Source of the DNA: a virus
IMG/VR virus record: IMGVR_UViG_3300025154_000049
Location: 32,001 to 96,000 of that record
Reading direction: 5' to 3' (one strand)
DNA: 64,000 nucleotides
Shown here: positions 1 through 64,000 of the stretch, one piece after another
Position numbering within the stretch: the first letter of the stretch is position 1
Layout: every line of letters begins with the position of its first letter
The notes under the pieces: model-generated
The model's database searches: none
The model's input: the letters and a program-made list of their open reading frames with translations, nothing else
What the model was told of the DNA's origin: nothing
Position numbers and translations under genes: made by a program

Positions 1-1579
1 TTAAAGTGTAATAAGGTTCCTTAGTTCTATCCACAGATAAATATTCTGTTTCTACATTACTTGTTCTAAGTAACTGACGAGTAACATCTCCTTGAAACAT
101 GTCAGTAGTTATAACTTTAATAGGGTATCCCATTTTTATCAATAAAAATAAAAAATCTATGACTTTAATTATATTTATTTCTTCCCCTTTTTTGGCTTCT
201 ATCCCTATAGCAAAATCTACATAGAACATTCTTTCTCTTTTTTTAGTTACAGGAATACTAGGATTCTCTATAGTAGGTCTTATTTCAAATTCCTCTAGTG
301 TGCTATATACTGAAGATAGTCCAAATCTATCTTTCTTAGTAGCTATATCTAAATGAACAAACCTGTAACTATCCTGATGAAGAGGTTTTTTAAAATAATC
401 TAAACTATGAACATAATTCTCTAACTTATCGTTTGGGTCATTAAAACTCATGCTAATAATATCATTTTTGAATCTGTTTGGATTAACAAATAAGTTCCTA
501 ACGAGTTGTTTAGATTTAAACAAAGATATATCTGCATGAACCCTACGTCCAGCTACATCCCTTATACTCCCTATTAATCTAGTACCACTAAAATCTTCAT
601 AATAAGTATAAGGAACATCTATTGTATTTTCTTCCATCTCTGGAGAAATTATTTCTTCATCATCAACTAATCGGGGGTCTCTTTTAGAATCCCCTAAGAA
701 AACCCTAAAAGTATCTTTTGTAAAAGTACCCTTAACTTGCCAAGCTGACAAGTTATCCCTAAAATTTCCGAATGGGTTAGTCTGTATTTCTTCAATAGCA
801 GTATTTAAATAGTCTTGTTCGTCTATGGGGGAACTTACTAACCATAAAATACCAGGCATAAAATCGCTAAATTTATCAAACCTAGATTTTCTTCTCGTCT
901 TGAACAGGTTATGAATATCTTGAGCTTTTTTTATAGACTCCTTCCCTAAGTAATAAGAAACTTCGTCCATTAAACACCCGAAATTCATCTTACCTAATAA
1001 ATGGTTAATATTTGAACCAATATTAACTAGGATGATATCGTTAATTATAACACCCTCGTCTGAAGCAGTGGTTCTAGCTTTTGGAGTTGCTTTTCTCTCT
1101 ATAAAATAGGGAGAAGTATTAACCATCCCCAAAAACTTAGAGAAAGCAACAGAACTTCCCTGAGCTTTATCTGGTGTCATTATTGTAAAAGCAAAAGGGT
1201 CTAAGCGTTTTGTCTGTAAATAATAGGTATAGGGGTCTTTTAAACACATCAATTTGTACATTTCATATACCATAGAGGCTATTGCTATAGTCGTCTTACC
1301 TACTCCTATTGCAGTTGAGAGAATAAATTCGTTATACATGTTAATACAAGGGTGCGGATGTACTTCTTGAAGTAGTTCTAACCAGTAATCGTATATCTCG
1401 TCCCCTAAAGAATTTCCTAAATAATAAGGGTCTTTTATAAAAGTAACTATATCTACAGGTTTCTCCGTATAAGAATCTTCTTCAGCATAATAAATAGCCT
1501 CCCCTTTATCCCAAATGGAAAGGTCTTTGTAATTGGTAAAAACATCTTCAGTATAATTAATCCTCTGAAGGTAAGTCAT
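1..1579 (-). CDS. terL: Terminase large subunit (3' end runs off the window; absent from the ORF track)
   Basis: Manual translation from ATG 1579: MTYLQRINYTED...DPYYLGNSLGDEIYDYW...EFILSTAIGVGKTT (Walker A), FGCLMDEV (Walker B), RFVHLDIATKKD (RNase H-like nuclease motif). Confidence 0.9.
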   Translation of the reverse strand, partial: MTYLQRINYTEDVFTNYKDLSIWDKGEAIYYAEEDSYTEKPVDIVTFIKDPYYLGNSLGDEIYDYWLELLQEVHPHPCINMYNEFILSTAIGVGKTTIAIASMVYEMYKLMCLKDPYTYYLQTKRLDPFAFTIMTPDKAQGSSVAFSKFLGMVNTSPYFIERKATPKARTTASDEGVIINDIILVNIGSNINHLLGKMNFGCLMDEVSYYLGKESIKKAQDIHNLFKTRRKSRFDKFSDFMPGILWLVSSPIDEQDYLNTAIEEIQTNPFGNFRDNLSAWQVKGTFTKDTFRVFLGDSKRDPRLVDDEEIISPEMEENTIDVPYTYYEDFSGTRLIGSIRDVAGRRVHADISLFKSKQLVRNLFVNPNRFKNDIISMSFNDPNDKLENYVHSLDYFKKPLHQDSYRFVHLDIATKKDRFGLSSVYSTLEEFEIRPTIENPSIPVTKKRERMFYVDFAIGIEAKKGEEINIIKVIDFLFLLIKMGYPIKVITTDMFQGDVTRQLLRTSNVETEYLSVDRTKEPYYTL

Positions 1580-2003
1580 TATTTTCTCTAGCCCTTCGTT
1601 TCATTTCATTAACAAATTCTCTTATTCGGGCATCCTGTGGAAGATTTCCTCCTTTAGCAGGAGGACTATCTTGAAAATAAGCTCTTATTATCTCATTTTT
1701 TGTTGAAATATCATACAGTTTAGTCAAAAAACCAAGACTAGCGTACTTAGACTTAACCACGCTATTCAATAGCTGTATTAAATCTTTAGGTTCTAACGCA
1801 AAGATAAATTCATCGGAACACAAATACTTCTCTATCTTTCTAATTATCCTGTTACATTTTCTAATACATCCCATTTCGTTTGAAACAAGACTCATAAACT
1901 TGTCAGGTGTCAAATTCCTCTTAATACGAGTTTTATTCTCAACTAAAGATTTTACCTCAGAAGTGATATCTATTATTTTATCTTTATTGTCGTTAGAATC
2001 CAT
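1557..2003 (-). CDS. Hypothetical protein, possible terminase small subunit
   Basis: 148 aa helical ORF overlapping the terL start; positional inference only. Confidence 0.4.
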   Translation of the reverse strand: MDSNDNKDKIIDITSEVKSLVENKTRIKRNLTPDKFMSLVSNEMGCIRKCNRIIRKIEKYLCSDEFIFALEPKDLIQLLNSVVKSKYASLGFLTKLYDISTKNEIIRAYFQDSPPAKGGNLPQDARIREFVNEMKRRARENNDLPSED

Positions 2004-2026
2004 CTTAACCCCGTACCCTTAATCAA

Positions 2027-2374
2027 CTAAATGTTTATTTCCATAGAATCGTTGTCGATTATTTCTATAAATTCTTGATAAATATCTAAAGTCTTAGCTT
2101 TATCTATTTTCTTTTTAGGATTGACAGTAACCTTAGAGAATATCTCTTCAGCTTCTTGTATAAACCCATATAACTTTTCTTCTTTAGGAAAACTTACCTT
2201 CTTACCAGCACACATAAAAAAGAACTTAAAGATATCTACTCCAACATCTTTGTATATAGAATATAAAGTAGGAAAGTCTATATTCATGTTCCTACTAATA
2301 TAGAACAAGATACAAGTGGTTCTATTCACTGGTATTTTTAACGATGGTTGAACTGTTGTTTCAGCATGTTCCAT
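2027..2374 (-). CDS. Hypothetical protein
   Basis: 115 aa ORF overlapping the end of the sigma-like gene. Confidence 0.6.
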   Translation of the reverse strand: MEHAETTVQPSLKIPVNRTTCILFYISRNMNIDFPTLYSIYKDVGVDIFKFFFMCAGKKVSFPKEEKLYGFIQEAEEIFSKVTVNPKKKIDKAKTLDIYQEFIEIIDNDSMEINI

Positions 2375-2934
2375 AATAAATCTTTCCTCACCACATCTAG
2401 CTTATGTAACTCATTTATATCAACATTTTCTAATTCTTTTAACTTTTCATATTGCTTTACGATATCACAATAGTATTCTATATCCTCATAAGCATCGTCA
2501 TACTTTAGCTTACCACAATAATTTTCTACGTTGTCTAAATTATCGTCTTCTATTTCCTCATCTTCTAACGAGTCGTTAGCCTTTAGCCTTAACTCATCTT
2601 TATTTATATATTCAAAGTCTAAAGATATAGGATTTTGATTATTTATCAAACGATAATTAACCTTAGTACAGTAATTCCTAACTATTGTATGAATAAAAGT
2701 CCCTAAACATCCTTTATTAACATCATAGTTTTGGGAAACTTTCTCATAAATAACTACAAAACAATCATTGATATTATCCTCATTGAATTGTTTTTGTAAC
2801 AGATATTTATTTAAAAGTCTTTTAACATAAGCAATTATTTGAAAATAGAACTCTCTACTACAGAGACCTTCGTTATCATAGATATCCTGTATCTTTTTAT
2901 AATTGCCGTATAATTTTTTTGGTGTTTCAGACAT
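2338..2934 (-). CDS. Phage RNA polymerase sigma factor-like protein (sigma70 region 2)
   Basis: DNINDCFVVIYEKVSQNYDVNKGCLGTFIHTIVRN resembles region 2 (D..Q......YD..KG.F.T.....IRN). Confidence 0.6.
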   Translation of the reverse strand: MSETPKKLYGNYKKIQDIYDNEGLCSREFYFQIIAYVKRLLNKYLLQKQFNEDNINDCFVVIYEKVSQNYDVNKGCLGTFIHTIVRNYCTKVNYRLINNQNPISLDFEYINKDELRLKANDSLEDEEIEDDNLDNVENYCGKLKYDDAYEDIEYYCDIVKQYEKLKELENVDINELHKLDVVRKDLLWNMLKQQFNHR

Positions 2935-2943
2935 ATAGTTTCC

Positions 2944-3111
2944 TTAATCATTCAAATTGAAGTTATGTGAATTATCTATATTATCATTTAAATTCATTTT
3001 TTTATCTTCTGTTTTATTTTCTTTTTGGGGTTCTTCTGGAACCACTTTCAGCTTGCATTTACAATTAGGACATTCTAACTCTAATTCCTCGTGTTTATGG
3101 TCTTCTCCCAT
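2944..3111 (-). CDS. Small CxxC protein
   Basis: Likely start MGEDHK at 3111, just after the upstream stop; CPNC motif. Confidence 0.5.
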   Translation of the reverse strand: MGEDHKHEELELECPNCKCKLKVVPEEPQKENKTEDKKMNLNDNIDNSHNFNLND

Positions 3112-3112
3112 T

Positions 3113-4048
3113 CTAGTATCCCTCCTGAAAGTCTTGTATAAAATCCACATTAGGTAGTTTATTGTGTTTCAATAAAATGGAATAGATAACATCATGTTTA
3201 AATTTAAATTTAGAACTGTATGTTCTTAAATTAGGTAAAAATAAATTACTTAATTCTACAAGTTCTAACACATTTAATAATTGAAGTTCTTCTTTTTCTA
3301 TGTACCTTCTTATTTTCTTACTCTGAGATTTATTTATGAGTTTATCTTTCTCGAAGGATAATAAAAGATTGATGCAGGATTCAGAATCAGTATTAATATT
3401 TTGTAAATGTTGAATAGTTTTGTCAATATTAGTTTTCTTAGTATTGTCGATTAAATCTAAAAAATATCTATTATGGTCTGTCTCTGGAAGAACTTCATTT
3501 TTTAATTTTATCTTCGTATCTGGAATCAATATTTCAGAATTTTTCTCCGAATCCACCGAACTAATTTTGTAGAAACCTACATTAACCACCATCGATTTAG
3601 AGAATAAAATAGGATAGTCAATAAAAGTTCCGAGCATATAGGTATCATTAACCACCTTATCCGCAGTCATAAAATATCTTTGATATCCCGCTTTTAAATC
3701 CTCCTCTATAAAAATCCAATCATTGCTAATAGGAACCCTATCTCCCAACTCAGTAAAATAATCAGAATCTAACAAAGTAACAAATTCCACTATATCATTT
3801 CTTTTTAAAATTATTAATTCCTTGTCTTGAGGAGTAAATAGCTGTTTCTGATTTAATAATAATTCCATCTGAGTTTCTACGGGCTGTTTTATAAAATAAT
3901 TTACAGGTATTTTTAAGGTTTTAAGAAAGGTTTCAATACCTGAATTAGACATTTTAAAAGGATAATTGTCCTCGAAAAATTTATCAATCTCCTTAACACT
4001 TAAATTATAGATTTCCCCGTTTAAGTATTTATCCCTAATTAGTTTCAT
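3113..4048 (-). CDS. Hypothetical protein (weak DUF932-like N-terminus)
   Basis: 311 aa; FLKTLKIPVNYFIKQP motif; coupled to the primase gene. Confidence 0.55.
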   Translation of the reverse strand: MKLIRDKYLNGEIYNLSVKEIDKFFEDNYPFKMSNSGIETFLKTLKIPVNYFIKQPVETQMELLLNQKQLFTPQDKELIILKRNDIVEFVTLLDSDYFTELGDRVPISNDWIFIEEDLKAGYQRYFMTADKVVNDTYMLGTFIDYPILFSKSMVVNVGFYKISSVDSEKNSEILIPDTKIKLKNEVLPETDHNRYFLDLIDNTKKTNIDKTIQHLQNINTDSESCINLLLSFEKDKLINKSQSKKIRRYIEKEELQLLNVLELVELSNLFLPNLRTYSSKFKFKHDVIYSILLKHNKLPNVDFIQDFQEGY

Positions 4049-4766
4049 ATATTCCTCCTAAATCTTCTATAGCAAATTTTAGTTTATCTAAAAAAATATT
4101 TAATCCCGAAGGATTACTTAAAAACATAGCACAATCTTTATGTGCTGGAGTAACAACTTTATGCTGAACATGCCAATCTGTGGAAGTAGTTAAAATTCTA
4201 TGTATTCTATTTTCTTCTTTATTTACAGATTTCTTACCTACGTTGTCTATTTTATCTTCATCATTATCGTAACAAAATATTATCTTAGAGACAGTATTCT
4301 TAAATATTTCTAAATTGCTAATAGTTATCTCAGAGCCATTTAAAGCTAGGCAATATTTGTAATATTGTTTTAACCATATAGCATCTTTAACACCTTCACA
4401 AATTATAACAGGTTTGGTATAGTCAAAATCAGAAAAATCCTCCCACCCAAATATAGGGGGAATGTTGTTTTTATAATCAAAAATAGTTCTATACTCTTTT
4501 TTATCATAACTTCTCAAAACAAAACCTATGATTTTTTTACTGGGGGTAGCTAAAGGAATCATCCAAAAACAAGGATTTTCTTCAAAATACTTCCAAAAAC
4601 TTTTAATAGGATACTGATATTTTATAGTATCCTTAACAAAAACTAAACCCACAGGTAATCCCTTCTTCAATTGAAAACATGTATAGTTTTCATTAGTTTC
4701 TGGAACTAACCCACACACAGGTATAGAATGTTTATAAAGTTTTATAAAATCCTCTAACAAACCCAA
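4035..4766 (-). CDS. DNA primase (TOPRIM domain)
   Basis: VIICEGVKDA and IIFCYDND TOPRIM motifs, C-terminal HKD. Confidence 0.8.
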   Translation of the reverse strand: MGLLEDFIKLYKHSIPVCGLVPETNENYTCFQLKKGLPVGLVFVKDTIKYQYPIKSFWKYFEENPCFWMIPLATPSKKIIGFVLRSYDKKEYRTIFDYKNNIPPIFGWEDFSDFDYTKPVIICEGVKDAIWLKQYYKYCLALNGSEITISNLEIFKNTVSKIIFCYDNDEDKIDNVGKKSVNKEENRIHRILTTSTDWHVQHKVVTPAHKDCAMFLSNPSGLNIFLDKLKFAIEDLGGIYETN

Positions 4767-4790
4767 TCCTCAATATTCACCCATAACAAC

Positions 4791-4819
4791 ATTATAACAT
4801 AACACAAAGGATATGTCAA
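4791..4819 (-). promoter_or_regulatory. sigma70-type promoter
   Basis: TTGACA-N17-TATAAT with extended TG, upstream of the primase gene. Confidence 0.8.
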
Positions 4820-4926
4820 TACCGTTACAAGATTAAATTTTAATTAAAATGAGGCAAGTATTACAAAACGCTAAGATGACAGAGTGTGGTCAATGAGCAA
4901 AAGTAATTTAGCCTAAAGTCAGTGAT

Positions 4927-5406
4927 GACAAGATACAATTACTACTATGTAAGTTTGTATAGTTTCATTTCTTGTTATTAAGATTAATGATAGTAGTTTT
5001 CCATATACAATCCAAGCTTACTCTTCTTAACAGGTATTAATAACCTATTCTCCTCAAAGAGAGATAACTGTGAACGTGCTTTTTAACCTATTATTATAAC
5101 AGGTTAGGGCTTTAAAAGAACAACTGTATGGGAAACTTCTGTAACTATTTAAGTGAGATTGCTTTTTTTATCAGCGTTTCACCCAGTACATTCATCTCTA
5201 CGAGATGGTTTAACAATTTACTTACAGGGAGATTTCGTTGTTGCATACAGAAGAGTATTAACCATTTCTTCAGCATTTTACCCATCTGATAACATTTTAG
5301 CATATTATAACAATTATGTCAAGATTTTAATTCCTTCAGTTTCCGACAAGATACAATTACTACTATGTAAGTTTGTATAGTTTCATTTCTTGTTATTAAG
5401 ATTAAT
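4927..5406. repeat. 62-bp exact direct repeat (4927-4988 and 5345-5406) flanking a structured non-coding region
   Basis: gacaagatacaattactactatgtaagtttgtatagtttcatttcttgttattaagattaat occurs twice, 418 bp apart. Confidence 0.95.
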
Positions 5407-5446
5407 TCTCTAAAGAGAAAAGAAATATAAATATATTTATATAATA

Positions 5447-5851
5447 TTAAACTCTATAATAAGGAGTTTTATAAACTCCCATATCTCCAAATAAGTCTAA
5501 CTTATAATTTCTTTTATCTGCTATTCTTTTTTTAAAATTATTACTAATATTTAACTCTGCTAATTCATTGAAAAGATTCTGAATAAATTCAGAATTAAAT
5601 AGGTTATGTAATCTATCTGTTTTCTTAAGATTGTTAAAACTAACTATTAAGCATATAGAATTACCGTCTCTATGATAATCAAATTTTGCTTTATACAACT
5701 TTCCTAAAGCTTCCTCTTTTTTATACCTGTCTAAAATTTTCATGACATCGTAGATATCTGATTTAATTATTTCCTCTTCTTCGTCATGAAGAACATCTTC
5801 TTTTTCTAAATCTAACTTATCCATTATCTGTTTTATAAAATCTAAAGACAT
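5447..5851 (-). CDS. Hypothetical late protein
   Basis: 134 aa; late-promoter motif at 5883-5893. Confidence 0.65.
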   Translation of the reverse strand: MSLDFIKQIMDKLDLEKEDVLHDEEEEIIKSDIYDVMKILDRYKKEEALGKLYKAKFDYHRDGNSICLIVSFNNLKKTDRLHNLFNSEFIQNLFNELAELNISNNFKKRIADKRNYKLDLFGDMGVYKTPYYRV

Positions 5852-5895
5852 AAATCCACCCTGACGTATTATGTTTTCTAAATATAATATAAAAA

Positions 5896-5922
5896 TATCC
5901 GTCGATTTAGGGTCGACGGATA
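5896..5922. terminator. Intrinsic terminator hairpin
   Basis: tatccgtcga-tttaggg-tcgacggata with A/T-rich flanks. Confidence 0.75.
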
Positions 5923-5943
5923 CAAACTTATTATAGTTAATTA

Positions 5944-6462
5944 TTATACGCTAGGTTTAATTGAAGGGTTGCCTCCAGATTGTACATTTTTGTCTACTTT
6001 ATCAGCAGTACTTTTCCTTGTTATGATACCCATAATGTTATCAATATACTGTTGAAGTTGTGGGTCCATCTGACCTCCCATAGCAGATTTAAGATATTCA
6101 GCAACTCCTAGAGCCCCTTCTTTTCCAGTTGAGTTAGGATTCATAATTTTTTCCAAAGCACTCAACATAAGAATATTTTCATTCATTAATTCTTCTGACT
6201 TAGCCTTAGCTTTACCTTCTCCAGATATACTTTTAGGAACAGTGTGTTCAATGTCTGGAGCTTTATCGTCTTTAGATTTAGCTAGTTGAGCTTTATCCAC
6301 TCTTTTTTTAACTCTCTTAAGGTCTACTTTTTGAGTAGTACCTTCCCCAGATATATCACTAGGGGTAGTGTGTTGTATTTCTACTTCTTTAGCTGATTCT
6401 TGCATCTTTCTTAATTGCAGTCTAGCTATAAAGTCATAAGAGCTGTCGAATCTTTCGTTCAT
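5944..6462 (-). CDS. Hypothetical protein with internal repeat, probably virion/prohead-associated
   Basis: IQHTTPSDISGEG / IEHTVPKSISGEG repeat; in a late-promoter operon. Confidence 0.6.
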   Translation of the reverse strand: MNERFDSSYDFIARLQLRKMQESAKEVEIQHTTPSDISGEGTTQKVDLKRVKKRVDKAQLAKSKDDKAPDIEHTVPKSISGEGKAKAKSEELMNENILMLSALEKIMNPNSTGKEGALGVAEYLKSAMGGQMDPQLQQYIDNIMGIITRKSTADKVDKNVQSGGNPSIKPSV

Positions 6463-6476
6463 TTTAATACTCCTGT

Positions 6477-6707
6477 TTAATAATTATAACTTGTGTCTTT
6501 ATTTTTTAAAACTCTCTTTAGTTCTTGTTCCAACTCCATATTATCTATTACTTCAAGAGCTTTGGATAAAGTAATTAAAGTTGGGTCAAATTTTCTAGCA
6601 AAGTTTATAATGTCTTGTACTTTATAGTTATCCCCATAAACATTACAAGTCTCTTTTTCATTAAGAACACTACAAAATTCTATTATTTTTTGAAATTTAC
6701 TAATCAT
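6477..6707 (-). CDS. Hypothetical late protein with N-terminal LNE motif
   Basis: MISKFQKII...VLNEKE; late motif at 6734-6744. Confidence 0.6.
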   Translation of the reverse strand: MISKFQKIIEFCSVLNEKETCNVYGDNYKVQDIINFARKFDPTLITLSKALEVIDNMELEQELKRVLKNKDTSYNY

Positions 6708-6754
6708 AGTGAGTTCCTTATAATATATCTATTTATAATATAAACTAATGTCTT

Positions 6755-7534
6755 CTACAGTTTATATTCCTTTATGTATTTTATTTTTTTACTAGATACT
6801 CTACTTTCGGAATGTTTAAATTCATGGGAACATTCAATACATTTAATAATTTTTGAAGTTACTATTACTTCAAAACAAGTTATTTTACATTTGTTCTCTA
6901 AAACATCTATTTTTTTATCTATTGTTTCTTTTATATTTTTTGTAATTGTCCTAAAAGTTAGGTTACTTCTACATTTAGGGCAATTGTGAACATAAGTATC
7001 TTTTAACCTCTGTGTCAGCTTATTAGAGACCTCTTCTAAAGTTATTTTACCTATTAACTGATTCAATAAAGTTTCTTTTAATAAATTATTTATCTTCAAA
7101 TTTTTATTTTTACATAAATCTAATAAATCTTCTTGTTTTAAATTTCTTAGTTTACTATGTAACTTATTTATTTTATCATTTATAAGAGCTTCCCTGCTTA
7201 TTTCAAAAGATAAATCATCCTTAACTGAAACAATCCCCACCTTATTTAATTTATATCTCTTTAAAACGCTACAAACTTCTTCAGAATGTTTATGATGTAT
7301 AATTAAGTAGATGTAGTCAAAAAATTTAAGATATGTCCTTAGCTGAGGTATAAATCTCTTTAGATTATCTGCCTCGGACTTTATTTCATATCCTATAAAA
7401 TGCTCATCTTTAAGTAATGCGAAGTCAACTCTATTCTTCCCATTTATATCATATTCGTTAATAAAAATTCCCTGATTAAAAAATTCTTTATTTTCTAAAA
7501 TATACTTTAATCTTATATCTTTATCTTTAATCAT
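6755..7534 (-). CDS. PD-(D/E)XK nuclease-fold protein (sce7726/MmcB-like) with C-terminal Zn ribbon
   Basis: NEY...NRVDFAL...GYEIKSEADNLKRFIPQLRTY; CPKC...CIEC. Confidence 0.7.
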   Translation of the reverse strand: MIKDKDIRLKYILENKEFFNQGIFINEYDINGKNRVDFALLKDEHFIGYEIKSEADNLKRFIPQLRTYLKFFDYIYLIIHHKHSEEVCSVLKRYKLNKVGIVSVKDDLSFEISREALINDKINKLHSKLRNLKQEDLLDLCKNKNLKINNLLKETLLNQLIGKITLEEVSNKLTQRLKDTYVHNCPKCRSNLTFRTITKNIKETIDKKIDVLENKCKITCFEVIVTSKIIKCIECSHEFKHSESRVSSKKIKYIKEYKL

Positions 7535-7576
7535 ACCCTTATACTTGATTATCTAAGCCTAAATATAATATAAACC

Positions 7577-7978
7577 TTACTTAGATATAAAATATTCGTA
7601 AACTATATAATCTTTCTCATATCTTTTCCAATTTATCGGGTTAAAAAATCCTTTGAAGAATGACCCAGAATCTTGAATAAATTTATAATCGTTTAATAAT
7701 TTTTTTAAAATTCCCCCTAACTTAGTACTGTTTCTTTTATCCTGAAAAAATTTTCTAAAATTGTTATCTAATAGTTCACTTTCTTTTTTAATATATAATT
7801 TAAATGAAAGCCTGTTTTTACTGTAGTATCTAATCTCTGCCACTCTTTTTGGATTGTAGTAATTAGTTAAGTTCTTGTTCCAGAGGGTTATTTGGCAATC
7901 TAAATCATTCATAATTAACTCCTTAATATAGTGTATATCATACCACCAATAATCAATTATATCAATACATCTTGACAA
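7577..7978 (-). CDS. Hypothetical protein
   Basis: 133 aa ORF. Confidence 0.5.
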   Translation of the reverse strand: MSRCIDIIDYWWYDIHYIKELIMNDLDCQITLWNKNLTNYYNPKRVAEIRYYSKNRLSFKLYIKKESELLDNNFRKFFQDKRNSTKLGGILKKLLNDYKFIQDSGSFFKGFFNPINWKRYEKDYIVYEYFISK

Positions 7979-8032
7979 AACATTAACAATATGTTACAAT
8001 GTATATATAATAAATAAGGAAATATTAAAATT

Positions 8033-8689
8033 ATGATTTATTTTTTAGACAATAATCCAGAATTAGCAGGAATCTATTTGTCGGATAAACATCTATCTTG
8101 TCAACTGGGAAGTGCTTGTACTGTAATTTGTACGGTATTGGAAAATTACACCGATTCTTCTATGCCTCAAAAAGTAATAAATAAAAGTAACGCTGTAGTT
8201 AGTTGGGCTAGTATCTCTAAATCTAATTTTGAATGGTTAGTAGAATACGCTCAATCCGTGCAACGTCATTTTTATACCATTTATGGTAAATATCATAATA
8301 CTACTATAGATTTATCTTCCATTATAGTTCCTGAATTACCCAAAGGAGGACTTATGGAATTTCCTCAGTTACTTCCAGATAGGTATAAAATGGAAGGAAA
8401 TTCTGTAGAAGCCTATAGAAATTATTATGTTATGGAAAAAGCTAAAATATCCAATTATAGACAAAAAGCTCCAGATTGGTTTTTAAATAAATTAGACGAG
8501 ACCCAGAGAACTCTATACATGGATTATTTTGAACACATAGGTACCAATTTAAGAATATACAGGGATAGTGATACAGGTATTGTTATACAAAAAAAATTAG
8601 AGGATAGTTGGGTATCCTTAGGTAACTTAACTTTAGAAGAGCAAATACTGATTGAGAGGATACTGGATAATGGGTTTAGGGAAGGATAG
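8033..8689 (+). CDS. Pyrimidine-dimer DNA glycosylase/endonuclease V-like protein
   Basis: MIYFLDNNPELAGIYLSDKH, WASIS..NFEWL, VEAYRNYY...K...PDW motifs; sigma70 promoter at 7972-8000. Confidence 0.7.
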   Translation: MIYFLDNNPELAGIYLSDKHLSCQLGSACTVICTVLENYTDSSMPQKVINKSNAVVSWASISKSNFEWLVEYAQSVQRHFYTIYGKYHNTTIDLSSIIVPELPKGGLMEFPQLLPDRYKMEGNSVEAYRNYYVMEKAKISNYRQKAPDWFLNKLDETQRTLYMDYFEHIGTNLRIYRDSDTGIVIQKKLEDSWVSLGNLTLEEQILIERILDNGFREG

Positions 8690-9037
8690 CCTAGAGGAGC
8701 TGGTTTTTGAACTTTACCAGTCTGGGGAAAATAGGGAAGAGTTATTGAAGTCTTTAATCTGTACTTTTATTAATCTAGCAAATATTGATAAAGATTCAGA
8801 AGTACAATTAACAGCAAAAAGTTTATTAGAAACAGCAAAAAATTTAATAATATAAGAAATTGTATTTTATATTATAATTGAATACTATATACAATTTACT
8901 ATGAAGTTTTTCTGAGCAGGTTTCCTCCTTTACTGCTCAGTTTTTATTTGTTATATTTTGAATATAGAAATAGAGCCTCATAAAGGCTCTATAACGACTA
9001 CGTATTTCGATTTATACAGATGATATACGAGTAATGA

Positions 9038-9493
9038 TTAATCTGTTAATTTTAACAATATCTGATTACATGTATTTCTTATCTCAGATATAGATATCTC
9101 TAATTTTTCATTAGTTTTTGCTTGACTGTCTAAGAACATTTTGAACTCTTGTCTCAATAGATATCTTTGGTCATTGTGTTCTAAGTTAGTATTTTTACAT
9201 TTAATAGTATGGTTCTCTATTAAATTCTCTGTTTCTTCAAATATTTCTTCTTTTAATTCTTCTTTTAATTCTTCTTTACAGTCTTTTACTTTTTTATCTA
9301 TCTCAGAGCTTACCCCTTTTTGCAAATTGTCCTCATAATATTTTTTAATTATATCTTCTACTACTTTCTTAAATATCCACTTACCTGCATATTTTATAAT
9401 TAATACTATGATACCAATGCTACTGGCATAGTAAGCTGGTATACTTAAAAAGGATAAACAATCTTTTAATGTAGTAGCACCTAAATCTATCAT
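9038..9493 (-). CDS. Membrane protein, holin-like (one TM helix plus coiled coil)
   Basis: Likely start MIDLGA at 9493; hydrophobic SIGIIVLIIKY; late motif at 9527-9537. Confidence 0.45.
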   Translation of the reverse strand: MIDLGATTLKDCLSFLSIPAYYASSIGIIVLIIKYAGKWIFKKVVEDIIKKYYEDNLQKGVSSEIDKKVKDCKEELKEELKEEIFEETENLIENHTIKCKNTNLEHNDQRYLLRQEFKMFLDSQAKTNEKLEISISEIRNTCNQILLKLTD

Positions 9494-9601
9494 ATTTAAT
9501 TTCCTCGTAAAATACCATTCCCTAAATATAATATAAATCAACCATAATAAAACAAGAGGGCTTTTTACACCCTCTTGTTTATTTATTTTTTAGATTAACT
9601 A

Positions 9602-11926
9602 TTATGCTAAAGGAGCTTCTACGTATTCGATAAGTACCGTAGCAGAACCTATAACAGGAGAACCAGCTACTACGACTCTAGCAACACCTACGTTAGTTGC
9701 ACCTACTGTCAAGAAAGGTCTTGATTCGTATGCGTTAGCTGTTTCAGCATCATTATCTCCAGTAGCTTGAATTTCTAAGTCGGTAGCACCGTCTACGATA
9801 ACTTGAAGAGTAGCACCTGCTGAATAAACTGAGTTTATTCTAGTTGTTACTGATTTAACAATAGCATTTTCAGGGATTGATGTAGTGGAACTTACGCTCG
9901 AAGTACCAACTGTTATCGCTATGTGTTTTGCTAAACCGTTAGATGTAGCGATACCAGAAAGTAAGTTAGCTTTTGTTATTTTCTTGTTAGTGCCAGAATC
10001 GTTAATTAACAATTCATCACTGTCGTCTGCTGATGTTGCAGCCGTTAGACTAGCGATGTCTACATAACTACCAGAAACTTTACTATCTTTAAGTAAAACA
10101 CCGTCTATGCTAACACCATTAGCAGGTGTTAATTCAGAGATAGTGTCCACTTTAACAGCTCCAGAGAAGGATTTGTCTCCTGTTACTGTTTCAGTACCAG
10201 CTAAATGGACAACTGCTGAATCTGTAGCTAATGTTGAAACGTCTTTACCATCGACTAAACCATCTTTAATAAGAACTGTTTCAATGGTAACACCAGCATC
10301 AAGAGTAGATTCTACGATATCATCAGTTTTTATACCACCCGAGAAATCTTTTTGACCTGTAACAACTTCAGCACCTGATAAATGGACAACTGCTGAATCT
10401 GTAGCTAATGTTGAAACATCCATACCATCGACTAAACCGTCTTTGATAAGAACTCCATCAACAGTAACACCAGCGTTAAGGGTAGATTCTAAGATATTAT
10501 CTGTTTTAAGGTCATCTTGGAAATCTTTTTGACCAGTTATTGCTTCAGCACCAGCTAAGTGGACAACTGCGGAATCGACTGCCAAGCCAGCAACCAAGTT
10601 TGATTTTTGCATTTTTCTATAAGCTGTAGCAGAAGCATCGTATATAGGTAAGAAATCTCCATCTGCTATGCTTGTTTCTTCTGTTAATGTATTAAAGTTA
10701 TCGTCAGCAGGTCTTCCAGTTAAATCAGTATAAGCTTTTGTAGCTAAATCTGCTAAGGAAGAACCTGTTTTGTCTATTTTAGACCATGCTATAGCTGCTG
10801 TAGCAGAAACCTCGTTGTTTGTGATTCCGCCAGCTTTAACTCTTAATATATCTGTATTTATTTCAATGGTAGAATCGTCGACTTTAACTTCTAAAGAACC
10901 GTCGACATTTTGACCTAAACCAGAACCCGCCACATCAGCGTTAATTTTATCTTTATCTACTGAATCGTTTGCTAATTTTGCTGTAGATATTCCTAAGTCT
11001 TTAACTCTTAACGTATCTGTATTAATTTCTATAGTAGTAGCATCTACGTTTACACTTAGGGTATTACCTGTTTTTGAAAGTCCATCACCAGCCAGAACTT
11101 GACCAGCACCAGAGAATTGAGCAAATGCTAACGCTGTTGTATCAACTGTGATAGGATTATCTGTAGTTAATACAAAACCTGCATCGGCTAAGGTACTACC
11201 TGCTTCTACGAAGAAGAATGAACCCGATACTACTTCGGATGCAGGGCTTCCATCAAAATCTGTAGCTCTTGTTAATACGAATGGATTGGATACATCACCG
11301 ACAGCAGTTACAACATAAATACCGTTATCTACTCCTGCTACTTGGTTTTTAACTAATATTCTATCACCTGCCACAACAGCAATACCATCTATAGATAAAG
11401 CACCATTAGCATCTGCTGTTAAAGTCTTACCAACTTGAGAACCAGAAGGTGTACAAGCAGGTAACACGTCCACACTAGCTAGTCTAACAGGAGCATGTAC
11501 TGTTAAACCCTGAGCTACTGAGTCTACGTATGCTTTTGTGGCTGCATCTTGAGCTACTGTAGGGTCTGCCACACTTGTTAATTTAAAACCACCCATTGAT
11601 TGAGCTGCCGTAAATGCAACCGTACCATCTTTTTTAATAACTGTGGAGTCAACTGCTAATGTTGAAACATCCATACCATCTACTAAACCATCTTTAATAA
11701 GAACTGTTTCAATGGTAACACCAGCATCGGTTGTTTTTTCTGTGATAGTATCTGTTAAAACTGAAGTATTGGCTGTTAAACTGTCTACTGTAAGATTTTT
11801 TAAAGCCGAACCATCAAAACTTCTAACTTCAAAACCGTTGGTTACTTTTCTAAGCATAATGCCTTTAGGACCACCGATTAAGAAATCAGTTTTCATAGTA
11901 CCTAATAACACTGAAAATAATGACAT
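9602..11926 (-). CDS. Virion fibre/structural protein with internal repeats
   Basis: DAATKAYVD, GDRILVKNQ..NGIY, repeated GVTIETVLIKDGLVDG and AVVHLAG.E.ITG.KDF units; late motif at 11995-12005. Confidence 0.75.
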   Translation of the reverse strand: MSLFSVLLGTMKTDFLIGGPKGIMLRKVTNGFEVRSFDGSALKNLTVDSLTANTSVLTDTITEKTTDAGVTIETVLIKDGLVDGMDVSTLAVDSTVIKKDGTVAFTAAQSMGGFKLTSVADPTVAQDAATKAYVDSVAQGLTVHAPVRLASVDVLPACTPSGSQVGKTLTADANGALSIDGIAVVAGDRILVKNQVAGVDNGIYVVTAVGDVSNPFVLTRATDFDGSPASEVVSGSFFFVEAGSTLADAGFVLTTDNPITVDTTALAFAQFSGAGQVLAGDGLSKTGNTLSVNVDATTIEINTDTLRVKDLGISTAKLANDSVDKDKINADVAGSGLGQNVDGSLEVKVDDSTIEINTDILRVKAGGITNNEVSATAAIAWSKIDKTGSSLADLATKAYTDLTGRPADDNFNTLTEETSIADGDFLPIYDASATAYRKMQKSNLVAGLAVDSAVVHLAGAEAITGQKDFQDDLKTDNILESTLNAGVTVDGVLIKDGLVDGMDVSTLATDSAVVHLSGAEVVTGQKDFSGGIKTDDIVESTLDAGVTIETVLIKDGLVDGKDVSTLATDSAVVHLAGTETVTGDKSFSGAVKVDTISELTPANGVSIDGVLLKDSKVSGSYVDIASLTAATSADDSDELLINDSGTNKKITKANLLSGIATSNGLAKHIAITVGTSSVSSTTSIPENAIVKSVTTRINSVYSAGATLQVIVDGATDLEIQATGDNDAETANAYESRPFLTVGATNVGVARVVVAGSPVIGSATVLIEYVEAPLA

Positions 11927-12019
11927 TCTAATTCTCCTACTCTTTTCTACTACGTATGTATAATTATATTAATTTTTGGCAACAAGCCTTCATATATAAT
12001 ATAAATTAAAAAATTTGTA

Positions 12020-12625
12020 CTAACTTGAAAATATTACAATCTTTCCAGAACCAGTTATAGGATTTCCTGTAAAGTATATTTTTACTGTAGTATCTGCTGG
12101 GTATACATATTCGCTTCCAACTATGTAGCTACTTGCATAGGTTACATCATTATCGGTAGAAGTCATTAATCTTGAATTGTCTCCAGCATCCCCAACTGTT
12201 ATACTTCCCACATCGAAAGGATTATCTATTATAAGTTTTATTTCTTCTATATTTAAATTAGCTTTTAATATCCCGATATCTAAGGAACCAGAGATAAAAT
12301 CAGAATATATGAAATCTAACTCTATTGAAGGGTTTCCTCCAGATAAAGCAACTTCAGCTTCGTCTACTATGTTATTTAAGTTAGCATCGTAAACGTCTTT
12401 AACCATGATACCGTCATGACCAAGTTGTTTACCGTCCAATATATCGTCCTGACTTACAACATACCCATCCAATAAAACTAAGTCTGGGAAAGGAGATATG
12501 GCTTCCCTTACCTGAGCTTCTGTAAATTGTAAAGGTACGTTTATAGTCGTATCTTCTGCTATCTTTAGATTTCCTAATAGGTACACATAAGCTGTATTTT
12601 TTAATGATTTATTTTTAATTCTCAT
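12020..12625 (-). CDS. Virion structural protein sharing a C-terminal beta domain with 9602 and 49878
   Basis: ITVGDAGD...IYFTGNPITGSGKIVI; late motif at 12647-12657. Confidence 0.6.
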   Translation of the reverse strand: MRIKNKSLKNTAYVYLLGNLKIAEDTTINVPLQFTEAQVREAISPFPDLVLLDGYVVSQDDILDGKQLGHDGIMVKDVYDANLNNIVDEAEVALSGGNPSIELDFIYSDFISGSLDIGILKANLNIEEIKLIIDNPFDVGSITVGDAGDNSRLMTSTDNDVTYASSYIVGSEYVYPADTTVKIYFTGNPITGSGKIVIFSS

Positions 12626-12744
12626 TATTTATTCCTCTCTACTATTTATAATATAAATGAAATAGAGTCAGTTCTCAAATATAATATAAACCCAATCCTT
12701 TTGGGATTGGGTAGAAATAAATACGTATTTATGGCTGACAATTT

Positions 12745-13107
12745 TTAGTCTTTATATAATTTCATAGTAGTAAGTTGGGGTAATTTTGTACCTTGAGTTT
12801 GTTCTAATAAACCTTCTTTTAGGGTATATATTTTTTCAACAGATTCAAAATTATTTATATAATAGGGTTCTGGAAACAGAGCTCCCATAACTATCAGAAG
12901 TTCTTTATACATATCTTTATATAAAGACTTAGCTTCTTCTGAGGTATCTAAAATCATAGCATATATAGAAAATATTGGAAGTATTCCCACCTCTCCTGTT
13001 AAATCTTCGGAGTCCACCACTCTTTCAAAATTAAGATAGGCATTTATAGCTACTTTTTTATCTTCAGTAGATATTAATATAGTATTTTTAACTACGTTTA
13101 CTATCAT
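12745..13107 (-). CDS. Hypothetical protein
   Basis: 120 aa ORF in an operon. Confidence 0.6.
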   Translation of the reverse strand: MIVNVVKNTILISTEDKKVAINAYLNFERVVDSEDLTGEVGILPIFSIYAMILDTSEEAKSLYKDMYKELLIVMGALFPEPYYINNFESVEKIYTLKEGLLEQTQGTKLPQLTTMKLYKD

Positions 13108-13549
13108 TTTTAATTCTCCATGATAAACTATTATCTATGTCGGGTAATATCTTTTTATTATTTAATTTTATAGATGCTATATAGGATTCACATATAGTTC
13201 CATCGTTTAATTTTATCTCCGTCCTATTGCAAATATGGTGTATTTTATCTAGGTATAATAATATCTCTGAATTGACTTCATAGAGTTCTCCTTTTATGGG
13301 ATAGTCAGAAGGTTCTAAATCTGACATTATAGGGTAATCTCCCAAATCATACATGGTATAATTAGACTCAGTAATTCTTTCACCGAAGAAAAAACAATCG
13401 GGATTATTAAATATATCCGACCTACTAAACTCCGATTTAAGAAAATTATATATAAATATCTTAAATTTCTTATCTTTATTATTTTCTATGAATAATAAAT
13501 CTTGGATATTAAGATTGTTCATTTTATAGAAAAAACCTCGAATATTCAT
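13088..13549 (-). CDS. Gamma-glutamylcyclotransferase (AIG2)-like protein, degenerate
   Basis: IFIYNFLK, MYDLGDYP, IKGELYEV, LDKI; canonical YGTL and LDxxEG motifs altered. Confidence 0.6.
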   Translation of the reverse strand: MNIRGFFYKMNNLNIQDLLFIENNKDKKFKIFIYNFLKSEFSRSDIFNNPDCFFFGERITESNYTMYDLGDYPIMSDLEPSDYPIKGELYEVNSEILLYLDKIHHICNRTEIKLNDGTICESYIASIKLNNKKILPDIDNSLSWRIKNDSKRS

Positions 13550-13829
13550 TTAAGTGCATTATAGTTTCTGATAAACTATCTTCAGATAATCCGTCATAAT
13601 GTTCTCTGTCTTTATCTGTATATGAAAAGAAATCTTCATCTACATTATCTAAAGCATACTGAACATCTTCTAAGCTTATAATACGTTCAGAAACTTTTTC
13701 TTCCTTCTTATTATAGAATAGAGTTTCTCCCGTATAGGAATTACGTACTACTCCGTGTTCATATAGGCTTATTTCAGGAGAGGTATTTTCCACACAATCA
13801 TCATAGTTGTAGAGTTGTTCATTAATCAT
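13524..13829 (-). CDS. Hypothetical protein
   Basis: 101 aa acidic ORF. Confidence 0.6.
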   Translation of the reverse strand: MINEQLYNYDDCVENTSPEISLYEHGVVRNSYTGETLFYNKKEEKVSERIISLEDVQYALDNVDEDFFSYTDKDREHYDGLSEDSLSETIMHLNEYSRFFL

Positions 13830-14097
13830 TTTTTGGTTCTTCCTTCTTTTTGCTCTTTTTACTTTCTTTTTTTATTCTAATTTCTTCTGAAACAATGCCC
13901 TTTTTTAATTCTTGTAATTTTCTAATAACTAAGGATATGGCACCTGAATCAAAAAATATAATATCTACTCCTTCTTCAGTTATTTTATCTTCTATCCTTA
14001 AAGTATTATTAACTTTAGTTCTACAAATACCCAAGGATACTTGTAGTTCATGAAGACCAAATAAAACTTGACTATTCTTTTCTGCTCTTTTAATCAT
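13822..14097 (-). CDS. Hypothetical protein
   Basis: 91 aa ORF. Confidence 0.55.
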   Translation of the reverse strand: MIKRAEKNSQVLFGLHELQVSLGICRTKVNNTLRIEDKITEEGVDIIFFDSGAISLVIRKLQELKKGIVSEEIRIKKESKKSKKKEEPKND

Positions 14098-14100
14098 TTT

Positions 14101-15153
14101 TTAAACTCCCATTTCTACATTACTTATTCTTGTTTGTTTATTATCTTTATATATACTATGTTCTTTTATCTTTCCTTTTATAGGATAAAAACTACCTGCT
14201 GTTAAATCTAAAAACGTATTAGACATGTATGTTAAATCATTACCTTCATGTTGAAATTTATAAATGTTACATAACCCAAATCTTGTTTCTGTTTGTATTC
14301 TAGTTAAGAATTTTACGGTACCTTGAAAGTCTTTACCTACCTCCCCCACAAAACTTTGATTATTTCTATCCAAGAAATCTCTAACACTTTTATAAAGAAA
14401 GGATACTGTATTTATATCTTGGTATGACACAAATTTTTTATCGGATAATAATTTTATACTGGCTAAAAACTCGGATACCCTTCCAGACATTATATTTGTA
14501 TTGTACAAATTAATATAATTTTTAGCTTCTTCAATATATTCCTCACGAGGGATATCATTTTTCATTAATTTATTCCATGCTATTATAGGAGTATTATTAG
14601 AAGTATCTTCTTTATTATATGTCCATCCCCCAAAAGCACTTTCTTCTTCACATACCTGTATAACACTGGCTAAAAATATTTCTATAGGAAAATAGTTAGC
14701 TATACTACTTGTTCTATCTTGTAAACTATTTATCATTTTATTATCTAAGATATCTACTTTAATAGTCTTCAAACAGTCTTTACAGTATAAAGCAGTAGTA
14801 CATTTTTTCCTAGATACTTCGTTCACTAAAAGGTACGATTTTTTAATTTCTTTCAAACCACAACACATTTTTATTTCATTTACGTCTAATATATTAGATA
14901 TCTTACCACCAGTCAAATCGTAGTCTATCTTAAAATTTTTCAAATTTTCAAATTTGGATAGTTTTGCTAAAATAACTAAATCTTTTTCTTTATTAGGAAT
15001 AAATATTGGTTTATTTTGTAGCATTACCTCGTATATTTTTCTGTACCTTTCACTATTGCAATCCTTTTCATAATAGCTGTTTAATATATTATAAGATATA
15101 TTGGATTCTTGCAATTCTATTAATTTATTTTTTGTTACAGCTATTTGAATCAT
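14101..15153 (-). CDS. Hypothetical protein with C-terminal OB-fold-like domain
   Basis: FVGEVGK...TRFG...YKF...GKIKEHSIYKDNKQTRI. Confidence 0.55.
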   Translation of the reverse strand: MIQIAVTKNKLIELQESNISYNILNSYYEKDCNSERYRKIYEVMLQNKPIFIPNKEKDLVILAKLSKFENLKNFKIDYDLTGGKISNILDVNEIKMCCGLKEIKKSYLLVNEVSRKKCTTALYCKDCLKTIKVDILDNKMINSLQDRTSSIANYFPIEIFLASVIQVCEEESAFGGWTYNKEDTSNNTPIIAWNKLMKNDIPREEYIEEAKNYINLYNTNIMSGRVSEFLASIKLLSDKKFVSYQDINTVSFLYKSVRDFLDRNNQSFVGEVGKDFQGTVKFLTRIQTETRFGLCNIYKFQHEGNDLTYMSNTFLDLTAGSFYPIKGKIKEHSIYKDNKQTRISNVEMGV

Positions 15154-15210
15154 ATCACACTCCGAAGTTAAAATAGGGAAGGTAGGTTAGTACCTTCCCA
15201 TATTTATAAT

Positions 15211-16371
15211 TTATCCTCTAGTTGCACCAAGAATGAACTTATATTTTTTACTGAAGTCTAAGAAAGTTTGAGTAGAAGCCATTATAGTTTGAATGTTAGC
15301 GTCTAATCTTAGGATATCTCTAGCCAACAATACTGCATATTCACCAACGAAACCGTCTTGTAGTGTATATCTAAATATATTTTCCAATTGTTGTTTATCT
15401 GCTTTCAGTGCTTTAGCTGTTAAGCTAGAACAAAGAGCAAACATTACATCAGGGGAATTAGGGATAGGGGCTTGTTTGAAATTACCTTCTAAAATGTATT
15501 CTGGATTAGGAAGTTTAGAATACAATTTAGTGTATTGATAAAAGTCAAAACTATTTCCTTCTCCTATTAATCCAGAGATTAAAGGCATAGCATCTTCTAC
15601 ACTTAAATAGTTAAGAACTTCGGATACTTTTTCCCAAGAACGAGGTGTGGGGAATGCGTTATCATCAGAATTAGCATCAAATTTATGTAACATAGAATTT
15701 TGATAGTTAAGATATCCTACTACTTTTTCAGAGATGCCATTAGGTAAAGCCCAAGCTTTCCAGTCATCAATTTCTACGGTTATTTTAAGATGGGCTAATC
15801 TATTAGCTAATGCTTTAGGCATTTTATAAGCTACAGACTTATCGGTTACTTCGTTACCAGCACACATAACTAAACAGTTATCAGGTAATTTGTGCTCTCC
15901 TATCTGTCTATCTAAAGTTATCTGATAAGCTGCTGCTTGTACAGTGGGAGGTGCTGCTGATATTTCATCCAAGATTAAAAAGTTCATGTATTCGTTAGAA
16001 GGATTCATGTTGAATAATTGAGGTCTTAACCATTTAGCCACAGTTGGTTTTAATTTATCAATATTTTCTTGAGATGGATTATCTAGTATGTCTTGGTCAT
16101 CCACAGATGGAACAGGGATACCTCTTAAATCCACTGGATTAAATAATAATAATCTTACATCACTCGTATGAGTTTTTTTACTAAATTTTTTACCCAGTTT
16201 TTCAACTACTTGACCCATAGCTTGAGATTTACCTATACCAGGGCTTCCCCACAACATGATAGGTTGTACTTTTTTAAATGAGCCTGTTTTTGTGTAAACA
16301 TTTCCTGCATAATTAACCATAAGATTAATTAATTCATTCACTTTGAGTTTTTGTCCTAAGTTTTCAGCCAT
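15211..16371 (-). CDS. MoxR-family AAA+ ATPase
   Basis: GSPGIGKS (Walker A), DLRGIP, FLILDEI (Walker B), AGN, ALANR, PTPRSW. Confidence 0.9.
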   Translation of the reverse strand: MAENLGQKLKVNELINLMVNYAGNVYTKTGSFKKVQPIMLWGSPGIGKSQAMGQVVEKLGKKFSKKTHTSDVRLLLFNPVDLRGIPVPSVDDQDILDNPSQENIDKLKPTVAKWLRPQLFNMNPSNEYMNFLILDEISAAPPTVQAAAYQITLDRQIGEHKLPDNCLVMCAGNEVTDKSVAYKMPKALANRLAHLKITVEIDDWKAWALPNGISEKVVGYLNYQNSMLHKFDANSDDNAFPTPRSWEKVSEVLNYLSVEDAMPLISGLIGEGNSFDFYQYTKLYSKLPNPEYILEGNFKQAPIPNSPDVMFALCSSLTAKALKADKQQLENIFRYTLQDGFVGEYAVLLARDILRLDANIQTIMASTQTFLDFSKKYKFILGATRG

Positions 16372-16490
16372 AAATAAAGTTCTCCTTTTTAAATAAATTT
16401 TCTACTTGAATTCTTTTCATATTATTATACTAACAATATAATTTAATTAAGTCAATACTTTTTCTTTTTATGTTAAGTTATTTGTTACAA

Positions 16491-17903
16491 TTATTTCTTA
16501 CCATCGTTTAGATATACAGAACGTCCAAAGGGAGCTTCTTGTATATGATTTTGAGTGAATATCCAAAGGGTAGGGATGCCCTCTGCGAGTTCCTCACATT
16601 CGTCATAGTAACATTCACCGTCTGTCAATAGAACTATACCAGCTATGTCTTCAGTTCTAAAATCATCCCTTTTATGGATAGCTTCAAAACATACCCTGAA
16701 GCATGTTCCTCCGCCAGACCTAGGTTTATTTTGAAGGACATCTTGAACATCCTCGAACTTCTGTAAACTATGTACTGCTGTATCAAAATATCCCAACCAA
16801 CCTGTCATAGATGCAAATTGTTGAATAGCTCCTACAACCTCAGAATATACGTCTTCTATTTCTTTATCACTCATAGAACCTGAGATATCTATAAAGAATA
16901 ATATATTTTTTACTTCATTCTCGGTATCATTAAAATCAGGAAGCATACAATCAGTTATAGAATACAATCTTTTATCTGGAGGATTAAATGAATAATCATT
17001 TACAATGGGGCTTACAAATTCATTTAATAATTGTCTCCAATCCTTTTTAGGGGGTTTTAATTTAATTAAAAGTTCTTGTAAGAAAGCTGGAAGGTTACCA
17101 CAGGATTTATCTTGATGTTGTTTAGCTGCACTAATCATAAGTTGTTCCCATTCTTGTTGAGACATTTTAACTTCTTCCATACCTTCACCAGAAATACATT
17201 GTTGTCCTTGTCCTTTATTTTTGTCTTTTCCGTCTTTACTATCTTTATCGTCTCCCTGACCTTTATCTTTATCCCACATACCGTGGTCATCGAGAAGTTT
17301 TTCTGTTAATTTTTCCAGTTTTGATTTACCGTTCCCATCTTGGTCTTGTTGGTCATTCTGATTTTGCTGATTTTGTGAGGACTTCCCACTTTTACTACTC
17401 TGTCCTCGTCCCTGTCCTTGTCCACAAGAGGAAGAAGAGGATTGTTGACTAATAAATTGTTTTAATAATATATCATAAATTTCTTCCGCTGACATTTTAG
17501 CATATTTAGGGTCGTACAATCCTTCATTTTTACCAGAAGGCATACGAAAATCACTATTCTCGAATTGTTTTAAAATATCATGTATTGCATAATCACAAGC
17601 TAAGTTAAAAACCGTAGCATTTCTTGAATCTCTTCTACGAATATGTCCATTAGATACGTGCATAATTTCATGAGCTATCAACCATTTTAATTCGGGTAGT
17701 GAAAGCTGTTCTAAAAATTCTGGATTAAATATAATTTTGGAGCCATCCGTACCTGCTGTGGGAATTTCTTCATCGACTAGGTATTTAAATTTTAATGCAA
17801 GTATCCCAAAGAAAGGAAATTCTTTGATAAGTTTCCATTTACATAAAGTTATTTTTTCTTTTAATTTTTCGATATCTACTTTTGATTTAGTCATAGATGT
17901 CAT
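16491..17903 (-). CDS. DUF2201-type metallopeptidase (HExxH) plus vWA domain protein
   Basis: TAGTDG, AHEIMH, NLACDYAI, Q/S/G-rich linker, IDISGSMS MIDAS, GGGT, LLTDG. Confidence 0.88.
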   Translation of the reverse strand: MTSMTKSKVDIEKLKEKITLCKWKLIKEFPFFGILALKFKYLVDEEIPTAGTDGSKIIFNPEFLEQLSLPELKWLIAHEIMHVSNGHIRRRDSRNATVFNLACDYAIHDILKQFENSDFRMPSGKNEGLYDPKYAKMSAEEIYDILLKQFISQQSSSSSCGQGQGRGQSSKSGKSSQNQQNQNDQQDQDGNGKSKLEKLTEKLLDDHGMWDKDKGQGDDKDSKDGKDKNKGQGQQCISGEGMEEVKMSQQEWEQLMISAAKQHQDKSCGNLPAFLQELLIKLKPPKKDWRQLLNEFVSPIVNDYSFNPPDKRLYSITDCMLPDFNDTENEVKNILFFIDISGSMSDKEIEDVYSEVVGAIQQFASMTGWLGYFDTAVHSLQKFEDVQDVLQNKPRSGGGTCFRVCFEAIHKRDDFRTEDIAGIVLLTDGECYYDECEELAEGIPTLWIFTQNHIQEAPFGRSVYLNDGKK

Positions 17904-17993
17904 TCTTAGCTCCTTGATTAAGTGTTATTCGTATGATTATTAATTTTATTATTAACCCAATTTTATTAAATGTCAACCCTTTATTAAGAAATA

Positions 17994-18350
17994 TTAAATA
18001 TTATCTGTAAGTTCTAGCATCATTTTTATACGGTCTATTATATCTTTATCTATAGTAGGTAATTGATGTATGAATAAATAATATTCATATTTGTCTACTT
18101 TTTTAACGTCTACCTCATATATCTTAAATATTCTAACTATTTCTTCTATAGTTAATATTTGATGAGTAAGAATTTGTTCTAAGTTAAAATATCCACTAAA
18201 AGTTTCTATCAAATCTAAAGGAAGTTTATAATTTTCCACTAAAGATTTAAAATTTACTTTATACTGTAGACAAGCTAATAAATCCCCATCTAAAATTTTA
18301 TAATTATTCATGAATATATCGTTATATTCATTATTAAGAAAACCACTCAA
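17994..18350 (-). CDS. Helical-repeat hypothetical protein, C-terminal xEL tag
   Basis: Ends KMMLELTDNI; HQILTIEEI repeat. Confidence 0.65.
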   Translation of the reverse strand: MSGFLNNEYNDIFMNNYKILDGDLLACLQYKVNFKSLVENYKLPLDLIETFSGYFNLEQILTHQILTIEEIVRIFKIYEVDVKKVDKYEYYLFIHQLPTIDKDIIDRIKMMLELTDNI

Positions 18351-18427
18351 TACAAATTCCTTTAAATAATCTAATATTTAAAGAATAGCATAGTAGTTTA
18401 TATAATGCAAGCTCTTGTAAAGATATA

Positions 18428-18817
18428 TTAAGATATTAATTCATAGAAGGTTTGGAGTCTTAATTTAGCATTTAGAGTTAATTTCTGAGTTTGTACTATT
18501 ACAGGTATATATTCTCTTAATAGTACCATATTATCTATTAAAAATTTTTGAGGATAATTATTTCTACATAGAACAGAGGATACATTTAATTTATGTTTGA
18601 AATTTATTAAAATATCTTCAGTTATTATTCCAGTTAGAGAATAAGCTTCCCAGTGCATCTGATATTCAAACTCTTTTAGGAATGCCACTGTCAATTTATG
18701 GGTAGAACTTATACTTATGTTAAAAAAAGAAACATTAGCACTAAGAGCTTTTCTTTCTCTCTTGTTAAGTTTCTTCCAGTTCTTTATAAAATATTCTTCT
18801 TTAGGATTCTTATACAT
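18428..18817 (-). CDS. Helical-repeat hypothetical protein, C-terminal xEL tag
   Basis: Ends QTFYELIS; THKLTVAFLKEF and TQKLT repeats. Confidence 0.65.
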   Translation of the reverse strand: MYKNPKEEYFIKNWKKLNKRERKALSANVSFFNISISSTHKLTVAFLKEFEYQMHWEAYSLTGIITEDILINFKHKLNVSSVLCRNNYPQKFLIDNMVLLREYIPVIVQTQKLTLNAKLRLQTFYELIS

Positions 18818-19087
18818 TTTTCTTACTTAGTATTTTTAATGATAATTCCCCACATCTAAGACATTCTGAAAAGCATACTAAGTCAAATCCTTTCTCGTTT
18901 TCTATCTTACGAGCATGTATAATTATTTTTCTATGCTCCTCGCAATAATTTTTTCCCATAAAACCCCCATAGATTATTATAACATATTTTAAAAAATTAC
19001 GCAATACCCTATTGACAAAACATTTACAAAATGTTATAATGTATATGTAAAGTGGTAAATTTATAATCGTAACTTGGGAGGAATAGG

Positions 19088-20002
19088 ATGTCAGAGGACA
19101 AAAGACAAGAAGTTATTTTAAGGGATGAGCGTGGTAATAATATTATAGAAGTAAATCCAGACAATATTGCGAAAAATCTTGTGGCAATGACTAACAGGGC
19201 AGATATAATGACCCCAGAGGATAAGAAGTTCTTTATAGAGAACACTGAGCGTTGGAGCATGGTACAACAGAATTGTCATATATGGAGAACTAATACAGAA
19301 AAACGTAGTATTTTATCTGAGTTGCCAACTACTCATCTTAAATTTCACCAAGCTATACTAGAAAATAAAGTATTTGTTGATGAAACTGTAAGATTAGCTA
19401 AAGATGCAGAAATTCAAAAGTTAGATGCAGAAGAGTTATATGTAGATATAGAGAATCTAAAAGAAGAAATAGCAGATTTAACAGAACAAAGAAGTGAATA
19501 TGAAGAAGATAGTAGTGAATATAAACAATTTTCTTATAGAATAAGAAAAAAAGATATAGAAATAAGAAAAAAGACAGTAGAATTACAAGAAAAAGCTTAT
19601 CAAATACAACAATCTGCTATTGCCATGGGGTACAGAATGGCTGAAAATCGTGCGTGGAAACAATTTGAAGATGAAATGATAGATGAAATGAGAGCAGACG
19701 GTCTTTCAGACGAAGAAATATGGGATAAAAATTCCGCTCAACTCCTTGGGTATTTCTATTTATTCTTAACTAAGTTTAATGCTGTTAAAAGTTCTACGGA
19801 TAGTGGAGAAGTTCACAATTTAACTTACTTAGCAAGATTCGCTGTAGATGAAATAATAAAGATAGGTAGCTTTGAGGATGCAGTTATTAGATGTGATAGG
19901 ACTCAGATTCAATCTTTGGTAGAATTAGGTTATATAGGAGTTAAAGAAGAGAATGGTAAATTATCAATAATGATACCTGAGCAATATAAAAAGAAAATAT
20001 AA
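19088..20002 (+). CDS. Coiled-coil phage protein
   Basis: 304 aa; sigma70 promoter TTGACA-N17-TATAAT at 19012-19040. Confidence 0.75.
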   Translation: MSEDKRQEVILRDERGNNIIEVNPDNIAKNLVAMTNRADIMTPEDKKFFIENTERWSMVQQNCHIWRTNTEKRSILSELPTTHLKFHQAILENKVFVDETVRLAKDAEIQKLDAEELYVDIENLKEEIADLTEQRSEYEEDSSEYKQFSYRIRKKDIEIRKKTVELQEKAYQIQQSAIAMGYRMAENRAWKQFEDEMIDEMRADGLSDEEIWDKNSAQLLGYFYLFLTKFNAVKSSTDSGEVHNLTYLARFAVDEIIKIGSFEDAVIRCDRTQIQSLVELGYIGVKEENGKLSIMIPEQYKKKI

Positions 20003-20062
20003 TTTTTAGTCTATTGACAAATTTTTAATCTCCTTGTATACTATGTATAAGGAGATTTTTTA

Positions 20063-20677
20063 ATGATAAAGATATGTGTTATATGTAAAAAAGAATTTGA
20101 AGCTAAAAAGTCAGCTATTACCTGTAGCTCAGAATGTTCTAAAATACAAAAATACAATAAAAGAAAGATATATAAAGAGAAGAACAAAGATTTTATAAAT
20201 AAACAAGCTAGAGAATGGTTTTCCAACAATAAAGAGAAAACTTCAGAATGCCATAAGAAGTATAGAGATGCCAATAAAGATAAAATTAAAAAATATCGGG
20301 ATACTTGGTATAATAAGAATAAAAATTATAAATTTAGAATACAGAACGATTTATCTTTTAAATTTGTTTTCAATATCAGACAGTGGTTTAATAGAGCCTT
20401 TAGACACAATAAGAAAAGTAATAAAACTTTTCAATACGTAGATTATACTTTTGAAGAATTTAGAGAGCATATAGAAAAACAGTTTAAAGAGGGAATGTCT
20501 TGGGATAATTGGACTAATAGGGGATGGCACGTAGACCACATAAAGCCTATCTCTAAATTTAATTTCTTTAATGAAGATGGAACAGAGAACATAGAGCAAG
20601 TTAAAGAATGTTTCTCCTTAAATAATTTACAACCTTTATGGGCTAAAGATAATTTAAGTAAGGGCAATAGGTATTAA
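20063..20677 (+). CDS. HNH endonuclease (homing-type)
   Basis: CxxC..CSxxC N-terminus; MSWDNW...WHVDHIKP...NLQPLWAKDNLSKG; own promoter at 20014-20042. Confidence 0.85.
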   Translation: MIKICVICKKEFEAKKSAITCSSECSKIQKYNKRKIYKEKNKDFINKQAREWFSNNKEKTSECHKKYRDANKDKIKKYRDTWYNKNKNYKFRIQNDLSFKFVFNIRQWFNRAFRHNKKSNKTFQYVDYTFEEFREHIEKQFKEGMSWDNWTNRGWHVDHIKPISKFNFFNEDGTENIEQVKECFSLNNLQPLWAKDNLSKGNRY

Positions 20678-20681
20678 GTAC

Positions 20682-20708
20682 AAAAACCTCCTATAATGGG
20701 AGGTTTTT
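20682..20708. terminator. Bidirectional terminator
   Basis: aaaaacctcc-tataatg-ggaggttttt between convergent genes. Confidence 0.8.
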
Positions 20709-20737
20709 GATATGTGAAAACACATGGATTTATTCTA

Positions 20738-21007
20738 TTAAGCAGGAGGTAATTCTGCTTGTAATTCTTCTAATGTTTTAAGAACTACCGCATTGTCTAC
20801 TACTTTAATAATGGAATTAATAAAGTTATTGACTTGCATAAAAGTTGTTAGTTCTTCAGTAGGCTGAGGTATAGTATCGAAAATAAAATTACACCATACT
20901 CCTACGTCATTGTAGTTATCCCCACCTTGATTTTCGTCTATTCCTATACATAGGATAGAACCGCTTATTCCATCTGATGTTACGCATCTGTAAACAGTAT
21001 TTGACAT
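20738..21007 (-). CDS. Small protein downstream of fibre genes (possible fibre chaperone)
   Basis: Position and late-like motif at 21027-21037. Confidence 0.5.
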   Translation of the reverse strand: MSNTVYRCVTSDGISGSILCIGIDENQGGDNYNDVGVWCNFIFDTIPQPTEELTTFMQVNNFINSIIKVVDNAVVLKTLEELQAELPPA

Positions 21008-21049
21008 TTTGTTTCTCCTATCTAATTATAATTTAAAGAAGTAGTAAAT

Positions 21050-23290
21050 TTAAAAATATGATATTTCCGCTATCTTGGTTGAAGTTACTGGTAATGTTAT
21101 TTGGGTATTAAACTTTTCAGTTGTGCTGAGAAAGCTACCGTTAAAACCGCCAAAAGATAATCCTCCATTTTGTGAACCCGAAGAAGCTAAATCTCCCCTA
21201 GCAGTATTTAAATTACCTGTGTTAGTCCAAGTAGCTCCGTTAAACTTTTCAGTACTTACTATATAGGTAGGCACACTACCTCCAAAAACCAAAGCTGAGT
21301 TTTGAGTCCCACAAGCACTAGGAGCATTTCTTCCTACGTTTAGACCGCTGGTATTAGACCAAGTAGCTCCGTTAAACTTTTCAGTAGTAGGTTGGTAAGA
21401 ATACCCTCCAGTATTACCTCCAGTACTTAACCCAGAGTTCTGAGTTCCGCATCCAGTTAGATAATATCTACCCGTATTTAAATTACCTGTGTTAGTCCAA
21501 ACAGAGCCATTAAACTTCTCAGTCTTATCATAAGGAGATACTATACCCCCAAAACTCAACCCTGCATTCTGAGTTCCACAACCCGCTAGATTATAATTAG
21601 CAGTATTTAAGTTTCCAGTACCCGTCCAAGTAGAACCATTAAACTTTTCAGACACTGAGGAAAGAGTGCTACCGTCAGGAGTACCCCCAGAAGCCAATCC
21701 GCCATTTTGTGTTCCACACCCAGCCAATTTGTGTCTAGGAGTATTTAAAGAGCCTGTATTACTCCAAGAAGAGCCATTAAACTTTTCAGCTATTGCAATA
21801 TTAGAAGCTCCGCTATACCCCCCAAAAATTAATCCAGAGTTCTCAAACCCTGCCCCTGCTGGGAATCTTCTTCCGTATGTTAAGTTCCCACTAGAAGTCC
21901 ACACACCACCTATTACATCATCTAAGAAGCCCAGTGTTGCTAGGTCATTCTGTTCTTCTTCTGTTAATCCATTAGATGAAGGTCTTACTTCTACTGATAG
22001 ATAACAAGGAGCCGTTATTTTTATATTTTTAGCATTAAAAGAAGTTATCTCTTTAAAATCAGTATCATTTTTTAAATTTATATATTGAGAGAACAAAGGT
22101 TCCCCTATAAATTTCTCTGTTATGGCAGAAACAGAACCTACTGTTCCTCCAAAGCTCAATCCAGAATTCTGAGTTCCACAAGCCCCTAAAGAATTTCTAG
22201 CAGTATTTAAATTACTAGATAAAATCCAAGTAGCACCATTAAACTTTTCTGTTATATCTAAATAGGCAGTAGTTCCAGCACCTCCAAAGCTCAATCCAGA
22301 ATTCTGAGTTCCACTTCCTCCTAGGGTAGTTCTGGCGGTATTTAAGTTACCAGAAGCAGTCCAAACAGAGCCATTAAACTTTTCAGTAGTGTTAGAAGCC
22401 ACAGAGCCATCAATACTCCCCCCAAAACTTAATCCCGAATTTTGGGTTCCGATTCCTTTAGAATAGCTTTTATTATTGATTAGGGAACCAGTAGTAGCCC
22501 AAGTAGAACCATTAAATTTCTCTGCTGTATTGACGGGAGTGTTTACACCTACTGTTCCTCCGATGCTTAATCCAGAGTTCTGAGTTCCACATCCTGCTAT
22601 ACGAGCCCTAGCGGTAACTAAATTACCAGTGTTAGACCAAGTAGAACCGTCAAACTTCTCCGTTTTGTTTAAAGGGGTTCCAGCAACCACTAATCCACCA
22701 AAACTTAATCCACTGTTTTGAGTTCCACAACCTGCTAAACTTTGTCTAGCAGTAACTAAATTACCAGTAGCTGTCCAAATAGAGCCATTGAATTTTTCTG
22801 TTACGGCTGATGCTGTTCCAGTATTACCTCCGAAACTTAATCCACTGTTTTGAGTTCCACAACCAGAAAGGGCTACTCTGGCAGTATTTAAGTTACCAGA
22901 AGCAGTCCATATATTTTTTACAAAACTACTTATCAAATTAGTCATGTTAAAATATTTATCTCCAGTAGAAGAGATATAGAATTCTTTATACATATCATCC
23001 ATACTTAATATGGTGGCACTTCCACCGCCAGAACCTCCCCCAGTACCAGTTATTTCTAACCATCCAGTATTTCCAGAGCTAGTACTCTTTCTGTATAATT
23101 TTCCTGTTCCAGAAGTATTAATATCTTGATATAGTACACCGATAGTAGAAGCAACAACTCCTTCGGGAGAACCGCTTCCTTGTATAACTACAGCGTTATA
23201 AGCATTATAAATAATATTAAAATTAGCATTGACTTCAGGAGCTACCGCTAATGTCCCAGATGTAAATGTATAAGGTTTATTAATTGTCAT
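21050..23290 (-). CDS. Kelch-repeat (2 x 6-blade beta-propeller) fibre/receptor-binding protein, paralog 1
   Basis: 12 repeats of W...GNLNTAR..L.GCGTQNSGLSFGG....TEKFNG; N-terminal KPYTFT..VNANF and GSPEGVV anchor. Confidence 0.75.
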   Translation of the reverse strand: MTINKPYTFTSGTLAVAPEVNANFNIIYNAYNAVVIQGSGSPEGVVASTIGVLYQDINTSGTGKLYRKSTSSGNTGWLEITGTGGGSGGGSATILSMDDMYKEFYISSTGDKYFNMTNLISSFVKNIWTASGNLNTARVALSGCGTQNSGLSFGGNTGTASAVTEKFNGSIWTATGNLVTARQSLAGCGTQNSGLSFGGLVVAGTPLNKTEKFDGSTWSNTGNLVTARARIAGCGTQNSGLSIGGTVGVNTPVNTAEKFNGSTWATTGSLINNKSYSKGIGTQNSGLSFGGSIDGSVASNTTEKFNGSVWTASGNLNTARTTLGGSGTQNSGLSFGGAGTTAYLDITEKFNGATWILSSNLNTARNSLGACGTQNSGLSFGGTVGSVSAITEKFIGEPLFSQYINLKNDTDFKEITSFNAKNIKITAPCYLSVEVRPSSNGLTEEEQNDLATLGFLDDVIGGVWTSSGNLTYGRRFPAGAGFENSGLIFGGYSGASNIAIAEKFNGSSWSNTGSLNTPRHKLAGCGTQNGGLASGGTPDGSTLSSVSEKFNGSTWTGTGNLNTANYNLAGCGTQNAGLSFGGIVSPYDKTEKFNGSVWTNTGNLNTGRYYLTGCGTQNSGLSTGGNTGGYSYQPTTEKFNGATWSNTSGLNVGRNAPSACGTQNSALVFGGSVPTYIVSTEKFNGATWTNTGNLNTARGDLASSGSQNGGLSFGGFNGSFLSTTEKFNTQITLPVTSTKIAEISYF

Positions 23291-23307
23291 AATATATTAT
23301 TCCCTTA

Positions 23308-25518
23308 TTATCCGTAAATAATTTCAAAACTTTTTTGCCCGACAGTAGGAAGAGAAATTTGTGTATTAAACTTTTCAGTAATAGCTAATTTGCTACCATT
23401 GGAGCCTCCGAAACTTAATCCACTGTTTTGAGTTCCAGCACCAGCTAAATCAACTCTACCAGTATTTAGGTTAGACGTGTAACTCCAGATAATTCCATTA
23501 TATTTCTCACTAATGATACTGTTAAGTTCTCCTCCGAAGCTTAATCCAGAGTTTTGAGTTCCCGCACCACTAGCATACGCTCTACCAGTATTTAGGCTAG
23601 ACGTATAACTCCAGATAATTCCATTATATTTCTCACTGGTACTAAGGCTACTCTGTCCTCCAGCAGTTAGAGCATTGTTAGAATTTCCAAATCCGATTAT
23701 ATATGCTCTAGCAGTACTCAGATTGCCCCCATAACTCCATGAAGTACCGTTATACTTTTCTGTAGTATTTAAGGTTCCCGTACCTAAACCCCCAAAACAT
23801 AAACTAGCTGTTTGTGTTCCGCATCCCCCTCCGTAACCTCTAGCAGTGCCTAAGTTTCCCCCAGAACTCCATGAAGTTCCGTCGTATTCTTCTGTTAGGG
23901 ATAGATATGATGTATTATATCCTCCAAAGTTTAACCCAGAGTTTAGTATCCCACATCCTAATGATATGTTCTTTACTACACTTGTGTTACCCCCAGAACT
24001 CCAAGAGGAGCCATTGAATTCCTCTGTTATATTCGTTCTACCGATAGAATCTATACCCGCCACCGAAACCGCTGAATTTTGAAATCCAAAACCAGCTAAT
24101 TGTTGCCTAGCAGTATTTAAGTTCCCACTAGAAGTCCACACACCACCTATTACATCATCTAAGAAGCCCAGTGTTGCTAGGTCATTCTGTTCTTCTTCTG
24201 TTAATCCATTAGATGAAGGTCTTACTTCTACTGCTAAATAACAAGGAGTATTAAATATAAACGATTTTGATTCTTTAAATTGGTCTTCTACTACTTTTGT
24301 GTCATTCTTTAAATTTACATATATATTTAATAGAGGTTCCCCAACAAATTTCTCTGTTATGGCGGAAGAGGCACTAATATAACCTCCAAAAGACAGTCCA
24401 CTATTTTGAGTGCCACACCCAGATAAATAATTTCTAGCAGTGTTCAAAGAACCAGTAGTAGCCCAAACAGAACCATTAAATTTCTCTGCAACGGCAGAAT
24501 TAGAACCCGTATTTCCTCCGAAGGATAAACCTGAACTAGAAGTACCTCCCCCCTTTAAACCGTGTCTAGCTGTATTCAAAGAACCAGTAGTAACCCAAAC
24601 AGAGCCATTAAATTTCTCGGTAACAGCAGAAACAGAACCTGTGTTACCTCCAAAAGATAAACCACTATTCTGAGTTCCGCATCCAGATAGAATATACCTA
24701 GAAGTATTTAAGTTTCCAGAAGTAGCCCAAGTAGAACCGTTGAATTTTTCTGTTACTACTATGGTAGTTGATGTGAACCCTCCAGCACATACACCAGAAT
24801 TTTGGGTTCCAAAATCTGCAAATGCCCTCTTGGCAGTATTTAGTGAACCTGTAGCAGTCCAAGTAGCCCCATTAAACTTTTCAGTAACGGCAGAGTTTAC
24901 TGTAGTAAACCCCCCAAAACTCAAACCAGAGTTCTGAGTTCCACATCCCCCTATTACAAATCTAGCAGTATTTAATGAACCTGTAGCAGTCCAAGTAGCT
25001 CCATTAAACTTTTCAGTAGTTCCAGAGGGATTAGTTCCATCGGTACTTCCCCCAAAAGATAATCCAGAATTTTGAGTTCCACATCCACCCAACTGTAGTC
25101 TAGCTGTATTTAAGTTTCCAGAGGCAGACCAAACATTTTTTACTAAGTTAGTTCCTATAAAATTAGATACATTGAATATTTTATTTCCAGTAGTAGATAT
25201 ATAAAATTCTTCGTACATATCATTACCGTCAAGAATAGTTGCTGAGAATCCTCCGCCTCCTCCAGAGCCAGAGTCTATAACAGTCTGCCATCCAGTATTT
25301 CCAGAGCCAGATATTTTCACGTATACTAAACCTGTTCCACCTGCATTCTGGTCTTCATATAAAGTACCTATGTTAGCAGTAACAACTCCTTCAGGAGAAC
25401 CACTTCCATATAATACGATAGAATTAAATGCTGAGTATATAGTATCAAAGTTTGAATTAGCTTGTGCTGATTGAGCTAATGTGTTACTCGTAAAGTTATA
25501 AGGTTTATTTACTGTCAT
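23308..25518 (-). CDS. Kelch-repeat fibre/receptor-binding protein, paralog 2
   Basis: Same architecture; late motif at 25569-25579. Confidence 0.75.
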   Translation of the reverse strand: MTVNKPYNFTSNTLAQSAQANSNFDTIYSAFNSIVLYGSGSPEGVVTANIGTLYEDQNAGGTGLVYVKISGSGNTGWQTVIDSGSGGGGGFSATILDGNDMYEEFYISTTGNKIFNVSNFIGTNLVKNVWSASGNLNTARLQLGGCGTQNSGLSFGGSTDGTNPSGTTEKFNGATWTATGSLNTARFVIGGCGTQNSGLSFGGFTTVNSAVTEKFNGATWTATGSLNTAKRAFADFGTQNSGVCAGGFTSTTIVVTEKFNGSTWATSGNLNTSRYILSGCGTQNSGLSFGGNTGSVSAVTEKFNGSVWVTTGSLNTARHGLKGGGTSSSGLSFGGNTGSNSAVAEKFNGSVWATTGSLNTARNYLSGCGTQNSGLSFGGYISASSAITEKFVGEPLLNIYVNLKNDTKVVEDQFKESKSFIFNTPCYLAVEVRPSSNGLTEEEQNDLATLGFLDDVIGGVWTSSGNLNTARQQLAGFGFQNSAVSVAGIDSIGRTNITEEFNGSSWSSGGNTSVVKNISLGCGILNSGLNFGGYNTSYLSLTEEYDGTSWSSGGNLGTARGYGGGCGTQTASLCFGGLGTGTLNTTEKYNGTSWSYGGNLSTARAYIIGFGNSNNALTAGGQSSLSTSEKYNGIIWSYTSSLNTGRAYASGAGTQNSGLSFGGELNSIISEKYNGIIWSYTSNLNTGRVDLAGAGTQNSGLSFGGSNGSKLAITEKFNTQISLPTVGQKSFEIIYG

Positions 25519-25782
25519 GTTTTTAACCTTTATATCATAATTAGTATAATTTCATAGTTCATCCTAAATATAATATAAAAGAAACGAGGGTTTTAACCCT
25601 CGTAAGAAATATCCTCCAACCGCCCTTCTAGTAGCCTATTATTTACTAGATAGCCCTCTCGATATAAGATAAGATTCTACATATTTATCTTTTGGCACTT
25701 CTATTGCTTTCTTATTTTTCTTTCCACTCATTTGTATCTCCTTTAATCTATACTACAATTATAGCATGTTTCATTAACCATG

Positions 25783-26370
25783 TCAAGTATAATATTGCCT
25801 AATGTAACAACAATTACATATAGGAAGGTATTCTAAATCGTCTCCCTCCAATATATTTACATCTTCCCAAACTTCACTAGGAAGTCCATTTACTCTTCTT
25901 AGAATCTTAGTAGCTCTTTTATCTCCACAAAAAAGACATTCAGAAAATAACCTAGTAATCTTATCTGCTCGCTCCATGAACATGTTCATTTTATTAAAGG
26001 AAGAACCTTTAAAATCAAATTCTAATCCAGAAGCTATTATACTTATATTATTCTCTAAACAATAATTAACAATATCCCTAAAGAAGACTACCCAATCTGT
26101 TATAAACTGTACTTCGTCTATATAGATAGTTTCTAACCTGTATAAACTATCACTGCTCTCATGCTCTTTTATTGTTCTTAAGATATCTTGGGAGTTATCT
26201 ATCTTTATCGCTGGATATTTTAATCCGCTCCTTGAAGTAATAAACCCGTCTTCTGTTCTTATATCTACTGAAGGGTAAAAAACTCTAAACTCTCCTTCGT
26301 CTTCAGATATTTTTCTGATAAGTAATTCACTCTTTCCACTCGCCATTGTCCCCGTGATAATCTCAATCAA
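25783..26370 (-). CDS. tdk: Thymidine kinase
   Basis: GTMASGKS, IYIDEVQF, SGLEFDFKG, CLFC and CNCC zinc motifs. Confidence 0.9.
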   Translation of the reverse strand: MIEIITGTMASGKSELLIRKISEDEGEFRVFYPSVDIRTEDGFITSRSGLKYPAIKIDNSQDILRTIKEHESSDSLYRLETIYIDEVQFITDWVVFFRDIVNYCLENNISIIASGLEFDFKGSSFNKMNMFMERADKITRLFSECLFCGDKRATKILRRVNGLPSEVWEDVNILEGDDLEYLPICNCCYIRQYYT

Positions 26371-26735
26371 TCAACTAACTCCTTTAATGTCAAATATTTA
26401 TTTCTATAGTCAATTTCACTAAAAATCTTTAGGTCTAAATAATTTAAATCTATTTTAGATAAGTTATTGGATATGAATTTATCTAATAAATGATTACGAT
26501 TCTCTAATAAGTCTAGTTTAACTACAGATTCTTGTTGAGAATTGTTTGCCCAGTATCTAACTACAAGATAATAGCCAGATTTTTTAATTTCCATAAAAGA
26601 TTCAATATGTTCACATCTCTCGTCATAGTATTTAAAATCAAAACAATCTAGTATATGTTCTATATATGAAACTGTTCCTATATCAAGTCTTCTTAGTTCT
26701 GTCTTATCTTCACTAAACTTCCAAAATTTTCCCAC
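26367..26735 (-). CDS. Hypothetical protein, C-terminal xEL tag
   Basis: Ends LTLKELVD; sigma70 promoter at 26766-26794. Confidence 0.65.
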   Translation of the reverse strand: MGKFWKFSEDKTELRRLDIGTVSYIEHILDCFDFKYYDERCEHIESFMEIKKSGYYLVVRYWANNSQQESVVKLDLLENRNHLLDKFISNNLSKIDLNYLDLKIFSEIDYRNKYLTLKELVD

Positions 26736-26903
26736 TTGATTTCTTTCGTATTAACTATTATAATGATTATACCACATGTTACCAGTTAAGTCAATATTGT
26801 TATTTAAACACTTAAAAGTATTGATATTATTGGGTTTAAGGCTTTATATTATAAGTACAAGAGGCTAGTAATCTGTTATTTTAATATAAGGACAATTAAA
26901 TAT

Positions 26904-27590
26904 ATGATTAAGAAAATTATTAGCCTAATTATGACCCTCACATTAGTTTTATTTATCTCTAATCCCATATCTTCTTGTGAAAATAAATATAGTTCTATGA
27001 TTATTAATGGAACAAGAGTTCACGTTTTAAAAGCAGATGCTAAAAATATAAAAATTATAAAAGAACAAGGTAAAATAAAATATCTTAGAACCGTAGTTAA
27101 AGAAAATAATGGATGGGGAGCTATAAATGCTTCCTTCTACAATATGAATAACCGTAAACCCTGTGGTCTTTTAATTATAGAAGGTAAGGTTATCTCTAAA
27201 AATGTGTATAACAGACCCTACATAGTCATAGGTGATAAAACTTATATATCAGATGACAAGAATATAAGCTCTGATGCTAAATTAGCAGTAGGGGGAGGAA
27301 GTTATCTATTAAAAGACGGAAAAAAATATTTTACCAATAATCACTTTAGTAAACAATTCACAAATTCAGTGGTTAGAAGAACATGTATAGGCATAAATAA
27401 AGAAGGGAAAGTTCTTTTAGTAGTTATTAGAGGGTCAAATATCTGGGGATGTGCTGATATAATGAAAAAGTTAGGAGCAGTAGATGCTATATCTTTAGAT
27501 GGGGGAACTTCTTCGCAAATGTACTATGAGGGTAAGTATATAGTAGCATCTAATAGGATAGCCCCAGTAGTTATTGTTGCGGGATACTAA
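26904..27590 (+). CDS. Phosphodiester glycosidase (NAGPA)-family secreted protein
   Basis: Signal peptide; AINASFY, GLLIIEG, RTCIG, AISLDGGTSSQM; late motif at 26843-26853. Confidence 0.8.
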   Translation: MIKKIISLIMTLTLVLFISNPISSCENKYSSMIINGTRVHVLKADAKNIKIIKEQGKIKYLRTVVKENNGWGAINASFYNMNNRKPCGLLIIEGKVISKNVYNRPYIVIGDKTYISDDKNISSDAKLAVGGGSYLLKDGKKYFTNNHFSKQFTNSVVRRTCIGINKEGKVLLVVIRGSNIWGCADIMKKLGAVDAISLDGGTSSQMYYEGKYIVASNRIAPVVIVAGY

Positions 27591-27873
27591 AACACTCTTC
27601 TAAATTTTTTATAGTTTCTCGTCTTTTATTTAATAAAAAATATAAATAATTTAATATATTAATATCCTCTGAAACGATATCTAATTTTATAGATATTTCC
27701 AACATACCTTTATCTGCCTTATTATTCTTTAATGCAAAATAAGTATTCTTTTCATCTGGTTTTACTTTAACTGTTTGATTTTCAATACTTATCTTTAACT
27801 CAGAACAAACTTCGGAGATAATTAAAAAGTCAACCTCACTTAAATTACAAAGAGTTTTCCTGAATTCCGCCAC
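27571..27873 (-). CDS. Hypothetical protein
   Basis: 100 aa; late motif at 27905-27915. Confidence 0.55.
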   Translation of the reverse strand: MAEFRKTLCNLSEVDFLIISEVCSELKISIENQTVKVKPDEKNTYFALKNNKADKGMLEISIKLDIVSEDINILNYLYFLLNKRRETIKNLEECFSIPQQ

Positions 27874-27899
27874 GTATCCCCACCACCCTCTTAATGAAT

Positions 27900-28127
27900 C
27901 TAAATATAATATAAATTATTTATAATGAGTAAATCATGTAGATTTTTACCTAATCCACAAGACCAACAACCAGTATAATATGTATGTGGAATGGGAGATT
28001 GGTTATCTCTAGTACTTATAACCTCCTCGACACTTATTACACAATTAGTGTCTATATTTCTAATAACTTTGAATAGTATTGTCCTACAATTGGGACAACA
28101 TAAATAAGAACCCTCGTAGATAATCAT
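27900..28127 (-). CDS. Small Zn-ribbon protein
   Basis: CPNC...CWSC. Confidence 0.55.
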   Translation of the reverse strand: MIIYEGSYLCCPNCRTILFKVIRNIDTNCVISVEEVISTRDNQSPIPHTYYTGCWSCGLGKNLHDLLIINNLYYI

Positions 28128-28714
28128 AAAGACCCTCTGAGTTCATTCAACATTTCTATTTTATATATAAAATCTTTATCTTTTTTATATAGTTTTTTAA
28201 GATTACTATATTCTAAAAGAGTGTCTAAATCAAAACTAGCTAAATATTTTTCTATAAATTCTTTAGTTAAATCGTCTCTTTCAGATATCCATTCCCAGTC
28301 TATTATAGAATGTTTATCCACTATAAGTTTTTCTAGCCTAGGCAAAGAAGCTCTTTTGTTAATACCTCTAACTATGTTATTATCTTTCCAAATCATTTGA
28401 GGTCTATTTAGAAAATGGTCAAGTATGTTATCTGTTAATAATATAGTATGTTCTATCAGTATGTCATAGTTCCAATATTCTTTTAATTCTTCACACTCTA
28501 AAAGTTCTTTGCTATAGTTTTTTCTCTTAGACAGTTCCCAGAAATGTAACTGGTTTCTATATTTTAAGATAAAATCCTCTGGTAGCCTATATCTCCATTG
28601 GCAACTGAGGAAACCCCACATTATATAATGTAGGTTTAAAGTACCATCATCCATTTCTTTGTAATCTCTAAGAAATCTTTCAGTATATTTATATCTATGT
28701 CTTTCTGTATACAT
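28124..28714 (-). CDS. Trp-repeat-like helical protein, C-terminal xEL tag
   Basis: IDWEWISERDDLTKEFIEKY repeats; ends EMLNELRGSL. Confidence 0.65.
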   Translation of the reverse strand: MYTERHRYKYTERFLRDYKEMDDGTLNLHYIMWGFLSCQWRYRLPEDFILKYRNQLHFWELSKRKNYSKELLECEELKEYWNYDILIEHTILLTDNILDHFLNRPQMIWKDNNIVRGINKRASLPRLEKLIVDKHSIIDWEWISERDDLTKEFIEKYLASFDLDTLLEYSNLKKLYKKDKDFIYKIEMLNELRGSL

Positions 28715-28767
28715 AAAAACTCCTTAAGTATATGATACCACAAGGAGTTATAACTGTCAATACTGAA

Positions 28768-29481
28768 TTACTTAATTGTGTATTTACGTAACAATTCGGG
28801 ATTAATCAGTTCTAGTCCCGCAACGTGTATAAATTCATTATTAAATATTGTCAATGAATCTTTAATATGATATATTAACGGTTTTTCTTCCACTAAATCA
28901 ACGGTATATATGTCTCTTGAGGGAATCCTACTGGAATGGAATAATAAATCCCCTTCTAAAGTATCCCCTATGAATCTTAAACTTGTATTATCTATAGTAG
29001 GTTGAATAGGATAGTTTAAATCTAGTACATCATTACCTATTATGATAACTCTTGTATTTTCTCTTTTTTCAAAAACAGCTTTCTTGGATAAATTGACTGT
29101 TATGTTTATATCGGATAAGATATAATTCATAAAATTGTTATTAATGATAGCAGAGACTTTATTGGAAGCTTCGTTTATTTTATCCATTCTAGGGACTTGT
29201 TTATAAACAAGCTCATTAAGAACTTCTAAATCACAAGGGAGTTTTATTTTAATAGGAATATATTTATTAGTTTTAATGTTAATGTCTGCTTCATGAAGTT
29301 TAAAGGCGGGAGTATTTTCCGTTATTCTTATTTCAGCTATAAGACTTATAATACTATTACTAATTATATTTCTAAGTACTGCTTCCCCATATTTTTCTAA
29401 TTGTGTTTTATAACCACTTGGAGGTAATTCTGATAGTTGTTTAAGAAATAATTCTATATGATTTTGCATAGTATTCTCCAA
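28768..29481 (-). CDS. Hypothetical late protein
   Basis: 237 aa, preceded by a terminator and a late-like motif. Confidence 0.6.
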   Translation of the reverse strand: MENTMQNHIELFLKQLSELPPSGYKTQLEKYGEAVLRNIISNSIISLIAEIRITENTPAFKLHEADINIKTNKYIPIKIKLPCDLEVLNELVYKQVPRMDKINEASNKVSAIINNNFMNYILSDINITVNLSKKAVFEKRENTRVIIIGNDVLDLNYPIQPTIDNTSLRFIGDTLEGDLLFHSSRIPSRDIYTVDLVEEKPLIYHIKDSLTIFNNEFIHVAGLELINPELLRKYTIK

Positions 29482-29754
29482 TTGAAATTAACTCTTTCAT
29501 TTAAAATATAAAATAAGACCCTCTTTAACTGAAGGGTCTTATTTAATTCGTATTATCTGGACTCTCCCAGAAGTATTAACCACTAAGGCAGGTTTCGCAC
29601 TTTATTAAAATTACTAAAGATAGTATTCGGGTTGTGGGGTTTAGACACCCACGTAATCATAACTATCATCCTTTCAAATAAAACTAAAACTTTTATAATT
29701 TAAATAAAATATATGTATAATTGTATTATCTCACAAAACAGTTAAGTTGTCAAG

Positions 29755-29955
29755 TTAAAAATTGTTAAGAAATAAAAGATTTAATTTATCCTGAGCTTCT
29801 AAAAATTCTTTCATTTTCTTTATTTTGAAATCATCTTCATTTAAATAGAACATAGACTGTTTTATAAAATTCTCAGAAATAACATATAGCTCATTATTTA
29901 CATCTATTACTTTATTTCTAAACACTTCTTTACTATCAGTTAGATGTTCAAACAT
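29755..29955 (-). CDS. Hypothetical protein
   Basis: 66 aa with GGAG RBS. Confidence 0.55.
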   Translation of the reverse strand: MFEHLTDSKEVFRNKVIDVNNELYVISENFIKQSMFYLNEDDFKIKKMKEFLEAQDKLNLLFLNNF

Positions 29956-29968
29956 ATAGTCTCCTTAA

Positions 29969-30244
29969 TTAATCAGTATAAATTAGAACTCTGTAACATT
30001 TTTTAGATTCATTATTAGTGTAAGGCTCTACTGTTCCTCCATAATGTCTAGCCACTAAATCATCAAACCTGCATCCATTATCACAGAAAGCTATCAGATT
30101 TAATAAATCTCCGTTTAATTTTTCCAATAACTTTTCTTCCGCTCCCCTATATAAAGTAACATGGTATTCTTTCATGGTTTTATATCTTGAGGGAATTCTT
30201 TTTATCTTAAGGGAGCCATTTATTTCCGATATCTTCATGCACAA
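29969..30244 (-). CDS. Hypothetical protein
   Basis: 91 aa ORF. Confidence 0.55.
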   Translation of the reverse strand: MCMKISEINGSLKIKRIPSRYKTMKEYHVTLYRGAEEKLLEKLNGDLLNLIAFCDNGCRFDDLVARHYGGTVEPYTNNESKKCYRVLIYTD

Positions 30245-30313
30245 CTCCTTAACTAATCTATATTATTAGTATAGATTATAATGAAAAATAATTCAAGCAT
30301 TTGTAACGAAGGA

Positions 30314-30592
30314 TTACATAAAAATACGTTGTTTTTTATGTAACATAGTCTTTTCATCCAACTCGTAAAATATCGACCTTCTGTAGTTTTCTATGATATT
30401 AGGATATCTGTCCTTCAATCTCATTAACTCTATCCCTGTTATGTTTTTTCCATCAGAAGAAAGAGAGTTAATCTGGAATCCAAATACTCTAAGAATAGGA
30501 TTTAATATTATTTTAAGGATACTTCTATGATTACATATATTATAATCACCAGTAACTCCTTTTTTATATATAACTCCCAGATACCACTTCAT
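30314..30592 (-). CDS. Hypothetical protein
   Basis: 92 aa ORF. Confidence 0.55.
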   Translation of the reverse strand: MKWYLGVIYKKGVTGDYNICNHRSILKIILNPILRVFGFQINSLSSDGKNITGIELMRLKDRYPNIIENYRRSIFYELDEKTMLHKKQRIFM

Positions 30593-30593
30593 A

Positions 30594-31445
30594 TTATTTT
30601 TTATCCCTTAGTTTATTTTTTAGTTTATTTTTTAGTTTTTCTATCTTAATAGCGTATTTGGTTTCTTGTTTTTCTAAGACAGTGTTAAATTTATTATCTG
30701 CTTTATCAAGTTTCTTTACATAGTTCTCTTTTTCTTTTTCTAAGTTATTTATAACTTTATTTTTCTTAGTCAAATTTGATTTTAGAGATTTTATTTCTTG
30801 ATGTAATTGTTTTTTATCTTTAACACTTACTTTAGATTCTGTAATTATGCTCCCAGAAATAAAGCCTAGATGGATAGCTTTTTGGAATACTTGAGATGGG
30901 GTTAATTGAAGCTCTTTCGCTATGGTTTCTACAGTTACTTTAGAAGCAACTTTTTCTCTTACTACGTTAAGTTGCTCTGGAGTCCAGACATGTCCCCGAG
31001 ACTTTCTCCTACCAACAGCACTCTCTGTGGATAATCTACCTATTACTGAATTAAGAGGTCTCCCTAGGATAACTGAAATCTCATAATTAGTATACTTGTC
31101 TTTTTTAAGAGCCTTTAAAGTATCAATTTCACTCTCTTTCCAAGAATTTTTAAATTGTTGGACTCCCATTATGCCTCTTATCTCCCCACGTTTAGCTGTT
31201 ATAGCACTGAAGGTTCTATCGGGTAATATTTTCATTAGTTCAAAAACAGACATTCTAGGACTTGTTTTTATGACATTTAATTCTTCATCTGTCCATTTGT
31301 CAAAAGAACTTCCCCTATATAGTACTTTTATCTTTTCTAATATCTGGTCTTCCGTTCTTTCTGGAAGTAGTTTCTTAAGAGTTATTAGGGTACTGCCCAT
31401 ATTTTGTTTTAATAATTCTGTTTCTTGTTTAGTCCATTTTTTCAT
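30594..31445 (-). CDS. Myb/SANT-like tandem HTH repeat DNA-binding protein with C-terminal coiled coil
   Basis: Four repeats starting KWTKQE, KWTDEE, SWKESE, VWTPEQ; LPERT/LPDRT/LGRP turns. Confidence 0.7.
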   Translation of the reverse strand: MKKWTKQETELLKQNMGSTLITLKKLLPERTEDQILEKIKVLYRGSSFDKWTDEELNVIKTSPRMSVFELMKILPDRTFSAITAKRGEIRGIMGVQQFKNSWKESEIDTLKALKKDKYTNYEISVILGRPLNSVIGRLSTESAVGRRKSRGHVWTPEQLNVVREKVASKVTVETIAKELQLTPSQVFQKAIHLGFISGSIITESKVSVKDKKQLHQEIKSLKSNLTKKNKVINNLEKEKENYVKKLDKADNKFNTVLEKQETKYAIKIEKLKNKLKNKLRDKK

Positions 31446-31606
31446 AAATATATTTTTCTCCTTTTATAATACTATCTTAATTTTATCATTACTTAATTAG
31501 ATATTCAAGTATTTGTAACGAAACATTTACATACCAAAAAAACCCGCCTAACTTAATAGGGGGGGTTTCTTAGAGCTAAGATATACCGATTTATACAGTA
31601 GGTACT

Positions 31607-31762
31607 CTAGTGTTTATCTATATTCATTTTCTTTTCCATATCTTCAAGATAATCATAATATTGTTTAACGGAGATATTATGTACTTGTCTGACATGGGAA
31701 GACAAACTTTTATTATTTTTAAAAAGATATCCACATAAAGAACAATTAGTCTTGGCATCCAT
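31607..31762 (-). CDS. C2H2 zinc-finger mini-protein (possible homing-endonuclease remnant)
   Basis: Manual translation MDAKTNCSLCGYLFKNNKSLSSHVRQVHNISVKQYYDYLEDMEKKMNIDKH. Confidence 0.55.
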   Translation of the reverse strand: MDAKTNCSLCGYLFKNNKSLSSHVRQVHNISVKQYYDYLEDMEKKMNIDKH

Positions 31763-31973
31763 GTTCTTTTTCCATATCTTTTAAATAGTCGTAATACCTA
31801 TCACATGATGCGAGGTGTGCTTTAGCAATAGCTTTAGCTATATCTGGGTGATTTGTATGTTCACTTTCTACTTCTACCCCTTTTTTTAATTGACCCTCAT
31901 CGAAATCAGAATCTGGGTCTTGACTGTGTTTTAATAGTTTAACCAAGTCTGTTATTCTACCCATTTTACCCAT
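31746..31973 (-). CDS. DUF5661-like small protein
   Basis: QLKKGVEVESEHT...AKAIAKAHL...YYDYL motif. Confidence 0.7.
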   Translation of the reverse strand: MGKMGRITDLVKLLKHSQDPDSDFDEGQLKKGVEVESEHTNHPDIAKAIAKAHLASCDRYYDYLKDMEKEHGCQD

Positions 31974-31980
31974 AATGATA

Positions 31981-32136
31981 TTATCTCTTTCTAAATGTTA
32001 AGCATTCTTCTATATTAGCTTCTATTCTATTCTCATATTGATAATAGAGACTTCCACAATCCCCACATTTTACCATTTCTTTTTCTACTTCTGAAATATT
32101 GTAGCAAATTTTACATTTAGGACAGATTATAAGCAT
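31981..32136 (-). CDS. Small Zn-ribbon protein
   Basis: Manual translation MLIICPKCKICY...KCGDCGS, 51 aa. Confidence 0.55.
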   Translation of the reverse strand: MLIICPKCKICYNISEVEKEMVKCGDCGSLYYQYENRIEANIEECLTFRKR

Positions 32137-32290
32137 ACTCTCAAAATCCTTATTAGTATATCTAATCTATAAGACAAATAAAAATTTATACTACCAATGA
32201 ATATGTTTAAGAGCAACAACATAATTAAGAAGGTACTTAAATTTTTCTCTATTATATTCATTTTTCCATTTTATAAATAAGTATGTCTAT

Positions 32291-32590
32291 TTATAATTTA
32301 AATTTTGAATATAATAATTCGATGAATTCGTCAGATTTTATTTCTTTTATTGAAAATGTTGTCTCTTCTTCATTAGCATGTTTAAAAACTACATTTTTAC
32401 CCTGTTTACTCATGGAAGATGTTATATTGAATGATTTAATATAATCATTTATAGAGTTCCATATATAGTTTTCTGCATCTTCGTAGCTAAAAAATGCTCC
32501 TAGGAAAGATTCCTCTGTATAGAACTCGGAACCCATAGGATGAGTTCTATAGTCTATGGTAGTATCTTCTTTAATTACACAATAAATCAT
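32291..32590 (-). CDS. Hypothetical protein
   Basis: 99 aa ORF. Confidence 0.6.
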   Translation of the reverse strand: MIYCVIKEDTTIDYRTHPMGSEFYTEESFLGAFFSYEDAENYIWNSINDYIKSFNITSSMSKQGKNVVFKHANEEETTFSIKEIKSDEFIELLYSKFKL

Positions 32591-32940
32591 AATAATTCCT
32601 CTATGTATTTGACCTCTTCGTAGTAATCAGACCCATTTATAATACATCCTTTCATTTTTTGGATGTACTTCTTAAGAAAAAATTTAACTTTGGGATTTAA
32701 TCTTATGAATTCTTCTAAACTAAGACTTTTCTTTTTAACGTTATTACAGAGAGTACAACAAATTAACAAATTATTTAAAAATGTATTCCCTCCCGATGAT
32801 TTTGGAATCACGTGGTCTAAGCTTATCTTTCTTTTTTCGTCAAAAGACCTACCACAATAGCAACATTTAGCATTTACTTTACGTGCGTAGTCCTTTAACT
32901 GTTTCTTAAGAGATTTTATTGGCTTTTTTGGTGTTGTCAT
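32587..32940 (-). CDS. HNH endonuclease (McrA-like)
   Basis: CCYCG, SLDHVIPKSSGG, NLLICCTLCNNVK; ends YIEELL (weak tag match). Confidence 0.85.
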   Translation of the reverse strand: MTTPKKPIKSLKKQLKDYARKVNAKCCYCGRSFDEKRKISLDHVIPKSSGGNTFLNNLLICCTLCNNVKKKSLSLEEFIRLNPKVKFFLKKYIQKMKGCIINGSDYYEEVKYIEELL

Positions 32941-33509
32941 TCTACTAATTCCTTGAATACATTATATTGATTCCAAGATTCTTTTTGCATAGTAACTTTA
33001 CTCTCTACATTCCAAGAAGAAAAAGCTGTCTCTGGGGAATAGGAATAACTAACAGCACCTGTATTATTTTTAATATCCTTTAAAACACTCTCAAAAATAT
33101 ATAACTTATCCCACCATTTATTTTTTTCTATTAATTTACCTATTTCTTCTGCAACTAATCTTTTCTCCCTGCTATGATTTTCCAAGATAGTTAAATAGGA
33201 GGAACTAGATTTATTATTAAGTTTTTTTATGAAAGGAATTAAATCCTTTCTAATATTAGCTCTTTTCTTTCTTAGAACATCTCCAGACCTGTATTGTATT
33301 AATTCTCCCTTATCTAGTTTATCTATAAATTGAGGAGGAGTTAAATCACAATCAACAGCCTTCCAAATGTATCCCCCAGATTCGTGAATATTTTCTAATC
33401 TTATTACATTAAAGTCTAATGTACTTAAAGATTTTCTTATAGAACTAAGAGAGGAATATATAACATATCTAATTTTATTATTTTTGGAATATTTATATAT
33501 TTTTCTCAT
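32937..33509 (-). CDS. Hypothetical protein, C-terminal xEL tag
   Basis: Ends NVFKELVE. Confidence 0.65.
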   Translation of the reverse strand: MRKIYKYSKNNKIRYVIYSSLSSIRKSLSTLDFNVIRLENIHESGGYIWKAVDCDLTPPQFIDKLDKGELIQYRSGDVLRKKRANIRKDLIPFIKKLNNKSSSSYLTILENHSREKRLVAEEIGKLIEKNKWWDKLYIFESVLKDIKNNTGAVSYSYSPETAFSSWNVESKVTMQKESWNQYNVFKELVE

Positions 33510-33904
33510 GATACTAATTCCCTTAACATTTTTAATCCGTTAATATCTTCTTCAGAAAGATAAGGGAGAGTATTATAGTTAGTAAGATATCCACTAAATA
33601 TTAAACATCTTACCAATTCTTTTCTAAGTTGTTTCAATGTTGTCCTGTTAGTTATTTCATAATCGGTAAATATTAATTCTGAAGAGTTAATATGGGAATC
33701 ATGATATATCTTATCTTTGAAGGATAATTTAAATTTATTATTAATATCAAAAACTATACTTTCCAATTCAGTAGTTCTATATTGGAAAGTTCCATAATGG
33801 TCAAATATCTTTTTTAATTCCTTAAAGACATTAAAATCTTTAAGTTGTCTGGAGAACAGTCTCTGACCGTTAATATTTAAAAGTATAAAATCCCTTAACT
33901 GCAT
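33506..33904 (-). CDS. Hypothetical protein, C-terminal xEL tag
   Basis: Ends KMLRELVS. Confidence 0.65.
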   Translation of the reverse strand: MQLRDFILLNINGQRLFSRQLKDFNVFKELKKIFDHYGTFQYRTTELESIVFDINNKFKLSFKDKIYHDSHINSSELIFTDYEITNRTTLKQLRKELVRCLIFSGYLTNYNTLPYLSEEDINGLKMLRELVS

Positions 33905-34158
33905 AATTCCTTCATACTTCTTTTAGTGTAGTATTCTAAACATTCATCCTTTTCAAAGTATTCTCTATGACCAGATACTAATAATTTTCCTAAGTATTGT
34001 AACTTGTTATCACAAAATTCAATAGGAAAATCTTTTTGTTTAAATCTGTCATGAAAATTATTTATATAAGTACATCTACAATTATCAGGTACTAAGGGAT
34101 AAATATTATTTAACTTGTTTCCATGTTTTTCTAAATAAACTCTACCCATTTGAAACAT
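33895..34158 (-). CDS. Hypothetical protein, C-terminal MxEL tag
   Basis: Ends RSMKELCS. Confidence 0.65.
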   Translation of the reverse strand: MFQMGRVYLEKHGNKLNNIYPLVPDNCRCTYINNFHDRFKQKDFPIEFCDNKLQYLGKLLVSGHREYFEKDECLEYYTKRSMKELCS

Positions 34159-34260
34159 TTGTATATACCCACATAGCGACTAACCATAAATAATCTCCTT
34201 ATATGCTACATATTAAATATAGCATACGTTGATTTGAATTACAAGGGTTATTAACTTTTA

Positions 34261-34434
34261 TTAATCTAAACAATTGGGATTAAAGTCTCTAGGTATGATT
34301 AAATTGCAAGGTTTTATCATTCTTCTTTTGACAGTTCCACATTTTTTACAAGTTATTATAGGGTCTTCCATCATACCATGAACAATTTCTTCTTCAGTCT
34401 CACATTCGGGACACCAATAAGAATAAGTAGCCAT
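34261..34434 (-). CDS. FmdB-family zinc-ribbon protein
   Basis: Manual translation MATYSYWCPECETEEEIVHGMMEDPIITCKKCG. Confidence 0.75.
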   Translation of the reverse strand: MATYSYWCPECETEEEIVHGMMEDPIITCKKCGTVKRRMIKPCNLIIPRDFNPNCLD

Positions 34435-34656
34435 TTATTTACTTCTCCTCTTTAAATAAAATAATTTTATTGTATATAATAAGGTAGTTAAAGCATATAT
34501 AACTAAAGGGGCATCAGATAAAACCAATGCTAAACACAAAATATTTAAGGTAGGGTCAATATTTAAAGTATAAATAACGAAACTTCCTAACATAATATTA
34601 GTAGAAACTGTTAATAAAATAATTAACAATATAATAGATAAAATAAGACTTATCAT
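34435..34656 (-). CDS. Small membrane protein
   Basis: Two hydrophobic segments. Confidence 0.55.
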   Translation of the reverse strand: MISLILSIILLIILLTVSTNIMLGSFVIYTLNIDPTLNILCLALVLSDAPLVIYALTTLLYTIKLFYLKRRSK

Positions 34657-34664
34657 GCTTCTCC

Positions 34665-34838
34665 TTAGTAGTAGAGATTATCATGTAATATGTCTATTAA
34701 TACATCTCTATCGTGTATTAATTCCTTTACTAAACCATCATCCAAGATATCCTTGTTGTTTTCAATGTTTAGAGTTAATTCTTCGATTTCTTCTTTCAAC
34801 ACTTCAATTTGTCTTAATTCATCTCTGGTAAGTTCCAT
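34665..34838 (-). CDS. Small acidic coiled-coil protein
   Basis: Manual translation MELTRDELRQIEVLKEE...; GGAGGA RBS. Confidence 0.6.
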   Translation of the reverse strand: MELTRDELRQIEVLKEEIEELTLNIENNKDILDDGLVKELIHDRDVLIDILHDNLYY

Positions 34839-34987
34839 AAAATCCTCCTATTCACATGTATATTCATTATACTACACTTTTATTCAATATTCAAGGATTT
34901 ATGAATTTATGTAACAAAGTAAAATACCCCTTTTATAACTAGGGGTATTTCTATATGAACATCCTTGAGAGGGGAGACTAATATAAT

Positions 34988-37201
34988 CTAGTAATAGAAT
35001 ATGTTAGCCACTACAGAAGAGACAGGTAATGTTATTTGAGTATTAAACTTTTCAGTAATTGCGGAATTGGCTCCAGTCCAACCACCCATAGCTAATCCAG
35101 AGTTTTGACCACCACATCCAGATAAGGTGATTCTAGCAGTTCCTAAAGAACTTGTGTTAGTCCAAAGAATACCATTAAATTTTTCTGTATTAGCAACATA
35201 AGAACCAGTGCTACCCCCAAAGTTTAAAGCGGAGGATTGTGTTCCACATCCGCTTAAATTAGTTCTTGCAGATACTAACGAAGAAGCGATAGACCAAGTA
35301 GCCCCATTGAATTTTTCCGTATTGGCTAAGACATCAGAACCAGTAGTAGTTCCTCCAGAACTTAATCCAGAGTTTTGACCTCCGCACCCTGCTAATACAT
35401 GTCTAGCCGTGTTCATATTACCAGTGGCAGACCAAGCAGTTCCATTAAATTTTTCAGTTACGTTAGATGTAGAGCCAGTGTTTCCTCCGAAGCTTAATCC
35501 AGAATTTTGAGTACCTGCCCCACCAAGTCCGTGTCTGGCGGTATTTAAATTACCAGTAGAAGACCAAGTAGAACCATTAAACTTTTCAGTTGCATTAGAA
35601 ACAGAACCAGTGTTACCTCCAAAACTTAACCCCACTGTCTGGGTTCCACAACCTGCTAGTAGATAACGAGTAGTGTTCAAATTCCCGCTATTAGCCCAAG
35701 TACTTCCATTAAACTTTTCAGTATTATTTAATATAGTGGAAGCGTTATATCCTCCAAAGCATGTTCCACTATTTTCAAATCCACAACTTCCCATAGCATA
35801 TCTAGCAGTATTTAAGTTACCTGAGCTAGTCCACACACCACCTATTACATCATCTAGGAAACCTAATGATGCTAAATCATTATGTTCTTCTTCTGTTAAT
35901 CCATTAGATAAAGGTCTTACTTCTACTGCTAAATAACAAGGACAATATATTTCAAAAGTATTTAAATCGTCTTTTAAGGTATCTACTTCTATTATGTCAT
36001 TATTACTACTTAGTAGATAATAAGAGAATAAAGGTTCTCCATTGAATTTTTCCGTATTGGCTAAGACACCAGAACCCGTATTACCTCCTCCAAAACTTAA
36101 TCCAGAGTTTTGTGTACCTGCTCCTCCAAGCCCGTTTCTAACTGTATTTAAGTTACCTGTATTAGACCAAGTATCTCCATTAAACTTCTCAGTTGCTCCT
36201 ACATAAGTAGTTGTATATCCTCCAAAACTTAATCCAGAGTTTTGTGTACCTGCCCCACCAAGTCCATCTCTAGCAGTATTTAAGTTACCTGTATTAGACC
36301 AAGTACTTCCATTAAACTTCTCTGTTACAGCAAAAACAGAACTAGTACTACCCCCAAAACTCAATCCAGAATTTTGAGTACCTGCTCCTCCAAGCCCACG
36401 TCTAGCAGTATTTAAAGAACCCGTGTTAGCCCAAGTAGAACCATTAAACTTTTCAGTTGTTGCTGAATAGGAACCAGCATATCCTCCAAAACTTAATCCA
36501 GAGTTTTGAGTTCCACATCCAACTAACTGATGTCTAGCAGTATTTAAGTTACCTGTATTAGACCAAGTATCTCCATTAAACTTCTCAGTTGCTCCTACAT
36601 AAGTAGTTGTATATCCTCCAAAACTTAATCCAGAGTTTTGAGTTCCACACCCAGCTAAAGCACGTCTAGCAGTATTTAAGTTACCTGTATTAGACCAAGT
36701 ACTTCCATTAAACTTCTCTGTTACAGCAGAAACAGAACCTGTGTTACCCCCAAAAGATAATCCAGAGTTTTGTGTTCCACATCCAGATAAGGAGACTCTA
36801 GTTGTATTTAAATTTTCGCTAGAAGACCATATATTTTTTACTAGGTTAGTTCCAGTATAGTTAGTTAAATTTATATACCTGTTACCAGAATCTGAAATAT
36901 AGAATTCTTTATACATAGCATCTACATCTAAAGATGTTATAGTTAAACTTCCCCCACCAGTTCCAGTATTTACTTGAGTCCATCCAGTATTTCCGCCATC
37001 GGATGTTTTTCTATATACATATCCAGTAGCAGTGTCTTCGTACAAGATACCTATATTGGCAGTAACGGCACCTTCAGGTGCCCCAGAATCTCTCAGAAAT
37101 GTAGCATTAATACCATTATATAAAGTATCAAAATCACTGTTTACCTGAGCAGATAAACTTATTGTATTTCCAGTAAAATCGTATGGTTTACTTAAAGTCA
37201 T
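34988..37201 (-). CDS. Kelch-repeat fibre/receptor-binding protein, paralog 3
   Basis: Same 6+6 repeat architecture and conserved linker. Confidence 0.75.
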   Translation of the reverse strand: MTLSKPYDFTGNTISLSAQVNSDFDTLYNGINATFLRDSGAPEGAVTANIGILYEDTATGYVYRKTSDGGNTGWTQVNTGTGGGSLTITSLDVDAMYKEFYISDSGNRYINLTNYTGTNLVKNIWSSSENLNTTRVSLSGCGTQNSGLSFGGNTGSVSAVTEKFNGSTWSNTGNLNTARRALAGCGTQNSGLSFGGYTTTYVGATEKFNGDTWSNTGNLNTARHQLVGCGTQNSGLSFGGYAGSYSATTEKFNGSTWANTGSLNTARRGLGGAGTQNSGLSFGGSTSSVFAVTEKFNGSTWSNTGNLNTARDGLGGAGTQNSGLSFGGYTTTYVGATEKFNGDTWSNTGNLNTVRNGLGGAGTQNSGLSFGGGNTGSGVLANTEKFNGEPLFSYYLLSSNNDIIEVDTLKDDLNTFEIYCPCYLAVEVRPLSNGLTEEEHNDLASLGFLDDVIGGVWTSSGNLNTARYAMGSCGFENSGTCFGGYNASTILNNTEKFNGSTWANSGNLNTTRYLLAGCGTQTVGLSFGGNTGSVSNATEKFNGSTWSSTGNLNTARHGLGGAGTQNSGLSFGGNTGSTSNVTEKFNGTAWSATGNMNTARHVLAGCGGQNSGLSSGGTTTGSDVLANTEKFNGATWSIASSLVSARTNLSGCGTQSSALNFGGSTGSYVANTEKFNGILWTNTSSLGTARITLSGCGGQNSGLAMGGWTGANSAITEKFNTQITLPVSSVVANIFYY

Positions 37202-37207
37202 ATATTA

Positions 37208-37660
37208 TTAACTCCACATAGCATTTGATACAATATGCCAGTTATCCCCATCGCTAACAACCCTCATATAGGCATATTGACCACCTATAGTTTTATTTAA
37301 ACTTCCATCCAGAGTGTCTGTTAAATCGCCTTCTATTATCACGTTACCTGTTCCAGAATCAACTTTTTTAACAATTACTTCTTTGCCAGTAACATTAGCA
37401 GCGGGGGGTAGGGTTATGGTTCTATCCGAACTTCCAGTAGTAACAGTAGCGAAACTTTCATTGTTAGCCATACTATAGTCAGTACTACTTACTACTACAA
37501 AAGTAAAACCAGAACTCCCTGTCTGACCTAGTATATTAGTCCAAGACCCACCATTATCCTGTCCTTGTAAAACTCCAGAGTTAGACCTGATACCTACTTT
37601 ATTAGTTCCTTTTCCGATAGTAAATGTGTCTATCAAAGTACCAAGAATATTAAGTAACAT
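37208..37660 (-). CDS. Small virion fibre-associated protein
   Basis: TITLPPAA..GKEVIVKKVD...VSDG.NW beta domain; N-terminus shared with 9602 and 49878. Confidence 0.6.
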   Translation of the reverse strand: MLLNILGTLIDTFTIGKGTNKVGIRSNSGVLQGQDNGGSWTNILGQTGSSGFTFVVVSSTDYSMANNESFATVTTGSSDRTITLPPAANVTGKEVIVKKVDSGTGNVIIEGDLTDTLDGSLNKTIGGQYAYMRVVSDGDNWHIVSNAMWS

Positions 37661-37775
37661 TATTATTAATTTCCTTAAATTAAATTACGTGCTTATTCAT
37701 CATAAAGTTCTCTATTTAAAATATAAAAGTCCCAGTAAATAACTGAGACTTTTTTAGGTATATTTTTATAGATTT

Positions 37776-38846
37776 TTAAATTAATTCATATAACTTATTT
37801 TTTATAAGGAAATCAGCTATTCCACTTTCTCTCCCCACATATAAATTCATAGCTAGGGACATCTTATTATTTAATTCAGAAGTAGCTTTTATGGCATAAT
37901 CTTTTCTAGGTAAATTTTTATTAGTAGCATAGAAATTATCTATTTCCTGAATCAGTTCGTTGTACAAAACTACTAATTTTACCCTGAATTCTTCTAAATA
38001 CTTTAATAAATCTTTATCTTCTTTGAATAAAGGAAGTACATCGTCTAAACCATTACTTAAAATAAGTTCAGATAAGTGTTTTTTATTAGAAATACTATCT
38101 TTTACTCGATGTTTACGTACGTAAACATCGAGTAAAAGATAAATTCTCTGACCATTATCGAAAACTATTACAAACCCTTCTCTGCCAGAGGCAGTCTCTT
38201 GTAATTTAGCAACATCTTCTAAACTTATATTATATTCTTTTACAATTTCAAAAGGGCATCCCCCTAAGTCATGTACTGAATGATATTCTCCAGTAAACAT
38301 ATTTCTAAGAGCCAATAAAACCAATTTTTCTTCGGGATAAAATAAAACTATTTGGTTAGTGGGTGCTACATATTCCATAAGTGGGGTATAACCTTGATTA
38401 ATCCAGTAAGTACAAAAATCCTTAAACTCTTTACTGTTATTGATAATCTCAGTAGCTCTTTTAGATTGCTCCGATTCTATTGTTGATTTTGTCTTAGCAA
38501 GTATTTCACCGTCTGGAAGCATTCCGACGGTTATTAAAGAACCATCTACCTTCTCTGTGATGGATATAGGGGTCAATTTAGATACTAATAACTTGTCTGT
38601 GAAAGGATTTTCCTCATAATTAAAAAATTTTTCAAAATTAGTACAAAATAGTTCTATGTTTCCTTCTTTATCTTTTATAAATGTTTTACCTCTAGCTTCC
38701 AAAGCATTAGGAAGTAAGAAATCAGAATAAGAAGCTAATCTATAGTTAAAAGAAGTTAATTCGTAATCTTTATAAACCTGAACTGACTTTATAAAATTTT
38801 CATTAGTATCTACTAAATTTTGAAAAGAGTTGTAGTAATCTTTCAT
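37776..38846 (-). CDS. T4 Rnl1-like RNA ligase (motif V overwritten by a palindrome)
   Basis: EARG, FEKFFN, TEKVDGSL (motif I), MEY, REGFVI (motif IV). Confidence 0.85.
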   Translation of the reverse strand: MKDYYNSFQNLVDTNENFIKSVQVYKDYELTSFNYRLASYSDFLLPNALEARGKTFIKDKEGNIELFCTNFEKFFNYEENPFTDKLLVSKLTPISITEKVDGSLITVGMLPDGEILAKTKSTIESEQSKRATEIINNSKEFKDFCTYWINQGYTPLMEYVAPTNQIVLFYPEEKLVLLALRNMFTGEYHSVHDLGGCPFEIVKEYNISLEDVAKLQETASGREGFVIVFDNGQRIYLLLDVYVRKHRVKDSISNKKHLSELILSNGLDDVLPLFKEDKDLLKYLEEFRVKLVVLYNELIQEIDNFYATNKNLPRKDYAIKATSELNNKMSLAMNLYVGRESGIADFLIKNKLYELI

Positions 38847-38857
38847 CTAGTTTTCCT

Positions 38858-39334
38858 TTATGTTGTTAATTCCCGCATTGACAATCTTGTTAATAACCTA
38901 TTATAACATGGTAGATATGTTAAGTCAATATCTTTCTCTTGAATACATTTAAAATCTTTAACATTAATTAATATCTTGTCAAAACTATTAATTAATAGAA
39001 ATTCCAAGAAAGTATTTGTTATAGTTTCGTAGGATATATCATTTTTGAATACTGTTTTCCATATTTCTCTATCTTCAAAAGATAAACATCTCTCATTAAA
39101 ATAGTGTATTTCATAAGTAAAACTATTCCTATTTGCATTATTGAATATTTGATAGAGTATAAAAGGGTATTGGCTTACTCCCAATTCTTGGCATCTCATA
39201 CATTCAGTTAAGAAATCACCACAGTAATGTATTTTCTTAAATTGTTTTTCTGTTCTATAATTTTCATACTTGTACTTCAAAAATGAATATAGAATACCTA
39301 TAATTCCGCCTACTATAATTCCATTAAAAATCAT
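38858..39334 (-). CDS. Membrane-anchored hypothetical protein, C-terminal MxEL tag
   Basis: N-terminal TM; ends LSMRELTT. Confidence 0.65.
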   Translation of the reverse strand: MIFNGIIVGGIIGILYSFLKYKYENYRTEKQFKKIHYCGDFLTECMRCQELGVSQYPFILYQIFNNANRNSFTYEIHYFNERCLSFEDREIWKTVFKNDISYETITNTFLEFLLINSFDKILINVKDFKCIQEKDIDLTYLPCYNRLLTRLSMRELTT

Positions 39335-40281
39335 ATAAAATTTTTACCATTAGTAGCAATTGCTATAAGTTTATCTACATCGTACAGTCTTGTAGATATA
39401 GCCAAAGTTTCTAATTCTTTATACATATCCCCATCATTAAAGGGTAGCATTAAATCAGATATATTATCGGTTCCTATTCCTACTTGTATTTCGTACTCCA
39501 ACATCTCGTCTACTGGTGTTATAGAATTATGTACTGGTTGTAAGTCTTCTTTTCTGGGAGAATCCAACCATGCCCTAGGACAACAGATAATAGAAGTTCC
39601 CGTCTCTTTTAAATAGTCGTAGATAAAATTTCTATAATTTCTGGGATGACTAGAAAGAGAAATACAATGGATTAAAGATACTTGACCCTCTAACCCGTGT
39701 TCTACTACCTTGTCTAACACTAACTCTGTTTCTTTTTCTTCAGAAGAATTGAATTGGTCTACATGAACATGAACTTTCTTAGATAATTGTTTAGCTCTTT
39801 TAAATACTATATCCAAATGAGCCTTTGAGTCTACATCTCTAGCTGGCAAAGAACCTATAATATCACAATAAGCAGAACCCATATCAAAGTAGTATCTATT
39901 TTTCTCGTCTAAGATACCTTTTAGAGTTTGGTTAGCACATTTTAGGTCTATTAAAGCTCCAAAATTTCCTTTAACATTTTCAAAAGCTTCATAAGGTTTA
40001 GATTCTGACACTTCATCAAAGTCTAAAAAGGTGCATATTCCTTTAGCTCCATTCATTTTTTGATAAGTAACAGCATTCATCATATTGGTAGTTAGTTGTT
40101 TTAAAGTTATTTCTTTCTTTATACTATCTACTAGATGCCATTTTTGTTTTAAATCCTTATTAGACACGTTAAAATTTTCATCTGTAAGAGTATAAGCTCT
40201 ATCCAAATGAGCATGACAATTATAAAATCCGCCTTTTTTTTCTATAAGGTCTCTAAAATACCCTTCTACATTAAAAAACAT
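39331..40281 (-). CDS. Amidohydrolase-superfamily deaminase (cytosine deaminase-like)
   Basis: NCHAHLDR, HVHVDQ, IHCISL, GIGTDN metal ligands. Confidence 0.8.
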   Translation of the reverse strand: MFFNVEGYFRDLIEKKGGFYNCHAHLDRAYTLTDENFNVSNKDLKQKWHLVDSIKKEITLKQLTTNMMNAVTYQKMNGAKGICTFLDFDEVSESKPYEAFENVKGNFGALIDLKCANQTLKGILDEKNRYYFDMGSAYCDIIGSLPARDVDSKAHLDIVFKRAKQLSKKVHVHVDQFNSSEEKETELVLDKVVEHGLEGQVSLIHCISLSSHPRNYRNFIYDYLKETGTSIICCPRAWLDSPRKEDLQPVHNSITPVDEMLEYEIQVGIGTDNISDLMLPFNDGDMYKELETLAISTRLYDVDKLIAIATNGKNFI

Positions 40282-40289
40282 ACTACTCC

Positions 40290-40877
40290 TTAAAATTTAA
40301 CTTTACAAGACTTATCTATTCTAGTTAAAATACTAGCTCCACTAAATTTTTCATCTCCATTTAAGTTAATAAGAGCTTCTACTATACCTACTGCCTCTCC
40401 TTTACTATTTAATACTGGACTACCAGACCATCCTTTAGCTATAAAAGAGTCTGAGATAAGATAGTTGTTGGCAACTCCGAATATTTGACCAGAAGAAGAA
40501 CTAACACAATTATTAATTTTTATCCTATCTCCTTTTTTAATGGTACCTATAGGATAAGGAGCTATTCCTTCTGTATTTATATTTATAGTAGTTATAGTAT
40601 TAGTTAAATATTTAACTTGGTTCTGACTTATTAATCTAGCTTTGCCTTTAATATCTATAAAAACATATTTAAAATTATTATTTAATATATGGGTAGCTGT
40701 TATTATTTTATTTTTTCCAACAATAAAACCATGACCGTAGGCTATATGATTCTTATCTGCTACTCCTATAATTAGAACAATTCTATCGTCCTGACATCTT
40801 TTTAGAAGAATATCTTTGGCACAACATTGGGTAGTTAATAAAAAACAAAATAAAATAGACAGTAAAATTCTAAACAT
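40290..40877 (-). CDS. Secreted trypsin-like serine protease
   Basis: Signal peptide; GHGF, ITATH, GWSGSPV. Confidence 0.75.
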   Translation of the reverse strand: MFRILLSILFCFLLTTQCCAKDILLKRCQDDRIVLIIGVADKNHIAYGHGFIVGKNKIITATHILNNNFKYVFIDIKGKARLISQNQVKYLTNTITTININTEGIAPYPIGTIKKGDRIKINNCVSSSSGQIFGVANNYLISDSFIAKGWSGSPVLNSKGEAVGIVEALINLNGDEKFSGASILTRIDKSCKVKF

Positions 40878-40928
40878 AAAAATATCTCCTTTTATTTGAT
40901 TATACCAAACAAGGAGATAAAAGTCAAG

Positions 40929-41840
40929 CTAAAAATTCATGAATTTTTGTAAAGCCTTCTCTACGTCATCTACTTCAGAATCGTCTAATTCCTTGTCATC
41001 TATTAAATCTTCTAAATCAGATACTAATCTATTATATAAAAATCGGGATAATAATTTATATTGAGCATTGTCATCTTCCCACTCTGGAGTATCCGCACTG
41101 TGCTTTCTTCTTATCTCTTTCCAATGTTTTTTATCTTGAGAAAGAGATGCTATTTCTTGTTCCATAGAATCTAATTTATCTTGTAGTAAATCTCTCAATT
41201 GTATTTTAGTTTCTTCAGGAACTCTTCCCATAACACTTCTAAGATACCTATAATCTATCAAATCTCTCCTTAATTTACCAATATCTAAATCTGCATCTTT
41301 AGTGAGATACTCTATTTTAGAAAACACGTCTTTAAATACTTCATAGGGATTATACGTGTCTTGTTTTAGTATTGGTTTTTTAATCCAAGTATTTTGTAGG
41401 AGTGAATAAACTCCTATACTTTTTAAATCCGACTCTTCATCAAACTCCACATATACTTCAAAAGGATGAATACCAGCATACCAATTATTTTCATCTCTAT
41501 TGTCTTTATACCATTTCATTACTTTTTTAGTAAATTCTAAATTATCTTCTCCCTCTATTTGGTCAACATTAGGAATTATATGAATATCTATATCCGATTC
41601 ATCATCGTATATATTGGATGTTATAGAACCTATGATATAAATATCTCTGGCTAATTCTATAAGGTTATAGTATGGATAAGCTCTTAGTGCTCTAAATATT
41701 TTGTTTTTTACATCTTTTCTTAGGACGTAATCCCCACTATCTTTAAAAAGCCAAACATCCTCAGAAGGTTTCTCATGAGGAAAATCTATGGAGGACTCAT
41801 TTAATCCGCCAATAATGTTTTTAATCTTTTTTAATGACAT
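40929..41840 (-). CDS. Pol-beta-type nucleotidyltransferase domain protein, late
   Basis: IIGSITSNIYDDESDIDIHI, EVYVE, GVYSLLQNTW; N-terminal LNE motif. Confidence 0.7.
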   Translation of the reverse strand: MSLKKIKNIIGGLNESSIDFPHEKPSEDVWLFKDSGDYVLRKDVKNKIFRALRAYPYYNLIELARDIYIIGSITSNIYDDESDIDIHIIPNVDQIEGEDNLEFTKKVMKWYKDNRDENNWYAGIHPFEVYVEFDEESDLKSIGVYSLLQNTWIKKPILKQDTYNPYEVFKDVFSKIEYLTKDADLDIGKLRRDLIDYRYLRSVMGRVPEETKIQLRDLLQDKLDSMEQEIASLSQDKKHWKEIRRKHSADTPEWEDDNAQYKLLSRFLYNRLVSDLEDLIDDKELDDSEVDDVEKALQKFMNF

Positions 41841-41947
41841 TATTTCTTTTCTTCTGTAAGAGGTCTAAGCTCTTTACTTTTCTTCTCATCTACCAAACTG
41901 CTAATGTTCATTAATAATTGTTTAATTTTTTCTAATCCCTGTTCCAT
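41840..41947 (-). CDS. Small late peptide
   Basis: Manual translation MEQGLEKIKQLLMNISSLVDEKK..., 35 aa; late-like motif at 41983-41993. Confidence 0.45.
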   Translation of the reverse strand: MEQGLEKIKQLLMNISSLVDEKKSKELRPLTEEKK

Positions 41948-42009
41948 ACCAAATTTCCAGAATTAATTGTACTCTATCTATTTATAATTTAAAATAAGTA
42001 TGTAACAAA

Positions 42010-42372
42010 CTAATCTATCAGTTCTTTTAGTACGAGATATTTATTGATATCCTCTTCATTTATATGCAACAGCTCAGTGGAGAACCTGTATCTAGTATAC
42101 GTTTTTATCATTTCTTTACCCAATAGCTCATTGTCTAACATAAATACAATTATTTTATTAAAAATATCCTGAATATCATCGTTTCTGACCTTATAGTAAC
42201 TAATCTCTATGTTATTCCCCCAGCTAAATCTTAGGGATACTTCAAAATTATCTATATCTAACCTATGTAGTATTATATCATACTTTCTATCGAGAGCTTT
42301 TATGGAATATAACAATTTGCTTAATGTAGGATTTTCTATAACAGTTGAAATCTCTATCTCATTAGGGTACAT
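42010..42372 (-). CDS. Hypothetical protein, C-terminal xEL tag
   Basis: Ends LVLKELID. Confidence 0.65.
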   Translation of the reverse strand: MYPNEIEISTVIENPTLSKLLYSIKALDRKYDIILHRLDIDNFEVSLRFSWGNNIEISYYKVRNDDIQDIFNKIIVFMLDNELLGKEMIKTYTRYRFSTELLHINEEDINKYLVLKELID

Positions 42373-42374
42373 AA

Positions 42375-42959
42375 TTAATTGCCTGTGAGTTCTAGTAACA
42401 TACCTAATCTACATTTTAAATCCTCTGATAAATTTGAATTTTCTAAGATATTCTTTAATTGATAATTTTCTATTTGGTCATATCCTTCATTATCTAAAAT
42501 ATATTGAACTAACTCAGTAGGACACTGACCTATAAAAAATGTAAAAAAATTACTAAACGAGAAATCCATCAATCTAACATCAAACTTTGCTTTATTAAAC
42601 GCAAATCTATTTATTATTATATGAAGGATATCCTTTTCTGTTATATTGGTTCTTTTTAATTTTCCATGAAAAACTGTCCTAGTTATGAAACATTGAAATT
42701 CTTTATAATTCACTTTTTCTTTTGGAATATGTATTGTATGATTAGGTAACTCTATGTAATAATACCCAAGAGCTATTATCTCCGTAGCTTTGTTTGGTAT
42801 TATTAACTCAGAAGGGTCATTGTTATAATACTTTATCTCTTCTATCTGCATGGAAGATTCTAATATTCTTATATTTTTAGTATTACCTTTTATAGCATTA
42901 TTTCCATAATCCCTTGGTTTAATATTATACTTTTCCATAAAAGAAGCTAGGTTACTCAT
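42375..42959 (-). CDS. Hypothetical protein, C-terminal xEL tag
   Basis: Ends GMLLELTGN. Confidence 0.65.
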   Translation of the reverse strand: MSNLASFMEKYNIKPRDYGNNAIKGNTKNIRILESSMQIEEIKYYNNDPSELIIPNKATEIIALGYYYIELPNHTIHIPKEKVNYKEFQCFITRTVFHGKLKRTNITEKDILHIIINRFAFNKAKFDVRLMDFSFSNFFTFFIGQCPTELVQYILDNEGYDQIENYQLKNILENSNLSEDLKCRLGMLLELTGN

Positions 42960-42963
42960 ATTA

Positions 42964-43248
42964 TTAATTTTTCATATCCTCAAGAATACTTATAAATTTA
43001 TCTATTTCTTTCTTTTCTATAAGACCACATTCATAGTCTCCAACATCCTTATTAAAAGCATATCTAACACCTAGCCATAGTCTTTTAAAGAAGTTATGCT
43101 GTTTTGGATTAAGTCTGACATCTGCATAAACAGTATCATCTCCCTCTACGGTATAGAAACGCAGTACATGGTGAGCACAACAACATTCACATTCAACATA
43201 TCCGACTTTAAAGGTACAATTATTAGCACCTTCGTATTTATTAATCAT
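42964..43248 (-). CDS. Hypothetical protein
   Basis: CECCCAHH; FFKRLW..VRY motif. Confidence 0.65.
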   Translation of the reverse strand: MINKYEGANNCTFKVGYVECECCCAHHVLRFYTVEGDDTVYADVRLNPKQHNFFKRLWLGVRYAFNKDVGDYECGLIEKKEIDKFISILEDMKN

Positions 43249-43250
43249 AT

Positions 43251-43577
43251 TTATTTCTCCTCTTCCTCTTTGTTTCCCTTTTGTTCATCTAAAAGTTTAA
43301 AATAGTCTTCTTTAGTGGGAGCTAACATAGCTATACTTCCATTAGTTATTATATAAACTAGGTAATAATTAAAATTTCTTACTATGTCGTTGAATATTCC
43401 CTTATTATATCTATAAAAGACACTAACACATAAAATAGAAAGAACTCCATTAAGTACTAGGTTAGTTCCTCCCAGAATACCCATTAAATGGTATAATAGA
43501 GATATAGGAAAAATATATAAAACTGCTATATTTAGTAAAGTTACCACTAAGGATATTGCTACAAATCTGGGATTCAT
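43251..43577 (-). CDS. Membrane protein
   Basis: Hydrophobic segments. Confidence 0.6.
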   Translation of the reverse strand: MNPRFVAISLVVTLLNIAVLYIFPISLLYHLMGILGGTNLVLNGVLSILCVSVFYRYNKGIFNDIVRNFNYYLVYIITNGSIAMLAPTKEDYFKLLDEQKGNKEEEEK

Positions 43578-43652
43578 TAAAGTTCTCCGATAATCTCTTT
43601 TAACGTATTATACCACTTAAAATAATATTTTTCAACAATATGTTAAGTTTAT

Positions 43653-44168
43653 TTAACTCCAGATTTGAGTTAAATATTTTTCTAAAGATTTAAAAAATCC
43701 CTTATAGTTTTTTTCTTCAAACTTAATCATTCCTTTTATATACTCTTTTTGTTCTGGGGTAGATTCTTTCATTCTCAAATGACCTTCCTCTGTTCTCTCG
43801 AACCAGTCATCTACCTCTCCTCTACTAGGCATATCTCCTATGTATTTCTCAGAATTTAGAAACCTGTCCATACGACCACGAATTACATCTATTTTCTTAA
43901 CTGTCCAAGGAGCATCATAATGGATATCATCTTCAGCTATTACTTTTCTTAATCTCCCTAATTTAAAATCTATAATTTTTAAGAGATACCAAAAATCCCA
44001 ATCCTCGTCATTATATAAAACAGGAATCCATTTAATTAATCTTTCCAAAAATCTAAATTGTTTATTTATAGCATAAACAAAATCATTGTGGAATACAAAA
44101 TCGTCCACTTTTGTAAAAATAGTTTCTTCTCTAGGTTCAAAACTTTTAATTGCTTTTGGGCTTAACAT
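43653..44168 (-). CDS. Hypothetical phage protein
   Basis: WIPVLYNDEDWDFWYLL..FKL motif. Confidence 0.65.
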   Translation of the reverse strand: MLSPKAIKSFEPREETIFTKVDDFVFHNDFVYAINKQFRFLERLIKWIPVLYNDEDWDFWYLLKIIDFKLGRLRKVIAEDDIHYDAPWTVKKIDVIRGRMDRFLNSEKYIGDMPSRGEVDDWFERTEEGHLRMKESTPEQKEYIKGMIKFEEKNYKGFFKSLEKYLTQIWS

Positions 44169-44185
44169 AATTTATTCTCCTAATA

Positions 44186-44404
44186 TTAATCTAATAATTC
44201 TCTCATAGATATTAAACTTTGTACATTATCACTAAATATTCTACCCTCTGTCTCAAATATTTTCTTTAGTTCTTTTAATGACGTATTATTTATAACAGAA
44301 TAATTAGTACTTGGAATTTCCTCCATAATTACTGTTTTATGTAAAGTTCCAGTTTCAGTTAATTTATAGATATCCAACTTATCTAGCATATAAATAGTTT
44401 TCAT
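44186..44404 (-). CDS. Hypothetical protein, C-terminal MxEL tag
   Basis: Ends ISMRELLD. Confidence 0.65.
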   Translation of the reverse strand: MKTIYMLDKLDIYKLTETGTLHKTVIMEEIPSTNYSVINNTSLKELKKIFETEGRIFSDNVQSLISMRELLD

Positions 44405-44967
44405 GTTAATTCTCTCATCATTTTAAGTTTAAATTGAGCTTGTGTTGGCAGATGGGATAATTTTAGATATTTAATATCCAATAAGTCTAAATTCTTTAAA
44501 ATGAATTCTTCAGACAGCTTTTGAAATTTAGAAAGCATCCTAGAAACTTCTTTAAAATTCTCGGGGCACTCCAATTTTATTAATTCTAATAAATGAATAC
44601 AGGAATATTCAGATAACTTTTGTATTTTTAGTAAGGGGATTACAGTACTTATATCTATTATGTTATCATTTTTTGAACGTATTAGGATATCTAAATGGCT
44701 ATCTAAAAATCTTTCTGTATAATTTAATTTAACATAAGTAATTTCGGTATAGTTATGAGGGTCTCCAAACACCTGTTTAACTAAAGCATTCAATAAAATA
44801 CCTTCTTCAAGTTCTAACTCTTTTTCTACTCTACCCATTTTTAGTTTTCTACAAGAATGACCGTGGGTAAGAGAAAACCACCTATATTTATTATCTTCTA
44901 TATCAGAAAAAATTTTAGTGTAGTCGTACCACTTAGATAGTTTTACTTCTTTAGTTATCTTTTTCAT
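44401..44967 (-). CDS. Helical-repeat protein, C-terminal MxEL tag
   Basis: QKLSE repeats; ends KMMRELT. Confidence 0.65.
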   Translation of the reverse strand: MKKITKEVKLSKWYDYTKIFSDIEDNKYRWFSLTHGHSCRKLKMGRVEKELELEEGILLNALVKQVFGDPHNYTEITYVKLNYTERFLDSHLDILIRSKNDNIIDISTVIPLLKIQKLSEYSCIHLLELIKLECPENFKEVSRMLSKFQKLSEEFILKNLDLLDIKYLKLSHLPTQAQFKLKMMRELT

Positions 44968-45400
44968 CTTCTGACAGAACTATCTCCTCTACTAATTCTC
45001 CCTTATCATCGTAAAGAATAACTTTTATACTTCCTTTAAAGTCGTTCATTTCTTTCATAGCTTTTAAGAAATCTTTATCTTGCTCCCCCTCTTTTTTAAA
45101 TCCATCAAGTATTATATCAAAATCTTCCAAATCTTCTTTTTTTACTTCTGGGTCTATCTTATACAAGGATAGATAATTTTTAATCCTAGTAACAAATTCT
45201 TCTTTAAGTCTTACCATACCGTATAATGTGGTTATTTGCCCCCTCAGTTGTTCCGAGGGTTGGTAGGTTTCTTCATCTATACTATTTTCTTCCACACATT
45301 TTAAATGTTCTTTCATAGTATCTTTTCTTAAATCATTTATTTGTTCTACTAGAGTTTCTAATCTTGAAAGATACAGAAGTACTTTTTCTCCAGCTAACAT
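44951..45400 (-). CDS. Hypothetical protein
   Basis: 149 aa; GGAGG RBS. Confidence 0.65.
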   Translation of the reverse strand: MLAGEKVLLYLSRLETLVEQINDLRKDTMKEHLKCVEENSIDEETYQPSEQLRGQITTLYGMVRLKEEFVTRIKNYLSLYKIDPEVKKEDLEDFDIILDGFKKEGEQDKDFLKAMKEMNDFKGSIKVILYDDKGELVEEIVLSEDEKDN

Positions 45401-45458
45401 AATTCCTCCATTTATATCACTCTCTTATTATAACAAATATTTATAATAATTTCAACTT

Positions 45459-46055
45459 TTAGTCTTCGGTAAGTTCTTGCATTAACTTTATTCTTATCTT
45501 AAAATCTTCTGGTATATTCTTGAAATCCCCACTCAGCATGTATTCTCTATTATGATGCTTAGGACATATAGAGTGAAACATTTTCCAAAAAAGGTCTTCA
45601 TATAAGTACATATATTTACAATGTCTTAGATAATTTTCTACTAATATACTATCATCTATATATTTTAACCAAAAGGATTCAGGTAAAGGAGGTATCTCGT
45701 CTTTAAATAAAAAATTTAATACTATCATATCTCTATCACAAGTATGTAAAGTATCTAATAACATCTCTAATGCAAAAACATCTCTATGTGCTTTATACAT
45801 AAAATAGAAATATACTATATTTTCTTTATCATGCCCCATATAAGCATTTATAACGGCTTGCTGGAAGACATATTCTGGTATCTTTTCCACTAATTGAGGA
45901 TGCAATGGTAAAACATCTCTGTAAATGCTAGGAGCTTGGTTGTTTTTTATTAAGTTTATTACTATATCTAGGCATACATCTTCTCGATAGTAATTCCTAT
46001 TTAAAAAGTCATTTAACTTTTGATAATCTACACATGTTATAAAATCAAAATTCAT
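45459..46055 (-). CDS. Hypothetical protein, C-terminal MxEL tag
   Basis: Ends KLMQELTED. Confidence 0.65.
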   Translation of the reverse strand: MNFDFITCVDYQKLNDFLNRNYYREDVCLDIVINLIKNNQAPSIYRDVLPLHPQLVEKIPEYVFQQAVINAYMGHDKENIVYFYFMYKAHRDVFALEMLLDTLHTCDRDMIVLNFLFKDEIPPLPESFWLKYIDDSILVENYLRHCKYMYLYEDLFWKMFHSICPKHHNREYMLSGDFKNIPEDFKIRIKLMQELTED

Positions 46056-46058
46056 ATA

Positions 46059-46352
46059 TTAATCACACAATTCCGATAGGGCAAGATACCTGTGTGTAAT
46101 CTCGTCCATATCTTCCGATTTATATATAACGTCTGTATTCTTTTCATAGTCTTCTAAGGCTTTAGAGAAATTAATGTATTTAAAATTCTGTCCCATATCT
46201 ACAAATCTACCACTATTAGAAATAAAACCATGACTGACACCATCTATGGGAGTCTTCAGACCTGCATGGATTACGCTAATCTCATTTATGTATTTTAGGG
46301 ATAACCCTTTGTTATCCCTAATTATATAATACATAGTCTTTTTACGTTTCAT
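46059..46352 (-). CDS. Hypothetical protein, C-terminal xEL tag
   Basis: Ends LALSELCD. Confidence 0.65.
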   Translation of the reverse strand: MKRKKTMYYIIRDNKGLSLKYINEISVIHAGLKTPIDGVSHGFISNSGRFVDMGQNFKYINFSKALEDYEKNTDVIYKSEDMDEITHRYLALSELCD

Positions 46353-47396
46353 CTATTCCTCGTTCTTTAGCAGGTATTTATTACTGATAGCTTTAAAACT
46401 TATTACTTGTCCGTTAATAAGATTTTTAGCTTTGAATACCAGACCTTCTCTTTCAGAGCCAGATATGACAGATTTACCTTCAGCCATCTTTAATAAATCG
46501 GCTACTGTTAAATTATCCAAATTAGTATAACCTAAGATAGGAACATGAGGTATTTCTATCCCATCAATAGTATTTAATTCTTTAAGAGTATTTAATCTCT
46601 CTTCAGGAGTCATATATCTTTTTTTGTCAATGTCAAAGATATCAAAGAGCTTGAAGTGATGTCCTTTGTATTTACCTCTATTCTTTTGTATACCTTCTCC
46701 TACTAATTCTCCCTGTAGGGATATATTTTTACCGTAAATTTCTAACTTTTCCAGTATTCTTAAACTTCTAACAGTATCCCAGAAAGTATTTCCCTGAGTC
46801 TCCTTCAACTCATAGTTCCTAGAACAAACACCTTGTTCTCCATCTTTTCTAAAGATAGTACAAGAACTACCATCTTCTTTTTCAGTTATTTCAAATTCCT
46901 CATACTTATATTTTTCTAAGTAGTCGGGTAAATTCTGAATTCTTTCTTGGTCTGTTTTTGATATCCCAGAAGGAAAATTACCTTTTATATTACCTGCTAA
47001 GTTAGCTGGAAGAGGAGGCTCGTATTTTAGTATACCTAAGTTCTCAGTAACATCATCTCCTACCTGTAAACCAGAAACAAATTCATGACTAAATAATTTA
47101 TGGGGGTCTAACACTAATCCTTGGCTGAGTTGACCACGCAATTTCACTGTTCTGAGACGTTCTCCCCTTACACCTTCATATTCTTTAGGTTCATATCCTT
47201 CTCTGGTAAGAAAGGGAGCTATTTCAGTAGGTATAAAAGAATCTATCTCAAAATAACAAACTTTGTCGGCTTCTTTAAATTCATTTTTCTTAGCTACGAC
47301 AATCCAACCACCTAAATGTAGAGCCTCGATAGCATCTGCTCCTTCTATAGGGGTTATTTTGTCTATCTGTCTTATAGTTGCTAATTTTCTTTCCAT
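46353..47396 (-). CDS. RNA ligase, DRB0094 family (N-terminal OB domain)
   Basis: RKLATI..PIEGADAIE, LRGQLSQG, KTDQERIQN, TEKEDGSS, QGELVG, FDI, REGLVF, SFKAISN. Confidence 0.9.
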   Translation of the reverse strand: MERKLATIRQIDKITPIEGADAIEALHLGGWIVVAKKNEFKEADKVCYFEIDSFIPTEIAPFLTREGYEPKEYEGVRGERLRTVKLRGQLSQGLVLDPHKLFSHEFVSGLQVGDDVTENLGILKYEPPLPANLAGNIKGNFPSGISKTDQERIQNLPDYLEKYKYEEFEITEKEDGSSCTIFRKDGEQGVCSRNYELKETQGNTFWDTVRSLRILEKLEIYGKNISLQGELVGEGIQKNRGKYKGHHFKLFDIFDIDKKRYMTPEERLNTLKELNTIDGIEIPHVPILGYTNLDNLTVADLLKMAEGKSVISGSEREGLVFKAKNLINGQVISFKAISNKYLLKNEE

Positions 47397-47516
47397 GTTA
47401 ATATTTCTCCTTATTATATACTAATAAAATTATACCAAAGAAATATCTAAAAGTCAAGCTATGTTAAGAAATGTGTAGCTTATATTATAAGTAGAGGTAG
47501 ATACAGGAGATAGATT

Positions 47517-47828
47517 ATGTTCAACTTCATTAAAAAATTCTTTGAGAAAACTAACGAAGTACAAACTAAAATTGACGAAGTACAAATACTTGCACAAAAT
47601 AAAATAGATACTGCTGAAGACATTAAAAAATCTTTAGAAACCGAACTTGAGGAGACTAAAGAACAATTAATTACTTATAAAAATTTCTATTCCAATGTTA
47701 CCACAATGGTAAAAGATATCCCAATAGCTCTTACTAGCAATATAAAAGATGAAACTATGGCTAAACTTCAACATATTGTAAATTTTTATAATGCTCAATT
47801 AGCTAAAGTAAAAGCTCCACGGTCTTAG
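47517..47828 (+). CDS. Coiled-coil late protein
   Basis: Late-like motif at 47479-47489; AGGAG RBS. Confidence 0.6.
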   Translation: MFNFIKKFFEKTNEVQTKIDEVQILAQNKIDTAEDIKKSLETELEETKEQLITYKNFYSNVTTMVKDIPIALTSNIKDETMAKLQHIVNFYNAQLAKVKAPRS

Positions 47829-48114
47829 TACATTTAGTGCATACATAAACAGCTCTAAGTTTATAGGGAGGAGAGAATTCTTTACAACCATTACCTCCTC
47901 TTATAGAAGAGATGGTAGAAGATACCTTACAATAAGTTCTATGGTAGGCACATTTTTCAAATTGGAATTCCCTTTCCATTTCACCTCTTAGAGTTTCACG
48001 ATATTTTTTTATTAGGTGTTTACATACTCCACAATTGGAAGTAGGATACTCTTCTTTTTCGTATACTTTTTCATAATTATGATTACAGAATACTTTCCTT
48101 ATCCTATCTAACAT
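47803..48114 (-). CDS. Cys-rich hypothetical protein
   Basis: FCNHNY...CTKC. Confidence 0.55.
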   Translation of the reverse strand: MLDRIRKVFCNHNYEKVYEKEEYPTSNCGVCKHLIKKYRETLRGEMEREFQFEKCAYHRTYCKVSSTISSIRGGNGCKEFSPPYKLRAVYVCTKCTKTVELLL

Positions 48115-48752
48115 ACCAATCCCTCCAGAATCTTGGCTTCCTCCGAGATTCTTTCTTTATATTTGGATATAAAGTGCCCATGATAGTCTCTATTGTAGGT
48201 TTCGTAGTCGTCTCTTACTGAACTATTATAATATTTATCTCTATCTTTGAAGTACCCTTTAAGCTGTTCAAAGGATACGGGAGTATAATTCCACTTATCC
48301 ACTCCCACGTCAGTGGATAATCCATAATCGGGACAGGTATTGTGTACATGACCATAGAGATGCCAAGCACCGTGGAAAGAACGATTCCAGCTTCTATGTG
48401 GATAGTGGGAGAGGTAAATATATTGACCTTCTACCGTTATACTCTTACCTTTATACATACCTTGGATTAAACCGTCTATCTGCATCTTTTTATATACTTG
48501 TTCCGTATCGTGGTTTCCAAGAATTAAAAATTTCTGTCCGTTTAGCATGGGTAGGATGTGCCTATAATTCTGATGTCCCCATATCATGTCTCCCAGCATC
48601 CAAATAGTATCTTTTTTCGTAACAACAGAATTCCAGTTATTTATTAAAGCTTCGTCCATCTCCTCGACACATTTATAAGGTCTGTTGCAATACCCTATAA
48701 TATTTTTACTTCTTATGTGAGTATCTGCTATAAAAAATACATTAGGTTTCAA
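48108..48752 (-). CDS. Calcineurin-like metallophosphoesterase
   Basis: ADTH, LGD, GNHD, SHYP, YGHVH, DVGVD. Confidence 0.88.
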   Translation of the reverse strand: MKPNVFFIADTHIRSKNIIGYCNRPYKCVEEMDEALINNWNSVVTKKDTIWMLGDMIWGHQNYRHILPMLNGQKFLILGNHDTEQVYKKMQIDGLIQGMYKGKSITVEGQYIYLSHYPHRSWNRSFHGAWHLYGHVHNTCPDYGLSTDVGVDKWNYTPVSFEQLKGYFKDRDKYYNSSVRDDYETYNRDYHGHFISKYKERISEEAKILEGLVC

Positions 48753-49039
48753 GATATTAACTCCTCCATCATTATTTTTGTATTTATATAGTCTTTTGCT
48801 TCTTTAACAGTATTAAATTCATACCAAGTACTATTCTCGTCAGTATCCAAAGAATAGTTTATAGTAAACATAAACACAGAAAATGGTATTTTAATATAAT
48901 CCATCCGATTACTTTTATAGTATTCCTCATGGAATACTTGTTTATCGTATCTATAGAGTAGTTCTAATGGAGAATCGTCTTTAGATTCTCTTACGTATGT
49001 TTTATTAGGGTTTATATTTCCTACTTCAGCAAGTTTCAT
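48749..49039 (-). CDS. Hypothetical protein, C-terminal MxEL tag
   Basis: Ends IMMEELIS. Confidence 0.65.
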   Translation of the reverse strand: MKLAEVGNINPNKTYVRESKDDSPLELLYRYDKQVFHEEYYKSNRMDYIKIPFSVFMFTINYSLDTDENSTWYEFNTVKEAKDYINTKIMMEELIS

Positions 49040-49403
49040 CCGTTAATTCCACCATAGTTAGCACGGACAACATTTTATCTTCGTCTATCCCACCATGTCT
49101 TTCTAATAGAGTATTAATTATATTACAAGGAACGTACCCATATACGTCTTGAACAGGTTCATTTAATGTTTCTGCTAACCAGTTATCAAAAGGTTCTGGA
49201 AATCCTATCTCTAAATGGGAATACTCCACATTTTCATCTTTGGGGGTACAGTAGTGATGAGAACTACCTTGGATGCTAACAGTAAACCCATCTTTACAAA
49301 CTATAGCAGGTCTGGGTAGACTATATTCCAAAAGGGGAGAGCGTTTATATGATGATTTAAGGTATTCTTTTAAATTCATGCTAGATACCGTTTTCTTGTA
49401 CAT
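49026..49403 (-). CDS. Hypothetical protein, C-terminal MxEL tag
   Basis: CKDGFTVSIQ...YCTP core; ends TMVELTDETC. Confidence 0.7.
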   Translation of the reverse strand: MYKKTVSSMNLKEYLKSSYKRSPLLEYSLPRPAIVCKDGFTVSIQGSSHHYCTPKDENVEYSHLEIGFPEPFDNWLAETLNEPVQDVYGYVPCNIINTLLERHGGIDEDKMLSVLTMVELTDETC

Positions 49404-49635
49404 GTTTTAATAATCTTTTAACTTCTATAGCGGGAACAGTTATATTTTTTAATAACTCGTCATTAGTATTTAATAAGTCCTCTACCGATAAATTTATTAT
49501 ATCTTCTTTTACATAATATTGTGGCGATAACAATTTTTCTAATAATGAATTTTTTGTTTTTGACATATAATTTCTCCTTTTACATCCATTATAATAAATA
49601 AAAGGGTTGTTGTCAACCCTTTTGTAAAGAAATAT

Positions 49636-49878
49636 TTATCTGTCTTTAGTTACTTTAATTTGTACGATATGGTTAGGAGCAATTACTGACCAATCTTGAA
49701 TCTGTACAGTTACCCAAGGATGACGAAGATAAGTATAACTGGGTTCCTCTACCACATCCTGTGTGAGTTCTCTCATAGTTTCTCTAACTAAATGTTTCTC
49801 ATAAGCTTCCATGTAGCATTTCTTAGGAGCTAATTGAAATTGTTTAGGTTGTTTAGTTTTTTCCCAACGTTTACTCAT
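49636..49878 (-). CDS. Hypothetical protein with internal MRELT motif
   Basis: 80 aa. Confidence 0.55.
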   Translation of the reverse strand: MSKRWEKTKQPKQFQLAPKKCYMEAYEKHLVRETMRELTQDVVEEPSYTYLRHPWVTVQIQDWSVIAPNHIVQIKVTKDR

Positions 49879-50465
49879 TATTTTAAATGCACTATAACTC
49901 TTCCAGAACCTTGAGTTGGACTTCCAGTAAAATATATTCTTATATCTGAATTATAAGAATATTCAAAACCGCTTGCTTTCTCATATAAGTTTGGCACTGT
50001 TAGTTCTGAATCTGTAGCATCCGTGAATAGGTCAGCAGTGAGGGAATCACCTACTGTTACGGTACCTTCATCAAAAGCACTTTCTACTTCTATTACTACT
50101 CTATCCACAAAATACCCGTCATAAGTATTTCCTATAGAGAGGTATCCCGAACCAAAATCGATATGGCTAAAATCTCCTACAATTTTACCTATTTCATCAT
50201 ATACTTCTTTTATTGCATTCTGTACGTTAGTGGATGTTAAGTTACCTGTAGGAGTGAAAGGTAAATCAGTAGCAGTAGCACTTCCAGACACATCTCCCGT
50301 AGTGCTTTTCAGTATACCAGCAAGAGTACCAATTTTTAAATTAGGAACTATAGTCTTTTTATCGATGGTTAATCCACTTGCATCTGAGGTAAGGGTAGTT
50401 TTGTTAGCTTTACCAATAGAAAATACTCCACTAAGGGTACCAATAATGTTTTCAATTAATCCCAC
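49878..50465 (-). CDS. Virion structural protein, modular (N-anchor of 9602/37208, C-domain of 12020)
   Basis: IIGTLSGVFSIG; TNVQNAIKE; IYFTGSPTQGSGRVIV. Confidence 0.6.
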   Translation of the reverse strand: MGLIENIIGTLSGVFSIGKANKTTLTSDASGLTIDKKTIVPNLKIGTLAGILKSTTGDVSGSATATDLPFTPTGNLTSTNVQNAIKEVYDEIGKIVGDFSHIDFGSGYLSIGNTYDGYFVDRVVIEVESAFDEGTVTVGDSLTADLFTDATDSELTVPNLYEKASGFEYSYNSDIRIYFTGSPTQGSGRVIVHLK

Positions 50466-50531
50466 GACAAATTTCTCCTTTTATGAATACTATACGATAT
50501 CTTTTTAATTAATTATATCATGATAACAGGA

Positions 50532-51533
50532 TTATGTCAAGCTATTATAAATTTTATCTATCATATCTTCTATCTTAGTATCTCCAGAGAACTCAAAAGA
50601 TAATCTTTTCTTATCTCCAGTTTTACCTATTTTAATATCTACCTGAATATCAGAATATTCTTGATATTCTTTGTGTTCCTTCCCAGCATTATAATAAATA
50701 GTAATCATGCCACCAAAAAGTTTCCCTTTAAACCCAATTGTAGTTCTAAGAAACTTTTCTCCGTAAGGATAATTTCTAACTATTTTGAACTTATCCCTTA
50801 ATTTATTAGATAACATTCCTAACATTTTTTCTACTATGTTAGTTTCTAAATATTCATCTCTTTTTTGAGTTATCTTTCCAGTAGCTTTTTCTTGCCTTAG
50901 TTCAAAAGTTTCTATTATCTCAAAAGAATCCCTAGTCAAAAATATAGCTTGGTGAGGTTCGTCTGGGTGTATAATGGATTTACTTTTTTCTTCAGCATTG
51001 TCAACTAAAACTTTTATCCCCGCTTTTACCAACAACTGATTACTTATTTTGGGACTCAATACTTTTTTATTGGTTAAACCCACAGTTATCATCCTATAAA
51101 ATTGGTATCCAGCTCTTACTCCCCTATTAACTACATAGTTTTGATAGATGACATCCCATCTTTCTTCTGGAAACATTATACTTAGATAATGAATAAATTG
51201 GTCTTTACTCATATCTTGTAAGTATAGAGTTTGGTTAGGAACAATATTTTTAACAACCGCTAAATACCTTCTATTTGTTCCAAATCCTATGTCAGAAGGA
51301 TGATGCACAACATAGTCAGCGGGAAAAGCATATACTCCAGCAGGGTCTTCATGAGTTCCAGCGGGGTCGTAGACTATCCTTTTATCTAAAACATCCGATT
51401 TAAAATTAGAAAAATGAATATACAGATTATCTAAGTTCTGAGTTTTGTACTTCTCCACAAAATTAACGAACTGCTTTGGATAATAATCAGTATAGTGTAT
51501 TTCATTTATTAAATTAATTATTTTATTGAACAT
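50532..51533 (-). CDS. Hypothetical late protein, possible ADP-ribosyltransferase-like fold
   Basis: YIHFS, PAGVYAFP, EPHQAIF; N-terminal FNKII..INE. Confidence 0.45.
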   Translation of the reverse strand: MFNKIINLINEIHYTDYYPKQFVNFVEKYKTQNLDNLYIHFSNFKSDVLDKRIVYDPAGTHEDPAGVYAFPADYVVHHPSDIGFGTNRRYLAVVKNIVPNQTLYLQDMSKDQFIHYLSIMFPEERWDVIYQNYVVNRGVRAGYQFYRMITVGLTNKKVLSPKISNQLLVKAGIKVLVDNAEEKSKSIIHPDEPHQAIFLTRDSFEIIETFELRQEKATGKITQKRDEYLETNIVEKMLGMLSNKLRDKFKIVRNYPYGEKFLRTTIGFKGKLFGGMITIYYNAGKEHKEYQEYSDIQVDIKIGKTGDKKRLSFEFSGDTKIEDMIDKIYNSLT

Positions 51534-51945
51534 CTCTTCCTACTATTTTAATTTGATTAGCATCATAAACCACATAATTATCATCTAATTTTATCCCGTC
51601 AAATCCCATAGAACGAATTTCTTGTAATGAATACCTATCATATTCACTCCAACCTGCTAATTTATTAACCCTCAGATAACAATTTAATAAAATTTTACTA
51701 GAGTTAGCCCCAGACTCGCCTCTAAGGATAACATCTTTATCACTACTAAACCAATGAACCCCTTGAGCAGAAAACCTCCAATTAAAACGATTAAAATCCT
51801 TACTTGTCCCGTGGTATACCATCAGGGGATTTCCATGTTCGTCTATTATTTTAGAATCTCCGAACCATTTTTTAAAAGAACTTGTTTGAGCGATGTCTTT
51901 AACTTCCGTTATTTTGTTAGATAACTTTAATATTTTTCTAAACAT
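51523..51945 (-). CDS. ADP-ribosyltransferase-like (ART-PolyVal type) protein
   Basis: FKKWFGDSK...GNPLMVYHGT, GVHWFS, GFDGI, YVVYDANQIK; late motif at 51973-51983. Confidence 0.65.
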   Translation of the reverse strand: MFRKILKLSNKITEVKDIAQTSSFKKWFGDSKIIDEHGNPLMVYHGTSKDFNRFNWRFSAQGVHWFSSDKDVILRGESGANSSKILLNCYLRVNKLAGWSEYDRYSLQEIRSMGFDGIKLDDNYVVYDANQIKIVGRDVQ

Positions 51946-51983
51946 ACCTCAGCCCCAATAAACATCTTCGTTTATAATATAAA

Positions 51984-52484
51984 TTAATCTTCGTCATCCA
52001 AATTAAATATATTCAGGTTAATTCCGAATTCAGGAATTAAATAGGGTAATCCTCCATTAATGATTAGAGGCATGTAGGGAGCATGTATTATACCTTTAAG
52101 CATATCTTCCAAAGTATCTTTTTCAGTATTATCTACTAGCTCTGCCATAACTCTTGACGATAAGTATATGCTATCAAGATATTCTACTAAAGATTCTTTA
52201 TTTTCAAAATGAATGGGTTTAAAATTATTAGCTTCAAGTTCTTCTAATTCTAGGCAATAGTTACCATCAAAAATACCATAACCTTCTTGATTAGCTAGAT
52301 AGTTATAATATAGTTCTCCTTTATCGTGATAAAGAATATTGTCCGACAAAAATACTATTTTATCGGCTCTCTGCTTATCTTCAGATTTTAATAGTATGAA
52401 ACCTCCTTCGATAGAGAGTTTTTCTACTAGAGTTGTAGCCAATATTAGATTGTCCAAATCTTTTAATTTTAAATAGGTACTCAT
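51984..52484 (-). CDS. Hypothetical protein with internal VMAELVD motif
   Basis: 166 aa. Confidence 0.6.
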   Translation of the reverse strand: MSTYLKLKDLDNLILATTLVEKLSIEGGFILLKSEDKQRADKIVFLSDNILYHDKGELYYNYLANQEGYGIFDGNYCLELEELEANNFKPIHFENKESLVEYLDSIYLSSRVMAELVDNTEKDTLEDMLKGIIHAPYMPLIINGGLPYLIPEFGINLNIFNLDDED

Positions 52485-52492
52485 ATTAATCC

Positions 52493-53698
52493 TTAGGTAG
52501 ATTTAAAGTTATAAAGGGGTTTTATAATATCTAATATTTCTACAGTGTCCTGTACGAGCATAATTATCTCCTCTGCTGGTTTATAAGCCATGGGAGCCTC
52601 ATCTAAAGTGGACTGTTTAACAGAAGTAGAATAAACATTAGCCATTTCTTTTTCAAAATCTTCTAATTTTAAAGTATCCTTGGCTTTAGACCTAGACATC
52701 AATCTTCCAGCACCATGAGGAGCAGAATAATTCCAATCTTTATTACCTTTACCTACAGCTAAGATAGAACCGTCTCTCATATTTAGAGGAATTAAAACTA
52801 ATTCCTCTAACTCTGCCGAAATGGCACCTTTTCTTATTATACCATTTTCATCAATATAGTTATGAATAGTTTCAAATCTTTCTATCTCGTTTAAACCCAT
52901 AGATTTTACTATTCTATTAGCCATATTGTGTCTACTGATAGAAGCATATTTTTGAGCAACTTTTAAATCATAAAGGTACTCGTCCTTAAATTCTCCTTCT
53001 AGGAAACATAAATGTTTAGGAGTTTTATATTTTTCATTATACTGTTTAGTCTCTTCTATATAACTCTGTAGCTCTTCAAATTTACCTGCTTGTTTGAAAG
53101 ACTCCATTTTTTCTTTATGGAAATCTTTTACTTTACTAGCACAATATTTCTCAGCTATTCTTTGATGATACTCGGCAACACATTTACCAAAATTCCTAGA
53201 ACCACTATGAATTACTAGGTATTTATCCCCGTAAGTGCCCTCGTTAAGTTCGATAAAGTGATTTCCTCCTCCTAAAGAGCCTATTCCCTTAAGGAAATCC
53301 CCAAAGTCTCTCCCAAGTTTCTTACCTATCTTCTTAACATCGTCCTCTATATTAGAAACATTAGCAACAACTTTATTGTTATTTTTAAATCCGTGGGGGA
53401 TATTATGTCTTATATAATCATCTATGTTCGAGAGATTTAATTCCGATTTATCTAACTTAACTGTAAGCATACCACAACCAATATCTACTCCTATTAAATT
53501 AGGGACAACCCTATCTTTCATAAGAGCAGTAAAACCTATCACACATCCCTTACCAGCATGAGTATCGGGCATGATTCTTACGTTAGTATCTACGAAAGCA
53601 GGAGTATTTATAAGTTCTATTACTTGACCTAACGCTTCCTTCTCTATATTATCAGTATAAACTATAGCATTACTGTATTTACCTTCTAAATTTATCAT
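52493..53698 (-). CDS. rtcB: RtcB RNA ligase
   Basis: MPDTHAGKG, GVDIGCG, GSLGGGNHFIE, HSGSR, HNY, RKGA, PHGAGR, DEAPMAYK. Confidence 0.95.
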   Translation of the reverse strand: MINLEGKYSNAIVYTDNIEKEALGQVIELINTPAFVDTNVRIMPDTHAGKGCVIGFTALMKDRVVPNLIGVDIGCGMLTVKLDKSELNLSNIDDYIRHNIPHGFKNNNKVVANVSNIEDDVKKIGKKLGRDFGDFLKGIGSLGGGNHFIELNEGTYGDKYLVIHSGSRNFGKCVAEYHQRIAEKYCASKVKDFHKEKMESFKQAGKFEELQSYIEETKQYNEKYKTPKHLCFLEGEFKDEYLYDLKVAQKYASISRHNMANRIVKSMGLNEIERFETIHNYIDENGIIRKGAISAELEELVLIPLNMRDGSILAVGKGNKDWNYSAPHGAGRLMSRSKAKDTLKLEDFEKEMANVYSTSVKQSTLDEAPMAYKPAEEIIMLVQDTVEILDIIKPLYNFKST

Positions 53699-53757
53699 TA
53701 TTTTTCTCCAATTATCTATATATTACAAGCATAACATAAATTTTTATATATTTCAAG

Positions 53758-54348
53758 CTATTTTCTTAAATCATAAAGATATGTTACTTTAGGTTTAGTT
53801 TTTACATATACGGCTTCTCCCGTTTCTAAGGCTTTTTTAATTTCTTTAGCGAAAGGTTTAAGCTCTCCTTTATTTTTTGTTCTTATACATTTATCGTGGT
53901 ACCTTTTATCTTTATACAAGATAACTCTTCCAGCACTGGTATATCCTATATGCTTAAAATTAGTAGCTTTATATATTATTCCAGTATGACCAAAAGTTTG
54001 GTCTGCATAGGAAATTACTTTTTTAATGTCTGTATTCTTCTTTAACCATTTTAATGTTTTACCTATGAAATAACTCTCTGTATTTCTGGGAGTATCGTCT
54101 ATACAACATAATCTTCTTAACTCTATCACATCTTTCTCTTCGTCAGCATACTTCTTCCAACAATTAGCCATAGCCATTTTACCATAAATCATGGCACCAA
54201 TCATCTCATTACCATTCATTAATTTAAAACAGTAATCTATTCTTAGTCCATTTATGCTTTGGCTATAATGCCATTTTTCTACAAAGTCTTTTATGTCTTT
54301 TCTAGCACACAATTCTACTTTATAGTTTCTTACGGAAGTTTCTTTCAT
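53758..54348 (-). CDS. Mom-family (GNAT) DNA modification protein
   Basis: WHYS, IELRRL, PRNTESYFIG, ISYAD...HTGIIYKATNF. Confidence 0.75.
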   Translation of the reverse strand: MKETSVRNYKVELCARKDIKDFVEKWHYSQSINGLRIDYCFKLMNGNEMIGAMIYGKMAMANCWKKYADEEKDVIELRRLCCIDDTPRNTESYFIGKTLKWLKKNTDIKKVISYADQTFGHTGIIYKATNFKHIGYTSAGRVILYKDKRYHDKCIRTKNKGELKPFAKEIKKALETGEAVYVKTKPKVTYLYDLRK

Positions 54349-54519
54349 TAGGCTAATATATTTCTTTCTGGAAAATTTATTATTTTCTTATCCCTATTTA
54401 TCTTAGAGTTCATTAATTTTTTACAAAGCTTTGCACAATCCGTACAGATTAATAAATCTCCATCTCCTATAAAGTTGTCTTTTTCTTCTTTACAAAATCT
54501 ACATTTCATATTCATCTCC

Positions 54520-54750
54520 TTAATTAACTAATTCATCCATCATCTCAAATCTAAATTCATCTAAAGCTATAAAATTTTTATTTTTTAGTATATACTCTTT
54601 TAACTCTTTTCTATTCATTCCATGCTTATTATGAAACATCTCATGGAAATTTCCTGTTTGAGGTATTTTATTTCGAGATTGAAGTTTCCAACCATCATAT
54701 CCTTCTACCAATAGATATCCAGTTTTAAGTAACCTATTCCAGAATATCAT
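54520..54750 (-). CDS. Hypothetical protein, C-terminal MxEL tag
   Basis: Ends EMMDELVN. Confidence 0.65.
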   Translation of the reverse strand: MIFWNRLLKTGYLLVEGYDGWKLQSRNKIPQTGNFHEMFHNKHGMNRKELKEYILKNKNFIALDEFRFEMMDELVN

Positions 54751-55055
54751 CCGACTAACTCCTCCATAGTTATTGAAGGAATAATAAAATCGTGTACTAT
54801 TTCGTTTGCCAATATTCTTTCTTTAAGACAACGAAGTAACTTAGTTACAGGAGTATCTTCAGAAATTAATTCATTTAATTCTTTTATTATTTCGCAGGGA
54901 CAATTTCTAAGATAAAAAATATTTATTATACGGGACAATCTGTCATAAACATGGGAACTCTTAGCTTGTTGTTTATAATACCTACGTACCTCACCCCGAT
55001 ATTTTTCCATATCATCCAACATAATATTTAGAATAACCCATTTATCTATTATCAT
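54747..55055 (-). CDS. Hypothetical protein, C-terminal MxEL tag
   Basis: Ends ITMEELVG. Confidence 0.65.
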   Translation of the reverse strand: MIIDKWVILNIMLDDMEKYRGEVRRYYKQQAKSSHVYDRLSRIINIFYLRNCPCEIIKELNELISEDTPVTKLLRCLKERILANEIVHDFIIPSITMEELVG

Positions 55056-55282
55056 GAGATTAACTCTATCATAGTTTTTATAGTATCTAGTTCTTCTGTT
55101 ACTATTTCAAAAGGATTGGCACAACAATTTTTATAGAGGTCATCAAAATCAGTAGCTTGAAATTTCATACCCCATTCTCTATAATAGCAATCGTATTCTA
55201 TAGTATAAACTCCTAAGCCAAATTTTAAAACTTGACATAAATGTTTTATTTCTTTATGATATACAAAGAATTTTTCTAGCAT
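55052..55282 (-). CDS. Hypothetical protein, C-terminal MxEL tag
   Basis: Likely start MLEKFF after the tRNA; ends KTMIELIS. Confidence 0.6.
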   Translation of the reverse strand: MLEKFFVYHKEIKHLCQVLKFGLGVYTIEYDCYYREWGMKFQATDFDDLYKNCCANPFEIVTEELDTIKTMIELIS

Positions 55283-55304
55283 AGTATATTTCCTTAAATA
55301 AAAT

Positions 55305-55380
55305 CGCAAGGTGGGGGAATCGAACCCAAATACCGTCTTGAGTTTTGGAGACTCTTATTCTACCATTGAACTAACCCTGC
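55305..55380 (-). tRNA. tRNA-Trp (CCA) with a 5-nt insertion in the T-stem; possibly a pseudo-tRNA
   Basis: GCAGGGT/ACCTTGC acceptor stem, AGTTCAATGGTAGAA D-arm, GAGT-CTCCAAA-ACTC anticodon arm, TTCGATT T-loop. Confidence 0.75.
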
Positions 55381-55594
55381 ATATTTAAATAATATCATAT
55401 ATCGGAAATAATTTCAAGTATTTATTAAGTAATGTTAATTATCTTAAGACCACAACAGATACATCTTGTTTTTCTACATTCATGACATATTTTAATAAAA
55501 GAATTACTTTTTAAAAATTCTTCTCCACATACAATACATTTAGATTTAGCCACACAAGGGAAACCTATCCTTCTAGCACATCTTATACAAAACA

Positions 55595-55879
55595 TTATCC
55601 TATTAACTCCTGCATTATTACCACACTTTGAATATCTGAGAAATTCTCTATCTCGTATAAATCTTGTCTTCGTATACCCAAAATAAGACTATCTTTCCAT
55701 TTTCTATAATTTATTTTATAGACATATTTGAATAAATCTGACAAGTTAGTTCTCATACTAAACATTTGACTTCTATAGATAATATTATCTATAGAATATA
55801 ATAAGATAAAATACCTATTCCTTTTAATAATATATTTTTTATCTATAGACAGGTCATTTTTATTTAATATTATTTTCAT
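55595..55879 (-). CDS. Hypothetical protein, C-terminal MxEL tag
   Basis: Ends VIMQELIG. Confidence 0.65.
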   Translation of the reverse strand: MKIILNKNDLSIDKKYIIKRNRYFILLYSIDNIIYRSQMFSMRTNLSDLFKYVYKINYRKWKDSLILGIRRQDLYEIENFSDIQSVVIMQELIG

Positions 55880-55880
55880 G

Positions 55881-56648
55881 TTACCCTACTGTAAGTTCTA
55901 TCATAGTTCTTAAGGATTGCAATTTTTCAGTAACTTTGTCAAAGTCATTTGAAATATCATATATTGTTTTGTATAGCTCTATATCATTATATTGAGCTAT
56001 ACTATCCTCTTGCATAAAATCTTTACCCATTACAACTTCTACTTTTATCGCATAATCTAATTTTAATTTACCATCAGAACCCATAGGAAAACCCTGCCTA
56101 GCGTTACCCTGATAGGAAAAGTAACTCAACTCCCGATTAACATTAATAATATTAATAGTACTTTTTATTTTTTCCCAATCCTTAGCATGTACGACTCTTA
56201 GGTCTAAAGGAGTATCCCAAGGGAATTTTTTGATATCTCGTTCTGACAAAGTTAAATAAAAATCTTTTCCGTTGTTATTTAAGATTAGAGGGTTAGATAG
56301 TGTATCTGATTGGATACTTAAGGTAGAGGGAGACCCCAAACTCCCAGAGGAACAACTGTACACACGGATAATTGGACTATCCCAATAGAATCTATGTTTT
56401 TGAGAGTCAAATATTTGAAATTCTTTAAGATTCCCTAAATCTCCTCTTATACAAGAAGGAAGAGTAAAATTTATAGGATTATTTGTATTCTGAAAGGGTA
56501 CGAATAAGAAATTAGATATATTTTCTTCTAAAGAATCACATTTGTATTCTTTATAAAAATTTAAATAAGTTATCCTGTAGTAATATACAATACCTGTACC
56601 TCCCAAAGATTCATTATAAGTATCTATTATCTCTCTTATATTTTCCAT
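55881..56648 (-). CDS. Hypothetical protein, C-terminal MxEL tag
   Basis: Ends RTMIELTVG. Confidence 0.65.
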   Translation of the reverse strand: MENIREIIDTYNESLGGTGIVYYYRITYLNFYKEYKCDSLEENISNFLFVPFQNTNNPINFTLPSCIRGDLGNLKEFQIFDSQKHRFYWDSPIIRVYSCSSGSLGSPSTLSIQSDTLSNPLILNNNGKDFYLTLSERDIKKFPWDTPLDLRVVHAKDWEKIKSTINIINVNRELSYFSYQGNARQGFPMGSDGKLKLDYAIKVEVVMGKDFMQEDSIAQYNDIELYKTIYDISNDFDKVTEKLQSLRTMIELTVG

Positions 56649-56683
56649 AGCCTACTCACCCTTAAAAACATTAGCTATTTTAT

Positions 56684-57055
56684 TCATTCTGATAACTCCT
56701 TCATTACTAAAAGGGACTCAAACTCTTCTTTATCTTCAAATTCATGTATTTTAAACTCTCTATAGCTAGTAAAATTAGTTAAATTTAATAAAACATTAGA
56801 TATTCCAAAGCAGGTGGCACTATGCCAACCATTATCTCCTATACTATCGACATCAAAAGCTCTAACATATTGGTACTGTTTCCATTTATCTCCTATGGTT
56901 AGATGAAAATATTTTTTGATATGACAGATACGATGGGTTCCCTCTATAACATAGAATTTTCCAGAGTCTAATGTTTTCAAAGTAAATACAGTATCCCTTC
57001 GGAGACTGTTTTTTCCATTAGGAACCATAGCATATATAGGTAAATCTAGTCTCAT
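56684..57055 (-). CDS. Hypothetical protein, C-terminal MxEL tag
   Basis: Ends LVMKELSE. Confidence 0.65.
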   Translation of the reverse strand: MRLDLPIYAMVPNGKNSLRRDTVFTLKTLDSGKFYVIEGTHRICHIKKYFHLTIGDKWKQYQYVRAFDVDSIGDNGWHSATCFGISNVLLNLTNFTSYREFKIHEFEDKEEFESLLVMKELSE

Positions 57056-57450
57056 TAATTTGTCAACTCTTCCATAACTTTATGCTTTTCATAACTTTCT
57101 ATTAAATATCCCATAATTAAAGGTTTATCTCCTCCCTCTAACTTCTCATCTATAATTTTTAATGCCCGATAGAAAACTTTTTCAGTGGTGTTGTGGTCAT
57201 AGAACATAAATTCTACAATTCTATCTATTAGAGAATATTCATTATAGAACTTTTCATAGCATCTCGATTTGATACAATCATTTATTATATAATATTCTTC
57301 TGGATTATCTGGTCGTATAACACCTAATTCACTATCTAGTATTCCTACAAAACGTTCTCTTACAAAAATAACTTCCATATTCCACAAAGCCATATATTTT
57401 AATATGCTATTTATGGTTTCTCCAAAAGGTTTTATGATATTTAAATTCAT
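57055..57450 (-). CDS. Hypothetical protein, C-terminal MxEL tag
   Basis: Ends KVMEELTN. Confidence 0.65.
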   Translation of the reverse strand: MNLNIIKPFGETINSILKYMALWNMEVIFVRERFVGILDSELGVIRPDNPEEYYIINDCIKSRCYEKFYNEYSLIDRIVEFMFYDHNTTEKVFYRALKIIDEKLEGGDKPLIMGYLIESYEKHKVMEELTN

Positions 57451-57767
57451 CCTACTAGCTCCTCCATACTTTTAACAGCATGAAGTTCATCCAAACTATC
57501 AAGTTCATAAACTTTCTCCTTTGAGAAGTAAGGACGTTTTATATAAGTTAAATAGATATTTATCTCTTGTAATAATTCCCTCTCCCACAAACCGTGGTCA
57601 AAGTGGATATTACCATAAGGATATCCAGAACTATCTTCTTGATAAAATTTCCACAATTTTTCATCTTTATCGAATAGGTACCAGTGGTAATTCTTTCCAG
57701 ATTTAAAAAGATAAATCTTATCTTGATATATGCTATTTATTTTAACATGCTTCTCTAATATTATCAT
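57447..57767 (-). CDS. Hypothetical protein, C-terminal MxEL tag
   Basis: Ends KSMEELVG. Confidence 0.65.
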   Translation of the reverse strand: MIILEKHVKINSIYQDKIYLFKSGKNYHWYLFDKDEKLWKFYQEDSSGYPYGNIHFDHGLWERELLQEINIYLTYIKRPYFSKEKVYELDSLDELHAVKSMEELVG

Positions 57768-58120
57768 GATACAAGTTCCTGCATACTGAAATAAGTATCT
57801 AAAAGTCCTACAATTTCTTCGTCTTCTAAGGGGATTAATAATTTAGCATATAATCTACTATAACCTTCTGAACCTCTATGTTGCAGGTTAAAGGGGAATG
57901 AATACTTTAATTCCTTAGTTTCTTTTTCCAATATACTGATATGGCTAAACACATAATCGGTATTACTTTTTATATATAATATTTCATACTTATAGGTACG
58001 ATGGAATAGGGCAGTGATTATATTTGTTATTTCTAAAATTTCCATAAATTTTAGTTCTAATCTAAGGGGTTCAAATATTTCATATATTTTACATTCGTAG
58101 GATGGTTTTACTAATTTCAT
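57764..58120 (-). CDS. Hypothetical protein, C-terminal MxEL tag
   Basis: Ends FSMQELVS. Confidence 0.65.
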   Translation of the reverse strand: MKLVKPSYECKIYEIFEPLRLELKFMEILEITNIITALFHRTYKYEILYIKSNTDYVFSHISILEKETKELKYSFPFNLQHRGSEGYSRLYAKLLIPLEDEEIVGLLDTYFSMQELVS

Positions 58121-58199
58121 ATTACTCCTAAAGAAAAAGGAAGAGGTTAGTGAAAAGTAAGGTTAAAGGTCAAGACAGGAAAAACTAACCTCTGTTACG

Positions 58200-58442
58200 T
58201 TAATTGTTAATGTAGAATGTTGCTGTAACTATGACATCAAGTATATCGCTGTAGGACAGCATGCCGTTGTCGTGCATTGTTTCTCCTATTATACAAAAAT
58301 CTTTATTAAAGAAAGCATCTGCTATTTTTTCAAATCCACGTATTTTAAGATACTGAACTAAGTCTGATTTTTCTACGTCTTCAGCATATATTTCTAATTC
58401 TAATCTTTTAAGGACTTTATTTATTTTAGTTGTGGTACTCAT
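58200..58442 (-). CDS. Hypothetical protein in a stand-alone transcription unit
   Basis: 80 aa; AAGGAG RBS, own promoter and 3' hairpin. Confidence 0.65.
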   Translation of the reverse strand: MSTTTKINKVLKRLELEIYAEDVEKSDLVQYLKIRGFEKIADAFFNKDFCIIGETMHDNGMLSYSDILDVIVTATFYINN

Positions 58443-58584
58443 AATTTTCTCCTTGACTTAACCTTATATAATTATCATAACAGAAAAAGAACTATATTTC
58501 AAGTTCTTCGTTAATAATTATTAAGATATTGTTACACTTTTCGTAAGGAGTTTTACGATATTTTTACACTTTTCGTAAGGAATC

Positions 58585-58833
58585 CTATAAAACCACACTA
58601 TTTCTAGGTCTTATCTTATATTTTGGTAGATATACTTGTACTTCCTTGCCATTAAGAATATATTTTACATTAACTTCATTTTCAGAAGGGCTAGAATCAC
58701 TCACTACCTCTGCATCGATACCTGTTTTTACCTCTGGAACAGTACTATGCTCGTCTTGTACCATGACCTTCATCCCTTTTTTAAATGTTTCATTTAAAAA
58801 ATTACATAAATAGATAGTTTTATTTAATTTCAT
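58585..58833 (-). CDS. Small SH3-like late protein with N-terminal LNE motif
   Basis: FKKGMKVMV...AEVV...VNVKY; late-like motif at 58863-58873. Confidence 0.55.
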   Translation of the reverse strand: MKLNKTIYLCNFLNETFKKGMKVMVQDEHSTVPEVKTGIDAEVVSDSSPSENEVNVKYILNGKEVQVYLPKYKIRPRNSVVL

Positions 58834-58880
58834 TGTTTTAGTCTCTAACTAGATAATCTAATTATAATGTAAAATAAAAG

Positions 58881-59222
58881 TTATCCAGTTAGTTCAGACA
58901 TGGACCTTCTTATCAAATTCTCATTAGATACTCTAATACGTTCTTTTTCTAGGTATTCAGACATTCCTTCTATGGAAACTATTTCCTTCTGAAGATTTAT
59001 GTATAATTGTTTTTCTTTTCCCTTAGAAGTATTTATATCGTGGGGAATTCCGTTTCCATATACAATATCTACCGCTCTTCCAATCATCCAATATTCAGAA
59101 GTATCGTAAAGAAAACTTGTTTTGGCATTGACTGGAACAAGCCATGAATTTTTAACCTTAGTTCTATATTCTTTCAGTATATTGAAGATGATTTCCATAG
59201 CTTTATTTTCATTAATCATCAT
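58881..59222 (-). CDS. Hypothetical protein, C-terminal MxEL tag
   Basis: Ends RSMSELTG. Confidence 0.65.
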   Translation of the reverse strand: MMINENKAMEIIFNILKEYRTKVKNSWLVPVNAKTSFLYDTSEYWMIGRAVDIVYGNGIPHDINTSKGKEKQLYINLQKEIVSIEGMSEYLEKERIRVSNENLIRRSMSELTG

Positions 59223-59454
59223 TACCTAATCCATCTTTTAGATTCCAAGCAACTGTACCGTCTTTTTGTTTTATACCAAAAATAAGAGCATGTTTTATTA
59301 GTTCCGATACACTACTCATACCGAGTTCTTTAGCATATAACTTCATTCTTAACATCTCGTCTTTATCAAATCCGTCAAAACTAACCCTAAACAATTTCCC
59401 TTTCAGAACCTTTTTGGCTCTACGTTGTCTTTTGCTTTTTTTCCAAGTTTTCAT
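59212..59454 (-). CDS. Possible ribbon-helix-helix DNA-binding protein
   Basis: FRVSF...LYAKELGMSSVSELIKHAL. Confidence 0.5.
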   Translation of the reverse strand: MKTWKKSKRQRRAKKVLKGKLFRVSFDGFDKDEMLRMKLYAKELGMSSVSELIKHALIFGIKQKDGTVAWNLKDGLGNDD

Positions 59455-59696
59455 TTTATCAATTCCTCCATTATTATTTCTAAATATTTTTTATCATCGT
59501 AATAGTATTTGTTTATATAATCTAATTCTACTCCATATCCATAATCTTTTTCCGTCTCTTTGTATACCCCACATTTTTGACATTGGTAGAATACATGGTC
59601 ATCTGGAGATAAGAAAGGCTCGCTCATATTTTTTACGATTATCCAGTCATGAAAACAAAATTTCTTTTTAAAGTAATTAATTATTTTATTTTTCAT
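59451..59696 (-). CDS. Zn-binding hypothetical protein, C-terminal MxEL tag
   Basis: FCFHDW...CQKCG; ends IIMEELIK. Confidence 0.65.
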   Translation of the reverse strand: MKNKIINYFKKKFCFHDWIIVKNMSEPFLSPDDHVFYQCQKCGVYKETEKDYGYGVELDYINKYYYDDKKYLEIIMEELIK

Positions 59697-60144
59697 ATTT
59701 CTCTTTAAGCTTTAAATATAATTTATGTTCTTCCTCTGCTTTTTTAGTTTCATCTTCCTCTTTTTTCTTTTTTAATCTATCATCTATAATTTTCCTATTT
59801 TCTCTAATAATTTTTAATTCTTCTTCATATTTATCAGCTAGTTCTTTTTCAAAATCTTCATAGAAAAATCTTATTGGAAAACCTATTATTCTAGTGTCTT
59901 CATCTCCGTCTTGTTGAGTGAGTTCTACATATTCTTCTATATCATCGACGGGATATAAATCTACACTGACTCTATTGTCATCATTGAACTCAAAGCCATA
60001 ATCCTGAAAACTCCAATGGTCAAAATTCTTTTCAGCACAAGCTTTATCCTGCTCAAATTTTCTTTCGGCATTAAGTACTTTATTTCCTATCTCAACAGCC
60101 TTCGTTCTAAATCTTTTGAAACCTTCTAAAATTTCTTTACTCAT
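59686..60144 (-). CDS. Hypothetical protein
   Basis: 152 aa; charged C-terminal helix. Confidence 0.65.
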   Translation of the reverse strand: MSKEILEGFKRFRTKAVEIGNKVLNAERKFEQDKACAEKNFDHWSFQDYGFEFNDDNRVSVDLYPVDDIEEYVELTQQDGDEDTRIIGFPIRFFYEDFEKELADKYEEELKIIRENRKIIDDRLKKKKEEDETKKAEEEHKLYLKLKEKYEK

Positions 60145-60153
60145 AACATTCTC

Positions 60154-60480
60154 CTAATTTATTAATTCTTTCATTGTATCGTATACTTTCTTCTGGTCTT
60201 CTGTAAAATATTCTCTAAGACTCAATTTTTCAATAAATCCTTTTTCTTTTTCTTCTCTATCCATGCTCATTTTAAAAGCTATATCGGGATTAGTGGTGAA
60301 AACTAAGGATAACATAAATCCAGTTTTTAATTCTTCTATCTTTGTTTGAGCATCTACGTAATCTTTTGTAGCCACATCGCTCCAAGACGTACCGTTTATT
60401 GCTTGTACCGTATTTAAATTTACGTTGGAGGTGGTAATTACCTGACCCGCTGTAAAACCATAAGGATTATTTAGGGACAT
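60154..60480 (-). CDS. Hypothetical protein with fibre-like N-terminus and C-terminal MxEL tag
   Basis: NPYGFTAG..., DVATKDYVD; ends DTMKELIN. Confidence 0.65.
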   Translation of the reverse strand: MSLNNPYGFTAGQVITTSNVNLNTVQAINGTSWSDVATKDYVDAQTKIEELKTGFMLSLVFTTNPDIAFKMSMDREEKEKGFIEKLSLREYFTEDQKKVYDTMKELIN

Positions 60481-60482
60481 TC

Positions 60483-60884
60483 TTAATTCACCAATTCATT
60501 CATTACTAATAATTCATGATAGTACTCATTTGGATATTTTTCTAGCACTTCCAGTATACCTGTTTTTAATTTTTTGTTATTTAATAATTTTAGCATATCT
60601 TCCTTATTAAGTAAAGTATGCAATTCTGAAGAATCTTTAAATTGAGTTTCGTTCAGAAGTACGAAAACTATATGGTTTCCCAGATACTTTATTTGAGAAC
60701 GGATACATAGTTTTCTACCAGTATTTGTATTAACTATATTTCTTTTAACTAACATGAGAAAATAGCTAATCTCATCTAAATTTCTATGCCCCATATTATA
60801 CCCTATAGAATTTTTTGGGAACCATTCTTTATTAAGCCATACAGGGTCTAGGTAATAATATTCATTTATTATTTTAGTTGTCAT
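60483..60884 (-). CDS. Hypothetical protein, C-terminal MxEL tag
   Basis: Ends LVMNELVN. Confidence 0.65.
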   Translation of the reverse strand: MTTKIINEYYYLDPVWLNKEWFPKNSIGYNMGHRNLDEISYFLMLVKRNIVNTNTGRKLCIRSQIKYLGNHIVFVLLNETQFKDSSELHTLLNKEDMLKLLNNKKLKTGILEVLEKYPNEYYHELLVMNELVN

Positions 60885-61215
60885 TAGTTAATTCTCTCAT
60901 TATTAAATAAGGCTCTATGTCTGGATACTCAGTACATTTGAATTTACTATATTCCAAATCTGACAATCCATAATTTATCATGTAGTCATAACAACCTGCC
61001 ATAGAATGAAAATCTTTGGGTTCTATTGTTTTCTTCTTGACCTTGCCCTCGGAGGATATATAATTACTTACGGTTTCTATTGATAAGTTATCTCCTTCTC
61101 TGTATATGAATTTAGATTTCCAGAAGCATCTATCGTATCTTTCCTTAATAGGTTCTATAAGATAACATTTATTATTTTCATATACTTCACGTATTACATA
61201 ACTTTTAAAATCCAT
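60874..61215 (-). CDS. Hypothetical protein, C-terminal MxEL tag
   Basis: Ends LIMRELTNDN. Confidence 0.65.
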   Translation of the reverse strand: MDFKSYVIREVYENNKCYLIEPIKERYDRCFWKSKFIYREGDNLSIETVSNYISSEGKVKKKTIEPKDFHSMAGCYDYMINYGLSDLEYSKFKCTEYPDIEPYLIMRELTNDN

Positions 61216-61514
61216 TAAGTGGTTAGCTCCAACATTGTAAATAATTTAGTTGCTTCATCTTTAGCTAGGATAGCAAATCCTATAAAGAACTCTTCTATGG
61301 CTTCTTTTGGTATTCTGGGAAATGTTCTAATAATTCCTTTGACGACCTCTCTTATTAAATTATCATCCGTAGCGTACCAAATTTGATAATGCCCCATCAT
61401 GTCAGAGAATAATATAAATTTTCTATCGTCATTTATGTATAGTTTTATACTAGAATGGGGATAATACCTCGATATTAATATATTAACTATGCTAGTTAAT
61501 TTTTCAGGATTCAT
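61215..61514 (-). CDS. Hypothetical protein, C-terminal MxEL tag
   Basis: Ends FTMLELTT. Confidence 0.65.
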   Translation of the reverse strand: MNPEKLTSIVNILISRYYPHSSIKLYINDDRKFILFSDMMGHYQIWYATDDNLIREVVKGIIRTFPRIPKEAIEEFFIGFAILAKDEATKLFTMLELTT

Positions 61515-61897
61515 ATTTTAAATTTCTCCAAAGATTCCCACTGCTCATCATCAAAAGCAGATATAACGGGAAGACCATCATAATTAAAAAATAAAAAAGG
61601 ATAACTTTTATGACCTTTATCTAAGTTTGGATTAGCATTATTAAAAACAGTACACACTGCTCTCATGTGAGGAATCCAAAAGTCTCCCACATATTTGTTA
61701 TCCCCCTCTAGGTTCTCTGCTAATTCCTCCCTAGTTGCATATCTCTTTTGTCCTTTTAGCTTAAATTTGTTTTTAGTGCTTCTCCTAACTGTTTCATTTT
61801 TAAGGAATTGCTCAAAAGTCATACCTTCATTTATTCCCTCTATTTGACAGCTATAGAAGGCTTCTTTGAGAAGCAATATCTCACGTAAATTCATCAT
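61511..61897 (-). CDS. Hypothetical protein
   Basis: 128 aa ORF. Confidence 0.6.
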   Translation of the reverse strand: MMNLREILLLKEAFYSCQIEGINEGMTFEQFLKNETVRRSTKNKFKLKGQKRYATREELAENLEGDNKYVGDFWIPHMRAVCTVFNNANPNLDKGHKSYPFLFFNYDGLPVISAFDDEQWESLEKFKI

Positions 61898-62985
61898 TGA
61901 TTATATCTCCCGTATTCATTTGAAAATGAGTACATCCAATACCCTACTTGGGTCAGTAAAACTATTATGAAAGTAACTAAATAAGCCCAAGAGGGAGGGT
62001 CTATTTGCATATAATTAAACTTACTGAAGTCTTTTATCTGATAATTTTCTTGTACCTCCTTCTTTATTAAAGGGATTATACCGTCATTCATCTTATTGTC
62101 TAGTATTATAGATTCTAAATTTCTTTTCACTAGAGATTTTTCAGTCCATCCGAAAACATAAGACCATCTATTTCCTTCTATTCCCCCATAACAAATCACT
62201 AAGTCATTCTTCTTACCCCCAACCCAAGCAGATTCTTGGTACATAGCCTGTTCTTTATCTTTGTTTCCAAAGTAAATCATAATTAAGTTGATTTTTTTAG
62301 TAGCTCCAAGCTCAGTATTCAAAACATCCCAAGCATGGGGAGTTATAGTAGACACGTTGATAAGTCTATCACTTTGAAACCAATTATTATTTTGAGGATA
62401 CTCGAGGGTCTTCATATTTTTAGGAATTTCTACGAAGGAGAAGTTAGATTTAGTTGCTTTTATAATATTAGTCCAACTTCTTGTGGTAGTTGTAGGAAAG
62501 TAAATTTGACCCGTTCTATTATAGGTAGCATAAATGTTGGGGTCTCCTCCGTCAAATCCCGACTTATTACCATCTTCTGTATTATAATTTCCAAAAATAT
62601 TAGATATCTGTTTAAATGTGGCTTCCTCTATCTTGTTACTTTCCCCAGTAGAAGAATCAGCTTCCCAATATCTTTCATGAGTTCTATGTTCGGTAGTGTA
62701 ATAGGTAGTACAAACTTCGTTCTTACCGCTACCCGAGCAAGATGTATGGGCTTCTTGATATTCTTCTATCCACTCTGGATAATAGGTAGCTCTTATTATA
62801 TGACCCGACCAAGTTTCTGTATCGGAGGTCATTCCAGCATATAAACATCCGTGAATAATTCCAACTGTTGCGAATCCTATTAAAACACTAAGTAGCCACT
62901 CCCACCAAACTATTTCTTTTTGTGTTATCCAAAGATAAAATCCTACTATAAGAGGGATAAAACAAATCAAATATAATGCACCCAT
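61894..62985 (-). CDS. Membrane protein (2 N-terminal TMs, 1 C-terminal TM)
   Basis: Hydrophobic termini; WVGGKKNDLVI motif. Confidence 0.75.
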   Translation of the reverse strand: MGALYLICFIPLIVGFYLWITQKEIVWWEWLLSVLIGFATVGIIHGCLYAGMTSDTETWSGHIIRATYYPEWIEEYQEAHTSCSGSGKNEVCTTYYTTEHRTHERYWEADSSTGESNKIEEATFKQISNIFGNYNTEDGNKSGFDGGDPNIYATYNRTGQIYFPTTTTRSWTNIIKATKSNFSFVEIPKNMKTLEYPQNNNWFQSDRLINVSTITPHAWDVLNTELGATKKINLIMIYFGNKDKEQAMYQESAWVGGKKNDLVICYGGIEGNRWSYVFGWTEKSLVKRNLESIILDNKMNDGIIPLIKKEVQENYQIKDFSKFNYMQIDPPSWAYLVTFIIVLLTQVGYWMYSFSNEYGRYNQ

Positions 62986-63069
62986 TATTGTCTCCTTATT
63001 ATATGCAATAATATCATATTAGCACACAATTAATTAAATATCAACTATTTCGTTATAAAAATTTACAAA

Positions 63070-63298
63070 TAAAAAGAGTAGTCCAGCTCGACTACTCTCT
63101 AAATTAAAAGGAATCCCTCAGTCTAAGATTCCTTTGGCTACTAATAGAGTACCCGTAGTCTGCCACACTACACGGAACCAGAGTATTTATAACAGCACGT
63201 AATTGACTGATGACGTACTGTTTTTATTTACCTCCGAAACGCAACTTAGCTTTCGTGGATAGCTACTCCCTACTTGCTGGGAAGAATACGTCTCACAT
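63070..63298 (-). ncRNA. Candidate structured ncRNA (about 225 nt)
   Basis: Promoter TTGACA-N17-TATAAT at 63333-63305, several hairpins, terminator at 63074-63099, no credible ORF. Confidence 0.55.
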
Positions 63299-63337
63299 GA
63301 TATTATTATACCACAACCGTATTATTTTGTCAAGGGG

Positions 63338-64000
63338 CTAACCCCATTCCCATTCAATTTGTTCTTTAGTATATCCAAGTCTTTTTATGTCTGGGTCATT
63401 ACAGAAGGATTCTGCTAATTCGTCGGTATCTTCTTCCTTTAAAAATTCTTCTTCATCCCTATAACCGAAAGAGTTCATATAGATAGAAATAGAATCTGGG
63501 AATATTTTACCTTTATATTCTCCGTCCATTTTGCTATAGTCGTCAGCTAAAATATCAGCATGTAGTCCTAATCCGTTCCAAACGTATAAAGCATCACCCA
63601 TAGAAAATCTTAGATACCTAAATTCTTTGAGCAACTTAGCAAGTTCTTGTCTTGAAGGATTTTTAAAAACATCTATATTTGTTCCGCCATAATCTTTTCT
63701 CCAACCAAGAGGAGGTAATACTACACTTTTGTAGTACTCTTCTTTTAAACCGTGTTTTATATATAAGTTAAGTATCATACCACCTTTTTGTATCTTTTTG
63801 GGAGTATTACTAAAAGTCATGTTATCCCAGTCAGCTACATATTTTCCATCTTTTAGTTCTATAACTCCTCCGACAAGATATTTCCAATTTAACTTTTCTC
63901 CAGCTTTATTTAATTTATCTACAACGGGTTGGTGAAGAGCTGTTACATCCCAAACATAGACATCTTCATTTTCTAAATCTACAACAAATCTCATTCTAAA
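63338..64000 (-). CDS. Hypothetical protein with repeated domain; 5' end probably outside the window
   Basis: Frame open to the window edge; RF....YVW....H repeated twice; VFKNPS motif. Confidence 0.6.
   Translation of the reverse strand, partial: FRMRFVVDLENEDVYVWDVTALHQPVVDKLNKAGEKLNWKYLVGGVIELKDGKYVADWDNMTFSNTPKKIQKGGMILNLYIKHGLKEEYYKSVVLPPLGWRKDYGGTNIDVFKNPSRQELAKLLKEFRYLRFSMGDALYVWNGLGLHADILADDYSKMDGEYKGKIFPDSISIYMNSFGYRDEEEFLKEEDTDELAESFCNDPDIKRLGYTKEQIEWEWG

Follow-up and report, generated by a model that had tools for sequence, protein, structure and literature searches.

A helical C-terminal element of about one hundred small proteins in an uncultured phage looks like an apparently undescribed portable handle

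Introduction

Why should some thirty small proteins encoded in one stretch of a phage genome, most of them dissimilar in sequence, end in the same few residues? The window considered here, a stretch of 64,000 nucleotides (positions 32,001 to 96,000 of the virus record IMGVR_UViG_3300025154_000049), belongs to an uncultured phage genome of 158,517 bp with ~310 ORFs (hereafter G0). A preliminary description had read an [M/L]xEL peptide at the C-termini of about 31-33 of its mostly unrelated proteins, and had proposed that it routes them to one partner. We examined this element across G0, a sister phage (G1, also G001) and a more distant phage (G2, also G002).

Results

Extent and anatomy of the shared tail

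The tagging is real, and both the number of copies and the length of the element had been put too low. All 33 minus-strand ORFs first listed end as written (Table 1). Across the whole of G0, the strict pattern [ML].EL[VIT] within the last nine residues ends 83 of the 310 ORFs, whereas 1000 within-protein shuffles average 0.22 and never exceed three; it starts exactly six residues from the C-terminus in 69 copies, and only 14 copies lie more than 12 residues from an end. The looser pattern [MLIV].EL tags 106 ORFs, 83 of which have exactly two residues after the Leu, while ~20% of tails have 0, 1 or 3-9 instead. The tagged proteins thus number ~100, all small and making up about a third of the G0 genes, with 31 in the window. 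G1 has ~108 tagged ORFs and G2 ~65-75 copies with the variant tail KYLMTxELLK. As previously claimed, the late structural proteins lack the tag: none of the 54 structural-module genes (genome 1-49.9 kb) carries it, and recognizable enzymes are likewise without it. Two weaker matches in the window, an HNH endonuclease (32587), whose G2 homologue has no tail, and a T4 Rnl1-type RNA ligase (37776), probably arise by chance and fall outside the system in which they had been included.

Table 1. Tagged ORFs and weak matches in the window (positions within the window)
Position	Strand	Length (aa)	C-terminus	Remarks	Basis
17994..18350	-	118	..RIKMMLELTDNI	all-alpha repeat body	C-terminus, AF2
18428..18817	-	129	..RLQTFYELIS	variant tail; all-alpha repeat family of 17994	
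26367..26735	-	122	TLKELVD		
28124..28714	-	196	MLNELRGSL	all-alpha repeat family	
32587..32940	-		YIEELL	weak match; HNH endonuclease	
32937..33509	-	190	VFKELVE		
33506..33904	-	132	MLRELVS		
33895..34158	-	87	SMKELCS		
37776..38846	-		LYELI	weak match; T4 Rnl1-type RNA ligase	
38858..39334	-	158	SMRELTT		
42010..42372	-	120	VLKELID	final gene ahead of gap	
42375..42959	-	194	MLLELTGN		
44186..44404	-	72	SMRELLD		
44401..44967	-	188	MMRELT	all-alpha repeat group	
45459..46055	-	198	LMQELTED		
46059..46352	-	97	ALSELCD		
48749..49039	-	96	MMEELIS		
49026..49403	-	125	TMVELTDETC		core domain alignment
54520..54750	-	76	MMDELVN		
54747..55055	-	102	TMEELVG		
55052..55309	-	85	TMIELIS		
55595..55879	-	94	IMQELIG		
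55881..56648	-	255	TMIELTVG	largest tagged body	
56684..57055	-	123	VMKELSE		
57055..57450	-	131	VMEELTN		
57447..57767	-	106	SMEELVG		
57764..58120	-	118	SMQELVS		
58881..59222	-	113	SMSELTG	operon end	
59451..59696	-	81	IMEELIK		
60154..60480	-	108	TMKELIN		
60483..60884	-	133	VMNELVN		
60874..61215	-	113	IMRELTNDN		
61215..61514	-	99	TMLELTT		

The xEL motif is the end of a shared helix of 18-20 residues with the consensus [TSD]-x-[ED]-E-[IVL]-[DN]-x-[YFL]-[LKR]-h-M-x-E-L-[VIT]-x-stop. Counted back from the C-terminus, the conserved positions -14 and -13 are D/E, -12 is hydrophobic, -9 and -8 are Y/L and -6 is M. The helix has an acidic N-cap, commonly follows a short strand and an S/T/D helix cap, and is amphipathic, with M(-6), L(-3) and V(-2) forming a hydrophobic i, i+3, i+4 patch beside the invariant Glu. 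Tails of G0 and G1 mostly end in a polar or acidic residue (S, N, G, E, D), those of G2 in K/R. An AF2 model of a beta-rich member predicts a beta meander plus helix (pLDDT 76; tail helix 77-84), whereas that of 17994 is all-alpha, with eight helices (pLDDT 70), among which the tail helix (102-115) has a low pLDDT.

Selection acts on the peptide

The tail is kept at the amino-acid level by purifying selection. In 68 orthologue pairs between G0 and G1 (dS ~0.55), E(-4) shows 17 synonymous and L(-3) 28 synonymous changes, with no amino-acid change at either, and the codons for Leu(-3) in 83 tails (TTA 38, CTT 20, CTA 10, TTG 9, CTG 4, CTC 2) follow genome-wide usage, as expected if selection acts on the peptide rather than the nucleotides, as the preliminary description had concluded from its synonymous codon variation. 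The bodies of these orthologues have a dN/dS of 0.20, and the tagged ORFs are therefore real genes. Orthologues of 28124 retain the tail down to 37% identity.

The tagged proteins are probably expressed early, to judge from promoter-like consensus sites in the gaps upstream of tagged arrays. Such sites are overall no more frequent than in shuffled sequence, and the earlier assignment to sigma70-promoter operons was too firm. One such site (45455-45427) directly follows the tagged ORF 45459, the tail of which has no Shine-Dalgarno-like codons.

Bodies under the tail

The description of the bodies as mostly unrelated holds for some of them and not for others. Among 106 bodies blastp links a single pair, and 57447 has only two relatives among 5.8 billion proteins. 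However, profile searches with the tails removed place 33 bodies from all three genomes in one family, with hardly any untagged protein among them. A profile built from the bodies alone ranks tagged above untagged ones (p = 1e-4 in G0, 8e-13 in G2), with only 4-10 of the 89 G0 bodies reaching E below 0.01-1. The alignment of this family (A3) has a common strand-strand-strand-helix-strand-helix layout and matches 83 metagenomic cluster representatives, nearly all of which share the C-terminal helix. Some bodies are true paralogues in a beta-rich family, while others are all-alpha repeat proteins (17994, 18428, 28124, 44401). The core of 49026 is a separate domain, whose homologues in cultured Curvibacter, Acinetobacter, Pseudomonas and Vibrio phages and on contig L036 lack the tail and stop just after a conserved HGG; only in the present clade is IDEDKMLxxLTMxEL.. 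added to this core. On contig L036 the genes neighboring the homologue have no tails either. The preliminary description had suggested just this comparison, and the outcome supports it. Of the tagged cores searched, 49026 is the only one with tail-less relatives; none was found in cultured phages for six others. The tail accordingly sits on at least three unrelated body types.

Discussion

A candidate docking handle and its alternatives

We favor the reading that the tail is a clade-specific portable C-terminal module, by inference a docking handle for one phage or host partner, and put its chances at about even. The helix would serve as the common recognition element, and its single reader would deal with many fast-evolving accessory proteins as one class. 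The repeated tail-coding stretch is in addition a site at which crossovers add or delete whole genes in frame. No partner of the tail was found in this analysis, and the docking reading is thus plausible but unproven. Searches of Pfam, PHROG, PDB and the literature found no equivalent of the tail, which looks like an apparently undescribed handle.

Two alternatives place the function in gene expression or in the DNA. In one, which we consider very unlikely, the tail is maintained chiefly for its codons, as the ribosome-binding region of the cistron that follows, or for an effect of the nascent chain on termination-reinitiation, the peptide itself being a passenger. The x-E codons do have a second use, as the GGAG/GGAA Shine-Dalgarno of the translationally coupled gene behind them, with GGAG 8 nt ahead of the ATGA start, and this helps to hold the motif at two residues from the stop: 50 of 83 tails have G as the third base of the x codon, the tail Glu is encoded by GAG in 46% of cases as against 26% genome-wide (73% against 40% in G2), and exact spacing is seen in 93% of tails with an overlapping next start as against 63% of the others. 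Nevertheless, the tail is not merely the next gene's Shine-Dalgarno, as the preliminary description had also held while leaving out this contribution: an overlapping downstream start is absent in 32 of the 83 exact-position tails, E-L occurs at -4/-3 in only one of 23 untagged genes with a stop/start overlap, the Leu codon begins with C in 36 tails and with T in 47, E and L are retained through changes of codon, and conserved positions (D/E at -14 and -13) extend to 42 nt before the stop, beyond any ribosome-binding site. The other alternative, to which we assign the slightest probability, is that the tail-coding repeat exists to promote cassette shuffling, akin to boundary sequences of mosaic phages and, by analogy, integron attC sites. 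Tagged genes lie in tandem arrays with cassette indels, and whole genes are gained or lost in frame via crossovers inside the tail codons; the tail of G1 86039 is a chimera of two G0 tails, that of G1 77417 joins the body of G0 131505 to the junction of G0 131203, and 38 of 214 G0-G1 homology breakpoints fall -10 to +40 nt from a tagged stop, against 11 expected. Yet outside ATG..GAR.YT the tails have little nucleotide identity, their synonymous sites are free to drift, and gene ends are where mosaic breakpoints would be expected in any case; recombination appears to follow from the tail repeat, not to have given rise to it.

The remaining alternatives concern the protein. The tagged set could be one hyper-diverged multigene family, built up from a single ancestor as unequal crossing-over at the tail repeats duplicated genes in tandem, with the C-terminal helix as its slowest-evolving structural core and no common partner. 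We deem this unlikely, though the linkage of 33 tail-stripped bodies almost to the exclusion of untagged proteins, the A3 layout and its metagenomic matches, the higher Tyr and Trp content of tagged bodies and the tandem arrays with their indels all speak for it, as does the clustering of G2 members in the body tree. In the truly paralogous part of the set, the helix could be no more than the most conserved structural element, and packing onto its own sheet would account for its good prediction confidence in the beta-rich model. Independent expansions from a few founders can likewise explain the genome-specific tail variants; the body tree is unresolved and has 18 of 21 G2 members on one side. 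Against a single family are the different predicted fold of the all-alpha group, the separate core of 49026, the few G0 bodies reached by the body profile, and the invariant Glu, near-invariant Met and conserved polar positions, which are unusual in a purely structural helix. In the G2 paralogues, folding alone would hardly account for K-10 (54 of 63) and K/R-1 (61 of 63). A special case of docking, which we hold to be distinctly improbable, is a C-terminal degron or timer, read by a host or phage protease or unfoldase, either clearing early proteins together or using the tagged proteins as adaptors that deliver bound host targets. It would suit a tail found at the C-terminus, or close to it, in an entire class of proteins that are probably early; moreover, the phage's own tmRNA tag ends in ..KMALVA, with its L-V in register with E-L-V-x of the tail, and the tail M-x-E can be likened to the [LI]-x-E cleavage motif of T4-type prohead proteases. 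However, the polar, acidic or K/R last residue is unlike non-polar ClpX/Tsp-type C-degrons, and the variable number of residues after the Leu in ~20% of tails means that no fixed free carboxylate is required. No phage protease was found except a vWA-fused metallopeptidase, a fusion for which a role in virion assembly has been proposed (PMC7824862).

Parallels in other systems

Several known systems resemble parts of this picture. The legionellal Dot/Icm E-block signal and the cargo-loading peptides of encapsulins resemble the tail in being C-terminal signals, unstructured to helical, on diverse cargo, and the Dot/Icm signal also in having Glu residues between about -10 and -17 with a hydrophobic one near -3. 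However, the consensus differs, and the tagged genes have no linked secretion system or shell partner. The promoter-like sites in front of these arrays also point to early expression and not to that of virion packaging. Clamp-binding tails are known from T4, and the acidic tails of T7 gp2.5 and gp4 dock on polymerase; such tails occur on 3-10 DNA-handling enzymes and have an acidic or aromatic tip. They too are short C-terminal peptides common to otherwise unrelated phage proteins, there read by one partner, but here the bearers are ~100 small proteins of no known family, with an 18-residue helix and an M-x-E-L-V core, and recognizable enzymes go without the tag. The ankyrin/PRANC F-box-like proteins of poxviruses and the MGF proteins of ASFV are likewise fast-evolving paralogues with variable bodies and a conserved C-terminal element, in tandem arrays subject to copy-number turnover; those are products of eukaryotic viruses, with a known SCF partner and a ~40-residue domain, in contrast to the short helix of this phage. 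Finally, Bacillus phage G shows a lineage-specific expansion of ~35 zinc-ribbon genes (Iyer et al., 2021; PMC7824862), comparable in that one type of small protein is greatly expanded within a single phage genome. There a whole recognizable domain has expanded, whereas in the present phage most copies have just the tail in common, and the copies are about three times as numerous and have bodies that include different folds.

Distribution and structure of the C-terminal tail

The tail, a C-terminal helix of about 18-20 residues with the signature M-x-E-L-[VIT]-x, is far more frequent in the phage represented by the window (G0) than expected from composition. Among the 310 ORFs that a simple greedy caller predicts across the whole genome, [ML].EL[VIT] occurs within the last nine residues of 83, as against a mean of 0.22 and a maximum of 3 in 1000 within-protein shuffles. 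In 69 copies the motif begins exactly six residues before the C-terminus; copies lying further than 12 residues from an end number only 14. The looser pattern [MLIV].EL gives 106 tail-bearing (tagged) ORFs, with exactly two residues after the Leu in 83 of them. They extend far past the window, up to genome position 153 kb, and make up 106 of the 229 minus-strand ORFs outside the structural module versus none of the 54 genes within it. All 33 C-termini listed in the preliminary description (named by the ORF start in the window, e.g. 49026) read as given there. However, its two weak matches, 37776 and 32587, though correct in sequence, belong, respectively, to an Rnl1-type RNA ligase and an HNH endonuclease; chance is the best account of both.

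Alignment at the stop codon, with positions counted back from the C-terminus, brings out D/E at -14 and -13, a hydrophobic residue at -12, D/N at -11, Y/L/I at -9, L/K/R at -8, M/T/V/S at -7, M at -6 (62 of 83), an invariant E-L at -4/-3 and V/I/T at -2, along with frequent S/T/D at -16 reminiscent of a helix cap. In AlphaFold models the helix spans exactly this stretch. On a helical wheel drawn from the consensus, M(-6), L(-3) and V(-2) would form an i, i+3, i+4 hydrophobic patch beside the invariant Glu, likely facing another side than I(-12), Y(-9) and L(-8). One ORF outside the window carries an internal tail, ..ALMMRELTE, followed by 13 more residues, as would result from loss of a stop codon (see table); hence, the motif is able to survive away from the very end.

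The window spans bases 32,001-96,000 of a single viral contig of 158,517 bp with about 30% G+C, and nearly all of its genes are on the minus strand. Cultured phages, such as the Maribacter, Ralstonia RP13 and Vibrio SIO-2 types, have large terminases with only about 30% identity to the one encoded here, and a megablast search of cultured phages with an 8-kb piece of the window gave no match. Among the large proteins scanned on the contig there is no obvious DNA polymerase. IMG/VR holds a close relative of 190 kb with terminal repeats, whose terminase is 86% identical to that of G0 (G001), and a more distant one of 170 kb with 60% identity in the terminase (G002). The contig may be incomplete, being 32 kb shorter than the terminally repeated G001. 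About 108 ORFs of G001 are tagged with the same consensus as in G0. The 65-75 tagged ORFs of G002 have a related yet distinct tail, ..TDxKEINKYLM[TMIV]xELLK, which aligns position for position with that of G0, with an L-K end in place of V-x and M commonest at -7.

Selection on the peptide and the overlay of translational coupling

The Leu at -3 is specified by all six codons in genome-like proportions (TTA in 46% of tails versus 51% genome-wide, CTT in 24% versus 17%), with C as the first base in 36 tails and T in 47. Across 68 G0-G001 orthologue pairs (dS about 0.55) there are 17 synonymous changes at E(-4) and 28 at L(-3), with no amino-acid change at either position. This fixity of the two residues despite synonymous drift, along with the unbiased Leu codons, points to pressure on the peptide, as the preliminary description had proposed, and speaks against a Shine-Dalgarno (SD) or coupling element conserved at the nucleotide level. 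The dN/dS of the tagged bodies (the proteins minus their tails) is 0.20 versus 0.086 for untagged genes, indicating that the tagged ORFs are real genes with an evolutionary rate about double that of other genes.

SD function and coupling, i.e. the overlap of a stop with the start of the next gene, do shape the tail. The codon before E has G as its third base in 50 of 83 tails, E is encoded by GAG in 46% of tails versus 26% genome-wide, and the tail codons supply a GGAG/GGAA eight bases ahead of the ATGA stop/start overlap, which falls within the 5-10 nt at which a GGAG-like SD core precedes the next start. Further, exactly two residues follow the Leu in 93% of coupled tails versus 63% of others, suggesting that translational coupling tightens the position of the motif. 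An element serving solely as an SD would be limited to sites with a start at SD distance; however, 32 of the 83 exact-position tails have no overlapping start and, conversely, 22 of 23 untagged genes with a 1-4-nt overlap lack E-L at -4/-3 (a single one has it). The earlier contention that the motif is more than the SD of the next gene is thereby borne out: the SD is an overlay on the tail, not its cause, and coupling does not create the motif. The tail is a portable module at the peptide level that goes beyond an SD, and there are only small odds that its role is confined to expression level or recombination.

Bodies to which the tail is attached

With the tails removed, blastp links a single pair among the 106 bodies, and in a three-genome comparison the other links are solely 1:1 orthologues. 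Pfam searches with all 106 tagged proteins had no matches other than RNA ligase, HNH and DUF488, all of them on weak, chance occurrences of the motif; PHROGs gave no match for nine tagged proteins of the window, nor for the beta-rich body family. A search of 5.8 billion proteins with one typical tagged member yielded two relatives. In blastp between G0 and G002, none of the motif-bearing bodies match, versus 59 of 204 untagged proteins; the only tagged genes to do so are two chance-tagged ones. Orthologues of 28124 retain the tail down to 37% identity.

Iterated profile searches restricted to the bodies unite 33 proteins (23 from G002, 6 from G0 and 4 from G001), with only two untagged joiners, one of which has a decayed tail. 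Their alignment shows a common strand-strand-strand-helix-strand-helix layout (AlphaFold pLDDT 76). A profile of the beta-rich family run against 1.84 billion proteins retrieved 83 cluster representatives, almost all of 72-125 residues and nearly all ending in ..ITDxxEIxKxLMMxEL... A body-only profile built from the sequences of this search gives tagged bodies higher scores than untagged ones (p = 1e-4 in G0, 8e-13 in G002) and recognises just 4-10 of 89 G0 bodies. For a second group, comprising 17994, 18428, 28124, 44401 and one G002 gene, the predicted fold is all-alpha and has eight helices, with low confidence in the placement of the tail helix. Fold searches returned nothing convincing for the beta-rich model (Foldseek against the PDB, best E 0.38; VIA-align, best Z 3.9; ESM Atlas, TM 0.51-0.56 to LPD16 and the Tis1 immunity protein), and the best Foldseek E for the all-alpha model was 1.8. 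ESM Atlas searched by features gave no usable match, and the PDB searched by sequence with the beta-rich family and tail profiles gave none.

The body of 49026 constitutes a further type. Its core has two homologues in metagenomes and others in ten records of cultured Curvibacter, Acinetobacter, Pseudomonas and Vibrio phages. The four that were aligned end a few to about 25 unrelated residues past the conserved HGG, with the 19-residue extension IDEDKMLxxLTMxEL.. present only in the clade of the window phage. Thus, the check for tail-less homologues of this core proposed in the preliminary description found them in other phages; on the contig encoding one of them the other genes are also devoid of tails. 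Six further tagged proteins had no tblastn match in 50,697 phage records.

Hence, the tail occurs on at least three body types, namely beta-rich, all-alpha and the 49026 core, and is demonstrably an add-on in one case. The characterization of the carriers as mostly unrelated needs to be tempered: the predicted folds differ and blastp finds only one pair in 106, but some carriers are paralogues, with 33 bodies linked across the three genomes, while most G0 bodies stay unlinked. A single family with one common fold is disfavored by the AF2 models, which predict a beta meander plus helix for one member versus an all-alpha structure for another, with the 49026 core as a third domain. The linked bodies would suit a helix that is purely a structural element of a family, whereas the three body types would not; we consider this explanation unlikely.

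Turnover of the tagged arrays

Comparison of tagged genes in G0 and G001 yields 87 1:1 orthologues. A further 18 and 21 genes are each confined to one genome, and a genuine loss of the tag is seen just once. The private genes are whole cassettes; the orthologues flanking each of them adjoin directly in the other genome. At two cassette sites (see table) the surviving tail is chimeric: for instance, in G001 86039 the 5' tail codons derive from the gene at genome position 140479, whereas from ATG-AGA-GAA on the tail and junction are those of the gene at 139815. Of 214 homology breakpoints, 38 lie between -10 and +40 nt relative to a tagged stop (11 expected; maximum of 22 in 2000 trials). Together, the chimeric tails and the excess of breakpoints indicate that crossovers in the tail codons add or remove genes in frame while keeping the stop/start junction, showing how phages can gain and lose accessory genes with the translation of the operon unbroken.

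A tree built from 29 bodies after excision of the motif has a star topology, and is compatible with the genome-specific tails having arisen either by concerted change or by separate expansions. Concerted change, if it occurred, would point to a co-evolving reader.

Coordinates of features discussed in the text
Feature	Location	Strand	Remarks
MoxR-type AAA+ ATPase beside HExxH metallopeptidase (DUF2201_N)-vWA fusion	window 15211-16371 and 16491-17903	minus	adjoin first tagged genes
Cassette site	genome 139486-141000 vs G001 85710-86560		crossover inside M-x-E-L codons, ATGA junction intact
Cassette site	genome 130946-131849 vs G001 77142-77770		crossover inside M-x-E-L codons, ATGA junction intact
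ORF with internal tail	genome 130946-131206		outside window
Three paralogues of ~740 residues	window 21050-23290, 23308-25518, 34988-37201	minus	all end EKFNTQI[TS]LP
RNA-repair set	window 37776-38846, 46353-47396, 52493-53698, 40929-41840		interleaved with tagged genes
tRNA-Trp (CCA)	window 55304-55381	minus	lone, within tagged array; just downstream of promoter-like site 55417-55389
PHROG 323 'transcriptional regulator, D5-like' match	window 30594-31445	minus	283 residues
GroES-like co-chaperonin	L031:244-540 (genome 116241-116540)		phrog_3188, E 8e-27; 44% identical in G002
14-tRNA array, then circularly permuted two-piece tmRNA	L031:7791-9175 (genome 123.8-125.2 kb)		tag peptide GNNTVSLDFGRKMALVA

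Potential readers and functional implications

Of the portable routing signal envisaged in the preliminary description, the peptide-level portable module on three body types stands; however, some carriers are paralogues, SD and coupling contribute, and the routing to a single partner is something that we infer. We give roughly even chances to the tail being a common recognition handle. More tentatively, it might be an address label, with a single reader of host or phage origin gripping the approximately 100 fast-evolving, probably early proteins via the M-x-E-L-V helix. Under such a mechanism, a third of the phage's genes would constitute one tagged proteome, whose members would be recruited, timed or used as adaptors together, with new genes joining the set by recombining into the array at the tail.

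MIDAS sites bind an invariant acidic residue with hydrophobic flanks. As the tail presents such a ligand pattern, the MoxR/vWA pair was chosen for complex prediction. In the vWA-metallopeptidase the MIDAS motif DISGS and the HExxH are intact, and G002 has the MoxR pair in synteny, at 50% identity. The prediction for the vWA-metallopeptidase with the 32-residue tail alignment, Mg and Zn scored 0.00, and carries no weight for or against binding. For HExxH-vWA fusions of jumbo phages a role in virion assembly has been proposed (Iyer et al., 2021; PMC7824862), which fits the position of the pair at the end of the structural module.

Several known signals were compared with the tail. An SsrA/ClpX-type degron is disfavored, since the non-polar LAA-like end is absent: the last residue in G0 is S in 21, N in 13, G in 10, E in 9 and D in 6, that in G002 is K/R in 61 of 63 tails, and the residues after the Leu vary in about 20%. 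Sliding-clamp-binding peptides of replication or transcription proteins are QL[SD]LF-like or aromatic, whereas M-x-E-L-[VIT]-x is without Gln or an aromatic pair, and its carriers belong to no Pfam family. The T4-type capsid targeting sequence is an N-terminal leader of late, packaged proteins, about 10 residues long and cut after [LI]-x-E, a motif that M-x-E of the tail resembles, whereas the tail is C-terminal and found in none of the 54 structural-module genes. A membrane-targeting helix is at odds with the net charge of about -2 of the G0 tails. The Dot/Icm E-block signal has a Glu-rich stretch at -10 to -17 and a hydrophobic residue near -3, and goes with a cognate secretion system; the tail shows this kind of residue pattern (E/D at -14 and -13, L at -3), and no secretion system is linked to the tagged genes.

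We found no described equivalent of the tail in Pfam, PHROGs, the PDB or the searchable literature, whose full text yielded no account of such a tail. To our knowledge, most small early phage genes belong to no known family and have been studied singly. In the present phage, a single short peptide is common to about a third of the genes, so that one pull-down with the tail could assign about 100 uncharacterized proteins, together with hundreds from related phages, to one pathway. Were a single partner to read the tail, no larger shared-tag system would yet have been seen in a phage, and the helix of about 18 residues would serve as a natural, portable handle with which to tag proteins in that host.

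Other genes near the tagged arrays

The genome also encodes a GroES-like co-chaperonin and, following an array of 14 tRNAs, a two-piece tmRNA, the last L-V-A of whose tag peptide is in register with E-L-V-x of the tail. The RNA-repair set comprises an Rnl1-type ligase, an Rnl2/PHA02142-type ligase, RtcB and a weak Pol-beta/MTPAP-like nucleotidyltransferase; on a relative's contig the matching neighbourhood includes an ART-PolyVal gene. The three large paralogues sharing the EKFNTQI[TS]LP terminus have neither a Pfam match nor a G002 homologue. Finally, the D5-like protein is 57% identical to a G002 protein set in the tagged arrays of that phage; few other non-structural proteins show good conservation between G0 and G002.
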